DNA of 64,000 nucleotides from assembly GCA_048937405.1 (NCBI GenBank), contig JBHLNF010000003.1, positions 224,001-288,000 of the forward strand, written 5' to 3'. The DNA comes from Promethearchaeota archaeon (GTDB lineage Archaea > Asgardarchaeota > Lokiarchaeia > Sigyniarchaeales > SOKP01). A model generated the notes under the pieces. That model was not told the origin of the DNA. It worked only from the letters and a program-made list of their open reading frames with translations, and ran no database searches. This document shows positions 1-64,000 of this stretch, one piece after another. Every line of letters starts with the position of its first letter. Within the stretch, counting starts at the first letter, position 1. Position numbers and translations under genes: made by a program.

Positions 1-2662
1 AAGTTCCATAAAGGTGATTATCAAGTTCGAAGAAATGCTTAATTAATAAATAGAGTTCATTATGGGTTAATTTTACTTCTACACAAGACGCTAATGAACT
101 AATAAGACCTTCCATTTGAAATGATTTTCTATCAATCATTAAATCATCTAATTGCATCTCAATTTCCTTTGCTCTCCTTATTTCTTCATCAAGAGTTCTA
201 TAAAAATCGTTTAATTTCTTTCTTTTTTTCCCATCTTCTTCAGCAAAAATTACACCTTTGAAATCTTTTTCGATACTCCCTATAATTGGTTCCAAAATTC
301 CAATTGATTCTTCAAAAAGATTAATACGTTTAATTATAGCATGTATTATGTCTGTTTCTACAGTTCCTTCCATGAATATATTATAAATATAGATTTCTTT
401 TGATTCTTGACCAATTCTATCAAGTCTTCCTATTCTTTGTTCTAATTTCATTGGATTCCAGGGTAGATCATAATTTATCAACACACGACAGAATTGGAAA
501 TTTCGACCTTCACCACCGATTTCTGTAGAAATCAAAATTGAAAATTTTTGGCTTGATCTGAATCTTTCAACTGCTTCATCTTTTTGTAGCTTATCTAATC
601 CTCCATAAAACAATTCAACTGTATAGTCCTGATTAAGACTCTCAATTAATGATTTAATAAATTTTAATGTATCAACGAATTGGGTAAAGATAATAATCTT
701 TTCTTTATGATTTTGTGAATATATTTGTTCTATTATTTCAATTAATTTATCTGATTTTGAATCATAGGGTAAAGTTTTTAATTTATCATAAAATTCTTTT
801 AAAATTTTCTCTTGATTGAAAAGCTCTACTGCTTCTTCTTTTTTTTTCTTGAATTCTTTATTATCAAAAAAATCAATTCGTTCTATATCAAGATATTGAT
901 CCTCTAATTCTGATTCGTAATATTCAGGATCCTCCTGTTTAATTATAGTAGGATCAAGAAAAATATCTTTGTACCTATCAATTTGTTCAAGTCTTCTTTC
1001 CAAGCTTTTCAAAAAAGCGAACTTGGAACTTGTTAATAATTTCTGTAGAGTGGTTATAATAAATCCTATTCCCACATTATCCTTACTTATAGAAGAATTA
1101 TAAATTTTAGCTAGATATAAACGGATTTCATTATAAATATCTAATTCTTGTTGATTGGGATTAACCATAATCGTATTTACTATTCTTTTATTTAATAACT
1201 CTTTAGAAAATACGTTTTTTTTCCGATTTCTAATTAAAAATTTAGATAATGTATGATCTTCTTCAATTTTTCTAATTAAGTTTAATTTAAAGGAATTATC
1301 TTGAATTTGGGTCAATACTTGGTTAATTTCCCTTTTTTTGTCAATATATCTGAGCTCTTTTAAAAGTTTTATTGTATTTTTTACTTCAAAATTATTCAAT
1401 CTATCAAGATTATTCAAATTTGAAACTAATAAATTAATAAAGGGCATATTTTTTCTAAAGTGCTCAAAATCACTGAAATTTTCAAAAACATCAGGATGAA
1501 TAAGTTCAATTAAAGAAAATAATTCAAATGAGTGAAGTTGTAAAGGAGTAGCAGTCAATAACAGCATACCTTCTGAATTAATACTTAATTTTTTCGCTAA
1601 TTCATAATTAAGAGTTTCTCGATAATTTCCAGTCATTGCATTAATAAGATATCTTCTTAAATGATGAGCTTCGTCAAAAATTACAATGTCCCAATTGATA
1701 TTGGATAATAGTTCGATATATTTTTTATTTCGCGCAAATTGAAGTGAACAAATAATTAAATTATCATAATAAAAAGGATTCTGGAGAATTTCAAGATGTT
1801 TATAACTTCCCCTTTTTTTTAGTTCTTTGACTTTCTTACCATCATATATAACAAAATTGATATTAAATTTATTTTGCATTTCAAATTGCCATTGTTTCAC
1901 TAAAGAGGCAGGAACTATAATTAAGATTCGTTCTGCTAAATCCCTTGCCATCATCTCCTTAATATATATGCCAGCTTCAATTGTTTTTCCAAGTCCAACT
2001 TCATCAGCTAAAATAATTCTTGGGAAATGTTCCTCAGACAAACGATGTGTAACATTTATCTGGTGTGGCATTAATGACAAGCGTGAATTTGTAATACACT
2101 TGATTTGATATGATTTATAATAAGAATAAAACAAATTTGCCCAATATTTAATCAAAAAATTTTTAGGAGGATCAGCTATCTGCTTTGAAATAAGACTTTT
2201 AATAGGTGTTTCATACTTAGAATAAATTTCATTTTCAAAAATCTGAGATTTTTTACCATTTTCCATTAAAAGTTCATAGGAAATTATTCCATCCTTAATC
2301 AGAAAATCTCTTTTATTTATATAACCATTTCCTTGTTTAGTAACAATTTGTTCATCTTTATCAAAAATATAATGAATGAGATCAATAGGATGGATTAATT
2401 TAATTATACTATTTCTGAAAGAAACTTTAAATTTAGCAACAATATAAGTATCATCCTCATCTAAAGATTTTGAAGTCGGGATTTCTAACTTTTTTATTAC
2501 TCGTCCAATCCCTAAATCTGGATTCAACCTATATATAACTAGGTTACCTACATTAAATTTCTGCCCTTGACAATAAACATTAAAACATTTAGAAAATCTT
2601 GATTCTAGTTCTTTTCCACAGAAAGGACAATTATAGTTAAGAGGATTTATATTGAAAGCCAT
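1..2662 (-). CDS. SNF2/RapA(HepA)-like helicase, 3' end runs off the window
   Basis: Absent from the ORF track, presumably because it has no stop in the window. Manual translation from ATG at 2662 (MAFNINPLNYNCPFCGKELE) shows SF2 motifs ILADEVGLGKT, IVIFDEAHHLR, LLLTATPLQLH, STEIGGEGRNFQFC and YDLPWNPMKLEQRIGRLDRIGQ. The frame is still open at base 1. Confidence 0.88.
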   Translation of the reverse strand, partial: MAFNINPLNYNCPFCGKELESRFSKCFNVYCQGQKFNVGNLVIYRLNPDLGIGRVIKKLEIPTSKSLDEDDTYIVAKFKVSFRNSIIKLIHPIDLIHYIFDKDEQIVTKQGNGYINKRDFLIKDGIISYELLMENGKKSQIFENEIYSKYETPIKSLISKQIADPPKNFLIKYWANLFYSYYKSYQIKCITNSRLSLMPHQINVTHRLSEEHFPRIILADEVGLGKTIEAGIYIKEMMARDLAERILIIVPASLVKQWQFEMQNKFNINFVIYDGKKVKELKKRGSYKHLEILQNPFYYDNLIICSLQFARNKKYIELLSNINWDIVIFDEAHHLRRYLINAMTGNYRETLNYELAKKLSINSEGMLLLTATPLQLHSFELFSLIELIHPDVFENFSDFEHFRKNMPFINLLVSNLNNLDRLNNFEVKNTIKLLKELRYIDKKREINQVLTQIQDNSFKLNLIRKIEEDHTLSKFLIRNRKKNVFSKELLNKRIVNTIMVNPNQQELDIYNEIRLYLAKIYNSSISKDNVGIGFIITTLQKLLTSSKFAFLKSLERRLEQIDRYKDIFLDPTIIKQEDPEYYESELEDQYLDIERIDFFDNKEFKKKKEEAVELFNQEKILKEFYDKLKTLPYDSKSDKLIEIIEQIYSQNHKEKIIIFTQFVDTLKFIKSLIESLNQDYTVELFYGGLDKLQKDEAVERFRSSQKFSILISTEIGGEGRNFQFCRVLINYDLPWNPMKLEQRIGRLDRIGQESKEIYIYNIFMEGTVETDIIHAIIKRINLFEESIGILEPIIGSIEKDFKGVIFAEEDGKKRKKLNDFYRTLDEEIRRAKEIEMQLDDLMIDRKSFQMEGLISSLASCVEVKLTHNELYLLIKHFFELDNHLYGT

Positions 2663-3122
2663 TATCTTTATATAGTATTTAGTAAACTGTGAAGTAAAAA
2701 TTTATTTATTTTAAATTAGAAGTGATTGAAAATCTCAATCGCTGGGATTATTAAAGCGTATCTTTTTTCCATTAGAAAATAAAATATTCTATATGGGGGC
2801 TTTAAAAATTGAAAAAGTATTGGATATATTTGAAATTATATTAAGAGATGAAAATATAGCTTTCAATGAATGATTATTCTATAAAAACTATCTTAATCTA
2901 ACGTAGAAGGGGAAAATTTTGTTTTTTCAATAATATTAGAATATTAATAGATATGATAGTTTTTTCTTTTGCCTGAGTTGATTTTATACAAAAATTAGAT
3001 TCCTTTGTATTATTATATTACAAAAAAAATATAATTATTTTATAAAGAAAACATAATAGTTATATTCAAATTAAAATAAGCTTTTTAATATACAATAATA
3101 TACTTAATGTTCACTACTGAAA

Positions 3123-5885
3123 ATGACTGAATCTAATAAAAAGGCAGCTGGAGATAAAATCAAGGGAACTTCTTCAATTGAATTACTTAAAAAAGTAAAT
3201 TCTGCAGCTAATTATTGTTATAATTGTAATCGATGTAATAATGTATGCCCCACTGCCTTTCTTGACATCTTTTACCCTCGTAGTTTAATTACTGATTTAA
3301 TTTATCTAACCCCCGAAGAAGCTCTGCAAAATAATGATATTTGGAAATGTCTTACTTGTGGCTTATGTTCAATTTATTGTCCAATGACTAAAGAAAACAC
3401 TGGAGTAAATTTTACGCAAATTATTAGGGATCTTCGGTCTCTTGTTTCAGATTATAAACCATTACAAGATGGATTGTTAAGTTGTAATCACGAGAGAGTA
3501 TACTCAAGTCTGCCAAAATTAATGGCTGAAGACAAAATTAAATTTACTAATAAGACTGGTTTCATTGATGGAACAGGATTAAAAATAACAGATAAAGGAG
3601 ATATTGGTTATTTCATGGGATGTATTCCCTTTTTGACAGGAGCAGCTCCGTGCGTTATTGGATGTCCTGCGGGAGTAGATGTCCAAGGATATGTATCACT
3701 TATTTCAGAAGGTAAGTTCCAAGAGGCTCTCGATCTTATTAGAGAAACTAATCCATTACCATATTTATGTGGGAGAATTTGTACTGCTCAATGTGCTTTA
3801 AATTGTAACCGTCAACATTTTGATGATCCTGTAGCTATACGCGAACTTAAAAGGTTTGTTTGTGATTGGGAAAGAGATCACCCTAACCAGAGTAGAATTA
3901 AACCAGTTCCACAAACTAAAGAGAGGGTTGCCATTATTGGAGCTGGACCGGGGGGATTATCAGCAGCATATTTCCTTGCAAGAATGGGATATAAACCTAC
4001 GATTTTCGAGAAAGGAGATAAAGTTGGAGGTGTAGTAAGATATGGTGTCCCACAGTATAGACTTTCTGATGAAGCACTTGACCAAGATGTTGAATTCATA
4101 AAAAGTATGGGTGTAGAAATTGTTTTAAATAAAGAATTTGGTCCCAATTTCACCCTAGAAGATATTTGGAAAGATGGATATAAAGCAGTCTTCATTGCTG
4201 TAGGTTTATACGTACCAAAGACTCTAAGACTCGAAGGGGAAGACTTACCTAATGTAGATGTTGCAATTGATTTTCTATTAGAACGAAAATATAAATGTTC
4301 TGAAAATCCAGAGGAATTTAAAGGTAAAACTTTTGGTATTATTGGAGGAGGTGCTGTTGCTGTAGATGTTGCTGAGACAGTAGTTCGACTCGGAGCTGTT
4401 AAAGCTAATTTGGTTGACATATTAAGTGAAGAAGCTCTTAAAAATGTACTTAAAGATTTACACGAAGCTGAAAGAGAAGTAATTGAATATCATTTTGAAA
4501 CATCAACAGCTAAAATTTCAAAAGAACCTAATGGTAAATTAGCTTTAAATTGTTATAAGATTAAATGGGGAGATCTCGACCGTAAAACTGGAAGACGATC
4601 CCTGAATAAAATTGATGGTTCAGAATATAAAATTATTGTTGACCATATTGTAATAGCAATCGGGCAAGGACTTAATTCAGAACCACTTCTAGTTGCTACT
4701 GATAATAAGTTAAAGATTGATAGAGGCAAACTTATCGTTGATAATCTAACATATGAAACAGGTATTCCTGGAGTCTTTGCGGGGGGAGATATTATAAATA
4801 ATTCATTAATGTGTGCAGTTGATGCTATAGGAGATGGAAGAGAAGCGGCTTTTTCGATAGATAGATATCTCCGCGGATTTGATTTAAAAGAAGGAAGAAT
4901 TAGAAAGAATGATCTAAAACGGTCTACTATACCTAAAAAATATATTCAAGTTCAATCTTGCCAAGATATGAATTTTATGCCTGGTTCTGAGAGATTGGTC
5001 TGTTTTGACGAAATTGAGTTAGGATTTACAGAAGAACAAGCGAAAAAGGAAGCTAATCGATGTTTGAATTGTAATTGTTGCTGTAATTCTGACCAAATAC
5101 CAGAGGATTTTGAAAAATCACTTAATTCTTCTGGAATAATGATATGTGATTATGGAAGTCAAACTAATTGGAGATCTTTAAATGCTCCTGATTATTTAGA
5201 AATTCCAAGAAGTATAATTGGAATATTAAATCAAAATGATATTGTTCCAGTTGTTTTATCTGAAGAAAAATGTTGTGGACATGATCTTCTTTGGAGGGGA
5301 GATACTGAGAGTTTTAGAAAATTAGCGGAATATAATGTTAAACTCTTTAAAGATGCAGGAGTAAAGACCCTAATTTTTAGTTGCGCTGAAGGATATTATA
5401 CCTGGAAATTTGAATATAAAAAATTATTTAAAAATAGCGATGATTTCGATTTTAAAATTTATCACATAACAGAATATATTTTAAAGGAGAATTTGCTTGA
5501 AAATATCACATTTCCTAACTATGATAATATTAAAATAACCTACCACGATCCTTGTAGACTAGGCAGAATGAGTAATGTATTTGATGCTCCACGTGAAGTA
5601 TTAAAACTTATACCCTATGTAGAGATAGTTGAAATGGAGGATTCAAAGCAAGATGCTGAATGTTGTGGTGTTTCAGCTTATATTTCATGTAATCAGGATT
5701 CGAAAAAATTACAGGAGAAAAAGATAAACCAAGCAATTGAGACTGGAGCAGAATACCTTATTTCCTCATGCCCAAAATGTATTGCCCATTTAAATTGTTA
5801 TTTAAATGAAAATAGAGAATTAAAAGATAAAATAAAGGTTATAGATCTAGTAAGTTTTCTTGGAAAACAACTTTTTTTGATTTAA
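3123..5885 (+). CDS. HdrD-like Fe-S/CCG oxidoreductase with an internal GltD/NfnB-like FAD/NAD(P) domain
   Basis: N-terminal CYNCNRCNNVCP and CLTCGLCSIYCP. Centre APCVIGCPAG...LCGRIC...C, GAGPGG, GGGAVA, GVFAGGD, EANRCLNC. C-terminal CCG domains EKCCGH, YHDPCRLGR, CCG, SCPKC. Confidence 0.85.
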   Translation: MTESNKKAAGDKIKGTSSIELLKKVNSAANYCYNCNRCNNVCPTAFLDIFYPRSLITDLIYLTPEEALQNNDIWKCLTCGLCSIYCPMTKENTGVNFTQIIRDLRSLVSDYKPLQDGLLSCNHERVYSSLPKLMAEDKIKFTNKTGFIDGTGLKITDKGDIGYFMGCIPFLTGAAPCVIGCPAGVDVQGYVSLISEGKFQEALDLIRETNPLPYLCGRICTAQCALNCNRQHFDDPVAIRELKRFVCDWERDHPNQSRIKPVPQTKERVAIIGAGPGGLSAAYFLARMGYKPTIFEKGDKVGGVVRYGVPQYRLSDEALDQDVEFIKSMGVEIVLNKEFGPNFTLEDIWKDGYKAVFIAVGLYVPKTLRLEGEDLPNVDVAIDFLLERKYKCSENPEEFKGKTFGIIGGGAVAVDVAETVVRLGAVKANLVDILSEEALKNVLKDLHEAEREVIEYHFETSTAKISKEPNGKLALNCYKIKWGDLDRKTGRRSLNKIDGSEYKIIVDHIVIAIGQGLNSEPLLVATDNKLKIDRGKLIVDNLTYETGIPGVFAGGDIINNSLMCAVDAIGDGREAAFSIDRYLRGFDLKEGRIRKNDLKRSTIPKKYIQVQSCQDMNFMPGSERLVCFDEIELGFTEEQAKKEANRCLNCNCCCNSDQIPEDFEKSLNSSGIMICDYGSQTNWRSLNAPDYLEIPRSIIGILNQNDIVPVVLSEEKCCGHDLLWRGDTESFRKLAEYNVKLFKDAGVKTLIFSCAEGYYTWKFEYKKLFKNSDDFDFKIYHITEYILKENLLENITFPNYDNIKITYHDPCRLGRMSNVFDAPREVLKLIPYVEIVEMEDSKQDAECCGVSAYISCNQDSKKLQEKKINQAIETGAEYLISSCPKCIAHLNCYLNENRELKDKIKVIDLVSFLGKQLFLI

Positions 5886-5908
5886 AATTATTTAAAATCT
5901 TATTTATT

Positions 5909-5934
5909 AAACAGATTTGAATAGAAATCTGTTT
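5909..5934. repeat. perfect 10-bp inverted repeat between the HdrD-like gene and aor (terminator hairpin or operator)
   Basis: AAACAGATTT-gaatag-AAATCTGTTT followed by a T-rich tract. Confidence 0.5.
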
Positions 5935-6122
5935 TATTTTAATAATTAACAAATATGTCAATATCTCTAGTTTATTCTTAATTCAAATAGATAAATCTAC
6001 AGATTGACAATTTTAAAAATAGAGATTTTTAAGATTAACAAGTAACCTTTAAAATTTTGCTAATTTATTTTAAATATCTACAATCTATTTAAAATATAAA
6101 TATACAACTAGTTGTGAAAAAC

Positions 6123-8048
6123 ATGAGTAAAACTAAGGATATACCTGTTCCGGATAAAGTTTCAGGTTTTACACAGGTCAGACTTGATGTAAATCTAACA
6201 GATGGAAAGATTAGTAAATCAACACTTTCTAATGAATTCTGTCGTGACTGGATTGGAGGTTATGGTTTTGGTGCTAAAGTACTTTGGGATGAATGTCCTG
6301 CTGGAGTTGATCCATTAAGCCCAGAAAATGTTTTTGTCTACGCTCATGGACCATTTCCAGGTACAATATTACCTACATCAAGTAAATATGGGGTATTTGC
6401 TAAATCTCCATTAACTGGTATGTTTGGAATGGCTATATCTTCAGGATCGGTTGGTGCTCAAGCCCGACGTGCTGGTATCAATATGATTGTTGTTAAAGGT
6501 AAGGCTCCAGAACCTGTGTATATGGTTGTTGATGATGATGATTATTATTTAGTAAAATGCAAAGATTCCGTGTGGGGAAAGGGTTGCTGGGAAACAGAAG
6601 AACTTTTGAGAGAGGAATTCCAAGATCATCGTCTTGGAATAATGACTATTGGTCCAGGAGGCGAACGTGGAAGTTATATGGGATGTATAACAAATGATCG
6701 AAATAGACAAGCAGGGAGGACAGGTATGGGTGCTGTTATGGGATCAAAAAATCTAAAAGCAATATGCTTCAGAGGTACCAAGGGAATTAGTGTTGCTAAT
6801 CCTGTCGAATTCTATAAATTAGCAAAGAAATTAATAAAAGTAGCAAATGGTCCTGCTACGGCTAAATATCGAGATTTAGGTACACCTGCAGGGATAACCA
6901 GTTATAATAAACTTGGAATGATGCCAACTTTCAACCATCGTGAGGGTACATGGGATAAGGTAGATGATGGAACTTTTACTGGTGATACATTAAACCAAGA
7001 TTGGGTTGTAAAGAAGGTTGCTTGCTCGCAATGTTCAATAGGATGTGATCATATTACAAAAATACCTAAAGATCATCCTCATTGGCCTAATCTCTATTCT
7101 AGTATTGATCAAGAATTATGCTATAGCTTTGGATCTGCTTGTGGAAATTATGATTGGCCATCTGTATTTAAATGTGTTTCATTAACAGATGATTTGGGTA
7201 TTGACGCTATAAGCGGAGGTGTTACAGCTGCTATGGCTTGTGAGTGTTATGAAGAAGGAATTATAACTAAAGAAGATTTAGGTTATGAATTACCTTTTGG
7301 ATCAACTGTTAATCTCGTAAGATTCACTGAAGAGATGATTCTTGGTAAAGGATTTGCAGGGAAGGTTTTTGGAGATGGTACAAGAGAAGCAGGAAAGCGA
7401 TTAGAAGAAATGGGCAGAAAAAATGCAAGTTATTATGGTATGCATATTAAGGGATTAGAAATACCTGCATTTGATGTACATGGTATGAATTCTTTTGCTG
7501 TTGGAATGAGTGTTTCTATTCGTGGTGCATGTCATTTACGGAATGGCTCATATGGTCTCGATGCTAAAGGAAATTTCGACAGATTTGGGTATGATAAACC
7601 ACTTGAGAGAGGAAAAGCAATAAAAGATCTAGAAGATATATACGCTATAATTGATTCATATATCGTATGTAAATTTACTCGAGGTATCTATGAAAATGAT
7701 GCTGAAATGGCAAAAGTGTTTGAATTAGTAACAGGAATTCCAGTAACAGATAAATTTATACAACATAGAGGAGATGCCATTTTAAATCTTTCAAAGTGTT
7801 TTAACATCCGAGAAGGATGGACGAGAGATGATGATAGACCTCCTGAACGATTCTTCAAGCAACCACACACAAAAGGTCCAGCCAAGGGTGTTACCTTAAA
7901 GGAAGATGGTTATCAGAAATTATTAAGTGGTTATTATGAAGCTCGAGGTTGGGATACTAAAACTGGAATTCCAACTGATGAAACATTGAAATCACTTGGA
8001 TTAGATTTTGTAATTGGTAAATTAAAGCCCGCTGGAGGTAAGAAGTAA
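6123..8048 (+). CDS. aor: aldehyde:ferredoxin oxidoreductase (W-pterin family)
   Basis: KSPLTG, AGRTGMGAVMGSKNLKA, CSQCSIGC, DDLGIDAIS, RGACHL, FNIREG, YYEARGWD motifs. ATG 6123 is preferred over the track's GTG 6114. Confidence 0.9.
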   Translation: MSKTKDIPVPDKVSGFTQVRLDVNLTDGKISKSTLSNEFCRDWIGGYGFGAKVLWDECPAGVDPLSPENVFVYAHGPFPGTILPTSSKYGVFAKSPLTGMFGMAISSGSVGAQARRAGINMIVVKGKAPEPVYMVVDDDDYYLVKCKDSVWGKGCWETEELLREEFQDHRLGIMTIGPGGERGSYMGCITNDRNRQAGRTGMGAVMGSKNLKAICFRGTKGISVANPVEFYKLAKKLIKVANGPATAKYRDLGTPAGITSYNKLGMMPTFNHREGTWDKVDDGTFTGDTLNQDWVVKKVACSQCSIGCDHITKIPKDHPHWPNLYSSIDQELCYSFGSACGNYDWPSVFKCVSLTDDLGIDAISGGVTAAMACECYEEGIITKEDLGYELPFGSTVNLVRFTEEMILGKGFAGKVFGDGTREAGKRLEEMGRKNASYYGMHIKGLEIPAFDVHGMNSFAVGMSVSIRGACHLRNGSYGLDAKGNFDRFGYDKPLERGKAIKDLEDIYAIIDSYIVCKFTRGIYENDAEMAKVFELVTGIPVTDKFIQHRGDAILNLSKCFNIREGWTRDDDRPPERFFKQPHTKGPAKGVTLKEDGYQKLLSGYYEARGWDTKTGIPTDETLKSLGLDFVIGKLKPAGGKK

Positions 8049-8603
8049 ATGTCAAAAGCCACAAAAAAGAGAGGCGGAGTAGTTCACCAATTCATTATAG
8101 TTGATCCAAACTTATGTACAGGATGCGAAACCTGTGAATCAGTTTGTTCATTTGTTCATGATGGAGAATTCAATCCAATAAACACTAGAATTCATAGAGT
8201 CAGAATCGAACCCATTTTAAACGTTGCCTTAGCCTGCCAGAAATGTGATGATGCTCCATGTGTTCGTAGTTGTCCCGAAAAAGCCTTAGAACAAGATAAA
8301 AAAACAGGTTCAATTATCGTCGATGATGATAAGTGCAATGGTTGCGCTTTTTGTATCCGCGCATGCGATTTTGGTGTTTTGAGTTTACATATTCAATCTC
8401 AAAAAGCTTTAATTTGCGATCTTTGTGAAACTATGAAGGAGGATTATATTGATCCCGAAAGGGGTGAAAAGTACCCAGCTTGCATTGATGTTTGTCCAAA
8501 GGAAGCAATCTCATTAAAAGATGTAGAACAAATAGGGGAAGAAAAGCGTATTGATGCTGTAAAGAGATTGTTCGGGGAGATATTAGAAGAAACTAAAGCG
8601 TAA
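8049..8603 (+). CDS. 4x[4Fe-4S] ferredoxin-like subunit, probable AOR partner
   Basis: CTGCETCESVC, CQKCDDAPCVRSCP, CNGCAFCIRAC, CDLC...PACIDVCP. Starts immediately after the aor stop. Confidence 0.88.
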   Translation: MSKATKKRGGVVHQFIIVDPNLCTGCETCESVCSFVHDGEFNPINTRIHRVRIEPILNVALACQKCDDAPCVRSCPEKALEQDKKTGSIIVDDDKCNGCAFCIRACDFGVLSLHIQSQKALICDLCETMKEDYIDPERGEKYPACIDVCPKEAISLKDVEQIGEEKRIDAVKRLFGEILEETKA

Positions 8604-8609
8604 AACAAA

Positions 8610-8648
8610 CTTTTTTTAAATATCTTTTATTTTTTATTCTAATTTTTT
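8610..8648 (+). terminator. archaeal oligo-T terminator after the aor operon
   Basis: Several T runs (T4-T7) directly after the stop codon; similar tracts at 13341-13368 and 30317-30340. Confidence 0.5.
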
Positions 8649-8721
8649 GGATTTCAATTAAAAATTAATAATTATTACTTTTTTATGAAAGACTAAATAT
8701 TTTTCAACTAAGATTATAATT

Positions 8722-9189
8722 ATGTACTCCCTAAGAAAAGCTAATTTCAATGATATTGATAAACTAATAAAGTTTCGTATTGAATTCTTAAAAGAAACTC
8801 AAGAGGCACCTAATGATGAGGAAATGCAAATATTCAGAAAAACTCTCAAAGATTATTTTTTAGATAAAATGAAATCCAATGAGTTTATTGCTTGGTTGGC
8901 TGAATCTGATAAAAAAATCATCGCAACAAGTGGTTTATCTTTTTTACAGAGACCCCCTCATTTTGTCAATAAAATTGGAAAATTTGCTTATATTATGAAT
9001 ATGTATACCAGACCTAATTGGCGTAGAAAAGGAATTGGTTCAGCATTAATTGAGAAATTAATTGAAGAAATAAAGAAAAAAGGAATACAATCAGTAGTAT
9101 TACATGCAACTCCCTCTGGAAGACCATTATATGAAAAGTACGGTTTTAGAGAGAATGATGGTGATAAAGAAATGATATTAAAATTATAA
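8722..9189 (+). CDS. GNAT family N-acetyltransferase
   Basis: AYIMNMYTRPNWRRKGIGSAL ... GRPLYEKYGF acetyl-CoA binding motif. Confidence 0.88.
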   Translation: MYSLRKANFNDIDKLIKFRIEFLKETQEAPNDEEMQIFRKTLKDYFLDKMKSNEFIAWLAESDKKIIATSGLSFLQRPPHFVNKIGKFAYIMNMYTRPNWRRKGIGSALIEKLIEEIKKKGIQSVVLHATPSGRPLYEKYGFRENDGDKEMILKL

Positions 9190-9554
9190 ATAATAATTAG
9201 GTTTAATCTTATCAATCATAATCAAAAAAACATTAATTAGTAACTTATGCATTTTAAGAAGAAAATTGATCAAAATTGATGCAATTTCAGAACTAATTGC
9301 ACGGAAATGATAATATTATAACTCGTTTTTAACGATATTCGTCTATTCTAATTTTGTAAGTCTTTTAGGTATAATAATTACTATAAACTCATTAAACTTC
9401 AATGATAGGGAAATTACATGTCATAATAATTTAATTTTAATAATATAGACTATTTATTTTATCATTAGAATTTCTGGGATTAGTATTAAAGACTAATCTA
9501 AGAGATTATCGATCTTTAAAATTTAGGAGGTTAAACTAACTAAAGGTGAATTAT

Positions 9555-11531
9555 TTGTCTGATAAACAGACCAATGATAATAATAGCGAAGTTCAGCAAA
9601 GAATAGGTGTGTTTGTTTGCCATTGAGGCGTCAATATCGCAGGAATTCTAGATATTCCTAAGATCGTCGAGGAAATAAATAAATTAGATAATGTTTGGGC
9701 CTATCCGTATTTATCATTATGTACTGAAGGTGGATCTAGTGAAATTAAAGAAAAACATGAAGAAGTTAAATTTAATAGGGTCTTAGTTGCAGCTTGTACC
9801 CCAAAAACTCATCAACCAGTTTTTCATGCAATATTAAAAGAGATGGGATTACCTCCAAGATATTTAGAATTCGTAAACATTCGAGAACATTGTTCATTCG
9901 TACACCAAGCTCCAGAAGTGCGTGAAAAGGCTACTCTAAAAGCCATTGAATTAATCAAAGCTGGTATCGCTAGAGCAAAATTATTGGAAGATGTACCTAC
10001 TAAAACTGTCCCAGTAGAACCAACAGCTCTAGTGGTAGGAGGAGGAATTTCAGGTTTATCTGCTGCTATTGATCTAGGTGATGCTGGGTACAAAGTCTAC
10101 TTAATTGAAAAAAATACAACCATAGGTGGTCGCATGTCTCAGCTTGACAGAACATTCCCGACAGATGATTGTTCTATATGAATTTTGGGACCAAGAATGC
10201 TTGAAGCTAATCGTCATCCAAACATTGAAATCTTATCTTTTAGTGAAGTAGATAAAATAGATGGATATATCGGAAATTTCCAAGTAAATGTCAGAAGAAA
10301 AGCTCGATTTGTTCTTGAAGATAAATGCACAGGTTGTGGTACATGTACAGATGTATGCCCCGTTTATATAAGTAATTATTTTGATGAACATCTATCAGCA
10401 AGAAAAGTTATTGATATTGCATTTGCTCAAGCTGTACCTGCAATATCACAACTCGAAAGAGACGCATGCATTGAATGTTTTGCCTGTGTTGATGCCTGTG
10501 AACAATCAGCTATAGATTTTAGCCAGCAAGATGAGATCGTTGAACTTAAAGTTGGTACGATAGTAGTAGCGACTGGTTGGGATCTTTACAAAGGAGATGA
10601 CTATGGTTATGGTACTTATGACAATATAATTAATCAAATAGAATTAGAGAGGATTCTTGCTCCAAATGGACCAACATATGGCCATTTGAAACGACCTTCT
10701 GATGGTAAACGTCCTTCAAAAGTGCTCTTCATTAATTGTGTTGGATCAAGAGATATCAATAAAAATGCTCATTGTAGTGTTATTTGTTGTAATCTCTCAC
10801 TAAAAAATTCTAAACTTATCAAATCAGAGTATCCAGATTCACAAATCGTTTGTTGTTATATAGATATGAGATGTGCTGGAAAAGATTATGAAGAATACTA
10901 TAGGAGATCTCGGGATGCAGGAATAATTTTTGTTAAAGGATTGGTTGGAAAAATTGAAGAAGATCCATTAACTAAAAACCTTATAGTACAGTTTGAGCCA
11001 GTTGGAACAGATTCTGTAGTTACTATGGAATTCCATATGGTAGTGTTGTCATCTGCTTCACTTCCATCTCAAGGTACAGTTGAAATTGCTAAAGTACTAA
11101 ATATGGAAAAAAGTCCTGATGGATTTTTAAAAGAATATCACGCTCGACTTGATCCAATTAGTACAAAAGTACCTGGAATATATATCTGTGGTTCTGCTCA
11201 AGGTCAGAAGGAAATTGATAAGGCAGTAAGTCAAGCGAGAGGAGCTGCATCTGTGGCAGGCATTCCAATGGGAAAAGGAGAATATACTATGGAATTAATT
11301 CGAGCTACTCCTTCGGATGAAAGATGCGCAAAATGTTATAAATGCATAGAAGCATGCCCATATACAGCGATTTCTGTAAATGAAGAAGGTAATATCGTTG
11401 TTAACCTAATAAACTGTCGAGGCTGTGGAACTTGTGCATCTTTATGTCCATCGAAAGCAATTGAGTTAACTTACTATAGAGATGATCAATATATGGCATT
11501 AGTAGATGAATTACTGCCTATAGAGGAATAG
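9555..11531 (+). CDS. hdrA: heterodisulfide reductase subunit A, selenoprotein with two UGA-Sec codons (658 aa)
   Basis: One continuous frame from TTG 9555 (AGGTGA upstream) joins track ORFs 9843..10181 and 10185..11531. TGA 9624-9626 lies in RIGVFVCH-U-GVNIAG and TGA 10179-10181 in TFPTDDCSI-U-ILGPRM; both are conserved Cys positions of HdrA. Confidence 0.93.
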
Positions 11532-11544
11532 AGAGGTAAAGAAA

Positions 11545-12009
11545 ATGACAAAAGAAAATGATAATGAAATCAAAATTATTGTGTTTGCTTGCTGGAAATG
11601 AGGATACGGTTCAGCTGATATGGCAGGTACTATTCGAGCCCAATATCCAGACTCGATTAGAAATGTTTTAGTACCTTGCTCAGGACGTGTAGGACCAGAT
11701 TTAATTATGAGAGCATTTGGAAGAGGTGCCGATGGTGTAGTAATTAACGCTTGATATCCTGGTGAATGCGATTATGAGACTGGTAATTATCACGCATATC
11801 GACAAGTTGAATATATTAAAGAAATACTAGAAGTAATTGGAATGAGTCCAGATAGATTAAAGATAATCTACTGTACCGCTGCTGAAGGTCAGAAATTTCA
11901 AAATGAAGCAATAGAAATTGATAAAACAATACGTAAATTAGGAATAAATCCTCTTCGTACGAAAAGCACACCTAAAAAAGAAAAAACTAAAGCTAAAGCA
12001 AAAGCTTGA
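11545..12009 (+). CDS. mvhD: MvhD/VhuD/FlpD [2Fe-2S] subunit, selenoprotein with two UGA-Sec codons (154 aa)
   Basis: Missing from the ORF track. ATG 11545 (GAGGT upstream) gives KIIVFACWK-U-GYGSADMAG...VPCSGRV...GADGVVINA-U-YPGECDYETGN...TAAEGQKF. TGA 11599-11601 and 11752-11754 fall at conserved Cys sites. Confidence 0.93.
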
Positions 12010-12017
12010 GTTATTAA

Positions 12018-12090
12018 ATGTGTTTACTGATGAGATTGAGTTAAAAAAATGAGAACTCAGTTGAGGTAATGGATGCACCATATAACACAT
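12018..12090 (+). promoter_or_regulatory. eukaryote-like SECIS element in the 3' UTR of hdrA-mvhD
   Basis: Outer helix ATGTGTT(12018-24)/AACACAT(12084-90); TACT/GGTA; ATGA core at 12030-33 opposite GA at 12063-64; helix II GATTGAGTT/AACTCAGTT; apical loop AAAAAAATGAG. Confidence 0.82.
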
Positions 12091-12194
12091 AAAAAAGTTT
12101 AATTATATTTAATAAAAATTTTAAAAATTGAATCAAAAATTTGGGAAATTTAAGAAAAAATAATTGGTTAATTAATAGTTAGAGTTGGAAATAC

Positions 12195-13334
12195 ATGGAA
12201 ACCATGGCAGAATACTTAATAAAGATTGAAGATTTTTCTAAAATCTTAACAACTTTATTAAAAGAAAAAGCAGTGGATAAAATAATAGGGGCTGAATTGA
12301 GAGTTGATAAAAAATCTGGAACTATTGATAGATTTACTGTTCAACCAAAATTAGTAGAAAAAGAGGAAGATCTAAAAGATTTTCCACTGACTCCTTTAAT
12401 CGCATTTGGATACGCAAGAACGGACTCTGCTTCTAAATTTTTGCATAAATCAGTAGCGGGTGCTATGAAAGAAAAAGTTGGACTTATAGCACGACCATGT
12501 GATACTAGAGCATTAATTGAACTCGCAAAGCTAAAACAAGTAAATCTTGATAATCTTTTTATAATTGGTATCGAAGATCGAGGTATGCTTCCAAAAGCAG
12601 GAAGAGAAATGAGAGCGATTAAAGATGTTGATCCTACTAAGATAATAAAAGAAAAAGTCGGAGATAACGGTCTAATCGTAAAATTTGAAGATGGAAAATC
12701 AAAAGAACTTAATCTTACGGTTGCGGAGAATTGTTTGAGATGTTATCGTAAAATCCCTATAATCGCAGATTTGACGGTTAGTGATCTCGGTATTCCAATT
12801 GATTCAGATGAGATTATCTTGAAAGTTTATTCTGAAAAAGGTAGTAATATTTTAGATAAATCTGGTATTAAAACAAAAAAACTTCCAGATAAAGAGAAGA
12901 AGACTCATTTAGATAAATATAATGAAATTATTGCAAAAGCTAAAGAAAAAAGAGTAAAGGATTTGGAAGAATGGAAGAACTTATCACAAAAGGAAAAGAT
13001 AACAGAATTACTTAAATGTACGATGTGTAATACTTGTATAAGAGGATGTCCAGTGTGTTACTGTGTTGATTGTATCCTTATGAAAAAGAGAAAAGATAAA
13101 AATATTGACAAAGCAACTTATCAGTTAACACGAATCGCTCATGATGCGGATAGGTGTGTAGAATGTGGAAATTGTGATAACAACTGTCCTCAAAATTTAC
13201 CGTTATCCCTCTATTTCCAGTCATTAAATGACTCTTTTAAAGAAAAATTCGGTTATGAAGCAGGAATGTCTGTTGATGATATTCCATTTCGATCTGGTAA
13301 AGCAATTTCCCAGATGGAATTAGAGAAAACTTAA
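12195..13334 (+). CDS. FdhB/FrhB-like (F420 dehydrogenase beta-type) subunit with C-terminal 2x[4Fe-4S]
   Basis: KVGLIARPCDTRALIELAKLKQVNLDNLFIIGI, ENCLRC, ADLTVSDLG, CTMCNTCIRGCPVCYC, DRCVECGNCDNNCP. Confidence 0.82.
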   Translation: METMAEYLIKIEDFSKILTTLLKEKAVDKIIGAELRVDKKSGTIDRFTVQPKLVEKEEDLKDFPLTPLIAFGYARTDSASKFLHKSVAGAMKEKVGLIARPCDTRALIELAKLKQVNLDNLFIIGIEDRGMLPKAGREMRAIKDVDPTKIIKEKVGDNGLIVKFEDGKSKELNLTVAENCLRCYRKIPIIADLTVSDLGIPIDSDEIILKVYSEKGSNILDKSGIKTKKLPDKEKKTHLDKYNEIIAKAKEKRVKDLEEWKNLSQKEKITELLKCTMCNTCIRGCPVCYCVDCILMKKRKDKNIDKATYQLTRIAHDADRCVECGNCDNNCPQNLPLSLYFQSLNDSFKEKFGYEAGMSVDDIPFRSGKAISQMELEKT

Positions 13335-13476
13335 ACTATATTTTTTTAATTCTTTATTTTATTGTTTTATTAAAATAATAAAGATCTTTTTTAGAGAATT
13401 TTCTTCTTTTTTGTAAAAAAATAGGTATAAATATTGATATTTTTTTATCGTATTTAAAAAAATTTATGTGAAATTT

Positions 13477-14361
13477 ATGTTATTACAAAATATAGATGCC
13501 GAAATGGTATTTAATCTTCTAGTAGCTCCAGTACTCGCATGTAGTTTGCTTTTTGTTGCTTATTTGATACTACGAAAAAAAGGAAGAGGGATAAATTCCG
13601 CAGAGTTTAAGGTTATCTTCATGTTTCTTACAGCAATAGCGGTAATGGTAACCATTACAATATTAGTAAATGCAGTGTTTGAATATGGTGGTCTCCCTTT
13701 AATTTTTGGTTTTATCATAGGAATCGGTTATATGTTATTTGGTTTATTTTACATCGGTAGGACGATTTATAGAGCAAATAATAAGATAAATAATTTATTA
13801 GAGAATGTAATCAAATCAAGCTCAGAAGTAGCTATCAATGTGGCTAACATTGCAGCAGAATTAGCGGCAAATGCTAGTGAGATAAATGCGTCATCCGAAG
13901 AGATCGCATCCTCTACAGCTGAAACAACAAGCCTTACAGAAGGAATTATGAGAGCTTCAAGTGAAATAAATAATGTTAATGAACTAATTACAAACATAGC
14001 TGATCAAACAAATTTATTGGCGTTAAATGCCAGTATTGAAGCAGGTAGAGCTGGTGAACATGGGAGAGGGTTTGCGGTCGTAGCAGATGAAGTTCGAAAA
14101 CTTGCAGAAGAATCAAAAAGAGCGGTGAGTAATACTGGCAGTAAGATTACAGATATAATAAAAAATATACAGCTTTCTTTTAATAATATGGAAGGAATAA
14201 GTTCGGCATCGGAACAACAAAGTGCTTCTATGGAAGAGATCACAGCAACTGCAAACAAATTAGGTATATTGGCAGAAGATTTAAAGGATACTCTGAAAGT
14301 ATCAGATGAACCGACTAAGCAAAAAAAGAAAATCACCTTAAAAGCAATAAGGAAACATTAA
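13477..14361 (+). CDS. methyl-accepting chemotaxis-like protein, copy 1 (3 TM plus short signalling hairpin)
   Basis: [38 protein letters not shown] hairpin-tip motif. ATG 13477 gives an MLLQ start like the paralogs. Confidence 0.9.
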
Positions 14362-14672
14362 AATCAGTCAGGTAAAAAATCTGCCAAGAAGTTCAAATAG
14401 AATATTTTATTTTCTATATATTTATTTTTTTTATAGGTATGAACTAAGAAAACTAATTTTTTTAGGGAATAATATTTCAATTAAAGATTTTGATGATGAT
14501 TTGACTATAGCATCCTTCACGATGTAATTTGTTTCATTACATGTTCTATCTCCTAATATTAGTTTTAGAAAAAACGTACCGGGAATCATGAGATCAGTAA
14601 TATCAGGATTCGGATATTCTTTTTCACTTTTAATTTTCTCAATTTTTCCGTTGATAAATTCCAGTGCAATTG
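13804..14672. repeat. direct repeat, copy A (copy B about 15375-16243; partial copy C about 18936-19410)
   Basis: Near-identical nucleotide sequence at offset 1571, covering the MCP 3' half, the intergenic DNA and the 3' end of the GNAT gene. Confidence 0.92.
14431..14672 (-). pseudogene. 3'-terminal fragment of the GNAT/Eis-like gene at 16002..17273
   Basis: Matches about 16002-16243 (encodes ...LFPKKISFLSSYL*); the 5' part of the gene is absent. Confidence 0.85.
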
Positions 14673-14853
14673 GTGTATAGAATGCGGAAATTGCGATAAG
14701 AATTGTCCGTAAAATTTACCATTATCTCTTTATTTCCATTCATTAAATGACTCTTTTAAAGAAAATTTCAGTTATAAAGCAGGGATGTCTATTGATGATA
14801 TTCCATTTCGATTTGGAAAACCCATCGCAAAAATGGAATTAGAGAAAACTTAA
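14672..14853 (+). pseudogene. 3'-terminal fragment of the fdhB/frhB-like gene
   Basis: 182-bp ungapped match to 13153-13334 with about 25 substitutions by hand count, including CAA>TAA at 14710-14712. Confidence 0.88.
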
Positions 14854-15035
14854 TTTTTATTCTATTAAATTACATATTCTTATTATGATTATGTGAAAAA
14901 AGTGCAAAATTTATGTTCAATAGTACAAACAATGGTAGAAATATAAAGTTATTTATACAAAAATTTTCTTCAGTTAATAAAATATATTTATTATATTAAG
15001 ATCAAAAAAGAACTACAGAAAGTGATGGTAGGTTT

Positions 15036-15932
15036 ATGTTATTACAAGAAATACTTCTTTCCCGAGACCAAGAAATAATACTGTCCGAAATAATACAAAC
15101 CATAGTTATTTTATCGTTGATGATAGTTGCTTCACTTCTAATACTAAAAAGAATAAGAAAAGGAATAAAATCTCCTGAATTTAAGGTTGCTTTTATGTTT
15201 CTTTCATCGATTATGGTAATGATAGTGATGGTAAAACTTATAGACTTTTTTGAAAAGACTGCTATAGCTCAAGCTTTTGGTTATGTCTTTGGAATTAGTT
15301 ATATGATAGGGTGCCTATACTTAATTATTAAAAGTACTATTAAAGCAAATAGTAAAGTGGATGATTTATCAGATAATGTGATCAAATCAAGCTCAGAAGT
15401 AGCTATCAATGTGGCTAACATTGCAGCAGAATTAGCGGCAAATGCTAGTGAGGTAAATGCGGCATCCGAAGAGATCGCATCCTCTACAGCTGAAACAACA
15501 AGCCTTACAGAAGGAATTATGAGAGCTTCAAGTGAAATAAATAATGTTAATGAACTAATTACAAACATAGCTGATCAAACAAATTTATTGGCGTTAAATG
15601 CCAGTATTGAAGCAGGTAGAGCTGGTGAACATGGGAGAGGGTTTGCGGTCGTAGCAGATGAAGTTCGAAAACTTGCAGAAGAATCAAAAAGAGCGGTGAG
15701 TAATACGGGCAGTAAGATTACAGATATAATAAAAAATATACAACTCTCTTTTAATAATATGGAAGGAATAAGTTCTGCTGCCGAACAGCAAAGTGCTTCT
15801 ATGGAAGAGATTACAGCAACTGCAAACAAATTAGGTACACTGGCAGAAGATTTAAAGGATACTCTGAAAGTAGCAGATGAACCGACTAAGCAAAAAAAGA
15901 AAATCACCTTAAAAGCAATAAGGAAATATTAA
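15036..15932 (+). CDS. methyl-accepting chemotaxis-like protein, copy 2
   Basis: Same signalling motif as copy 1; divergent 3-TM N-terminus. Confidence 0.9.
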
Positions 15933-16001
15933 AATCAGTCAGATAAAAAATCTGCCAAGAAGTTCAAATAGAATATTTTATTTTCTATATATTTATTTTT
16001 T

Positions 16002-17273
16002 TTATAGGTATGAACTAAGAAAACTAATTTTTTTAGGGAATAATATTTCAATTAAAGATTTTGATGATGATTTGATTATAGCATCCTTCACGATGTAATT
16101 TGTTTCATTAAATGTTCTATCTCCTAATATTAGTTTTAGAAAAAATGTACCGGGAATCATGAGATCAGTAATATCAGGATTCGGATGTTCTTTTTCACTT
16201 TTAATTTTCTGGATTTTTCCATTGACAAAATCTAGTATGATTGTTTTATGATAATTGGAAAATCTCATAGTTTTGGTTAAACCTTTAAATTCAGAATGTT
16301 GTACTCTCTTTTCAATTATTTCCTTAATTAGGTTAAAAAATGCTTCTAAATTGGGGATTTTTGCCTGCCATCCATAAGTCGAAATATGTATTCCTCCTAA
16401 ATTTTTAATGAAACGATACAACGACGAGTGTTCACTTATACTTAGAGTGATGATATCATCATTAGTATAGTTTCCCATAGTTTTAATAAATTGAAGTAAA
16501 CTTATCATTTCATCTTTAGTTAAATCTGGACAAATAATTTCATAACATTGATCATCATAACTCATTCCTAAGGAAAAGTAATTACTAGCTGCGTCAGATT
16601 CTTCAAAAATATATGTAGAACGTATTTCTGAGTTAAATATGTCTTTTAAATACATAAACTTAAAACATTCTGAATCAAATTTGTTAAATATATAAAAATT
16701 CTCATAAAATTGATTATATTTTCTTTTAATAAAAGGAATATCGCTTTTTTTTGCTTTTCTAAAGTTGATGTTTTTATAGTTTTTATTTGGAATTTTTGAA
16801 ACGGGAATAGCTATTCTCTCATCGAGAGATGAAACATATTCATATCCTAATTTACGATAAAAATATGGTATCCCTTTTATAACTGAAAGAATATAGTTAT
16901 TTTGAGCCATTATATTTTCATAGAGATTGTTTAATTTTTTTATAAAACCTTTTCCTCTATATTCTTGGAGGGTTCCAACAAATTCCATTTCACATACAGG
17001 TAATGTGGTTCCTCCAATTTGCCATTCTAAAGGAGAAAGACATAATGATGAAACTATTTTGTTTTCTCTATCATCTTTAATAAACAGCCATAAAATCTCA
17101 CTTTTTCTTGGATGCTCTAAAAATATGGAAGGAATATAGGTTCTTAATATCTCATTTTGATGAACTTTCATATTGAAATTAACTATAGCTTTTAATTCTT
17201 CTTCACTATCAGTAGCAATGTGAATGCTGAAGTGATCGTCAACTTTTACACTATAACCTTTTTGAAGTTGCAT
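16002..17273 (-). CDS. GNAT/Eis-like acetyltransferase
   Basis: EMEFVGTLQEYRGKGF, GIPYFYRKLGYEY; tandem GNAT plus C-terminal SCP2-like layout. Confidence 0.75.
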   Translation of the reverse strand: MQLQKGYSVKVDDHFSIHIATDSEEELKAIVNFNMKVHQNEILRTYIPSIFLEHPRKSEILWLFIKDDRENKIVSSLCLSPLEWQIGGTTLPVCEMEFVGTLQEYRGKGFIKKLNNLYENIMAQNNYILSVIKGIPYFYRKLGYEYVSSLDERIAIPVSKIPNKNYKNINFRKAKKSDIPFIKRKYNQFYENFYIFNKFDSECFKFMYLKDIFNSEIRSTYIFEESDAASNYFSLGMSYDDQCYEIICPDLTKDEMISLLQFIKTMGNYTNDDIITLSISEHSSLYRFIKNLGGIHISTYGWQAKIPNLEAFFNLIKEIIEKRVQHSEFKGLTKTMRFSNYHKTIILDFVNGKIQKIKSEKEHPNPDITDLMIPGTFFLKLILGDRTFNETNYIVKDAIIKSSSKSLIEILFPKKISFLSSYL

Positions 17274-17361
17274 AAAATTAAAAGTATATAGCTCAATTTC
17301 AATTTTTTGAAAATATAGGATTGATTTATAGTGAAAAAGGAAAATTATCTATTATACTGGA

Positions 17362-18348
17362 TTATTTTTGGAATTCTTTTGGAATTTGAATAGAAAATTT
17401 ACAGAGTAATCCTCCTGTAAGAGCTGTTTCGATTGGTTCTACCTCTGTTGGTTGATCAAAAATTACATCCCAGTATTTCTTAGTGTATCCAGCACTACAA
17501 TAGCAGAAATCAGAGAAAAGCTCCTTATCTGTTCCATTTTTGATCGCACCTCGAATCCAAGGACAGTAACAACTATAAAAACCTTTCATTTTTTCATCTT
17601 TTGCTTGTAAATGTTTTTTTATTTGATAAGGCATTTTAGTTTCAATAATTTTATCTTCTTCTCTAATTCCTGGATTAATTGAGGGTGTATTTTTTACAAA
17701 TTCTACTACTTCATCATCGATATATTGTGCAAATTCTAGAGTTCCCTCCTGTTGATGTTTTAGTAGTTGTTCAATTAACTCTTGCTTCTTTATTTTTAAA
17801 AATTCATCGATATCATTTATTCTTAAGAAATCCTCTCTATCTTTTTTAGGATCCCCCGGTCGCCCATGCAAGCATGGTTTTAATAATTCTATAGTCTTTT
17901 TTTTGCCAATTTTTTCTTTCAATCTTTCTAAAACTATTTTAGTAAATTCTGGCTTTTTTTCAGGATGAGTTCCTAACGGAGGAATTTTAAGATCTTTAAA
18001 TACTTCATTTTTTATTTGTTCACCGTGTTCTTTAGCAACCCTTTGATAAAGATTATCCATGGCGTTATAAGATTCTGAAATATCGATAATTTCAGTTATA
18101 TAGTCATATTTTTTCGTAAAAGTAGCATAATTGATTAAAGACCTTAAAAAATCTAATATGATTTCACTCTTACGTTCTACTAAAAAATCAGCATATTTAA
18201 TAATTTCTCCCATAGGAAATGAATCAAGATCATTCTTATTATTTTTTAGGTAATCATTAAATTCATTTAATCTTTTAATGTAAATATCTGCTTGTTCCTG
18301 AGGAATATTTTTTGTTGATAGATATTCCAAAAATGCTTTTTCTTTCAA
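17362..18348 (-). CDS. hypothetical Cys-motif protein (DUF6144/V4R-like C-terminus)
   Basis: SCYCPW...FCYCSAGYTKKYW...LCKFSI pattern; 328-aa ORF. Confidence 0.55.
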   Translation of the reverse strand: MKEKAFLEYLSTKNIPQEQADIYIKRLNEFNDYLKNNKNDLDSFPMGEIIKYADFLVERKSEIILDFLRSLINYATFTKKYDYITEIIDISESYNAMDNLYQRVAKEHGEQIKNEVFKDLKIPPLGTHPEKKPEFTKIVLERLKEKIGKKKTIELLKPCLHGRPGDPKKDREDFLRINDIDEFLKIKKQELIEQLLKHQQEGTLEFAQYIDDEVVEFVKNTPSINPGIREEDKIIETKMPYQIKKHLQAKDEKMKGFYSCYCPWIRGAIKNGTDKELFSDFCYCSAGYTKKYWDVIFDQPTEVEPIETALTGGLLCKFSIQIPKEFQK

Positions 18349-18608
18349 AACTGATCCCCATTTAATTTATATTCTCTTATATGTAATTCAAGATCTAAAA
18401 TTACTAAAATATATATGTATATTTATACATTTATTTAGCCTTGAACTATATTTAATTTAACATAAATATATAAATACATTTTTATTTGTATCATTTAGAA
18501 AATTTAGTACCATAACCTTTTTGATTTCAAGGACTTTCAAAATATAATTTTGAAAATTGATATATAATTAAAAATAAATCAATTAAAAAAAAATTTAAGA
18601 TGATTTTT

Positions 18609-19505
18609 ATGTTTCTACAGGGATTTAGTGTTGAAGAAATTTCTTATCTTTTGTTTCCTGCGATAATTTTTTTTGTTTTGACGATTGGTTTTTATTTCTT
18701 CATCAAAAGAAGGGGAAAGGGGATAAAATCTAAAGAATTCAAAATTATCATCATGTTCTTTAGTTCGGTTATGATTATGGTCTATATGACAGTAATTGGA
18801 TTATTATGGTTTGCTGATAATGTGACAGTTCAATTAGTTGTCCAAATTATTGGAATTGGTTCTATAACAGCAGTTGCATTTATTATTATTAGAATTATTT
18901 ACAACACGGATACTAAATTGGACAATTTAGTGAATAATGTAATCAAATCAAGCTCAGAAGTAGCCATCAATGTAGCAAATATTGCAGCAGAATTAGCAGC
19001 AAATGCTAGTGAGGTAAATGCGGCATCCGAAGAGATTGCATCCTCTACAGCTGAAACAACAAGCCTTACAGAAGGAATTATGAGAGCTTCAAGTGAAATA
19101 AATAATGTTAATGAACTAATTACAAACATAGCTGATCAAACAAATTTATTGGCGTTAAATGCCAGTATTGAAGCAGGTAGAGCTGGTGAACATGGGAGAG
19201 GGTTTGCGGTCGTAGCAGATGAAGTTCGAAAACTTGCAGAAGAATCAAAAAGAGCGGTGAGTAATACGGGCAGTAAGATTACAGATATAATAAAAAATAT
19301 ACAACTCTCTTTTAATAATATGGAAGGAATTAGTTCTGCTGCCGAACAGCAAAGTGCTTCTATGGAAGAGATTACTGCAACTGCAAACAAATTAGGTACA
19401 CTGGCAGAAGGTTTGAAGGATTCTTTGAAAGCAGCAGAAGAATCACCAAAAAAAAAAAAGGCGACAAATATATTATCAAAAATTAAATCATCTAAAGAAT
19501 ATTAA
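18609..19505 (+). CDS. methyl-accepting chemotaxis-like protein, copy 3
   Basis: Same signalling motif; MFLQ start at ATG 18609 (ATG 18600 also possible). Confidence 0.9.
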
Positions 19506-19587
19506 ATAAAAATAAAGAGAAATAAAAAATCAGAATTAATTCATAAAGGATGAGCGAAAAATAATAAAAGAAATCTTTATCCTTTTA

Positions 19588-20007
19588 TCATTTTTTATTT
19601 AGTCTTATTATAAAAGTATAACCTTTATTTCTTTCCTCAGATTCTACAATTTTTTGCCTACCGTATAAATCTACAATTTCTTTTGAGAGATATAACCCTA
19701 ATCCATATCTTTCAATATCTACCCCCAAATCCAATCTATATCTCTCAATTTTTCCAAACTTTTCAAATAATTTTTCTTTTTCTTTCTTAGTTATTCCCAC
19801 TCCAGTATCTTTTACCCAGATATCAATATTTTCAGGATTTTCGATAAGATTAACTAAAATTTCACCTCCTTTTGGAGTGTTCTTCATTGTATTTGAAATA
19901 ATATTTGAAATCATCTGTCTGAAACTAATTTTATCTATCTCTATATAGATTTCACTTGTCATATCAAATTTCAATTTTAACTTACAATTAGCTGCTAAGT
20001 AGTTCAT
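19588..20007 (-). pseudogene. isolated, degenerate histidine kinase HATPase_c domain
   Basis: N box SNIISNTMKNT, VKDTGVGI, LFEKF, eroded G2 box (RYGLGL); no HisKA or sensor domain upstream. Confidence 0.65.
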
Positions 20008-20185
20008 ATCTTTAGCACAATTAAATAAAAGCTTAAGACAAAATTAATTATACCTATTTTTTGATTTCAAATTACTAAATATTAGATCCTTAACCAAAAA
20101 ATCAATTTCATTAGAGGATTAAATTTTAATAAAAAAAAGAATGTAAGAAAATTAGTTAAGTAGGAAAAAAAAAATTATAAAAATC

Positions 20186-20851
20186 ATGACAAATTTTAAA
20201 TCTGTTGTTAATAAACTTCAAAAACACTACTCTGATGCTGAAGATGTAGTAATCGTTAGTAATAAAGGAAAAATCCTTTACTCTACGAATAAATGGGATG
20301 TTAAGCATGATATTTTAAGTGTTTTAAATAGCTGGAAAACTGGTAATGCGCAATTTGTTAACTTATGTGGTATAAAATATTCTATTCTTCAAATGGAACC
20401 CGAACGCTTTATTGGTACTAATCGCCATAAAAAAGGACATCTAATTGGAGCTACTACTCCAGATGGAAAAATTTATATGATAGCTCATATTAAACCTAAA
20501 GCAAAAGGATGGTTTCATATGGCATATCCTGCTGTTGCCAGAGCTGCTGCAATGTTAAAAAAAGGTTCAGAATCAAAATTTATTGACACTGAAGTTGAAA
20601 AATCTAGTAGAAATAAAATTGAGCCAATTTATGAAAGTTCAACAAGTCAGATGGCAGTAAATCAAGTTTTTCCCGCGCGATCCATTTTAGATCCATATCT
20701 TAAAGCGGAAATTGAAGGTTTTTTACAATGGATTAACAATCCCCAAGGATTAGCAGGATATATTACCAATACATTGCTACAAAATGACCATTTTAGGATT
20801 TCTAAACTTGCTGAGATATATAATAGGTTATATTCAATATGTTATGAATAA
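20186..20851 (+). CDS. Asgard profilin-like protein with a C-terminal extension
   Basis: VVIVSNKGKILYSTNKWD...GIKYSILQMEPERFIGTNRHKKGHLIG resembles the Loki profilin pattern as I recall it; about 95 extra C-terminal residues. Confidence 0.65.
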   Translation: MTNFKSVVNKLQKHYSDAEDVVIVSNKGKILYSTNKWDVKHDILSVLNSWKTGNAQFVNLCGIKYSILQMEPERFIGTNRHKKGHLIGATTPDGKIYMIAHIKPKAKGWFHMAYPAVARAAAMLKKGSESKFIDTEVEKSSRNKIEPIYESSTSQMAVNQVFPARSILDPYLKAEIEGFLQWINNPQGLAGYITNTLLQNDHFRISKLAEIYNRLYSICYE

Positions 20852-21174
20852 ATAAGAAGATCTTTGGAAATCTTTTCCAAAAACTAATAACTTTTTACAT
20901 TTAAGAGAAGAAATTAGGATCTATATATTTAACCTTTTTATATCAGTTATTAACTTGCAATGAATTGAAAAATGATAGATTGTATTTTTTTAAGATGAAT
21001 AGTTGTTAGATGCCTTATCGCATCTCAATTTTTTACCAAAGAATTTTCTTTATTTTAATTATCCTCATTTTTTGACAAAAATATAAGTAATTGATTATCA
21101 TAACTATCTTTGTCAGCTTAATGACAATATAATTCATTTATAAGGTAATTTTTTTATTGTTTGAGGTAATTCTA

Positions 21175-23340
21175 ATGAGTTATGTAATATTAGATGAAGA
21201 AAAATATGATATAAAAGGAGGAAAACTAGATCTAAATTCTAAAAACATTGAAAATATAACTGAAATTAGAGGTTTAAAGACTTTTTCTGATTTACAGGTA
21301 TTATATCTTAATAAAAACAAAATAAAAGAGATTAATGGCTTAAAGCATTTAAATAAGTTGAAAGTGTTGGCCCTAAGTGATAATTTGATTACTGAAATAA
21401 AAGGTTTAGAATCAAATATTGATCTAGAATGGTTGAATTTAAGAAGTAATCAAATTACTGAGCTTAGAAACCTAGCTTCATTAAGTAACTTAAAAATTTT
21501 AAACTTACGTGATAATAGAATTACAGAGATTAAAGGATTAGAATCTTTAACTAATCTACAAGAATTAATTTTAACAGATAATCAAATTGCTGAAATTAGA
21601 GAACTACGCTATTTGTCAGATTTACAAGAGATAGATTTAAAAAACAATTTAATTACTGAAATTAAAGGGTTGGAAAATCTTACTAAATTACAGCAGATTG
21701 ATATGACGAATAATCAAATTTTTGAAATAAAAGGATTGGAAAATCTTACAAACTTGCAAGAATTAGTTCTTGCAGATAATAAAATTTCAGAAATTAAAGG
21801 GTTAGAAAATCTTACACGATTACGAGTGCTAAACCTCAGCAATAATCAAATTACAGATGTTAGAGGGTTAGAATCTTTAACTAATTTAAAATTTTTGAAT
21901 CTTAAAGGTAATCCAATTTCATATAGATTGCTTAGAGAATTAGATGGTTTTGATCAAAAAGGAAATGCTAAAAAACCTCAAAAATTTGTAGAATATTGCC
22001 AATATAGATTGGAAGAGGAGAGGAAAAAAGTAGAAAGGATTTGGAACAATACCATTCAATACATTAAAAAGTCGAGTTCAATATATAGTGAAATAACATT
22101 AGATAAAATTAGTTCAAAAACAGGAATTCAATCAAAAAATTTAGAAAGTCTTATTGAGAATATGATTTATAATAAAGAGATAGATGCCCAAATCAGAGGA
22201 AATTTGCTAATTTTTAAAAAACAAGTAATAAAACCAAAACTAGAGCCTAAATTAGAAGAAATGCCGAAGTTATCTCAATTTTTAGATGAATCTATAAAAA
22301 AAAATGTTAAAGTTTTAAGGGGAGGAGATTGGAAAATTGAAGCAAACCAGAGTGTTTTTAATTATAAAGTAAAAATAAAAAACTTATCTAAGTATATTAT
22401 TTCAGACATTCAAGTAATCTTTGGAGATATACCTCCAGGATTAGAATTAAGAATGGATAAATTAATCGAATTTTCAAAATTAAATCCTAATAGTGAGGTT
22501 GCCCCAACATATAAATTATATGCTACTGACAATTGTGTGGGAAGTGAAATAAAAGGTATCGTAAATTACAATGATCATTTTGGCCAAATGCACACAGTTC
22601 AAATAGAGCCATTTGAAATTTGCTATGTATGTAATTTACTTGTACCAAGGAGAGTATCTAGAGAGGAGTTTGAGAATACAATACAAAACATGGAAGGAAG
22701 GATTATGCATATAGATAGTAATATGGATCCATATAAAATTGAGGCTCTTATTAAAAGAAAAATGGAAGAATGTAATTTTGCTTTGCTTAAAGAAATCACA
22801 GAAGCCCAACAAAATGGTTTTAGGAAAATCGAAGGATTAGCTCAAGGATTATATGATAAGCAAGATGTAGCTATATCAATTGCGATGAAAAAACTCGAGG
22901 AAGGTTCAGACATAGAAATAAAGACTTTAAGTGATAAGGTGGAAAAAACAACTGATCTTTTAAAAGATATTAGTATTAAAATTGAAGACATAAAAAGTGA
23001 TACTCAAAAAGTTCAAGATATTATTTATTATTTGGATGAATCTAAAATCAGAGAAACTTTAAGTATTGTAATTGAAAATCCTAAAGATTTAAATAGAGTT
23101 ATCTATAAAGTTATTAAAAATCCAAATTGGAGTGATGAAGAAAAAGATAAATGGGCTAAAATTGTTATGGAAACTCTCAATTATTACAAAATGTTTAAAA
23201 CTCCGTTGTGGTTAAAATTCCTCAAAGGAATTACTAAAATCACATTAGGCGAACCAGCATCAAGAGCCATTACGGCTGGAGTGGAAGAATTAGTAGATTG
23301 GTTAAATTTAAAAATTGCTAAACGGCATATTAATAAATAA
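21175..23340 (+). CDS. LRR - PCI-like winged helix - adaptin-appendage-like protein
   Basis: 10-11 SDS22-type 22-aa repeats (LxxLxLxxNxIxEIKGLENL); SIYSEITLDKISSKTGI...LIENMIYNKEIDAQI; then a beta-rich and an alpha/beta domain. ATG 21175 follows GAGGT. Confidence 0.75.
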   Translation: MSYVILDEEKYDIKGGKLDLNSKNIENITEIRGLKTFSDLQVLYLNKNKIKEINGLKHLNKLKVLALSDNLITEIKGLESNIDLEWLNLRSNQITELRNLASLSNLKILNLRDNRITEIKGLESLTNLQELILTDNQIAEIRELRYLSDLQEIDLKNNLITEIKGLENLTKLQQIDMTNNQIFEIKGLENLTNLQELVLADNKISEIKGLENLTRLRVLNLSNNQITDVRGLESLTNLKFLNLKGNPISYRLLRELDGFDQKGNAKKPQKFVEYCQYRLEEERKKVERIWNNTIQYIKKSSSIYSEITLDKISSKTGIQSKNLESLIENMIYNKEIDAQIRGNLLIFKKQVIKPKLEPKLEEMPKLSQFLDESIKKNVKVLRGGDWKIEANQSVFNYKVKIKNLSKYIISDIQVIFGDIPPGLELRMDKLIEFSKLNPNSEVAPTYKLYATDNCVGSEIKGIVNYNDHFGQMHTVQIEPFEICYVCNLLVPRRVSREEFENTIQNMEGRIMHIDSNMDPYKIEALIKRKMEECNFALLKEITEAQQNGFRKIEGLAQGLYDKQDVAISIAMKKLEEGSDIEIKTLSDKVEKTTDLLKDISIKIEDIKSDTQKVQDIIYYLDESKIRETLSIVIENPKDLNRVIYKVIKNPNWSDEEKDKWAKIVMETLNYYKMFKTPLWLKFLKGITKITLGEPASRAITAGVEELVDWLNLKIAKRHINK

Positions 23341-23456
23341 TTTCCTCAACTTTTTTCTTATGCAATATTTAAGAATTAAGGAAAAAAAATAAAAAATTTC
23401 TTAGAGAATTTTTCCAGATGATTATTTAATTCTCTAATTTTAAATCTAAAAAATTA

Positions 23457-26400
23457 TTATCTTAAGATTTCTTCATAGAGATTCTGGATAAATCCTTCGA
23501 AATCATCTTTAGTAAATTTAACATTTAACATTTGCCATAGTAATCGAGGTATATGGTCTTCATCTTCATAAACAGGGATAATTTTCATCAGCCCTTTTTT
23601 AACCATTTGATATGCTGATTGCCATTCACCTTTTACTGCATCAGATTTTATGGAATTTTCTGAGCAAAATAATACGAAAACATTAGTTTTTTTAAGAGTC
23701 TCTTCCATAAATTCTACGATATTTTGCTTGCTATCTACTTCCCAGAATAAGACCTGATCTATTTCAGGATATAATTCTAGTCGTCTAACAATTCTAGAAA
23801 CTTGAAAGTAATCTGTGTCTAATGTTGAATAACTTATGAAAACATTATGTTTTGCCATAATTTCTTCTTTAGGTATAAGTACTGCCGCTTCTAATGCCAG
23901 AGCTTTAGAGCTTGAAAAGTATTCACCTTGGATTTCTTTATTTTTAATCATATCTTGAATTACATTCTCAATTATAGTTTCATCTATTATACCGCTCTTT
24001 TCACTTATATCTACGAGTTGTAAACGAGTAAATTTCGCCCCTAAGGTTAAGATTGTCTGCTTAATTCGATTAATTGTTTCTACTTGTGACTTTTTACAAA
24101 TTAATATTTTTTCTTCAGCTGCATTCACTAAGTCTATTAATTCAAAAGTCTGAGCTTCGTTTTGAATTTCTGTTAAATTTTCTATAGCTTTATCTAATTC
24201 ATTCGCCTTAATTAGAGAATCTACAAAAGACATTCTTTCTTGAAGTTCTTCTTCAGTTTTAGTTTTCTTTTCTTTAACTTTTTGTTCATCTATTTTAATC
24301 TGATAATATGCGATTGTAGTTTTAATTTGAGTTTTATTTGATTTTATTTTTTCTTTATATTCAATGAGATTATAATTTTTAACAATTTCTTTAGCTTCTT
24401 TAATTTGTTTTTGAGCTTGGTTTAAGGTCTCTATGGCATCACTATATTCTTGTTTCTGAGCAAACTTATTAGCCGTATCAATGAGGGATGTAGCTTTATT
24501 ATAATATTTATCAACTTTTGCCTCTTGTTTAATCATTTCTTTAGTTTTTTTTTCAATGGGTGCTTCTGCGGATGGTTTCACTTTAGGAGGCTTCCTTTTC
24601 TTTGAAACAACAAGAAGACTTACTAATATTAATCCTAAAATACCCACACTAACTACAATGATAATTAATACGAGGTAATTTTTACCGTCTCCAGGAGTAC
24701 CTTTACTCAAGGTAAGAGGATCTACGGCTAATTCGAGTTCAAAATATTTATCTGAATATCCGTTAGCAGAAATGGTCATATTTAACAAAATGGGCTCTTC
24801 TCCTGGTTCTACGGTTATCGGCTCAAAAGTTGTAAAATAGGTTCCCCCTCCAAGGTTTTGAACATTACTAGACACATCACTGCCATTCCACCACATCTGA
24901 AATGTTGCATCAGAAATTCCATGATTAGTCTTATTATAGACAGAATAAGTAAGATTGAATTCGTCTAAAGAGAAATTAGAATCTGTCACTTCTATAAATA
25001 GATTCCTTTCTGGAGCCCATTGACATGTATAGAAGTATGGCCAATTCAAAACATTCGGCAGAAATCCAGTTAAGGCAACGTGATGTGCAAAAATCACTTT
25101 TAAACAATATGCCCATACATGTGCAGAATCATTAATTAAAAGTTCTTGAATTCTGTCGTACATTACTTCTCTTGCAGGCCCGTCAGGGGTAATGAGCGCT
25201 TGTTCCATTAATAGCTGTACGTTATCATTGATATTCTCAGGGTCTCTACCAGCATAACCTGCCTCTAAATATCCATCATATTGAGCAATATTAGAAGCTT
25301 CTGATCTATTGGTAAACAATGGATTGATAAAGTCGCTAGCATCATTATAGTCAGGTCCCCAGCCAACAAGTAATAGCTCTAGATGATTTCTTGTATACCC
25401 GTTCCACTCGAACATTTTAGAGGTAAGAGTAATTAAATCACTCCCTGCATCCGTTACTCGAATTCCGATTTTCTTTAGATCTCTGATTAACATTGTATAT
25501 ACATCTTCTCGAAGTTCGGAGCCGATGTTATAAGAATAGTTAAAGGTTCTAAATGGAGAAGTCTCTGTTGCTGCAACCCATTCAGCGTCGTCATCTAGAT
25601 TAAAGCCTTCCCCATATCCCATTGATTGCATTATTATTCTTGCCTTTGTTAAGTTATATATGGGAACAGGGAATGTCCAGTTGGAGTACTTAAAACCCAT
25701 TGGAATAGGAGATTTCATTCTGATGGCATAACCTAATTTGGTAGTATTAATCAGATAATCATAATTAAATGCATAAGAAATTGCTTCTCTCCATGTCCTA
25801 TTTATCAGCATATTGTTCATTACTAAGTATTGAAAAGTTCCACCAGTATCTCCAGTATTTATCACTGCTATGTCAGGATCATCTGTAAACATATCCACAA
25901 ATTCTGCTACCGGGTCTTTTAAAAAGTGGATGTCCCCTGTTAATAATGCCGCATTTCTAGCATCCGGATCTTCAATTTCTGAAAAAACTAAATTATCAAT
26001 GCCCCCCCAATATCCTCTCCAATAATTATCATAAGCATGCAAGGTTACTTCGACATCCTCCTCATATGAATCATACACAAAAGGACCAGTTCCCACAACA
26101 TCCCCATCAAGTTCAACAATACCGCCTGTTTCATTATAGTATGTGTCGGTCAATATGGATGAGGCCGTATAGCATAACAAGTCCTCGAAAGGCGCATAGA
26201 CACCATTTAACTCAAACCTTACAGTATCACTATCTACTTTAACAACATCTTTTATAATTTGAGTACCATTAGGGTATACATATAATGATCTTACCAGGGG
26301 AATGCCGCCTGTATTAAGACCTGTGAAATTATACAACCAAGCTTGTCTATCAAAACTAAATACAACATCATCTGCGTCAAATGTGGAACCATCGTGGAAA

Positions 26401-26756
26401 GTGACACCAGTTCGGAGATTAACAGTATAATTTGTGTGACTTACGTCCCAGGTACCCATTTCTGCGGCGAGTAGGGGCATGATCGGCAGAGTGGGATCGC
26501 TTAAAGTATAAGTAAATAATGTTTCCACAACCTGAAAGAGTACATCCATTGATGACTCATCCCAGCAATTTTGGGGATCAATTGTATTGAGTAAGTTCGG
26601 TACACCATAAACAAAGGGAATGCTCGCAGAATCTGCACTAAATAATAAACTTGAATCAATAGCATTTTTGCGATAATCTCTAAAATTAATGAAACCATTT
26701 GATAAAGAAAGTAATATTGTTATAATTAAAAAAATTGTTTTATACTTTTTTTTCAT
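23457..26756 (-). CDS. single-pass membrane protein: family-5 (OppA/DppA) solute-binding domain - Ig-like - TM - helical repeats - PCI-like wH - TIR
   Basis: N-terminal hydrophobic leader (MKKKYKTIFLIITILLSLS, ATG 26756); LRTGVTFHDGSTFDADDVVFSF, GTGPF, GWGPDYND; TM YLVLIIIVVSVGILGLILVSLLVVS-KKRK; TIR VFISYS...LFCSENSIKSDAVKGEW...IIPV. Confidence 0.85.
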   Translation of the reverse strand: MKKKYKTIFLIITILLSLSNGFINFRDYRKNAIDSSLLFSADSASIPFVYGVPNLLNTIDPQNCWDESSMDVLFQVVETLFTYTLSDPTLPIMPLLAAEMGTWDVSHTNYTVNLRTGVTFHDGSTFDADDVVFSFDRQAWLYNFTGLNTGGIPLVRSLYVYPNGTQIIKDVVKVDSDTVRFELNGVYAPFEDLLCYTASSILTDTYYNETGGIVELDGDVVGTGPFVYDSYEEDVEVTLHAYDNYWRGYWGGIDNLVFSEIEDPDARNAALLTGDIHFLKDPVAEFVDMFTDDPDIAVINTGDTGGTFQYLVMNNMLINRTWREAISYAFNYDYLINTTKLGYAIRMKSPIPMGFKYSNWTFPVPIYNLTKARIIMQSMGYGEGFNLDDDAEWVAATETSPFRTFNYSYNIGSELREDVYTMLIRDLKKIGIRVTDAGSDLITLTSKMFEWNGYTRNHLELLLVGWGPDYNDASDFINPLFTNRSEASNIAQYDGYLEAGYAGRDPENINDNVQLLMEQALITPDGPAREVMYDRIQELLINDSAHVWAYCLKVIFAHHVALTGFLPNVLNWPYFYTCQWAPERNLFIEVTDSNFSLDEFNLTYSVYNKTNHGISDATFQMWWNGSDVSSNVQNLGGGTYFTTFEPITVEPGEEPILLNMTISANGYSDKYFELELAVDPLTLSKGTPGDGKNYLVLIIIVVSVGILGLILVSLLVVSKKRKPPKVKPSAEAPIEKKTKEMIKQEAKVDKYYNKATSLIDTANKFAQKQEYSDAIETLNQAQKQIKEAKEIVKNYNLIEYKEKIKSNKTQIKTTIAYYQIKIDEQKVKEKKTKTEEELQERMSFVDSLIKANELDKAIENLTEIQNEAQTFELIDLVNAAEEKILICKKSQVETINRIKQTILTLGAKFTRLQLVDISEKSGIIDETIIENVIQDMIKNKEIQGEYFSSSKALALEAAVLIPKEEIMAKHNVFISYSTLDTDYFQVSRIVRRLELYPEIDQVLFWEVDSKQNIVEFMEETLKKTNVFVLFCSENSIKSDAVKGEWQSAYQMVKKGLMKIIPVYEDEDHIPRLLWQMLNVKFTKDDFEGFIQNLYEEILR

Positions 26757-26856
26757 AAATTTGACCCTATTTTTTGTTATGATTATTTTAGATAGAAATG
26801 TATAAAAACATTTTTGTCTAAATTTCAAAACTAGAAAGTTGACCTGAAAAAACCAA

Positions 26857-26888
26857 CGTTAAGAGATTGAATCGTTAAGAGATTAAAT
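26857..26888. repeat. 16-bp tandem repeat upstream of the SBP-TIR gene
   Basis: CGTTAAGAGATTGAAT CGTTAAGAGATTAAAT (1 mismatch). Confidence 0.7.
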
Positions 26889-27338
26889 AAAGAGAGACAT
26901 AACTATTAATTTGTAGTTATTACTGTAGGAGTGCAAATAGTAATAACCAATATCTGTCATATTTTTAAAATATATGGAAATATTTTCGAATCATTTACTG
27001 GACATCATTATTTATACTTTGCTTGTATTTTATTTTAGATATTGCAATATCTTTAATGTTTTAATATAGTTCACTTAAACAACTTACTGTTTTTTAAATT
27101 ACTAAATCTACAATCTTAATAACATATTAAGAGAAGATTTTTAAAGAAATCTAAAGCAATTTAAAATGATAATTCAATATTGGTGGTGAAAAATGATGAT
27201 TCATTGTCATGAAATGAAAGATGGAGATATATATAAAAGTAAATAATCAAATATAGAATGTTATGAATGGTGAAACTTTTATTATCTTATTTGAATTATA
27301 AATAATTAATTTAATTTTCAAAACGAAAAAATAAGAAA

Positions 27339-28112
27339 ATGTCGCTTCCATCAAAAAAAGCTATTCAAGTTGATGAGAATACAGTTAATTATGAGTATAA
27401 AATGTTAAACCATGTAATGTCGCTGGTTTACCACGAAGATAAATGCATTGAATGTGGATTTTGTCATCGAGTTTGCCCTGTTACTGTTTCAATTTATGAT
27501 GAGCCTTTAAAAAAAACTGCAATAGGAACACCAAAAGAGATGAGCATTGAATCAGACAAAAAAATCGTAGTTGATACAGAGAAATGTGTATGGTGTGGCT
27601 GTTGTACCTGGATCTGTCCAGGTTATACGTTAGAACTTTTCATAAATGGAGAGAAAAAGTTAAATGTTGTCGAGAATGGTTCACTTCCAGAATTCGAAGA
27701 AGAAGTAAGGACATTAGAAGATGGAAAAAAAGTTCGAAAAGTAGTAGAAGGTTCTATAACAATTACGTGTAATGAGAAAGATAAAAAAATAATAGAGGCA
27801 TTTTGCGACGAATGTACCGTCAGTGCGATGGAAAGAAAGGATACTGAAATTGAAATAGATGGAGATAAATGCATTCTATGTTTTAAATGCTCTGAAGCAG
27901 CTAAGGAATATGATAATATTACTGTTGAAATTCATCGTGATAGATTTAAAAATGTAAAAGGAGAGCCTTCTTCTGTGTGGAATGGTATTATGTTAAGAGT
28001 TCTTGGAAAAGAAGGTAAAGTTAAGGGTATTTTGAGTCGAAGCCAAAATAAACTTGCTGATGCAGTTATGAGATTAATGGGAAAAGAATTTGAAGAAGAA
28101 GAGGAAGCTTAA
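27339..28112 (+). CDS. polyferredoxin, FwdF-like
   Basis: CIECGFCHRVCP, CVWCGCCTWICP, CILCFKC; LELFINGE...GSLPEF resembles FwdF. Confidence 0.72.
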   Translation: MSLPSKKAIQVDENTVNYEYKMLNHVMSLVYHEDKCIECGFCHRVCPVTVSIYDEPLKKTAIGTPKEMSIESDKKIVVDTEKCVWCGCCTWICPGYTLELFINGEKKLNVVENGSLPEFEEEVRTLEDGKKVRKVVEGSITITCNEKDKKIIEAFCDECTVSAMERKDTEIEIDGDKCILCFKCSEAAKEYDNITVEIHRDRFKNVKGEPSSVWNGIMLRVLGKEGKVKGILSRSQNKLADAVMRLMGKEFEEEEEA

Positions 28113-28157
28113 ATTACCACTTTCTTTATCCTATTTTTGTTATTTTATCATAAGAAT

Positions 28158-29033
28158 TTATTGTTTGTATAATTTATTTTGTTGAAATGCCTGTAAAATA
28201 GCATTCATTCGTCTTTTAATATTTCTCTTATACATCAAGTCAGTATGGGTTAATATATAAAACACTTCATCCCTTATTGCTTGAAATACAATGTCACCTA
28301 CATTATTAGGTGAAAGTCCTGCCTTTAACATTTGACGAGTCATTTCTAATACTTGCTTAGATTCTGGATACTTCTCAATCAGTTTTTCTGCAACGGGTTT
28401 ATAATCTGGTCCGCGATACTTAGCAGGACGATTACGTTCACAATCCATAATTTTTGTATCAACAAATGATGGGCAAAGAACAGAAACCTTTATTTTTGAG
28501 TGTACTTGTTCAAGTTGCTGAGCTAAAGCTTCAGAGAGGACAATAATACCATGTTTTGTAGCACCATAAATCCCATTTCCCGCACCTGACATGAGTCCAG
28601 CAAGAGACGATGTATTTAATATATGACATTCATTTTGTTGTTTAAGCATGATTGGAACAAAATTACGTATACCATGGATTACACCCCAAAAGTTTACATT
28701 AATAATCCATTTCCAATCGGGTAGAGAATGTTCCCACATAAGGCCAGGCATCATCACACCAGCATTATTACATAATAAATGCACTTCTCCAAAAGTATCT
28801 ATTGATTTTTGGGCTAATGCCTTAACTTCTTTTGCTTTTGAAACATCTGTTAATACAGATATAACATTCGCTCTTACTGCTTTCAATTCCTTTTCGGCGT
28901 TAGATAATGCATCTATATCAATGTCGGCAAGGACGACGTTCATTCCTTCCTTAACAGCTCTATTTGCAATTCCACGTCCTATGCCATTTGCACCGCCCGT
29001 GATAACAGCAACTTTATCTTTAAAATCTTTCAT
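28158..29033 (-). CDS. short-chain dehydrogenase/reductase
   Basis: TGGANGIG, NNAG, YGATK. Confidence 0.92.
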   Translation of the reverse strand: MKDFKDKVAVITGGANGIGRGIANRAVKEGMNVVLADIDIDALSNAEKELKAVRANVISVLTDVSKAKEVKALAQKSIDTFGEVHLLCNNAGVMMPGLMWEHSLPDWKWIINVNFWGVIHGIRNFVPIMLKQQNECHILNTSSLAGLMSGAGNGIYGATKHGIIVLSEALAQQLEQVHSKIKVSVLCPSFVDTKIMDCERNRPAKYRGPDYKPVAEKLIEKYPESKQVLEMTRQMLKAGLSPNNVGDIVFQAIRDEVFYILTHTDLMYKRNIKRRMNAILQAFQQNKLYKQ

Positions 29034-29299
29034 AAGGATCTCGTTATAATTACTTAATTATAAAATCTAAAATTAGATATTAATAAAAAAAAATAAGATA
29101 AAATATAACATTTTTCAAAAAAAATGACAATTATATAAAAAAATCAAAATTTAACTTTTATCCGCAAATACAATATTTCTAATAATTATAAGAGGTAGAA
29201 AATTATAAAACTAAAAAATTAAAAAACTATCTACCACATATTTAGATTGTTATTTCTAATAAAACAAAACCTATTAAAAAATTGATAAAGTGATATAAA

Positions 29300-30307
29300 A
29301 TGGCAAAAAGAGTTGCAATCAACGGTTTTGGGCGTATAGGACGTCTATTTTTCCGAGCTGTTTATGATAATTTCTGGAATGATATTGATATTGTGTCAAT
29401 CAACGATCTTTTTGAACCAAAATATTTGGCGTATGCGTTAAAATATGACTCTGTCTTTGGAAGATTTAAAGGAAAAGTAGAATCTACTGAAAACTCATTG
29501 ATAATTGATGGTAAGAACATACCAATAACTGCTGAGAGAGATCCTGCAGCTTTACCACATGCTAGCAATAATATTGATGTTGCTGTTGAATCTACTGGTC
29601 GATTCGTAAATAGAGAAGGAGCTAGTAAGCATTTAACTGCTGGGGCAAAAAGAGTTTTAATTAGTGCTCCCGCAACAGATCCAGATATTACTGTTGTTCT
29701 TGGATGTAATGATGATAAATTAACAAGTGATCATAAAATTATTTCAAATGCATCTTGTACGACTAATTGTTTAGCTCCCGTAGTAAAAGTTTTACAAGAA
29801 TCTGTAAAAATTAAGTACGGTATAATGACTACAATCCATTCGTATACTAATGATCAATCCACAGCAGATATAGCACGTGCTGGAACTCCAGAGAAAATGA
29901 TCCGAGGAAGAGCTGCCGCAGCCAACATGATCCCAACTTCAACGGGAGCAGCTAAAGCTATTGGATTGGTTTTTCCTGAATTGCAAGGAAAATTAGATGG
30001 AATAGCAATGAGAGTTCCAACTCCAGATGGTAGTGTTGTAGATCTTAAAGCAGTAGTCGAGAATCCAATCTCAGCAGTAGAGATTAATGCAAAGATGAGA
30101 GAAGCAGCTAACGGATCCTTAAAGGGTATCTTAGATTATACCGATGATCCAATAGTAAGTAGTGATATTGTTGGAAATCCTCATAGTTCTGTCTTTAGTA
30201 GCCTCTGGACGAAAGTAATCAATGATGAAGTCTCCGTTTTATCATGGTACGATAATGAATGGGGATTTTCTAACCGTATGGCTGAATTAATCATTAAAAA
30301 GCTATAA
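29300..30307 (+). CDS. gap: type I glyceraldehyde-3-phosphate dehydrogenase
   Basis: VAINGFGRIGR, SNASCTTNCLAP, PTSTGAAKA, WYDNEWGFSNRM. Confidence 0.95.
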   Translation: MAKRVAINGFGRIGRLFFRAVYDNFWNDIDIVSINDLFEPKYLAYALKYDSVFGRFKGKVESTENSLIIDGKNIPITAERDPAALPHASNNIDVAVESTGRFVNREGASKHLTAGAKRVLISAPATDPDITVVLGCNDDKLTSDHKIISNASCTTNCLAPVVKVLQESVKIKYGIMTTIHSYTNDQSTADIARAGTPEKMIRGRAAAANMIPTSTGAAKAIGLVFPELQGKLDGIAMRVPTPDGSVVDLKAVVENPISAVEINAKMREAANGSLKGILDYTDDPIVSSDIVGNPHSSVFSSLWTKVINDEVSVLSWYDNEWGFSNRMAELIIKKL

Positions 30308-30459
30308 ATATCTAACTTTTTTAATTCCTTTTTTTATTTTTCGCATTAAAATTAGATTAGAAATAGTTCAAGAAAATCTAAACTTTCTTAATCCAACCTA
30401 AGTTCTTAAAAAATTTTACAATTAAATTTTAAAGTGTTTATATTAAAAAAAAATTGAAT

Positions 30460-31170
30460 TTAAATTTTAATTCTTAACTCTTTTTGCTTTCTCATAAGAA
30501 TAATCAATGAGATAATAGTTATTATAGGAAAAACTAAGAAGATTTCGAAACTTGGAATTCCATTTCCTTCTCCAGATTGAGAGGTAAACATATTTGTGTC
30601 TGTTAATGTAAAAATGAGGGGATTACCTACAGGTCTTTGGAATGTACCATTAATAAGTAGTCCAGTACTCCGTTCATACCAAACTTGAGTTGAATAAATC
30701 ATATCTTCTAAAACCCATATATCTAAACTTCCGAATCCTGGATAATTCACTGTTAATTCGTCAGTAACGTTAAAAGTACGATCGGAGGAACCAACAATTA
30801 CAATTGGTATTAAATCCCCGATAGAAACATCTGTGAATATCCATATTACTGAATGATTCCCATCCCCAAATGCTAATGTGTTAGAATTTGAAATTAGTCG
30901 AGTTTGTATATTTTCAAACCAAGATACCATAGCATCATATTCAGGAACCCTCAGAGTAACATTATATAAATCACCTGAATAATGAGCGTAACTATAATCG
31001 TGACTATAGGTTAATCCAAAGTCATATGTATAATTAGCATACAATCCATCAAAAATTTTTCCTTGAGATGTTCTAAGATTACCTTGTTCTCCAAAACTAT
31101 ATGAAGAAAAAGTCATAAATAGTGAAAAACTTAAAAAAATTATTAAAAAAAATGTTTTTTTCGATTGCAT
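30460..31170 (-). CDS. secreted/surface protein with a C-terminal membrane anchor (PGF/Loki-CTERM-like)
   Basis: N-terminal signal; several N-x-T sequons; ends GIPSFEIFLVFPIITIISLIILM-RKQK. Confidence 0.65.
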   Translation of the reverse strand: MQSKKTFFLIIFLSFSLFMTFSSYSFGEQGNLRTSQGKIFDGLYANYTYDFGLTYSHDYSYAHYSGDLYNVTLRVPEYDAMVSWFENIQTRLISNSNTLAFGDGNHSVIWIFTDVSIGDLIPIVIVGSSDRTFNVTDELTVNYPGFGSLDIWVLEDMIYSTQVWYERSTGLLINGTFQRPVGNPLIFTLTDTNMFTSQSGEGNGIPSFEIFLVFPIITIISLIILMRKQKELRIKI

Positions 31171-31455
31171 GATTTTTAGATTTCTAAAAAAATTTTATTA
31201 GTTTTATATAAGATTTTCACTTTTAAAAAGACTTCATTTTATTAAAAAGGATTTTACTAAAATTTATTTAGAATAAATTGAACGTGAGAAAATAAATTTC
31301 TGATATAAAGCATGTATTTTGATAAGAAATTTCTAACTCAATTCATAAATTAGATTGTATTTATACTTTGTAATTGATATTAAAATTTAATTAAAGCAAT
31401 AATAAAATCAATAAAAGAATAATACTTTTAAAGCTCTCTAAATAATAATTAAAAC

Positions 31456-32388
31456 ATGGACCTTAGCGCAGGAAAACCTATTGAAATATCAGATAAGAGT
31501 CTTTTCGATAAATATTTTCAAAAATTTCCACCAGACATCTCTGAATTTACTTTCACTAACCTTTTCATGTGGAGGAATTATTATAATTTCTCATTTATCG
31601 TATTTAAGGAACATTTAATCCTATTTTCTTATGATTATTTGAAGAATAGAAGAAAGCCTATTAATACAGACTCAAAAGATTATCTTTATTTTTTTCCTCC
31701 GATTGGTCCAAATCCTGATAAAATCATTCTTGAATTATTTGAAAATCTTGGGAATGTAGAGGTTCATAGGGTTCCAGAAGACATCTGTGAAAAACTAAAG
31801 GAAAGTAAGAAATTTGCCAAATTAAATTTAAAATATCTTGAAGATCGCAATAATTGGGATTATGTACATGATAAAGAAGAAATATTGAATTTAGCGGGAA
31901 ATAAGTATCGGCAAAATAGAAGATGGTTACAGAAATTCAAAAATACCTACAATTACGATTTCCAATTATTATCAGTAGATCTCATTGAAAAATGTAAAGA
32001 ATTGCAGCTTGAATGGTGTATCATGCGAGCATGTACAGAAGATGAAAGTTTAGATGCTGAACAAGATGCTATCTATGAAGCCTTAAATAATTTTGATGCT
32101 CTTGGATTTAGTGGAGGTATACTATGTGTAAACGATAAATGTGCTGCTTATACTTTTGGTGAAAAGCTTAATGAAAAAGTTTTAGTGATTCATATTGAAA
32201 AGGCTCATATGGAATATGACGGGGCTTATCAAGCAATTAACAATTTTTTCTTAAAAAATAGTTATGAAGAGGCAGTTTATGTTAATAGAGAACAAGATTT
32301 AGGTATAGAGGGGTTAAGAAGAGCGAAAGAGTCCTATAAACCTATTCATATGATTAAAAAAAGTATTATTTACAGAAAAAAAATGTAA
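31456..32388 (+). CDS. DUF2156 / aminoacyl-phosphatidylglycerol synthase C-terminal-like protein
   Basis: SEFTFTNLFMW, IHIEKA, VNREQDLGIEGLRRAKESYKP. Confidence 0.85.
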   Translation: MDLSAGKPIEISDKSLFDKYFQKFPPDISEFTFTNLFMWRNYYNFSFIVFKEHLILFSYDYLKNRRKPINTDSKDYLYFFPPIGPNPDKIILELFENLGNVEVHRVPEDICEKLKESKKFAKLNLKYLEDRNNWDYVHDKEEILNLAGNKYRQNRRWLQKFKNTYNYDFQLLSVDLIEKCKELQLEWCIMRACTEDESLDAEQDAIYEALNNFDALGFSGGILCVNDKCAAYTFGEKLNEKVLVIHIEKAHMEYDGAYQAINNFFLKNSYEEAVYVNREQDLGIEGLRRAKESYKPIHMIKKSIIYRKKM

Positions 32389-32507
32389 AATAACCCTTAA
32401 TAAATTCTTTATAGGATATTTATTCAATGTTATATTATGTATTCTTATAAGTTTAAATCTTTTATATTCTGGAAGAGGAATCTTAAGAAGTTTAAAGGGA
32501 TTTAACT

Positions 32508-32918
32508 GTGGTCAAAGCTATTCGAGATTTATGGATTCAAAGATTAGATGGAATTGTTATATTTAGTAGAGTTTTTCATCAAAAAATAGAAGATCAACTA
32601 TTTGGAGCCCTCTTAAGCGCTCTTAATTCATTTACTCAGGAGATAGCTGATGGAGAATTGACCAATTTTGAGATAAAAAATATTCGCTTTACAATTATCA
32701 AAAGAGAAAACCTTTTCTTTATAGCAAATTCCTCAAAAAAACATAAAGAAAAGAAAATTTTAGCAGAATTGGAGACTATTGCTAAGAGATTCTTAGAACA
32801 ATATCCTGAAACAAAAAATCATAATTGGAATGGATGTATTGATGAATATAAAAACTTCGAAAGTAAAATCACGGATACTTTAGAAGATCCAGTTAAAAAA
32901 TTCTGGGATGATTTTTAA
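32508..32918 (+). CDS. stand-alone longin/roadblock-like domain protein
   Basis: LWIQRLDGIVIFSR...DQLFGALLSALNSFTQEI...F..F pattern typical of Asgard longin-like proteins. Confidence 0.65.
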   Translation: MVKAIRDLWIQRLDGIVIFSRVFHQKIEDQLFGALLSALNSFTQEIADGELTNFEIKNIRFTIIKRENLFFIANSSKKHKEKKILAELETIAKRFLEQYPETKNHNWNGCIDEYKNFESKITDTLEDPVKKFWDDF

Positions 32919-33065
32919 GAATTAATCTAAATCACAGAAATACTTATTTGATTGGTTTACTTCTTTCAAAAATAAGAAAGGGAAAATATTGGATTTATAA
33001 ATGTTTACATTAATATATGTGAAATTACTTATAATACTAAAAAATCGAATAATATGTGAAAATTT

Positions 33066-34724
33066 ATGTCAGATGAGGGTTCACAAGAAGAAAAACCAGT
33101 GGGGAGATTAACAGGAAAGACTACAACTCATACAGTTACAGCGGTACTTGAGGGTCCTTCGGTTGAAAGGAATAATTATTTAGTGCTTTATGGGGAAAAA
33201 GATGAAGAAGGGAAAAGGCAATATTATGTATTTTATATTACCGAAATGTGGACAGATGAAAAGGGGCGTATGGCAAAATTGGGAGTACTTGGAGAAAGAC
33301 CAACAAGGCCTTTTGAGATTGGAGCAGATATTTTTATGGCAAAAGAAGAGCAAATTTCAAAAATCTTAGGAATCTTTAATCCCCCAGAAGAATCCCTCTC
33401 CTTAGGAAAGCTAATTGGTTATCCATATGAAGTATATCTATTGATTAAAAATTTTGGCAGAATCTTCATTACTGGAAAATCTGGTTCGGGTAAATCTTAT
33501 ACAATGGGAGTATTATGTGAGGAATTTCTTAAAAAGGGAATTCCTTTAGTTATATTAGATAGACATGGAGAATATGGCTCATTAAAAGTTGCTGGTGAGG
33601 ATTTACCAGAGGGAGAGAGTGAATTTGTTGATAGAATAATAGAATTTTCTGATTTAAAGAAGAATAAGGGTGGAGATGTTGATATTGAATATTTATTTTC
33701 ATTAAAACCTTCGGATATTGTTGCACCTAATCTATGTTGTGTAGTAAATTTAAATGGTATGGCTTTAGAAGTTCAAGAAGCTATAGCAGGAAAATTGTTA
33801 AAGAAGTTATATGATGCAAGTACAACAAGAGGAATTCCTCCTTTCTACTTATTTCTAGATGAAGCCCACTTATTTGCTGGAAAGAAACAAACAGAAACTT
33901 GCGAAGTTGTAAAACTATTTGCTCAAGAAGGTAGAAAATTTGGAGCAAATATAGTTATAGGTACACAACGTCCTCAACTATTAGATACAACAATCAGAGC
34001 TCAAGCAGGAACCTGGGTTGTTCATAATCTTTCTGATATAAGGGATATTGGGATTACAATTTCAAGCGCAGAAGATTTAAGTAATGAAAATAAATCAGAT
34101 ATTTCAGGATTAGACAAAGGACAGGCTATAATCTGTGGAGAAGCTGTTAAAGGAATTCCTTTATTTGTAAAAATTAGAAAGAGAAGAACAAAGCATGGTG
34201 GGGTAAGTTTTAATCCTTTAGATTTTCTCTCAGAAAATACAGTTGAGGAACTTCAAAAACGTAAGGAACGTCTTTTGGGTGGAAAATCTGCCGATGAACT
34301 AGAAACTGGAAAGTCTATGTTTGAAGAGATGTTGGAACCAAAGAAGGCAACCGATTATTTAGATGAGATTGCGGCTCTTAAAGTAAGAATTCAAGAATTA
34401 GAGGATGAGGTCTCACGTCTTAAAGAAAAAGTAGCAAATGTTAAAGAAGGAAAAGATATTCCGCTTATAGCTACAGATGAAACAATAGAAGAATTGCAAA
34501 CTGAAATAAACGTATGGAAAGAGAAATACAATTTCTTGAAAGAAATGGCGGAAAAAGGCGGAGATGACATGATTCCATTAGATGAAGATAGTGAACAATT
34601 ATTAGATTTGAATAATCGAATTATCGAACTTGAAGCACAAGTTAAAAAATATAAATCAAGATCAGATGATGCTTTGATACTAGCAGAAAAATCTATAGCT
34701 GAACTTAAGAAGCGGAAGAAATAA
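33066..34724 (+). CDS. HerA/FtsK-like ATPase (DUF87) with a C-terminal coiled coil
   Basis: ITGKSGSGKS, ILDRHGEY, LFLDEAH, QEGRKFG, TQRPQ; heptad-rich last 130 aa or so. Confidence 0.85.
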   Translation: MSDEGSQEEKPVGRLTGKTTTHTVTAVLEGPSVERNNYLVLYGEKDEEGKRQYYVFYITEMWTDEKGRMAKLGVLGERPTRPFEIGADIFMAKEEQISKILGIFNPPEESLSLGKLIGYPYEVYLLIKNFGRIFITGKSGSGKSYTMGVLCEEFLKKGIPLVILDRHGEYGSLKVAGEDLPEGESEFVDRIIEFSDLKKNKGGDVDIEYLFSLKPSDIVAPNLCCVVNLNGMALEVQEAIAGKLLKKLYDASTTRGIPPFYLFLDEAHLFAGKKQTETCEVVKLFAQEGRKFGANIVIGTQRPQLLDTTIRAQAGTWVVHNLSDIRDIGITISSAEDLSNENKSDISGLDKGQAIICGEAVKGIPLFVKIRKRRTKHGGVSFNPLDFLSENTVEELQKRKERLLGGKSADELETGKSMFEEMLEPKKATDYLDEIAALKVRIQELEDEVSRLKEKVANVKEGKDIPLIATDETIEELQTEINVWKEKYNFLKEMAEKGGDDMIPLDEDSEQLLDLNNRIIELEAQVKKYKSRSDDALILAEKSIAELKKRKK

Positions 34725-34922
34725 TAAAAAATCTAATTAATTTAAGATGTTGAATATGTTCTATCTTTTTTCAATTTTTTAAAAATCTTCGATTTGTTTG
34801 ATTAGGATTATTTGAGAATTAACAGTTGACATTCCGCAATAATCATAATAAAACTTTATAATCACCATAAAAATATTAAATAATTCTAAACTATTCTAAG
34901 GAATTCTGCAAAAATTAAGTTA

Positions 34923-36371
34923 TTATTTGATGAATATATCTTTTTCCTCAATATCCATTATTTCTTTCTCAGTGAATTTCTTTTCTAATTTAATTCGACT
35001 TAGAAAGAATAAGCTTATTAAGTAGAAAAGTCCCATTGACGCCATCGTGAGAGTAATTATAATTGGATTTTTTTCGTTGTTTCCTGTAAGAACTATTCCT
35101 ATTGATAGTGAGGCGAGTGCTTGACCGATTGCCATAATAAAAGCAGCCAGACCAAAATACCCTCCAGAAATTCTTGAAACAGATTCCTCAAAATCAGATT
35201 CTACTTCCCTATCAGCAGCTTCATATACTAAAACGCTTGCTAAAGGGGGATTAAATAATCCCGCGCCATACATAGAACCTAAAATTGTACCCATAGAACA
35301 AATGAATAATACAGTAACAAATTCAAAAGATAATCCTTTAACTAAAAATATTAATTCCATAAAAGAAGCAATCACTAAGGCTAATATACATATTTTAAAA
35401 GTTTTAAGGATTGAATTCTTTTTAAGTAATTTCCGCCAGATATAAAATCCAATAAATTTACTTGAAAATGAAACAATAACATAAATGTAGAATTTAGGTC
35501 CTGTAAACAGGAGAACATAAGTTAGAAAAGGAATCACTAAAGCACCTAAAATTCTACCTGATATCCCATTGAAGAACCTTACACCTAAATATTTTTTGAA
35601 TTTTTTATCACTAAAGGGTGCTCGCATTTGTGTTAAATAATCCCGAACACTAATTCGACTACTTGAAATTTCTAGATTTGAAGAGTTATGAAAACTCTCG
35701 TCGACGGAAAAAAAAGTTATAATAATTGTTATTAATCCAAAAATTGTAAAAATTATTCCTACCCATGGGATAATAGCAAGGATTATCTTTCCTGATGGTT
35801 CCCACCATTTAACATTTTTCGGTTCTGGTAATATGCTCTGCACCATTAATGGAAGCATTAGTGCTAATCCTGATGCAATTATTTGTAAAAAAGTTGTTGC
35901 AGCAGCAATTTTCTGTCTATTCTTATGAGTTTGCGATTGTTCAGTCAACATAGAAAGATGGACAGTTATAATTGATGCTCCTGTTATAGCCTTAATAATT
36001 AATATAATCCATAAAAATAAAGCAGTTGGCAAATATAAGGAATTATTTTGGGGGCATTTCCAAGGAAACCAAACAATAATGCTAGATAATGCCCATAAAG
36101 GTAACCCATACAAAAGATATGGTCGACGTTTTCCATATTTTCCAGGTTTTTTATTATCGGCAAGTATTCCAAAAACTATTGAAGAAATTGCGTTAACAAT
36201 AAGCTGGAAGAAGACTCCTGCCGAAGTTAGGAATGAATCTAAATTAACGGTATAAACATAAAATTGAAATATAAAAGTACCTACCAACATGTTTGCCATA
36301 ATAATACCGAAGTTACCTATGATATATCCTATCAGCGGTTTTCCATGTAATTCTCTTGGGACCTCTACCAT
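34923..36371 (-). CDS. MFS transporter, GPH/MelB-like
   Basis: About 12 hydrophobic segments; GILADNKKPGKYGKRRPYLL. Confidence 0.85.
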   Translation of the reverse strand: MVEVPRELHGKPLIGYIIGNFGIIMANMLVGTFIFQFYVYTVNLDSFLTSAGVFFQLIVNAISSIVFGILADNKKPGKYGKRRPYLLYGLPLWALSSIIVWFPWKCPQNNSLYLPTALFLWIILIIKAITGASIITVHLSMLTEQSQTHKNRQKIAAATTFLQIIASGLALMLPLMVQSILPEPKNVKWWEPSGKIILAIIPWVGIIFTIFGLITIIITFFSVDESFHNSSNLEISSSRISVRDYLTQMRAPFSDKKFKKYLGVRFFNGISGRILGALVIPFLTYVLLFTGPKFYIYVIVSFSSKFIGFYIWRKLLKKNSILKTFKICILALVIASFMELIFLVKGLSFEFVTVLFICSMGTILGSMYGAGLFNPPLASVLVYEAADREVESDFEESVSRISGGYFGLAAFIMAIGQALASLSIGIVLTGNNEKNPIIITLTMASMGLFYLISLFFLSRIKLEKKFTEKEIMDIEEKDIFIK

Positions 36372-36664
36372 ATCAATATAAAGTGTATATTAATAATTAA
36401 CTTTTCGATTTCGCAAAGAATAAATTAAATTAGTAGAAATTTTTAAAGAAATTTCTAATCTTCTTTTTTATCTCTTGTCATTTCTAAACTTTTTTTCATT
36501 ACAATTCTATAACTGATAAATCGGGTTATAGAATTTAAGTGTATAATTTTAATTTAAGTATTTTTACTAATATAATTTGAATTTCCTTTTCTTTGTTTTA
36601 TTTAACTTAATGTATTATTTGCAATTAAAAATTTTAAATTAGATTAAGTCTTATTTTTGTAGTA

Positions 36665-37705
36665 ATGAGTCAAAACCAGATATTGTGTGTTACTTACTTT
36701 GATCAAGTAATTGGCCCTAGTTTTCTTTATTCCAGTGAACCGTTAATTGAATCCATTGATATTCCCGATATTAATAGGATCCTTGAATTTAATGAAGAAG
36801 AAGGGACATTCATTTTTGCATATAGAAAATATCAAACGGTAAATCATATTTTTTATATAGATTCTGATTTAGCACGAGGAGGAAGAGAATTAATGATGAT
36901 TTCATATATGATCAAGACTGCTATCTTTAAAGATGAAATTGTAGATGTTTTCAAGTATTTGGACTCGAAAGGACCAATTTTGGAGGATTTTGCCTTGGAG
37001 GTTAAAAATATAAAAGATCTAACCTCCTTCTTACATGAGAAGAAGAGTGGGTTGACTGGTGATTTTTTGCTAGAACTCGCTAATAATAATTTAAAGAGCA
37101 TATTTTTGGAAATTTTTAATAAATACTTTGCAAAATTAGCTCCTAAATACCGATTAGAAACCCCAATTAAAGATAGACGTCTGATCAAGAAAATATTTAT
37201 TGTTGGGGCTCCAAGAGTAGGAAAGACTACATTTTTGAAAAATATTGAATTAATTCAATTTTTGAATATAAAAAGAAATGATTTACCAAGTAGAATTTTT
37301 GAAGTAGTTGTTGAAAACATTGATATCTTAGATTATGATCCTAATTCAAGTGAGTTTGAATGTAAGGAATTTGAAAATTTAGAAAACTGTGTAAATTTCT
37401 CACAAGGTTTTATTCTCCTTTTTGATTTATCTGATAAGCATTCAGCATTAAGAACAAAAGAAATTTTTCAAATTGTCGATAATACACGATTGGAAATGCA
37501 AAGACAATTAGCACCAATTTTAATAATTGGAAATAAATTCCACAGTGAGAAAGAACTTGATCCAAAATTTATTAATGAAACCTTTGAAATTGAAAAATTA
37601 AAAGAACTTGGAGTTAAAATTAATTATATTCCCATAAATATTTTGAAAGAAGATGAAAAAATGATGAATGCTTTACGATGGCTAATAATTAATATATTAG
37701 AGTAG
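36665..37705 (+). CDS. uDENN/longin-like domain fused to a degenerate Ras-like GTPase
   Basis: N-terminal CVTYFDQVIGP; P-loop GAPRVGKTT; GFILLFDLSD; ILIIGNKFH. Confidence 0.68.
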   Translation: MSQNQILCVTYFDQVIGPSFLYSSEPLIESIDIPDINRILEFNEEEGTFIFAYRKYQTVNHIFYIDSDLARGGRELMMISYMIKTAIFKDEIVDVFKYLDSKGPILEDFALEVKNIKDLTSFLHEKKSGLTGDFLLELANNNLKSIFLEIFNKYFAKLAPKYRLETPIKDRRLIKKIFIVGAPRVGKTTFLKNIELIQFLNIKRNDLPSRIFEVVVENIDILDYDPNSSEFECKEFENLENCVNFSQGFILLFDLSDKHSALRTKEIFQIVDNTRLEMQRQLAPILIIGNKFHSEKELDPKFINETFEIEKLKELGVKINYIPINILKEDEKMMNALRWLIINILE

Positions 37706-37841
37706 TAATTATAGAAAAAAAATTCAATTTTAGACTTTTTATCAATAATATGGACATCCAACAAATCTTTTAAATTATTATAAATATATTAAATAAAAGC
37801 AATAAAGCATTCTGACTCAAATAATTTCATAAAAGATAAAG

Positions 37842-38192
37842 ATGGGAATCAAAGGTATTGGATGGGGAATAATTTTCTTAATTACTGCAGTGATCTATTC
37901 TGCAATTCCTACTTATTTAATAATAAGATTTTGGGTTTGGTTAAACGGTTTTCCGGTATATACGTTATCATTATTCATGCTATTTTTATGGATTGTAGCT
38001 ATAATTGTTGTTTTAATATACATTGTAGCGATGATAAGAGCTTTTATTCAAAGAAATAATGAAGAAGGTTTAGGTATACCAAAAGGAGTTAAAGGATTTG
38101 GATTAGTTTCAAGTATAATCGTTCTCTCATTTATGTTGATTTGGTATTTTATTTTTAACCAGATTGCTTTTTTCTCTATGATACCTACTTAA
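37842..38192 (+). CDS. small 3-TM membrane protein
   Basis: 116-aa ORF with three hydrophobic segments. Confidence 0.7.
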   Translation: MGIKGIGWGIIFLITAVIYSAIPTYLIIRFWVWLNGFPVYTLSLFMLFLWIVAIIVVLIYIVAMIRAFIQRNNEEGLGIPKGVKGFGLVSSIIVLSFMLIWYFIFNQIAFFSMIPT

Positions 38193-38218
38193 AAAATTTT
38201 AAAAGTAGAAAATATTAC

Positions 38219-38350
38219 TTAAGGATCTCTTCGATATTTACCAGATTTTTGAGTTGCTTCAATCAATGATTTTACATCCTGGATTTTTCAGCAGGGTGCA
38301 TATTAGCTACGAAGAATATCAAATCATCATCAGTAGATTTAGGCTTAATA
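38219..38350 (-). pseudogene. possible 3' remnant of a UroD/MtaA-family gene
   Basis: Two frames read LIFFVANMHPAEK / QDVKSLIEATQKSGKY, resembling that family's C-terminus; frameshifted, no start codon. Confidence 0.35.
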
Positions 38351-38453
38351 ATTACTTTAATGTAAAATTTATAAATATTCAAAGGATATATGTCTATATC
38401 CATTAAAAAATATGAATATATTAAATCCAATATAATATTCTTTGTGATTTAAA

Positions 38454-39542
38454 ATGTCTGTCGAATATGGTGGGCAGTTTTTTAAAGTTATTAATAAAAA
38501 AAGTTCGCTAATTCTTGATTTAAGTAATCAAGGAATAAGAGATATATCTGAAATTAAGGGGCTTGATAATCTTGTAAATTTAAGATATCTTAATCTTAAT
38601 AAAAATCAAATTACTGAAATTAAGGGTCTCGATAATCTAAGGATATTAGAGACTTTATCACTAGAAAACAATAATATTTCCGAGATTAAAGGTCTTGATA
38701 ATTTAAATTTATTACAGCATCTGTTACTCAATGGAAATAATATTACTGAGATTAAAGGTCTTGGTAATCTTTCAAGTTTAAAGAGAATTGAACTACAAGA
38801 TAATCCAGTTAGGGCTTCTGCAAAAGAGATGTTTGGAAGATATTGGTCAAATCCACAACCTATGGTAAAATATTGTCAACAAAAGGTTCCAGAGATTAGA
38901 GAACATGAAAAAGTTAAAAAATCAAAAGAAGAAACAATTCAATACCTCAAAAATTTACCATCTATATATGAGGAAATAACATTTGAAGAAATTAGCTTAA
39001 AAACAGGCTATAGTAAAAGAGAACTTAAGGCTTTAACTGAAGATTTAATTTTAAAAGGAGATATACCAGGGTCAATTAGAGAAAATATTATAATATTTAA
39101 GAAAGAATTATTAACGGAAGCTCTGCAAGAAGAAACTATTCCCATAGAAAAACAAAGTAAAAAAATTTTTGTAAGTTATGCTACAAAAGACGCGGAATTA
39201 TTCAAAATAAAGGAAATCGCAAAAGGTCTTAGAATTTATGATGAGATAGAGGAGGTTCTTTATTATGAAGCAGAATCATATGATAATTTTGTTAAATATA
39301 TGAACGATAATCTCGGTAGATGTGATGTGGTACTCCTATTTTGCTCTCCAAATTCATTAGAATCTGGACCAGTTGAAAAAGAGTGGACTGCTGCGGATGC
39401 AATGAACAAACCTATTATTCCAGTATTTATAAGAGCGGATCATATTCCTCCACTTTTAAAATCAAGGTTAGGTGTTGAATTTGATACTTTTAATATGGAA
39501 AAAAATATTGAAGAGATTTATAGGATAATAATGAAAAGATGA
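38454..39542 (+). CDS. LRR - PCI-like winged helix - TIR protein
   Basis: 4-5 SDS22-type LRRs; SIYEEITFEEISLKTGY...DLILKGDIPGSI; TIR IFVSYA...LFCSPNSLESGPVEKEW...IIPVF. Confidence 0.85.
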   Translation: MSVEYGGQFFKVINKKSSLILDLSNQGIRDISEIKGLDNLVNLRYLNLNKNQITEIKGLDNLRILETLSLENNNISEIKGLDNLNLLQHLLLNGNNITEIKGLGNLSSLKRIELQDNPVRASAKEMFGRYWSNPQPMVKYCQQKVPEIREHEKVKKSKEETIQYLKNLPSIYEEITFEEISLKTGYSKRELKALTEDLILKGDIPGSIRENIIIFKKELLTEALQEETIPIEKQSKKIFVSYATKDAELFKIKEIAKGLRIYDEIEEVLYYEAESYDNFVKYMNDNLGRCDVVLLFCSPNSLESGPVEKEWTAADAMNKPIIPVFIRADHIPPLLKSRLGVEFDTFNMEKNIEEIYRIIMKR

Positions 39543-39689
39543 GTAATTTCAGTAAAATTACAAGTAAGATTTTCAAAATCTTTTTAGAGATAGTTATTCT
39601 TAATTTCTAATGTTATTATTCTTATAATAATACTATTAGAATAAAGAGAAAAAAAAACCTAAAGGATTAAAAAAGATAGTAGAATAACT

Positions 39690-39899
39690 TTATTCTTTTC
39701 TAATCATAATAATTAATATAATAATTATTAACACTTCAAAAATGATACCGAATGTAAGCATTATAGCGAAAACTAGTTCAATGTCAACGTTTGGGTTTTC
39801 TGGATCAACAAGAGCGGGATTAATTATAAACGCCAAAAAATTAAAGATTGCAATAATGACTAAAAGTATAACAATAATTTTATCTGGTTTTTTCCACAT
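39690..39899 (-). CDS. small 2-TM membrane protein
   Basis: 69-aa ORF with two hydrophobic helices; GTGAT-type RBS upstream. Confidence 0.55.
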   Translation of the reverse strand: MWKKPDKIIVILLVIIAIFNFLAFIINPALVDPENPNVDIELVFAIMLTFGIIFEVLIIIILIIMIRKE

Positions 39900-40051
39900 T
39901 TTAAATCACAACCTAATTTGCTTATATAATTAATATTGAATTTGCAAATTATTTACTTTATCAATATAGAATTTTATTTAAAAGTTCCCAAAATTGTCTA
40001 TTTTTATACTAGATATTTCTTTAAGTTTTGATTGTATTCTTATTTTTTTGG

Positions 40052-41260
40052 TTAATTTAGCAAGATTTTCAAGATTCTGAGAATAAATTTTGGATTTTTC
40101 ATAATAAATTTGAAAAAGAAAGAAATTACGAAAGGTACTTTTAGTAGTTGATAGAGGATAGCTTTTGGAAAGTCCATATCTCCATATAAAGAAATTTTAT
40201 TTTCAATTTTAGCAGATTTTATTATTTGAAGCAATTTTTCAAAATCATCATTTGTAAATTTTTCCAATACAGACCGAATTAAATAATGGATTTTTAATTC
40301 TCTTCCTATAATGGATCTACATGGATTTTCATAATATTTTTGAATAATCTTTTTTGAGAATTTACTATATTTAAAGCATTTTTTAACACAGCTTGTCGCA
40401 TACTTTGCTGCAATTAATAGCATTACAATTCCACCTCCTGTACTAGCTTTAACTTGACACGCAGAATCACCTAACAATAAAATGTTATCAAATGAGAGTT
40501 TATTCATTAAACCATAAGGTATAAGCCCTCCTTGCTGATCGATTTTTTGACGAGAATTAATATTAATTCTTTTTAGAAAAACCTGAAAGTTCTTTGCAAT
40601 GTTTTTTGAACATGCCAAACCAATACGATAGATTTTTCTTCCTTCAGGAACAATCCAACCAAATAATTCTTTCCATCTTTTATCAAAAAACATTGTAGCT
40701 TCATTTTCATCAAATTGCGCTTCGATACGAATTTGAGTAGCAAATAAATTCCTATTCTTTATACCTAGCAATCCTGCTACTGACGACAAAGGTCCATCAC
40801 ACCCAATAAGCATATTAACTTTAATCTTTCTCTTTGAAGTTTCGACGAGTATATATTTTTGCTGAGCATCCTTTATATATTTGAAATTTTTGAATTTTTC
40901 TCCAAGCAAATATAATATATTTTCGTTCAGTTTTACTTTATTATAGAATAAACGATCAAAAGCTATTCTATCGATAATATATGGTTTTTCATTTCCTGAT
41001 AATTTAATATAAGTTCCTGTTGGACCAATAATTTTGGCAGTTTTTACTTGATTCAATATGATTTCATGAGGTAAATTAACTAATTTACTTAATTTTTGAG
41101 AAACTATCCCTGCGCATTGAAAAGGCATTCCAATCTCTTCATGTTCTTCAATAACTATAATTTTCAAATCTGTATTAGATAGTAAATAGCATAAATAGTT
41201 TCCGGCTAAACTTGCTCCAATGATAGCTAAATCGAATTTCTCTATGTTTTGAATCATCAA
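40052..41260 (-). CDS. geranylgeranyl reductase family flavoprotein
   Basis: EEHEEIGMPFQCAG, GCDG, FGWIVP, LLGDSACQVKASTGGGI. Confidence 0.85.
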   Translation of the reverse strand: MMIQNIEKFDLAIIGASLAGNYLCYLLSNTDLKIIVIEEHEEIGMPFQCAGIVSQKLSKLVNLPHEIILNQVKTAKIIGPTGTYIKLSGNEKPYIIDRIAFDRLFYNKVKLNENILYLLGEKFKNFKYIKDAQQKYILVETSKRKIKVNMLIGCDGPLSSVAGLLGIKNRNLFATQIRIEAQFDENEATMFFDKRWKELFGWIVPEGRKIYRIGLACSKNIAKNFQVFLKRININSRQKIDQQGGLIPYGLMNKLSFDNILLLGDSACQVKASTGGGIVMLLIAAKYATSCVKKCFKYSKFSKKIIQKYYENPCRSIIGRELKIHYLIRSVLEKFTNDDFEKLLQIIKSAKIENKISLYGDMDFPKAILYQLLKVPFVISFFFKFIMKNPKFILRILKILLN

Positions 41261-41413
41261 AAGAAATAAGTAATGTAAAAATTAGAATTTTATCAATTAA
41301 GCATTATATACAATAAATATTTAGTAATATAATATTAGATTGTAATTTTATGAATGTTGAGTCCTTAAAGATAAATTTAGATTGTTAGAAAAATAGATTT
41401 GACTAGTTAAAAC

Positions 41414-42439
41414 CTAGAATTTTAAGTATTTTTTTTCGTTTTTTGGGATTGAACGTAATCCTAAAGAGAGCATCATTCCATATACAACTGCTAAAGTAAT
41501 ATTCCTAAAAAGAGGATGACTATCATAAGGTAAATCAATTCGAGGTATAAAAACTGGAAGAATCTTTTCAACAATGTATTTAGTTTCAGGTTTCTCATTG
41601 TGATATTTTATAATGAGCGATTTAAATTTCTTCATAAGATTTTTATGTTCTAAAAGGATTTCATGAACATTCTTTTGTCCATTAATAATACCGAAATGGC
41701 CAAAACCTGCCATTAAAGGATTAAGTTTAAGAATATTTTCTAATGTGTTCATATAATCTTCATGATTATAATAGACAGGCATAGATGCAGGCATAGTTAA
41801 TAATTTAGAACTATGATAAAGTGTTCCTACTGCTTCTCCTAAAAATATAAAATCAATTAAATTATCTTTAATAAAGATTGGAGTTTGATGATCTGGAGTA
41901 TGACCAGGAGTTTTTAATATTGCTAATTTTATTTCTGATCCATTGATAGTAAATTTATCAATAATATCTAATATATTCGGATTAGAACCAAAATTTAAAC
42001 TTGGATCAATAATTTTAAATGCCTCATCTTCTATAGGTTTCATTTCACCAACAAAATTTCCATATGTACTTCTTCCACGATTCAAATGGTACTCAAAATC
42101 ATTTAAAAGTGCTTTAGTTTTTAAATTGGTGAGAATTTTTACATCTGGATTGTACTTTTTAATTTCCTCATATAATTTCCACATTCCACCATTATGATCG
42201 AAATGATGGTGAGAAGGTATCAAATACTTAAATGATGATAAAGAAATATGACTTTTTTTGAAGAATCTTAGTCCTTTTTCAACATCTAAAGATGATCCAC
42301 AATCAAGTAAAACAGAATAGTTATCAAATTCTCCTAAAAACACAGATAACATCCTGTTAGCCCCATAGGCTTTCATATCTATGTGATAGAGATATTCATT
42401 AACTTTTCCTGATCTAAGAATTCTGGTTTCTTTCTCCAT
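41414..42439 (-). CDS. MBL-fold metallohydrolase
   Basis: SHHHFDHNGG, TPGHTPDH, FGHFG. Confidence 0.88.
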   Translation of the reverse strand: MEKETRILRSGKVNEYLYHIDMKAYGANRMLSVFLGEFDNYSVLLDCGSSLDVEKGLRFFKKSHISLSSFKYLIPSHHHFDHNGGMWKLYEEIKKYNPDVKILTNLKTKALLNDFEYHLNRGRSTYGNFVGEMKPIEDEAFKIIDPSLNFGSNPNILDIIDKFTINGSEIKLAILKTPGHTPDHQTPIFIKDNLIDFIFLGEAVGTLYHSSKLLTMPASMPVYYNHEDYMNTLENILKLNPLMAGFGHFGIINGQKNVHEILLEHKNLMKKFKSLIIKYHNEKPETKYIVEKILPVFIPRIDLPYDSHPLFRNITLAVVYGMMLSLGLRSIPKNEKKYLKF

Positions 42440-42535
42440 CTTTAAAGGAATAAAAATAATAGTTAAAAGTAATTTTTTATTAGAAATCCATAGTAATAAA
42501 TTCTTTATCTAATTTATTAGAAAAAAAGGAATTTT

Positions 42536-44728
42536 TTAAAGATTTAATTTTTGTTTCCATATTTTCATAGATAATTTTAATTCTTCTCTTTCTGGTCGAC
42601 TTAAGATTTCAGGATTGCTTTTAAGTTCAGTGCTAGTAGAATGAATACTTTTCAATATACTACTATAACCTTCCAATTTAACAAATTCATTTTGAAATCT
42701 TTCTAATGCTAATGAGATTTCTGTACCGGTCATATTATCCATATTGTTAACAATTTCATCAAATTTATTTGATAAAATTACCGCCTTAGGTGCTTCAGTT
42801 GTGTCTTTTTCTTCAGGAGGAGTAACACCTTCTTTAGGGGGAATAGTAATTGCTGGTGTCGATACAAAAGGTTCTTCTTTTAATGGTTCTTCCAAACCAG
42901 GTTTTTTTATAGTTCGAATGATTTCTTTTCGAGCTCCTACCCAAGCATCTTCAAGTATGGGGACAAAAATTTTGATATGCTCCTCAATTATACTCCCAAT
43001 TCCAGCAATTTCTGTCACATCTTCTCCTCGAAATTCTGTTTTTGAAAGCACACAAAGGATAACTTCTTCATAGTCTTTATTAATCCCCCATAAATTTTGT
43101 AAAGCTCGATTTCTATAATCAACGTTATCCATCTTATCCATTTCTTGCATAATTTGATTATGTTCATAACTTGTCGTATCTATATATGTAGCAATTCTGA
43201 AGTTTATTCGGGATGGTCTGGCTTTAATTGCTTCAATATCAATATCAGAAAGATTTGGTGCTACTATTAAAACTCGCATCTTGGCTTTTAATATTTCCTC
43301 AGTTATGTGAGCTTTCGCACTTTCTGGAGAACGAATAAACCAGATATCTTTCATAGTGAAACCCCTCTTACCTTTAGCTTGATCCCAAAATTCTCTAGTG
43401 GTTATTTCGCTGACTTCTAACCTTCTCAAAATATCCGATAGTGTATTATCTAGTGTATCCACAATTCCTTTTGAGAAAATATCTCTAATATTACCAAATG
43501 ATTGAAATATACCTCCAGAAAGGCCATCAATTCTTTCTTCAGCTAACTTTACTGCTTTATTAAAATTATCAGAAATTTCTCCAAAAACTTTCTCTTTATC
43601 TTCCCCTGATTTAGCAGTTATACTTTCGACATTTTTAACCGCATCTGTTAATGAGTCTTTCATTTTTGCTATAATTTCTGTATTAATTCCTTCTGTTGCT
43701 TTTTTTAACTCATCAGCGAAAACTGTTTGACTTACACTCAATTGAACGTTAAGATTATCGGTAATATCTTTTAAACGATTTTCAATAACTTTATCAATTA
43801 CATCACCTACAGCTTGTTGAATTACTCCTAAACGTAATTTCTGTAAATTATCCGTTACTGTTTTTTTAATATCCCCAAATTGATTTTTTAGATCAGCAAC
43901 TTGATTTCTGATTATTTGAGATGTTTTCGTATTAAGATTTTCAAATTGTTTTGTTAAAGAGCTAATTTGATCATCTGGGAGAGTTTTAGAAAGATCTCCT
44001 AACTGAGAAATATCTTCAGTTATATTTCTTATTTGATCGATTGCTGAAATAGTATCATCAAATTCTTTTTGTTGAGCGTGGATTTGAGAGAGCATTTTTT
44101 CCTTTAAATCTGACATTATCTCAGTAGAATCTTTAACTTTTTCCATATCTTGTGCTTCTGTTTCAAGTTGAGCAAAGGATTTTTCTAACTGCTTAGGTAT
44201 AGTGGATTTTATATCTGAGATATATGAATAAAAATTCTTTAATTGTGCTATTAGAGCCGCGTATGGAGGTAAAGCTTGATAGTGAGGAGTTGCACCAATA
44301 ATTTCCTTGAATAACCCTTTTTCAAGAAATTTATCTGCAATTTTTTTACATTCTTCTTTAGGTTTGTTAATGAGAATCGCCATTTCTCCAATAGAAACTG
44401 CCTCTCGTCCAGTGGTTCGAAAATATAGCTCAATTTCTTCATCTGAAAGATCTATTTCACTTAAAACTTGTCTGGTTAACTCTTTTGAATATTCAACTTG
44501 CTCTTCCTTTTCTATAACATCTTTTATTTCAAAATTCTCAACTTCTAAATATTGATTTATAAAGACTGTTAATTTATGAGGTGGCTCACCATGAACATCC
44601 TCTTTTTTAATTGGAAACTTTTTTATATCTCTGTATTGATCAACCGAAATTGGAAATTTGATTTCTTTTAAACAGATTTTACATGTAACTGCAACATCAA
44701 CTACATCTTTATCTTTAAATAAGTACAT
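42536..44728 (-). CDS. TrmB-like regulator with N-terminal CxxC/HxxxxH module and a long coiled-coil insertion
   Basis: CKIC...HGEPPH; HTH LSDEEIELY...FLEKGLF...YQALPP; about 290-aa helical region; DIWFIRS...AKMRVLIVAP effector-type domain. Confidence 0.6.
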   Translation of the reverse strand: MYLFKDKDVVDVAVTCKICLKEIKFPISVDQYRDIKKFPIKKEDVHGEPPHKLTVFINQYLEVENFEIKDVIEKEEQVEYSKELTRQVLSEIDLSDEEIELYFRTTGREAVSIGEMAILINKPKEECKKIADKFLEKGLFKEIIGATPHYQALPPYAALIAQLKNFYSYISDIKSTIPKQLEKSFAQLETEAQDMEKVKDSTEIMSDLKEKMLSQIHAQQKEFDDTISAIDQIRNITEDISQLGDLSKTLPDDQISSLTKQFENLNTKTSQIIRNQVADLKNQFGDIKKTVTDNLQKLRLGVIQQAVGDVIDKVIENRLKDITDNLNVQLSVSQTVFADELKKATEGINTEIIAKMKDSLTDAVKNVESITAKSGEDKEKVFGEISDNFNKAVKLAEERIDGLSGGIFQSFGNIRDIFSKGIVDTLDNTLSDILRRLEVSEITTREFWDQAKGKRGFTMKDIWFIRSPESAKAHITEEILKAKMRVLIVAPNLSDIDIEAIKARPSRINFRIATYIDTTSYEHNQIMQEMDKMDNVDYRNRALQNLWGINKDYEEVILCVLSKTEFRGEDVTEIAGIGSIIEEHIKIFVPILEDAWVGARKEIIRTIKKPGLEEPLKEEPFVSTPAITIPPKEGVTPPEEKDTTEAPKAVILSNKFDEIVNNMDNMTGTEISLALERFQNEFVKLEGYSSILKSIHSTSTELKSNPEILSRPEREELKLSMKIWKQKLNL

Positions 44729-44761
44729 TTTTTATAATCATCTCTTGCTAATTTATTTATT

Positions 44762-46015
44762 TTAAAATTCAACTTTTTCAGGATAGGTTATTTCTAGCAA
44801 ACTTAATGCTTTTTTTGCAATTTCATATGTAATATCGCCATCAGTTTCTTGACTTTTATATGCTGCTCTTATTTTAGGAAGTAAATATTCTGGAAATATT
44901 ATTAAAGGTTTTATATCTGTTAATAGACAAATCCATTTTCTATCATTCTTATCTATAACTTCTGTGATAATATTTAAATTTTTTAAATCCTCTAATAATA
45001 TCTCGGTTACAGCAAACTCTGAGAATATTTTTGGAATTTTATCCAATGGATAATGATTGTGCCTCATTAATACAAAAAAATCATAAACATCAGGATTTAA
45101 AAGAATTGAGGCAATTTTTTTTGTTTCTTCTAATGTTTCTGTATATGGATCGTAATTTGAAAAGAAATCTACAACTTTTTGTCTGTAGAGTGGTAAGAGT
45201 TCATTATTAGTTTCACTAAAATGGTTTAATAAATTTTCATTAGGGATACGACTAAGTATTAAGTCTTTTACAAGAAATAAATATTCTCCTTGGTGAGTAA
45301 TTTGTCCTGTTTTCTTATTTTTCTCTCCTTTTATCCAATCTCTACGAATAATATTCAATTCCAAAAACGGTTGAAGTAAAATGTCAATATTCACATTAGT
45401 ACTCATTTTATCTAAAGTTTTTTTTATTTCCTTTTTTGATGTTGGTGATTCCCGTAATATCTCTAAGATTTTTAATCTCTCAGGACTATTATAGATCAAT
45501 GCTGTTTTTTGAAGTTTATCTAAATTGGATAATCGATCTATTTGAAATATGGTGAATTTTAATTCGTTTTTCAATCTTATATTAATATTTTCAATTAAGG
45601 AGAGTTGTTTTGAGTTTCTCGCTCTTGTTAATTTATCAAAAATAGTATCTAATCGATCTCCCATTGTTTTAATCAAATCTTCAAAAATCGCTATTTCATC
45701 ATCTAATTCAAAGATAGAAATTGCGAGATATTGGGTTCCATCAGCAACCTGCTTAAAATAAGACATTACTTGATATGGTGTTTCTTTTAACCTTCCTTCA
45801 TAATAATTGCTATAACTATATTTTACACTGGAAAGTCCTGTAGTGTGCTGATAAAAAATCGCAAATATGTCATTTTCATCAAGCAATTCTGAAAAATTAT
45901 TTTCATCATACTCATCTTCCCGAAATACTAATTGATTCGGTTCGAATTCTGGTTCTATTTCTCCCGTCTCTTTCTGATTTATTTTGAACTGAAATGCTAA
46001 TATTCCTTGGATCAC
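44762..46015 (-). CDS. hypothetical protein, probable longin-like N-terminus plus winged helices
   Basis: 417-aa ORF; SPERLKILEILRESPTSKKEI...LLQPFLELNIIRRDW winged-helix pattern. Confidence 0.5.
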   Translation of the reverse strand: MIQGILAFQFKINQKETGEIEPEFEPNQLVFREDEYDENNFSELLDENDIFAIFYQHTTGLSSVKYSYSNYYEGRLKETPYQVMSYFKQVADGTQYLAISIFELDDEIAIFEDLIKTMGDRLDTIFDKLTRARNSKQLSLIENINIRLKNELKFTIFQIDRLSNLDKLQKTALIYNSPERLKILEILRESPTSKKEIKKTLDKMSTNVNIDILLQPFLELNIIRRDWIKGEKNKKTGQITHQGEYLFLVKDLILSRIPNENLLNHFSETNNELLPLYRQKVVDFFSNYDPYTETLEETKKIASILLNPDVYDFFVLMRHNHYPLDKIPKIFSEFAVTEILLEDLKNLNIITEVIDKNDRKWICLLTDIKPLIIFPEYLLPKIRAAYKSQETDGDITYEIAKKALSLLEITYPEKVEF

Positions 46016-46481
46016 TTATATCACTTTAAAATGTTGATAAATATATATTTTGAATTAAAATTTTTAAATTCTTTCTTAAGTATTTTTATTATTAATATTT
46101 AATTAAAGTTTATTCAAATTAAATCAGTTTATATATTAGTATTTGGAAATGATTTATTCATTTCCCTAAATGAAAATTATAAGTAAACATAGAAGGAATA
46201 ATTTCTATTTAATTATTAATTATATGTATTATTTCCTTACTAAATTTACAGATAGGACTGAGTTCTTAAAATAGGATTTATAAAGGTTCAAAATCAATTT
46301 AATGACTATTTAGTCCTTGTTTGATTTACCCTTTAATTTATATAATATGATTTCTTAATGAATTTCATATCAGAATAGATTTCAGAATAATTCAAGATCA
46401 AGTGGCAAATTATTTATTAAATAATTTAGTATACTACCTAAATAATAATTTTTTAATTAATAAACCAATGAATACCCAATT

Positions 46482-49400
46482 ATGACATCTAAAATAATTA
46501 AAAGAAAGGATTTTTCAGTTTTTAGTATTATTTGTATGATCATGTTATCATCCTTATTCATTTTATTAATATATACTAATCAGAATATTGATTCATCTTT
46601 TAATGATAAAAATAAAGAATCTGAATATAACAATTTTAGAAATCCTCAAATGTCAACAGCTAAAGAGAATCTTACTGCGATATGGTATAAGAATCCTGGT
46701 TTTGATGATCCAATTGAACCAACATGGTATTCAAAATTTGAAGGTGACCAATCAGATATAAATGCAACTTCTGGTTCTGGTCAAGCAAATTATGAGATTC
46801 TAGGTGAGACGAGAACTTACTCTCGAATAAACGGCACACCAACGTCGACATATTGGAAGAATGTTACAAATCCCGAACGTCCCGCTTTACCTGATTTTAA
46901 TGAAATCGATAATTATGGTTGTCATGTATCTCATACTTGGATAGATCCTGACGATCCTTCTCAGATGGTAAGTGTACATTGGGATAGAAATATTACTTTA
47001 CCAGTTGATATGTCAGATTATTTTATTACCTCAGTTTCATTAAGTGCAGAAGTAAATGCTACAGTTACCACTGTTGGCAGTGGTCCTCTTTATCGAGGTG
47101 GTGTAGACGTTGCTGGTGATAGTATTGATACAGCTAGCCCTGATTTTGCAAAAGAATATGATTATGTAAGGTTTTATGTATTGATTTCAGATTTAGAAAA
47201 AAATGATGTATTTGAAGCGGCTTATAATCAAACAACTAACCTAGGGCAAGACCCAGTTCCAGGTCCGAGTATCCCTAGTATATCAGATACAGTAATTTTT
47301 ACAAGACCAGAAGAAAGTTTAATATCATTTTTAAATACTGTTTTAGAGAATGATCCTAACCATGAATCATTTACATTGTCATTAGGAATGAGAATATTTT
47401 GTGCTGATAATGGACAAGGTGATCGAGATACATGGGACTCGCTTCGATTTAAATCTTGCAATTTTTCATTTACTTATGAGAAAAAGATTGATGAATTTAC
47501 GACTGGATCATGGTGTCAAGATGGAGATAAAATAACTCAGGTCGTTAATGACACATATGTTACTATTAATGATGCGAAATTGAATTTTAAGTATAAAATA
47601 AATGAAGATTGGACCGATTTATCTCCAAACTCAGAAATTAGAATTTATATAAATAACAATAAACTTCCTGAGGTACTTAATCTTAGTAAAGCTACTACAA
47701 GCTTTCAATTAGCTAATAACCTAGGAGGTTTCGATGTATATGATATTATTAACTATGATATTTACCTAAATCTCTCTATTCAAGTTTATCTTGCAGAGAA
47801 TTTTCATTTAGGCACTAAGAAGATTATATCGATAGATGATGTTTATTTGAATATTTCCTATACAGTTGAATTTCCCGAATATCAAACAGATATTGAAGTA
47901 TATTTTAATAATAACAATATAACAGCCAATCCTATATTCGAAATATCAGCTAAGACAGACCTAAATATCACAATTAAATATCCTGATGAATTTGGGATTC
48001 ATATTCCTCAAGCAGTTGTAAATTTAATTGGAAATTTAACAGCTACCTTAATTGAGGATGATCTCCGAGGACAATATACAATTATTCTCAATACTGAAGA
48101 TTTACCTATAGGACAAATATACTTTAATATGTTAGCACACAGAATAAACTATGAAGCTCAACAGCTTGGTGCCCTATTAATTATTTCTAAAATAGAGACA
48201 GAAAAGATACAGTTATTTATAGATGGCGAAGAAAAGACAACTTTACCATCTGTGGACGTTCCTCTGCAAAAGTCATTAAATATAACAGTTAAATATAAAG
48301 ATACCATAGGAGATCATGTTCCTGGTGCAACAATTCAATTAGTTGGCGATGGAGTATTTGAAAATTTAGATGAATCTTTAGAATTTGAGCAATATTCAAT
48401 AATACTTAATACAACATTGAAGTTTAGATTAGGTCTTAATGATTTATCAATCAATGCTCAAAAAGATAGATATGAGGAACAAAGTGCATATCCAAAAATT
48501 ACGGTACGAAAGATCAATACCCTAATTACACCCGTTTCTGGCTCCAATAATATAAATATTAAGCCAGGACAGAATGCGGATATTAGTGTAATTATTAATG
48601 ATGCAGACTTTAATGAAACCATTAAAGGAGCAATAGTTACTTATACTTGGGAATTTGGAAATGGTATTTTAACTGATGATAATAATGATGGTATATATGA
48701 GGAAATTTTAGAAAATGTACCTTCTGGTACGCATTCAGTTAATATTACCGTTTATAAAAGCGATATTTATAATTTTGAAAGTTATGAATTCATAATCTAT
48801 GCTTTGAGACCAAAACAGGATTTACTTCTTTTCCAAATATTATTGATAATAGGTATTATAGTTTCAATAGGAATAGGAGGTTATCTTTATGCATATCAAA
48901 AAGTATTAAAATATCCTAAACAAGTCAGAAAAGTTCGTAAGTATCGAAAAACCCTAAATAAAAAACATGCACCTAATATTAGTATAAATGACCGTGAAAA
49001 AAGTTTTAATTCTGAGTATAAACAAGAAGTAAAAAATTCATCAAAATTTATAAGAGGTAAACCTTCAATTAAAAAACCTGAAGAAAGTGGAAAACAAAAA
49101 AAAAAATCGGAAAAATCTGACATAAAGCTAGGATCTAAAAATGAGGTCGACTCAAATATAAAAATGAGTGATGTAAATCTCAATAACCAAAAATCATATC
49201 ATAGAAAAACTTTAAAAAGGCTAAGAAAATTAAAGTTTGGAATTCTTAAATTAAAAAAATTCCAAAAATTCATGTCAATTTTAATAATAACAATTTTACT
49301 ATTCAATTTTCTTATTGTTAGTCATTATCTCTACCAAAATTCAAAAAATTCATTCTATTCCCAAAAAGATGATTTTAAAGATAATCTTGGTATATCAGGA

Positions 49401-51944
49401 CAAAAGATTTATAGTAATATACAATGGCTAAATGATACATCCTTTGAAAATAATTTAATTCCAAATCCTTTCTGGTTTGAATCCTATGGAAATATAGGGG
49501 ATAATTCTGATGTTAGCGCAAAACTAGAATATACTGATAACTATGCAAATTTGACTGTTATAGGAGAAAACCACACTTTTTCGGATATCTCAGGAACTCC
49601 TCTTATTAGTAATTGGATAAGAGTTAATAATCCTGACTATCCTGATCTTCCAGATGATTCTGATATTACTGCAGAAGGATGTTGGGTTACCCATTACTGG
49701 AATGAAAGATCTGATCAATCTCCGAGTGTTCATTGGGATCAAAATGTTACAGTAGATCATGATATGTCAGATTACATAATTACATCAGTAAACTTAAGTG
49801 TTCTAGTCAATGCTACGGTTCAAGGTAATAACCCAGAAGGAGGAGGAATTGATATTGATGGTGATCCTAGTGTTTTTGGAGATACATATGATTATGTTAA
49901 ATTTTATGTATTATTTTCTGACATACCTAAGAATAAAGTATATGAGGTTGCTTCTTATCAATCAACAGACTTGGGGAATGATAGCGCCGGAACATGGGAT
50001 TATCTTTATGATACCTATTTGGATAATGTACCTCAAGATAGATTAATTGAATATCTCACTTCAGTCTTAAATACTGATAATAGAAACTTCACAATTACCT
50101 TAGGTATAAGGTTATGGTGTGAAGATAGTTCAACTGATGATATAGATAATTGGGATGAGCTATTAATTAAAAGTTGTAATTTTTCATTTACATATGAGAA
50201 AAAAATAAATCGATTTACAACTGTATCATGGAATCAAGATGCCCAGAAAATTAGCGATATCAGCCATTTTGAGAACGAAACGATAGTTCTTAATGAAGCA
50301 ATACTTAATTTCACATATAGAATTGATCCCAATTGGACCCAATCATCAATTAATTCTAAATTAAGAATTCTTATAAATAATAATCCCCATACCGAGACAA
50401 TTGAATTAAATACTACTAATGGAGATTTCCAGCCAGCAAAAATCGAAGGATTTGATGTCACTCATCTAATAATCGATGATATTAATGTGTCAATACAACT
50501 TTTTCTAGCAGATGAATTTAGTTTAGATCATAATATTACTATCTCCATAGACGATGTTGAGCTTAATATCACTTACACAATAATTTCTCCTCCTCAACTA
50601 ACTGATTTACAGTTATTTTTAAATGGTGACCCTACCCCTAGTTTAGAATTATATGTAGGGCAGCAATTAAATATCACAGTGAAATATGTAAATAAAACGG
50701 GTGAGCATATTCCCAACGCCACGATTTCACTTTCAGGTAATTTTACTGGAATTTTGGTAGAAAATAAATCATTGGAACAATATACTATCATTTTAGATAC
50801 AGAAATAGAAGACGTTGGTGCCAATTTCCTCACGATTATAGCTTATGCTGAAGATTATGAAATACAAGAAATATATCCTGCAATAACAATAAAGAAATAT
50901 CCCTCGCAAGGTCTACACGTAATCTTAAATAATGAAAATGTGACTACTGATCCGCAATTTGAACTCAACCTTGATGAAGAATTAAATATCACAATAAAAT
51001 ATCTAGATTCAATGGGCAATTTTATACCTAATGCTAGTGTAAGATTAATATCCGAAGGAATAACAAAAGATCTAAATGAAAGCTCAATATTCGATCAATA
51101 TAGTACTATTATTAATACATCTGATAGATTAAGAGTTGGTCTGAATTATTTGACAATTGAAGCTCAACACCAAATTTATGAAACTAACTCTTCAATTATA
51201 AGGCTTTATATTAGAAAATTTAACGTAGATATTTCTCCAGTATCAGGATCAAATAGAATAGAAATAAAAGCAGGTGGAGATATCAATTTAAGAATAAATT
51301 TGAATAATACTGATATTGAAGAATTAGTGAAAGGTGCTATTGTTACTTTTGTTTGGGAGGAAGGAGATGGGATTCTAACGGATTCTGATAATGATGGTAT
51401 TTATGAGGGAACTATTGAAGATATTCCAGAAGGTGCTTTTACTATTACTATCTCAGGTTTTGCAGGTGATGAATATGATATTCAAAATTATGATTTAACT
51501 ATCATAGCAATAGGAGAATCCCATCCTGAAACAACATTATTTCATATTTTATTCATTCTGTCTGTTATATTAATAATTGGACTACTAAGTTATCTAATTG
51601 CTTATCAAACCTATTTGAAATATCCAAGACAAGTACGAAAAGTAAGAAAATATAGAAAAACTTTGAAACGTGAACGAGATCCTAGTGTTTTTATTATGGG
51701 GCGAGAAGATACCTTTAAAAAACTCTATAGGAAAAATTTAATTTTTCTTCATATTCCTAAATTGAAAAGCCCCCCTTCAAAATCCTCATCTCAGGAAAAA
51801 AAGAAGACTTCTGATAAATTAGAAGCTGAAAAGGAAACCCAGAAGGTAGAATCTGAAAAATTAATTGAAAAGTCTCTAGAAAAGAAAGAAGAATTGGACA
51901 GAATAGTTGATAAATCACCAGATGAAAATTCCAAATCTGCTTAA
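46482..51944 (+). CDS. 1820-aa surface glycoprotein made of two homologous halves, 4 TM
   Basis: Repeated blocks SVHWD.N.T...DMSDY.ITSV, YDYV.FYVL.SD, KSCNFSFTYEKKI, LNIT.KY Ig-like repeats, D.NDGIYE and TM-LKYP.QVRKVRKYRKTL in each half. Confidence 0.85.
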   Translation: MTSKIIKRKDFSVFSIICMIMLSSLFILLIYTNQNIDSSFNDKNKESEYNNFRNPQMSTAKENLTAIWYKNPGFDDPIEPTWYSKFEGDQSDINATSGSGQANYEILGETRTYSRINGTPTSTYWKNVTNPERPALPDFNEIDNYGCHVSHTWIDPDDPSQMVSVHWDRNITLPVDMSDYFITSVSLSAEVNATVTTVGSGPLYRGGVDVAGDSIDTASPDFAKEYDYVRFYVLISDLEKNDVFEAAYNQTTNLGQDPVPGPSIPSISDTVIFTRPEESLISFLNTVLENDPNHESFTLSLGMRIFCADNGQGDRDTWDSLRFKSCNFSFTYEKKIDEFTTGSWCQDGDKITQVVNDTYVTINDAKLNFKYKINEDWTDLSPNSEIRIYINNNKLPEVLNLSKATTSFQLANNLGGFDVYDIINYDIYLNLSIQVYLAENFHLGTKKIISIDDVYLNISYTVEFPEYQTDIEVYFNNNNITANPIFEISAKTDLNITIKYPDEFGIHIPQAVVNLIGNLTATLIEDDLRGQYTIILNTEDLPIGQIYFNMLAHRINYEAQQLGALLIISKIETEKIQLFIDGEEKTTLPSVDVPLQKSLNITVKYKDTIGDHVPGATIQLVGDGVFENLDESLEFEQYSIILNTTLKFRLGLNDLSINAQKDRYEEQSAYPKITVRKINTLITPVSGSNNINIKPGQNADISVIINDADFNETIKGAIVTYTWEFGNGILTDDNNDGIYEEILENVPSGTHSVNITVYKSDIYNFESYEFIIYALRPKQDLLLFQILLIIGIIVSIGIGGYLYAYQKVLKYPKQVRKVRKYRKTLNKKHAPNISINDREKSFNSEYKQEVKNSSKFIRGKPSIKKPEESGKQKKKSEKSDIKLGSKNEVDSNIKMSDVNLNNQKSYHRKTLKRLRKLKFGILKLKKFQKFMSILIITILLFNFLIVSHYLYQNSKNSFYSQKDDFKDNLGISGQKIYSNIQWLNDTSFENNLIPNPFWFESYGNIGDNSDVSAKLEYTDNYANLTVIGENHTFSDISGTPLISNWIRVNNPDYPDLPDDSDITAEGCWVTHYWNERSDQSPSVHWDQNVTVDHDMSDYIITSVNLSVLVNATVQGNNPEGGGIDIDGDPSVFGDTYDYVKFYVLFSDIPKNKVYEVASYQSTDLGNDSAGTWDYLYDTYLDNVPQDRLIEYLTSVLNTDNRNFTITLGIRLWCEDSSTDDIDNWDELLIKSCNFSFTYEKKINRFTTVSWNQDAQKISDISHFENETIVLNEAILNFTYRIDPNWTQSSINSKLRILINNNPHTETIELNTTNGDFQPAKIEGFDVTHLIIDDINVSIQLFLADEFSLDHNITISIDDVELNITYTIISPPQLTDLQLFLNGDPTPSLELYVGQQLNITVKYVNKTGEHIPNATISLSGNFTGILVENKSLEQYTIILDTEIEDVGANFLTIIAYAEDYEIQEIYPAITIKKYPSQGLHVILNNENVTTDPQFELNLDEELNITIKYLDSMGNFIPNASVRLISEGITKDLNESSIFDQYSTIINTSDRLRVGLNYLTIEAQHQIYETNSSIIRLYIRKFNVDISPVSGSNRIEIKAGGDINLRINLNNTDIEELVKGAIVTFVWEEGDGILTDSDNDGIYEGTIEDIPEGAFTITISGFAGDEYDIQNYDLTIIAIGESHPETTLFHILFILSVILIIGLLSYLIAYQTYLKYPRQVRKVRKYRKTLKRERDPSVFIMGREDTFKKLYRKNLIFLHIPKLKSPPSKSSSQEKKKTSDKLEAEKETQKVESEKLIEKSLEKKEELDRIVDKSPDENSKSA

Positions 51945-51962
51945 TTAACTTCTTTTTTCTTA

Positions 51963-52523
51963 TCACTTTTGCATATCGCGTTTTAATAGAGCTAATATTA
52001 TAGCATCATGATATTCTCCTTGAAAAATTAAATATTGTTTTAAAATTCCTTCAATAATAAAGCCGCATTTTTCAAAAAGAGAAACTGATCTATGGTTTTT
52101 AATTGCAATATATGCTTCAAGTCTATTCATTTTTAGATGATTAAAAGCGATTTTTTTAATTAAATTTAAGGATCTCTCTCCCAATCCTTTACCCCAAAAG
52201 GATGGAAGTAGCCAAATTCCAATTTGAGTTCTTTTATGTTGCCAATTAATATTCCAAAGACTTATTGAGCCGATTTTAATTTTATCAATATTATGTAATT
52301 CGATAATATAATTAAATTGAAGATATTTGTCCCAATATCTTAAATAATTTTTAATTAATCCTTTCGAATGCTCTAATGATTCTAATGGCCTCAAAGATAA
52401 GTAATTTGTCAAATCTTTTTCACTCAGACTATTGAAAAAGAAATCAGCATCGTTTTTCAAAACCTTTCTAAGAAAAAGGTTGTGATCTTCAATTACTTCA
52501 ACTATTTCTAAGTTATTTTTCAT
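51963..52523 (-). CDS. RimJ/RimL-type GNAT acetyltransferase
   Basis: QIGIWLLPSFWGKGLG, NHRSVSLFEKCGFIIEGILK. Confidence 0.88.
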   Translation of the reverse strand: MKNNLEIVEVIEDHNLFLRKVLKNDADFFFNSLSEKDLTNYLSLRPLESLEHSKGLIKNYLRYWDKYLQFNYIIELHNIDKIKIGSISLWNINWQHKRTQIGIWLLPSFWGKGLGERSLNLIKKIAFNHLKMNRLEAYIAIKNHRSVSLFEKCGFIIEGILKQYLIFQGEYHDAIILALLKRDMQK

Positions 52524-52630
52524 ACTTGAACACTACAGAGTTCTATCTGTATAATAAAAAAAAGATATAATAAATCTTTCAAAAAAAAAGTTAAATAATT
52601 ATTATTGAATAAATAGGGAAATTCGAGAGT

Positions 52631-53461
52631 TTACATTCCCCCAGTGAATTTTGGTTCTCTTTTTTGTAGAAAGGCTTGGACACCTTCATTAACATCTTTA
52701 GATCCCGCATTTACTCCAAATCCTAACATTTCGAATTGGTTTCCAATTTCTATAGGTACTTGGGTTCCAAACTTTACTGCTTTCTTAATTAATAATAGAG
52801 CAGTTGTAGCTGCATTTCCTAACAATGAAGATTTTTCATGAATAAGCTTTTCAAATTCTTCACCCTCGTCGCATAGATAACTTACATGTCCCCATTCAAG
52901 CATTTTGTCTGCTGGAACACGCTCTCCAAAATAGCACATATTTAGCGCTCGATTCACTCCTATACGTCTTGCCATTCTTTGAGTACCTCCATTTCCAGGG
53001 AAAATACCTCTTGCTATTTCAGGAAATCCAAAAAATGATCTTTTAGTCGCAAGAATTATATCACAAACAAGAGTTAATTCACATCCTCCTCCAAAAGCAT
53101 AACCATCAACAGCTGCAATTACAGGTTTTGGAAATTGTTCAATCAAGCTATAATATCTGTGTTTTTGTTGCATAGAAATACTCCAATGAACTGGAATATT
53201 TGGTTTCATTCCTTTTCCCATAGGAGCAGCTAAATCAGCACCAGCAGAAAAAGCTGCTTTTTTTGTTACATTTTTTGTTCCTCGAATGACAATACATCTA
53301 ACAGTACTATCAAGCTCGAATTGTTCCATTGCTTCATAAATTTCTCTTAAAGTTTGCGTTGTTAGGGCATTTAATTTATCTGGTCTATTAATCGAAATTA
53401 CAGCATAATTACCTTCTTCATTCTTCTCTACTTCAACATGTTCAAATTTCTTTTCTGACAT
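52631..53461 (-). CDS. enoyl-CoA hydratase/isomerase
   Basis: NRPDKLNAL, AFSAGAD, GYAFGGGCEL, FGFPEIARGIFPGNGGTQR; ATG 53461 preferred as start. Confidence 0.92.
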   Translation of the reverse strand: MSEKKFEHVEVEKNEEGNYAVISINRPDKLNALTTQTLREIYEAMEQFELDSTVRCIVIRGTKNVTKKAAFSAGADLAAPMGKGMKPNIPVHWSISMQQKHRYYSLIEQFPKPVIAAVDGYAFGGGCELTLVCDIILATKRSFFGFPEIARGIFPGNGGTQRMARRIGVNRALNMCYFGERVPADKMLEWGHVSYLCDEGEEFEKLIHEKSSLLGNAATTALLLIKKAVKFGTQVPIEIGNQFEMLGFGVNAGSKDVNEGVQAFLQKREPKFTGGM

Positions 53462-53639
53462 TCCTTCCAACCTCTTTTATATTGTTTTTAAAAATTATCA
53501 ATATCTTGATTAAAAGATAATTAGTAATATTTTTACTAAAATTAAAAATTTGCAAATTGAATTGTCATTTTAAATTTTTAGAATTTAGACAGAATCAAAA
53601 AAAGAAAGAAAAAAAAGAGGAATATTAGATTTGATTTTA

Positions 53640-54812
53640 TTATTTCATCTCTACCCATTTACCAGATTTTAATAATTCACATGGTTTAAAATATTCTTTT
53701 CCTGTAAGTTCAACAAGCTCATTTAAAACTTCAACTTGTCTCTGCCATGTATTTACATTTGCAGCCATAGGCCCAGGCATATTCATCCCTGCTTTTAACG
53801 TCTCATCAATTACTTCCCAACTAGTTGTTACTCCTTCCTCTAAAACTCTGCATGCTTCATTTAACATAATTGCGATTGGATATTTCAACTGATAAATTTT
53901 CGCTTTACCTGCTTTTTTATCAACTTGTGGTCTCCCTTTAGACCAATCTCGAAATCCTTGACCTGTTTTCATACCTAATTTTCCTTCATTATATAGTTTT
54001 GTTATTACTTTTCCAGGCGCAAAATTAGGAGATAAGGTTTTAGAATAATACAATGCATTATGGTATATAACATCGATCCCAACAAAATCAGCTAGGATTG
54101 TCATTGACATAGGACCACCTAGGCCATCATTATCAAGTTGGTCCCAAGAGAAACCCTCTTCAGCGGCTCTATCAAAAACATAACTTTGATAAATTGTAAC
54201 AGGAGCAGTAACTCGATTGCAGATAAATCCAGGTCTATCCTTTAATACCTTTGCTATATATCTTTCTCCTCTAAGACAAGGTATCGATTTTGCAAATTCT
54301 ATTCCTAAGTTAATGATTTCATCAGATGAATGCTCACTATAAATGACCTCAATCAATCTCATTAAAGGTACGGGATTAAAAAAGTGCATTCCAATACATT
54401 TATCTGGTCTCCCTGATTCTTTTCCAATATCAGTAATACTCATTGTAGAGGTGTTTGAGGCAAGTATACAGTGAGGTGGAGCATTATCACCGCAGGTTTT
54501 AAAAACTTGTTGTTTAACATCCATTTTTTCAACAACTGCTTCAATCATTATATCTGCATCCTTTACTGCCGATGCTAAATCTGTTGATTTTTTACAATTT
54601 GCCATAAGATCAGCACCACTTTTTCCTTCTGGTAATGTCCCTTTTGCTTCGAGCTTTTTTATTCCCTCGTCAATTTTACTCCATCCTTTATCTACAAACT
54701 CATCTTTTATATCCACCATAGTAACATTATAACCAGCTAACAGCGCCATTTGACCAACTCCATGGCCCATTTGGCCAGCACCTACCACTACTAAATTTTT
54801 AATATTAACCAT
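53640..54812 (-). CDS. 3-hydroxyacyl-CoA dehydrogenase
   Basis: GAGQMGHG, EAVVE, ASNTST, GMHFFNP, KDRPGFICNR. Confidence 0.92.
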   Translation of the reverse strand: MVNIKNLVVVGAGQMGHGVGQMALLAGYNVTMVDIKDEFVDKGWSKIDEGIKKLEAKGTLPEGKSGADLMANCKKSTDLASAVKDADIMIEAVVEKMDVKQQVFKTCGDNAPPHCILASNTSTMSITDIGKESGRPDKCIGMHFFNPVPLMRLIEVIYSEHSSDEIINLGIEFAKSIPCLRGERYIAKVLKDRPGFICNRVTAPVTIYQSYVFDRAAEEGFSWDQLDNDGLGGPMSMTILADFVGIDVIYHNALYYSKTLSPNFAPGKVITKLYNEGKLGMKTGQGFRDWSKGRPQVDKKAGKAKIYQLKYPIAIMLNEACRVLEEGVTTSWEVIDETLKAGMNMPGPMAANVNTWQRQVEVLNELVELTGKEYFKPCELLKSGKWVEMK

Positions 54813-55166
54813 TTTTTTTTCCACCTATTTAGTTTTATTTTAAAATAAAATTTTTGTAAAGTTTAATTTAACATATGTTATATTTTTTTTTCAAATTTGA
54901 TAATGAAATCGATTTTTTGAGTGAATTAATATACATATTCCATCAATTTCTCGACCATAGATTTAAAAACATTTTTTTTTTTTCATAAAATAGAATCTAG
55001 TTTGATTTTAGGATATAACGTCCCAATAAAAAATAGTTTAGATTAATAAACAAATAGAATTTATTTATGAAACATCATAAATATCTTAGAATTAATTGTT
55101 TTAAGTATAAAGTACAAATAATTATAAATTTCAATTTAAAGGTTAGGTTAAAAAGAGGTTTGAAAA

Positions 55167-56294
55167 ATAAAAATAGCTAAAATTTATGGGATTGATATCA
55201 AACTACATCTGTCAACTTTATTAATTATAGTTTTAGTTGGCTTTTATTCAACAAATTTTTATCTTTCCTTGATATCAAATGCAACCATTATCGATTTAAT
55301 AATTGTTGGTTTGTTAAATGGCTTGATATTACTGTTTTCAATTTTAATCCATGAATTAAGCCATTCAATTATGGCACAAAAATATGGACTTGAAGTTAAA
55401 GAAATTGAATTATACCTCTTTGGAGGTGTTTCAAAAATAGAAGAAGAACCTAGAACACCTAAATCTGAAATGATTATTTCAATAGTTGGACCATTATCAA
55501 GTTTATTAATTGGATTAGGATTGATTTTATTATTTTTTCTACCTATCAACATGCCCACTATTCTTTCCATTACATTATTATATTCTGGTATTACAAATAT
55601 CGGATTAGGTTTTTTTAATCTTATACCTGCTTTTCCTATTGATGGTGGAAGAATATTAAGAGCTTATTTATGGAAAAGAAAAAATAATCTATTATCTGCT
55701 ACGAAATTCACTACCAAGGTAGGAATAGTTATTAGTTATGGATTTATGATTTATGGTCTTCTCCAGATGTTTACTTTTGACCTTTTTAGTGGATTTTGGT
55801 TAGTACTTATTGGTTCTTTCTTGAACTCTTCTGCAAAGCAATCATATCAGCAAACTAAAAATGATTTTATTTTATCTAATATAACTGTCAAGGATATACT
55901 TAGCGTACCATTCAAGGGGATACCAGTTGATAAATCTCTCAATCAAGCTATAAGAGATTATTTTATTCTTTATAAAAAATCATATTTCCCGGTAATTGAT
56001 AATGATAAGATAATAGGAATAATTTATTTTAAAGATATTAGAAACATACCGAACATAGAGCGAGAAAAATATAGTGTCGGTGAATTTATGAGAGGAATCT
56101 CTGAATTTCAATATATTGAAGAAGATCTATCTGGAAAGGAGGCTTTGAAAAAATTAAATAAATTAAGCTATGTTCCTCCACTTTTAATCGTAGAAGAAAA
56201 AAGTAGTAAAAAAGTAATTGGATTTGTAGGAAAGAGTGATCTTATCTCATCTATAGAATTTTGGAGCCAGAATATAGACCAAAAGCAAACTTAA
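55167..56294 (+). CDS. site-2 protease (M50) with CBS domains; start codon uncertain
   Basis: HELSH, FNLIPAFPIDGGRIL, CBS pair. The frame stays open upstream of the track's TTG 55269 with the family-like N-terminus IKIAKIYGIDIKLHLS. Confidence 0.8.
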   Translation: MKIAKIYGIDIKLHLSTLLIIVLVGFYSTNFYLSLISNATIIDLIIVGLLNGLILLFSILIHELSHSIMAQKYGLEVKEIELYLFGGVSKIEEEPRTPKSEMIISIVGPLSSLLIGLGLILLFFLPINMPTILSITLLYSGITNIGLGFFNLIPAFPIDGGRILRAYLWKRKNNLLSATKFTTKVGIVISYGFMIYGLLQMFTFDLFSGFWLVLIGSFLNSSAKQSYQQTKNDFILSNITVKDILSVPFKGIPVDKSLNQAIRDYFILYKKSYFPVIDNDKIIGIIYFKDIRNIPNIEREKYSVGEFMRGISEFQYIEEDLSGKEALKKLNKLSYVPPLLIVEEKSSKKVIGFVGKSDLISSIEFWSQNIDQKQT

Positions 56295-56321
56295 TGGAAT
56301 TATTTTACTGCAACTTATAAT

Positions 56322-56843
56322 TCAGTAATAAAATATTAGCTCCTCAATACAAAGATCTTTTTCAACATCATTTTCTAGATAATTTATTTCTACTTTCTTT
56401 AATTTACTACCTAATAATATTCTAAAAGCTGTTTCAAAATAACCTTTGTTTATTCTACAAAAAGCTTTACCAAATTTTAATTTTCCTCTATGTTTAATAG
56501 TTTCTCTTAGAAAACAATGGTTTTCAATAATTATTCTTACTTTTTCTGGGTATTGTTGAACTTCCCGAACCTGTAATGAATAAAATTCTTTAAGTTCATT
56601 CATTAAGATTTCAAGAATTTCTAGAATATCAAATTCTTCCTTTTTGTACAGGTTTTTAATTCTTTTTGCTATAATTTCACCCGGACCAGCACCTATTTGG
56701 TACAATATAGAAAGTAGACTATTTCTTCCAAAAATATCGAGTATTTTATAAACCATTGATTCTGAAATAATTTCGAAGCCCTTTAAAGGTTCAATATTCG
56801 AAAGATCATTTTTAATTCTTATATTATATTGTTCTATATCCAT
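56322..56843 (-). CDS. V4R-like / hydrocarbon-binding domain protein
   Basis: ILYQIG...G, IIENHCF, FCRINKGYFE, terminal C pattern. Confidence 0.55.
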   Translation of the reverse strand: MDIEQYNIRIKNDLSNIEPLKGFEIISESMVYKILDIFGRNSLLSILYQIGAGPGEIIAKRIKNLYKKEEFDILEILEILMNELKEFYSLQVREVQQYPEKVRIIIENHCFLRETIKHRGKLKFGKAFCRINKGYFETAFRILLGSKLKKVEINYLENDVEKDLCIEELIFYY

Positions 56844-56947
56844 ATGAAGATCCTCTAATTCCGATAAATAAGATTAATAATAAAAGCAATTAATTTTTTA
56901 AAAATTTAATTTTTTAAAAAAAAAAGTATATTCATAAAGAATATATT

Positions 56948-57706
56948 TTATAATATTGCTGTTTTTCGTTGAAACAGAAGAATACCAATGATTATCAATA
57001 CTAATGCCCATATAGCTATTAAAATTAAATTTAATCCAACCAGATCAAATGCAATACTGCCATCAAGCATTACAGCACTTAGTGCTTCTCTTGCTAGAGA
57101 TGTCGGTATAAAATCTATAATTGGTTCACCAGTTAATCCACCTAAAAACTGGAGAGGTAAAATAATAAACCATGCAAGTCCCGCCGCAGAACCAGAAGTT
57201 TTCACAACAGAGGCAAGTAATAAACCAAATCCAAGAGACATTATTGCTACTAAAAATGGAATGAAGAATAATAAGAAGATATTTGCATTCGAATCGAAGT
57301 GTGCTCCGAATAATAAACTCAGCATTAGTATAATAATAATTTGAATTGCTGCTACAATTAGTTGTGAAAACATCCCTGAGATTAATATTGCTGAACGTGA
57401 AACAGGTGTAGTTATTAACCGTTGTAAGGTTCCTGATTGTTTTTCCTCAGCAAAATGACTAGCTAATTGTGAAATTAATACAACTGGAGCCAAGATTATA
57501 ACACCTGGTGCAAAATATTGGTAAATTGTAAGTGTGGTACCTTCAACAAGATCATCTCCATATGCAAATTTTAATAAAAGTATGAATACAAACGGATAAC
57601 CAAAAATCCATAATAACTGAAAAATTTCGCGAAACATTGATTTAAAATTTTTAACAGTCAAAAACCATATTTGTTTTAAGGATTTGGGTTCAAAATGTTG
57701 CTCCAT
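56948..57706 (-). CDS. ABC-2 type exporter permease
   Basis: EEKQSGTLQRLITTPVSR; 6 TM; overlaps the ATPase stop by 1 nt. Confidence 0.9.
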   Translation of the reverse strand: MEQHFEPKSLKQIWFLTVKNFKSMFREIFQLLWIFGYPFVFILLLKFAYGDDLVEGTTLTIYQYFAPGVIILAPVVLISQLASHFAEEKQSGTLQRLITTPVSRSAILISGMFSQLIVAAIQIIIILMLSLLFGAHFDSNANIFLLFFIPFLVAIMSLGFGLLLASVVKTSGSAAGLAWFIILPLQFLGGLTGEPIIDFIPTSLAREALSAVMLDGSIAFDLVGLNLILIAIWALVLIIIGILLFQRKTAIL

Positions 57707-58653
57707 TAATCTCTCAACCTCCTACCAGTTAAATCAATAAATACGTCCTCTAAAGTATTTTGACGAACCGAAATGTCTTCCATTTTCACTTTAATTGTAT
57801 CCATAATCTCAGAAACACGCCTTAACCCATCAAGTGCATTCAGAATTATCCTATGTTTACCAACTGGTTTTCCCCATTGCACAAAATCTAATTTTGTAGC
57901 TAGTGCAATAATTTCATCCCGTTGATTTATATCTTTAATTTTAAATTCTAAAATATCTCCCTCACCTAATTTTCCTTTTAATTCATTAGGAGTACCTTGA
58001 GCTATAATTTTTCCATAATCAATTATGATTAATTCATCTGAAAGATCATCTGCTTCTTCCATACTATGTGTCGTAAGAATAATAGTAGACTCTTTTTCTT
58101 GAAAATCTCGTATAAAATCCCAAACAACTCTTCGGGACTGAGGATCGAGACCTGCTGTAGGTTCATCAAAAAATAGTAATTCAGGTTCATGAATTACCGC
58201 CATTAATACATTAACTCGTCGTTTCATTCCACCAGAATAATTTTTAACTAAATCATTTGAACGATCCAACAAATTCATTTTTCCTAACAAGTCATCTGTT
58301 CTTTCTTTGTAATCTTTTTTTGACATTCCATGCATTTGGGCAATTAAATGAATATTTTCTCTAGCATTCAAACGTGGATAAAGTACAAGCTCTTGAGGAC
58401 ACACACCTATACGTTTTTTTATTTCTAAAGCCTCTTTTTTAATATCAAAGCCTAGTACTGATGCATCACCACTAGTTGGGTGGAGTATTGTCGATAATAT
58501 TTTTATTGTTGTTGTTTTACCTGCCCCATTTGGTCCAAGAACTCCAAATAATGAGCCTTTTGAAATCCGTAGATCTATTCCATCAACAGCATGAACATCC
58601 CCAAAATATTTTTTTAGATTTCTTGTTTCAATAGCTAAATCCAAAATTATCAC
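57706..58653 (-). CDS. ABC exporter ATP-binding protein (DrrA-like)
   Basis: GPNGAGKTT, YSGGMKRR, FFDEPTAGLD, TTH. Confidence 0.93.
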   Translation of the reverse strand: MIILDLAIETRNLKKYFGDVHAVDGIDLRISKGSLFGVLGPNGAGKTTTIKILSTILHPTSGDASVLGFDIKKEALEIKKRIGVCPQELVLYPRLNARENIHLIAQMHGMSKKDYKERTDDLLGKMNLLDRSNDLVKNYSGGMKRRVNVLMAVIHEPELLFFDEPTAGLDPQSRRVVWDFIRDFQEKESTIILTTHSMEEADDLSDELIIIDYGKIIAQGTPNELKGKLGEGDILEFKIKDINQRDEIIALATKLDFVQWGKPVGKHRIILNALDGLRRVSEIMDTIKVKMEDISVRQNTLEDVFIDLTGRRLRD

Positions 58654-58755
58654 TATTATTAAATTAAAATTAGATAGAATTATTTTTAATTCAATAAAAT
58701 ATAAATCTTTTTACAGATTAAGACCTAATAATTTAAAAAACCAAATAGCAGTGAT

Positions 58756-59313
58756 CTACTTAGATATATTCTGCAGAACTTTTTCAAATTCATTATAATC
58801 TGCCTCAATCTCAAGACAAATGGATAAATTTCTTAAGTTTTGATTTTTTTCTACAAGGAACTTTTTCATTGTAGGAAGCATTGTTTTAGCGCATAGTTTA
58901 GAAGTGATTCCTCTCATTTCTATAGAGATAGGAGGAAATACAATCGAAGTAATACCTATCTCGTCGGCTAAAAGTAATGAGTTCCAAGTGGCCAACATTA
59001 ATTTTTTCCCTTCGTTTCCTTGTCCTGGCCTTGGACCATTAGTATGTATTATATATCTTATAAAATCACCCCCAGAGGTAAGTATAGATTTTCCTACCGA
59101 GACTTGAATTATTTTATTAATTATTTTATTACATTCAACTTGTACCTGAGTTCCAGCTTTTTTTAAAACTTTACACCTTAGATCACCACTAGGGAGGAGC
59201 CTACTATTAGTAGGAATCACAATTGCGTCATATTGTTCAATATTGGTTAAATCCCCTATAAAAATTTCAATAATCGAATTGTTAATAGTTATTTGATGCA
59301 TTAAAAATATCAC
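58756..59313 (-). CDS. macro domain protein (degenerate ADP-ribose loops)
   Basis: IGDLT...DAIVIPTNSRL, YIIHTNGP, SIVFPPIS. Confidence 0.8.
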   Translation of the reverse strand: MIFLMHQITINNSIIEIFIGDLTNIEQYDAIVIPTNSRLLPSGDLRCKVLKKAGTQVQVECNKIINKIIQVSVGKSILTSGGDFIRYIIHTNGPRPGQGNEGKKLMLATWNSLLLADEIGITSIVFPPISIEMRGITSKLCAKTMLPTMKKFLVEKNQNLRNLSICLEIEADYNEFEKVLQNISK

Positions 59314-59373
59314 CTAATTAGATATATTTAAATTTTAGGTTTATTAAAAAGAATCAAATACAGTTATTACTAA

Positions 59374-59862
59374 TTATTTCTTAGAAGATTTATTTAAATC
59401 TATTATTTTCTTAATTGCTTTTTCAACATTCTCATCAATAATTCTAAGAACTTCCTTATATCTCTCGACTGAAGTATAGTAAGGATCAATAATATCTATG
59501 TTATGAGTTTCTCCATTAAATTCTTTTAGTGTAAAAGTTTTTTTCTCAATATTTTCAATAACATTGAAATTTTTTATAATATCAAGTGAATGTTTTTGCT
59601 CCATAGTGAGAATTAAGTCCTGTTTTTTTAATAATGTACTGTTGATTATTTTTGGAATGAAATCTGAATTCTTTATTCCTTTAGAATCCAGGTATTTTCG
59701 AGATTCAGGTTGCATGTAAGTGAAAGCGTTGAAAAAACCACATGAATCAATTTCTAAATCTACGTTAAATTTCTTTGTATAATAACGAGCTAAATATTCT
59801 GCAGCTGGAGATCTTGCTGTATTGCCTAGGCATATGAAGAGAACGTTTTTAATTTTACTCAA
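59374..59862 (-). CDS. low-molecular-weight protein phosphatase (Tyr/Arg) family
   Basis: VLFICLGNTARSPAAE, DLILTME, IIDPYY. Confidence 0.88.
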   Translation of the reverse strand: MSKIKNVLFICLGNTARSPAAEYLARYYTKKFNVDLEIDSCGFFNAFTYMQPESRKYLDSKGIKNSDFIPKIINSTLLKKQDLILTMEQKHSLDIIKNFNVIENIEKKTFTLKEFNGETHNIDIIDPYYTSVERYKEVLRIIDENVEKAIKKIIDLNKSSKK

Positions 59863-60001
59863 AATTAATCAAGTATTAAAAAAATGTTATTTTAAATAAA
59901 AGTTATGAAAAACGCCCAATATAAAATTAAATAAAAAATTAAATAGATGATTGACCTAATAATTATTACGGCATCTATTATAATCTAGTTAAAAGAGAAA
60001 A

Positions 60002-61672
60002 ATGACTGAAGTAGAAAACAAAGAAGCAATGGAAAAAGCCCATTTGAAAAACTGGTTCAGTAGGACATTTACAAGAGACATAAACTTATCAAAAGATACT
60101 TTAATTTATTTATTTTTCTCTATGCTATCAATTACAATTGTAGCAGAAGCATTTTTATTTGAATATACAATTTCTACAGGAGGAGTTTTACATGTTGGTT
60201 TAGAAGTCTATGCATTATTAATTATACTTGCTATTAGCTTTCTGATTTCTGGTATTATTGTAGATTTCATTAAGAATAGAACTAATTATTTTAATATCAC
60301 ACTGATGGTTTGTATTATCGGACTTTTTATAAGTGCTATTCCAGAAATGGTTTTTTATTATTTTGGTTTGCTAATAGTTCTCTTAACAGTTCCACAATTA
60401 GTTATTCTATGGTTCACATTTTTCGTACATGAAACAAATATTTTAAATCGTGGGAGGATAGCTGCATACTTACTCATTTTAGGTTTTTCTATAGCGTTTG
60501 TATCTATTATATTTGTTGTTTTTGACTTTTTATATACATTTTTAGGTATTTTAGAACTCGGATTATTTTTAATTATTTTCAAATATTCTAGAGGGTATAA
60601 ATATATAGAAACCAAAGAACGATTGAAATCGGGTAAAAAATTTTTGAATATAATTTTTGAAAAACATTTCTTTAGATATTCAACTAGTTTTTTTGTATTA
60701 AGCTTTATTTTGGGTGATTTACTTGCAAGATATAGTTTTGATGTTGACTTAATAATATACGCAATAGCTTCTTTTTTGTATCTTATCGCAGCAGGATATT
60801 GTTTGGATAATATTGGACGGAAAACATCTATAGTTCTTGGAATTTTAGTTCTTTCATTTTTTCTGATATCTTATGGTTCATTCATTGATTCAGATTATAT
60901 TTTCGGTATGCCTAGAAAAGTACTTCTCTCTATTCATTATGGATTTTCCTTATTACCTCTTCTACTTGCTATCTTTACAATTTCAGGAGACTTTTCAACA
61001 GAGAGAGGAAATTTGAAATATAGGGGTAGAATAAATGGAATGTATTTAGCTCTAATGTTTTTTGGAACAATAGTGGGATTTACTTTTAGTCGTTTGATAA
61101 ATGATGTGTATAATAGGTTTCCTAGTTTTCAAGAATTTTTACCTAATTTTCCCAATCTTCTAAATGGTTTTATATTAGTTATACTTTTAGTTTGGATGAT
61201 GGCTATGAAAGAATTCCTCGTCTCAAAAGAAAAGAAATGGGCAGATTCTTTAAAGACCATTATTATTTTTAGCAAAAATGGGATAAGTCTTTATAATTAC
61301 AATTTTGAACAGAAGGATTTATTTAAAGATGAACCAGATCAAATTGATTTCGATGAAGATTTAGTATCTGGGGCATTAACAGGCATTTCGTCTCTTCTTT
61401 CCGAAATAACTCATACAAAAAGACATCTTAGACATATTCAAAAAGAAGATGCCACTCTGATATTTGCTTATGGTAAATATCATATTGCTACTTTAATTGC
61501 TAATATGGATTTGCCAATTTTATTCAAAAAACTTGATGAATTCTCCCGAGAATTTGAAAGTAAGTTTGTAAAAGAACTTAAAAATTTTAAGGGAAATGTT
61601 TCTCATTTTGAACCTACAAAATTCTTATTAATCAAGTATTTCAGTAAAAAATACGATGATTTTATGGAATAA
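60002..61672 (+). CDS. MFS-like polytopic membrane protein with C-terminal longin-like domain, copy 1
   Basis: About 12 TM with LDNIGRK MFS-type loop; soluble tail IIIFSKNGISLYNYNF...DEDLVSGALTGISSLLSEI...FSREFE. Confidence 0.72.
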   Translation: MTEVENKEAMEKAHLKNWFSRTFTRDINLSKDTLIYLFFSMLSITIVAEAFLFEYTISTGGVLHVGLEVYALLIILAISFLISGIIVDFIKNRTNYFNITLMVCIIGLFISAIPEMVFYYFGLLIVLLTVPQLVILWFTFFVHETNILNRGRIAAYLLILGFSIAFVSIIFVVFDFLYTFLGILELGLFLIIFKYSRGYKYIETKERLKSGKKFLNIIFEKHFFRYSTSFFVLSFILGDLLARYSFDVDLIIYAIASFLYLIAAGYCLDNIGRKTSIVLGILVLSFFLISYGSFIDSDYIFGMPRKVLLSIHYGFSLLPLLLAIFTISGDFSTERGNLKYRGRINGMYLALMFFGTIVGFTFSRLINDVYNRFPSFQEFLPNFPNLLNGFILVILLVWMMAMKEFLVSKEKKWADSLKTIIIFSKNGISLYNYNFEQKDLFKDEPDQIDFDEDLVSGALTGISSLLSEITHTKRHLRHIQKEDATLIFAYGKYHIATLIANMDLPILFKKLDEFSREFESKFVKELKNFKGNVSHFEPTKFLLIKYFSKKYDDFME

Positions 61673-61856
61673 TTAAGTCGAGATATTTCTTTACTTGTTT
61701 CTCATAAAAGTTGATTATGCTAGAATGGGTTCAACAAAAATATTAAATAAGAAGACATCCTAAAAAATACTACTAACTTCATTCGCATTTTGATATTGGT
61801 TTTTAATTTAGAAAGAAAAAATATTAGATAATAAGATTCGATACAAAATAATAACT

Positions 61857-63518
61857 ATGAAAAGAAATTTCAAATACTCCCTTGGCAAGTTGTTTGCTAG
61901 AGATGTGGATTTAGAGAATACCTCGCTTCTTTATCTTTTTTTTTCTTTTCTTTCTATTTCATTTACAGTTGAATATTTTATTCTAAAATTTTTTATACAG
62001 ATGCAAGTTGGATTAGAAATAGAATTACCTGTGATTATGACATTATTCGTAATATCTATCCTTTTTTTAGCTTTTGGCTTTTTTATTGATAGGATAACAA
62101 ACAAAACACAATTTTTCAATATAGTTTTGTTGATTTGTATTATAGGTTTATTATTAACTACCTTCACACACCCTCTATTTGATATTTTTGGGATTTTAAT
62201 TATCCTAATAACAATACCTCAATTAATATTAATCTGGTGTTCAACTTTAGATCATGAAACAAATATTTTGAATAGAGGTAGAATAACTGCTATGATCTTA
62301 GTCTCTAGTTATTTGTTTAGTTTGCCTGTTATCTTTTTCTTGTTTTTTAAGGATTTATATATATTTCTTATCATAATAGAATTTTTTCTTTTAATTATAA
62401 CCGTTATTATTTCGCGCTTTTATACCTATATTGAGACTAAAGACAGATTAAAATCTGATAAAAAATATTTTGATATCATTTTCGAATTACACTTTTCAAG
62501 ATATTCAGTTGGTCTTGCTTTTTTAAGTGGTCTTTTAGGAGGTTTGTTAAACGATTCTTTGGCTTATTTTGAAAGTTATAAAATTAGTATTCTTACTTTT
62601 TCAATAGCTTCTTTCTTTTATATTCTTGCAGCTGGTTGGTTTTTTGATTATATGGGTAGAAAGAATTCATTAGTTCTTGGTATTTTATTAGTTTCATTTT
62701 TTTATATATCATTTGGGTCATCTTATATAGGATCTCCGAATGATCCTGTTTTTGGTATGCCTAAGGAAATCCATATCTCTCTTCATTATGCATTTGCGAT
62801 TCTTCCATTAATATTAGCTATAATCACAATAGCGGGAGATTTTTCAACTGAAAGAGGGAATTTAAAATATAGGGGAAGTATAAATGGACTTTTTCTAGCA
62901 TTAATGTTTTTTGGGATAGGTTTAGGATATTTATTATATAAAATGATTGATCTCCTTTATAATAATTTTGAAGAAATGCAAATTTGGGTACCAAACCTAC
63001 CCAATCTACTAAACTCATTTGCATTAGTTATAGTTCTTGTTTGGATGATGGCTGGCAAAGATATATTAATATCTAAAGAGAAAGATTGGGCAAAGTCATT
63101 AAAAAATCTTTTTGTTTTAACTAATAGTGGAGTTTGTTTATATAACTATGATTTTATACTTAAAAGACAAGCTTATGGAGAGGAAGAAGAGGAAAAAGAG
63201 TGTGAATTTGATGAGGATTTAGTGAGTGGTGCGCTTTCTGGTGTGATTACAATAATCTCTGAAATCACAAGAAGTTCAAAACACATTAAAAAGATTGATA
63301 AGGAAGGTAATCATCTTTATTTTGCATTTGGAAAATACCATATAGTGGTATTGATTACCTCTATGGATTTACCTATTTTAAAGAAAAAATTGGATGCTTT
63401 TTCAAGGACCTTTGAACAAAATTTTTCAGAAGATGTAAAAAATTTTAGAGGTAATGTTGAAGTATTTTCTCCAACAAGATATATGATAGATAGGTACTTT
63501 AGTCAAAAATATATTTAA
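61857..63518 (+). CDS. MFS-like polytopic membrane protein with C-terminal longin-like domain, copy 2
   Basis: Paralog of 60002..61672 (shared HETNILNRGRI, GDFSTERGNLKYRG, DEDLVSGAL). Confidence 0.72.
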   Translation: MKRNFKYSLGKLFARDVDLENTSLLYLFFSFLSISFTVEYFILKFFIQMQVGLEIELPVIMTLFVISILFLAFGFFIDRITNKTQFFNIVLLICIIGLLLTTFTHPLFDIFGILIILITIPQLILIWCSTLDHETNILNRGRITAMILVSSYLFSLPVIFFLFFKDLYIFLIIIEFFLLIITVIISRFYTYIETKDRLKSDKKYFDIIFELHFSRYSVGLAFLSGLLGGLLNDSLAYFESYKISILTFSIASFFYILAAGWFFDYMGRKNSLVLGILLVSFFYISFGSSYIGSPNDPVFGMPKEIHISLHYAFAILPLILAIITIAGDFSTERGNLKYRGSINGLFLALMFFGIGLGYLLYKMIDLLYNNFEEMQIWVPNLPNLLNSFALVIVLVWMMAGKDILISKEKDWAKSLKNLFVLTNSGVCLYNYDFILKRQAYGEEEEEKECEFDEDLVSGALSGVITIISEITRSSKHIKKIDKEGNHLYFAFGKYHIVVLITSMDLPILKKKLDAFSRTFEQNFSEDVKNFRGNVEVFSPTRYMIDRYFSQKYI

Positions 63519-63588
63519 TACTATTTTAAATTTTTATTTAAATAATTAATTTAGAAGACAAGAGATTTTTGTACTATATCTTAAATTC

Positions 63589-64000
63589 TTAACCATTTTC
63601 TAACTTATTTATTCTAATTATCTTTTTAATAGTTTTTAAAACACCATATTCAATTCTTTTAAGAACTATATTGTATTCCTTTTGTTCAAAATAGAAAGGG
63701 TCTTCAATCTCCAAATTCTCTTTTTCCCCAGCATAATCTAAAAGAAGAAACACTTTTTCGTCAAGATTTAAATTTTTAAATCGTCTTTTTAATTTATTAA
63801 TATGTCTTTTTTGCTCAAAAGCTAAGATAACATCTTGATTTTTAACTATATCCTCATTAACTCTTTTTGTCCTAAAATTAGTTATGTCTATTCCCTTAGA
63901 TTTCAAATAATTTACGGTTACATCTTGAGCTGTCTCATAATAATGATATAATCCTGCAGAATCGAAATCTACATCTTTTAATTCGTTTATAAACCTATTT
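63589..64000 (-). CDS. second LMW phosphatase paralog, 5' end outside the window
   Basis: The frame is open from 63999 (NRFINELKDVDFDSAGLYHYYETAQDVTVNYLKSKGID...IEDPFY), so the track's start at 63906 is internal. Confidence 0.82.
   Translation of the reverse strand, partial: NRFINELKDVDFDSAGLYHYYETAQDVTVNYLKSKGIDITNFRTKRVNEDIVKNQDVILAFEQKRHINKLKRRFKNLNLDEKVFLLLDYAGEKENLEIEDPFYFEQKEYNIVLKRIEYGVLKTIKKIIRINKLENG

Follow-up and report, generated by a model that had tools for sequence, protein, structure and literature searches.

The window, the whole stretch of 64,000 nucleotides analyzed here, carries three related genes, called A, B and C below. Each gene, of a Loki-type Asgard archaeon, encodes a small PCI-type winged helix (wH) between a sensor and an output, both of which are swappable: the sensor is a set of leucine-rich repeats (LRRs) or a surface solute-binding receptor, and the output is a TIR domain or an adaptin-type ear. 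Genes A and B are adjacent and convergent, as the initial annotation had stated, with 116 nt between their stop codons. The three segments that it quoted as copies of one module translate exactly, at 22051–22221 in A, about 23889–24080 on the reverse strand in B, and 38934–39104 in C.

Gene A (21175–23340, forward strand) encodes 721 aa from ATG, and its product is identical to the database protein P0124. The ORF, its translation and the matches to Pfam LRR families and PCI indicate a cytosolic protein. About ten 22-residue LRRs of the SDS22/internalin type (21244–21930; Pfam LRR_4, E 2.9e-48), encoded with a 66-nt tandem periodicity in 9 copies, are followed by the cap motif PQKFVEYCQ (21976–22002). 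The wH (22030–22227; H1-b1-H2-H3-b2-b3), supported by Pfam PCI, AF2, Foldseek and VIA-align, has a pLDDT of 85 in the AF2 model. The linker between it and the ear is disordered in the model, where the wH appears to be an independent module. The ear is an adaptin/COPI-type appendage (22306–22983), and the protein ends with a helical C-terminal domain (22999–23337), which is conserved in orthologues. The model of this last domain has low confidence, and no significant match to it was found in Pfam, PDB profiles or the Atlas, Vps28-C and the steadiness box included.

Gene B (23457–26756, reverse strand) encodes 1099 aa and, from its ORF, Pfam and NCBIfam matches, is predicted to be a glycosylated type I surface receptor. 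Behind the signal peptide lies a solute-binding-protein family 5 ectodomain (25302–26483; Pfam SBP_bac_5, E 3.8e-63), which would be outside the cell. Sixteen N-glycosylation sequons are found in the 667-aa ectodomain and two in the 382-aa tail. Sequence and hydropathy indicate a single transmembrane helix (24606–24677) followed by KKRK on the inner side. A charged, probably coiled-coil-like helical stalk, read from the sequence (24084–24551), would connect it to the cytoplasmic wH (23880–24074) and TIR domain (23460–23843). Gene C (38454–39542, forward strand; ORF and Pfam) encodes 362 aa: four to five LRRs (38511–38810; Pfam LRR_4, E 3.5e-14), the cap motif PQPMVKYCQ (38853–38879), the wH (38919–39119), a short charged stretch and a TIR domain (39165–39539). 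Its product is predicted to be cytosolic, sensing through the LRRs and sharing the wH-TIR output of B. An orthologue of C, P0005, is 75% identical and is located on a syntenic contig.

The similarity among the modules of A, B and C, which are homologous, is far beyond chance. In BLASTP, the wH copies of A and C are 42% identical (E 2e-22) in an alignment which includes the cap PQ..V.YCQ, common to both LRR proteins as initially noted. Over the full LRR-cap-wH block, C and A are colinear and 44% identical (E 1e-44). The wH copies of A and B are 36% identical (E 7e-4). A profile of 151 wH copies, from which B and every membrane-type copy were excluded, matched the B segment at E 1.2e-10 in a search of all 10,719 ORFs of the genome. 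The wH-TIR regions of C and B are 34% identical (E 7e-31). Receptors with other ectodomains have tails 78–86% identical to that of B. These similarities point to domain shuffling: A and C have a common LRR-cap-wH block with different outputs, B and C have a common wH-TIR block, and similar receptor tails lie under different ectodomains. The matrix of sensors and outputs described initially is real and holds across the sampled Asgard relatives.

The wH is of the PCI type by both sequence and fold. With Pfam PCI (PF01399; cut-off 22), A scores 31.9 bits and its isolated segment 36.5 bits (E 5.7e-9). C (16.5 bits) and B (15.7 bits) score under the cut-off, both being homologous to the copy in A, and C scores 77.8 bits with the family profile. 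The best Pfam family is PCI for all eight isolated wH copies. The best solved matches of the wH family profile are eIF3c (1.9e-5) and CSN3. In Foldseek, about 46 of the top 50 rows are chains of CSN, eIF3, the proteasome lid or DDRGK1/UFL1 (TM 0.6–0.8, rmsd 1–3 Å), and COP9 signalosome chains reach 27% identity; the Foldseek E-values of the 71-residue wH are no better than about 1e-3. VIA-align gives Z of 9.3–10.3 against DDRGK1/UFL1, CSN3, CSN4 and a proteasome chain, where generic wHTH folds attain Z of 7–9. Thus, the initial description as a PCI-like winged helix stands for topology and sequence signature, which are the same as in the PCI wH of the COP9 signalosome, eIF3 and proteasome lid and in the PCI-like wH of DDRGK1/UFL1, but a true PCI domain also has a helical-repeat half, which is absent here. 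No TPR/HEAT-like helical-repeat subdomain lies directly N-terminal of the wH; the Pfam match covers model positions 22–73 of 84, the AF2 model has one long helix before the wH, and further upstream are LRRs and cap in A and C and the charged stalk in B. In contrast to the CSN, eIF3 and lid subunits, the Asgard proteins have neither a C-terminal helix bundle nor a known MPN partner, and their wH sits between LRRs or a transmembrane stalk and a TIR domain or ear.

A winged helix can also be read as a binder of nucleic acid. These proteins would then either sense foreign DNA or RNA or be transcription factors, tethered to the membrane or linked to a TIR domain. NiaR, PurR, SelB, Z-alpha and MarR-type domains reach Z of 7–9 in a wide structural search, and some wH copies weakly match Pfam HTH_Mga, TFIIE_beta and RuvB_C. 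This reading is very unlikely. Almost the whole of the Foldseek top 50 consists of PCI-class chains, with riboflavin-kinase and MarR-type chains entering no higher than ranks 41 and 50, and PCI is the best family for every one of the eight copies. Positions 43, 44 and 50 in helix 3 of the wH are acidic in 57–75% of sequences, and one basic position alone is conserved. Membrane spans are predicted in 58 of the 150 best representatives of the wH family. Two receptors of the same genome with the layout propeller-TM-stalk-wH have no other output domain; the wH is their only cytoplasmic domain, which implies a partner that reads it. Because the third helix is acidic and the wH is free-standing, the module of 60–65 aa is most likely used for protein-protein docking or self-association rather than for reading DNA. 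The acidic helix does not fit the ordinary DNA-binding HTHs that were named initially as a refutation.

The TIR domains of B and C are clear members of TIR_2 (PF13676; 54.9 and 54.4 bits, cut-off 28), and the motifs quoted initially for one TIR subfamily are found in both. The Glu of V.KEW (codon 23625–23627 in B, 39381–39383 in C) is invariant in 41 TIR family sequences (alignment A4). In the solved TIR-TPR protein 9m0n, its counterpart in the alignment is the Glu of VKKEI. We take it to be equivalent to the catalytic Glu of SARM1 (motif WVHKEI), and thus a putative catalytic position. As a single sequence, the TIR domain of C gave nothing useful against PDB sequences and a profile was needed; among solved sequences, the subfamily profile best matched a TIR-TPR protein and bacterial SEFIR domains.

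The family did not match the known TIR systems with which it was compared. Thoeris was rejected: the ThsB_TIR model gives 13–16 bits (cut-off 21.2) for the TIR proteins, PADLOC assigned none of the three genes to a known defence family, and no ThsA-type domain (SIR2 or SLOG) was seen in the neighbours scanned within a few kb. A TIR sensor of the STAND/NLR type, which has a central NACHT/NB-ARC-type NTPase, was also rejected, as none of the three genes matched any NTPase family at E ≤ 1. Similar to Thoeris ThsB, SPARTA TIR-APAZ, TIR-STING, TIR-NLR and 9m0n, the Asgard family has a TIR_2-type domain with the conserved Glu, variable fused sensors and a patchy accessory distribution. It differs in having no ThsA, Argonaute, STING or STAND NTPase partner, in the PCI-type wH as its linker module, and in the many members that are type I surface receptors. 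The same logic, an extracellular or LRR sensor connected to a cytoplasmic TIR domain, underlies animal Toll-like/IL-1 receptors and plant TIR-NLRs; B has the Toll-like order of ectodomain, one TM and TIR, and C has LRRs plus TIR. However, B has a solute-binding ectodomain (SBP_bac_5) rather than LRR or Ig, C has neither a TM helix nor NB-ARC, and the homology seen is that of individual domains. Membership in the Toll-like receptors is therefore rejected.

The appendage initially assigned to A is a genuine adaptin/COPI ear. Its beta-sandwich and the following alpha/beta platform are both modeled confidently by AF2, with pLDDT mostly over 90. Foldseek against PDB aligns them to COPI gamma/beta and AP2 alpha/beta2 ears over about 240–250 columns (E 6.5e-10 to 3e-7). 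This ear is not at the end of a HEAT-solenoid adaptor subunit; the N-terminal part consists of LRRs and wH. Makarova et al. 2024 (PMC10936438) described multidomain proteins of Asgard archaea in which an adaptin appendage occurs with HTH/PCI, TPR and ESCRT-related domains. They proposed cargo recognition and linked the appendage proteins to ESCRT via Vps28-C or steadiness-box domains. Those proteins and A, which comes from a Lokiarchaeial genome, both have the PCI-type wH and the Ig-like and TBP-like halves of the appendage. A differs from those proteins in that Vps28-C is not detected in A by Pfam, PDB profile or Atlas searches, and that the conserved neighbour of A is a TIR receptor.

This similarity raises the alternative that the genes serve Asgard trafficking, an ESCRT-/adaptin-like sorting, instead of immunity. 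A would then be a cargo adaptor and the TIR domains non-enzymatic scaffolds, as in animal receptors. Besides the ear itself and the published proteins, Longin-like and Arf-like genes inside the window and a GPP34/GOLPH3-like gene upstream of one A orthologue are consistent with it. We consider it quite unlikely, given that A has no Vps28-C or steadiness-box match, that the TIR Glu is invariant, that none of the three genes has an ESCRT gene next to it, and that the distribution is patchy and insertion-like, unlike that of core trafficking genes.

Comparison with congeners reveals two accessory inserts. Genes A and B lie in an insert of about 6.5 kb (20852–27338), between a conserved gene for a 221-aa protein and a ferredoxin gene. 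These flanks are only 193 nt apart in G049 and 124 nt apart in G150, and in G132 a TFB-like gene occupies the slot. There are no direct repeats flanking the insert. A contig joint from 20764 to 27274, which would skip the A-B pair, was seen in three runs; with 27–28 letters fitting on the shorter side, it is a weak hint. Gene C is in a separate single-gene insert of about 1.9 kb (38193–40051), 15 kb from A-B and with housekeeping genes in between. Its flanks, genes for a 116-aa protein and an FAD protein, are separated by 11 nt in G049, by 20 nt in G150 and by 48 nt in G132, and a URO-D gene is in the slot in G008. The genes flanking A, B and C are housekeeping genes and constitute no defence island. 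C is an independent paralogue. In the wH tree, the nearest non-orthologous copies to C are from LRR-ear proteins; with 70 columns and 213 rows, the resolution of this tree is poor, and counts of label changes are no more than indicative.

The pair of LRR-wH-ear and receptor-wH-TIR genes is found tail to tail in six of seven contexts (the window, L023, L025, L027, L035 and L036), with spacings of 14–116 nt and at least three different flanking gene sets. A-B is a conserved, mobile gene pair. It was inserted here in one piece, between two genes that are direct neighbours in G049 and G150. Its maintenance in different genomic contexts indicates that A and B most likely work together. Other wH-ear paralogues, of TPR or WD40 types, are not beside TIR genes at L029, L032 and L033, and at L034 the only TIR gene nearby, a Ras-TIR gene, is two genes off. 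Such pairing is thus confined to the A orthologue group. The TIR tail is found in 14 of 40 family genomes and the A module in two of 40; this genome has 11 close TIR genes and nine wH genes. Where the source names the organism, the family is so far confined to Asgard archaea.

It is possible, although we do not favour it, that A, B and C are independent products of domain shuffling that never co-assemble, with the wH acting in cis for homo-dimerization or spacing and the A-B adjacency reflecting co-inheritance or co-transfer. The separate insertion of C fits this, as do the paralogues without TIR neighbours. In the congener G049, the LRR-ear gene is missing beside the receptor, whose locus is flanked by PHO4 as in L035, and in L028 the A orthologue adjoins UvrB with no receptor. 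Related genomes with a match at E ≤ 1e-5 mostly have one to two wH matches, which argues against an obligatory hetero-partner. The wH is also dispensable in some family members: five of the 11 close TIR genes in the genome have none, and in one of these only about 56 residues separate the TM helix from the TIR domain. Against independence, the pair is kept tail to tail despite differing flanks and receptor ectodomains, it was inserted here as one unit, and the receptors with the wH as their only cytoplasmic domain imply a reading partner. A complex prediction of A (wH and ear, ORF residues 285–640) with the wH-TIR tail of B gave a score of 0.02, set against a mark of 0.32, and is counted neither way.

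The reading we prefer, at a probability of roughly 50%, is an accessory family of sensor-wH-output proteins, in which A and B form a cooperating cassette, C is independent, and clustering occurs via stalk and wH. A ligand on the sensor would cluster the protein through the stalk and wH, and the clustering would bring about the TIR assembly required for NAD+ cleavage or a nucleotide signal. A repeats the LRR-cap-wH block of C and ends in an ear, a domain that is a hub of protein interactions. It would be an optional adaptor or regulator of B, possibly via wH-wH contact, with the ear coupling B to further machinery. A role in conflict or surveillance, directed at viruses, neighbouring cells or partner-derived molecules, fits both the patchy, insertion-like occurrence and the exchange of ectodomains.

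Hetero-docking of A, B and C through the wH, as initially proposed, is plausible. In animals, death or TIR domains are homotypic docking tags. That free-standing PCI-type wHs serve Asgard archaea in this way, bringing surface receptors, cytosolic LRR sensors, TIR enzymes and ear adaptors into one signalosome, and so give these archaea their own kind of receptor-adaptor signaling, is an unlikely extension of the preferred reading. If it is true, PCI-type assembly and Toll-like receptor logic were both already present in archaeal relatives of eukaryotes. In eukaryotes, immunity, the assembly of protein complexes and trafficking depend centrally on TIR, LRR, PCI and adaptin-ear domains. All four are recombined here in one accessory family of the archaea closest to eukaryotes, and some of the receptors are Toll-like in layout. 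If the PCI-type wH is a docking element, the family offers a simple prokaryotic model for PCI assemblies and receptor-adaptor-TIR signaling, and the TIR-based repertoire extends beyond published defence catalogues. The conserved, mobile A-B pair is a concrete two-protein hypothesis, testable in a heterologous host.

The initial claim that such a system had not been described holds in part. Multidomain Asgard proteins with HTH/PCI and an adaptin appendage are already in PMC10936438, whereas a link to TIR or LRR was not found in the literature; the words "LRR", "leucine-rich" and "TIR" are all absent from the text of that paper. A literature search for Asgard or Loki with TIR, PCI, LRR and winged helix did not find the family beyond it. 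The conserved tail-to-tail pairing of A and B, the 6.5-kb insert and the separate insert of C are new. As for what B may sense, its ectodomain matches DppA/SapA/GsiB-like families in NCBIfam, every one under the equivalog cut-off, and an SBP5 ectodomain suggests sensing of small solutes rather than viruses.

The genome is 4.47 Mb with a GC content of ~29%, and the window lies within its contig C13. All named relatives of the window's proteins come from Promethearchaeota/Lokiarchaeota MAGs. Gene A (21175-23340, forward strand) encodes LRRs, a cap, a winged helix (wH) and an adaptin/COPI-type appendage (ear); Pfam detects the LRRs and PCI at 31.9 bits against a cut-off of 22. Gene B (23457-26756, reverse strand) encodes an SBP ectodomain, a TM helix, a stalk, wH and TIR, with Pfam matches to SBP_bac_5 and TIR_2. 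Gene C (38454-39542, forward strand) encodes LRRs, cap, wH and TIR, and is matched by LRRs, PCI (16.5 bits, sub-threshold) and TIR_2. Gene B is a type-I surface receptor, judged by its signal peptide, a single membrane span followed by KKRK, and the distribution of N-glycosylation sequons (16 outside and 2 inside).

The initial annotation proposed that these genes share one module, and the three segments (22051-22221 in A, about 23890-24080 in B and 38934-39104 in C) are indeed present and homologous. The cap and wH of A and C are 42% identical (E 2e-22), and the entire LRR-cap-wH block aligns colinearly with 44% identity (E 1e-44). The wH-TIR regions of B and C are 34% identical (E 7e-31). 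The wH segments of A and B by themselves show a weak match (E 7e-4). A profile of 151 wH copies, from which B and all membrane-type copies were excluded, recovered the wH segment of B at E 1.2e-10 among 10,719 genome ORFs. The similarity between A and C and this recovery of B speak against unrelated segments.

The shared module is a PCI-type winged helix. When the tight-family copies of this genome were scanned individually, PCI (PF01399) was the best Pfam family for all eight (best E 5.7e-9). Their profile matched, among proteins of solved structure, eIF3c (1.9e-5), CSN3 (0.009), DDRGK1 and CSN4 best. The AlphaFold2 model of the module has a pLDDT of 85 and the order H1-b1-H2-H3-b2-b3. In Foldseek, ~46 of the top 50 rows were CSN, eIF3, proteasome-lid or DDRGK1/UFL1 chains; the PCI-class rows reach up to 27% identity at an rmsd of 1-3 A and TM 0.6-0.8, and their E-values are only ~1e-3 because the domain is small. 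In a wide structural search, DDRGK1/UFL1, CSN3, CSN4 and a proteasome chain scored Z 9.3-10.3, against 7-9 for generic DNA-binding winged helices. In 252 family copies, positions 43, 44 and 50 in helix 3 are acidic in 57-75%, and only one conserved position is basic. These sequence and fold matches, together with the acidic helix 3, argue against an ordinary DNA-binding HTH, and reading of DNA by the module is improbable. A complete PCI domain is not present, as the helical-repeat half is absent.

Downstream of the wH, gene A has a predicted disordered linker and a confidently modeled beta-sandwich plus platform. Structurally, this ear best matches the appendages of COPI gamma/beta and AP2 alpha/beta2 (E 6.5e-10 to 3e-7, ~240-250 columns). 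Conservation extends to the C-terminal ~100 residues of A, to which none of the searches gave an assignment. The TIRs of B and C are members of a large Asgard subfamily whose V.KEW motif has an invariant Glu. The subfamily profile finds bacterial SEFIR domains and a solved TIR-TPR protein (E 2.9e-6); in the latter, the Glu of VKKEI aligns with the invariant residue.

The combinatorial matrix of sensors and outputs in the initial annotation is real, as indicated by architecture listings and the wH tree. Relatives of the TIR of C have LRR, Ras/Roc GTPase, ubiquitin, Band-7, WD40 or TPR at their N-termini, and the wH precedes TIR in ~31 of the 120 listed. The ear module is found in 89 proteins with N-terminal LRR, TPR, WD40, GTPase or NosD, about half of which contain the wH. 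Among 1.84 billion representatives, the wH profile matched 364 clusters at E<=1e-3. Our domain scan of the best 150 of these revealed wH-TIR in 27, wH-ear in 16 and predicted membrane spans in 58, the remainder being solo or other. In the proteins with membrane spans, the wH often comes after 3-4 TM. In the poorly resolved wH tree, the copy of C is nearest to LRR-ear copies and that of B is among TM-TIR copies. At least 37 changes of output label occur on this tree, versus ~90 with shuffled labels.

The distribution of the wH module is patchy. In this genome, nine genes carry the wH and 11 are close TIR genes. Of 150 other genomes drawn from across the phylum, 24 gave matches to the wH profile, in most cases one or two per genome; the TIR tail matched in 14 of 40 family genomes, up to 10 times in one. 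Outside the window, two adjacent paralogous receptor genes (contig C28:239689-244250) combine a secreted beta-propeller-like repeat ectodomain with a TM helix, a helical stalk and a terminal PCI-type wH, and neither has TIR or another output domain. A zinc-ribbon protein (contig C16:22722-25211) has four to five tandem PCI-like winged helices and a beta-sandwich weakly matching the ear profile (E 7e-9), and recalls the Zn-ribbon/wH Asgard architectures of PMC10936438. Another gene (contig C18:248671-251634) looks adaptin-like in its predicted layout: HEAT-like repeats and a long coiled coil are combined with a PCI-like wH (23 bits), and the C-terminal domain is beta-rich.

The best reading is a modular sensor family in which a PCI-type wH precedes TIR or ear, restricted to Asgard archaea as far as sources name organisms. 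The wH would serve as an interaction module ahead of these outputs. We infer that these proteins may co-assemble through it, as the initial annotation suggested. In favor of docking, the wH is the sole cytoplasmic domain of two receptors in this genome, implying that some partner reads it. The idea is limited by the lack of the wH in 5 of the 11 close TIR genes, by the congener G049, which has a receptor at a PHO4-type locus and no A, and by the one to two wH matches in most matched genomes. The overall interpretation is partly supported, in the PCI-type wH, the matrix, the ear and the conserved adjacency of A and B, whereas docking of the proteins through the wH would be a further, plausible step. 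The claim of novelty also holds in part. PCI-like winged helices in archaeal kinases, and Asgard multidomain proteins combining adaptin appendage, HTH/PCI and TPR in an ESCRT context, have been reported (PMC10936438). Neither "TIR" nor "LRR" appears in the text of that paper; wH-TIR, LRR-wH-TIR and the A-B pair were not found in Asgard defence surveys or other literature searches, and PADLOC models gave no matches to A, B or C.

The convergent arrangement of A and B is conserved in five further contigs (L023, L025, L027, L035 and L036), where A orthologues (67-73% identical) lie tail to tail with a wH-TIR receptor at 14-116 nt. The flanking genes vary between contexts. The paired receptors vary in ectodomain (SBP5, SBP5+NosD or NosD) and have 78-86% identical tails. 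The exception is L028, where UvrB, not a receptor, follows A. Upstream of this A orthologue is a GPP34/GOLPH3-family gene (L028:4438-5112), and the ear of A finds the GOLPH3-bound COPI leaf as its best Foldseek match, probably by coincidence. In the related contigs L023 (3731-7792) and L027 (1480-5805), a second receptor gene, oriented divergently upstream of the A orthologue, encodes Peripla_BP_6, a NosD beta-helix and TIR, without wH by our profile. In these two contigs, the LRR-wH-ear gene is flanked by TIR receptors on both sides.

The A-B slot (intergenic, 20852-27338) is empty in G049 and G150, where the bordering genes are immediate neighbours, 193 and 124 nt apart, and is occupied by a TFB-like gene in G132. 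The gene C slot (intergenic, 38193-40051) is empty in G049 and G150 and contains URO-D genes in G008 and L030; the genes flanking C also lie side by side in G049, G150 and G132. From this adjacency, the A-B pair and gene C are two accessory insertions. A-B moves as a unit, and is best read as a conserved, mobile two-gene unit within the family. Both slots look like hotspots for accessory genes. Within 19500-28500, three sediment runs belonging to two studies have contigs that join 20764 directly to 27274 and so omit the A-B pair; the joint is weak, with only 27-28 letters fitting on the shorter side. A conserved 221-aa protein (20186-20851) borders the insert. Every congener has its orthologue (65-71% identical) and a paralogue (35-38%), and Pfam gives a very weak profilin-like hint (E 0.045).

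The stretch from A-B to C forms no operon and no defence island. It contains ferredoxin, SDR, GAPDH, a small longin-like protein (32508-32918; Fuz_longin_1 25.5 bits, slightly below cut-off), a HerA-like ATPase (33066-34724) matching PADLOC HerA models, an MFS transporter and an Arf-like GTPase (36665-37705) with a 170-aa N-terminal extension. A metallo-beta-lactamase-fold gene (41414-42439, reverse strand) lies two genes downstream of C, and its L030 orthologue also has a precomputed Anti-Pycsar_Apyc1 Pfam match. A Lactamase_B gene (L031:7436-8317) immediately follows another LRR-wH-TIR gene. The occurrence of lactamase-fold genes near LRR-wH-TIR genes may be a coincidence.
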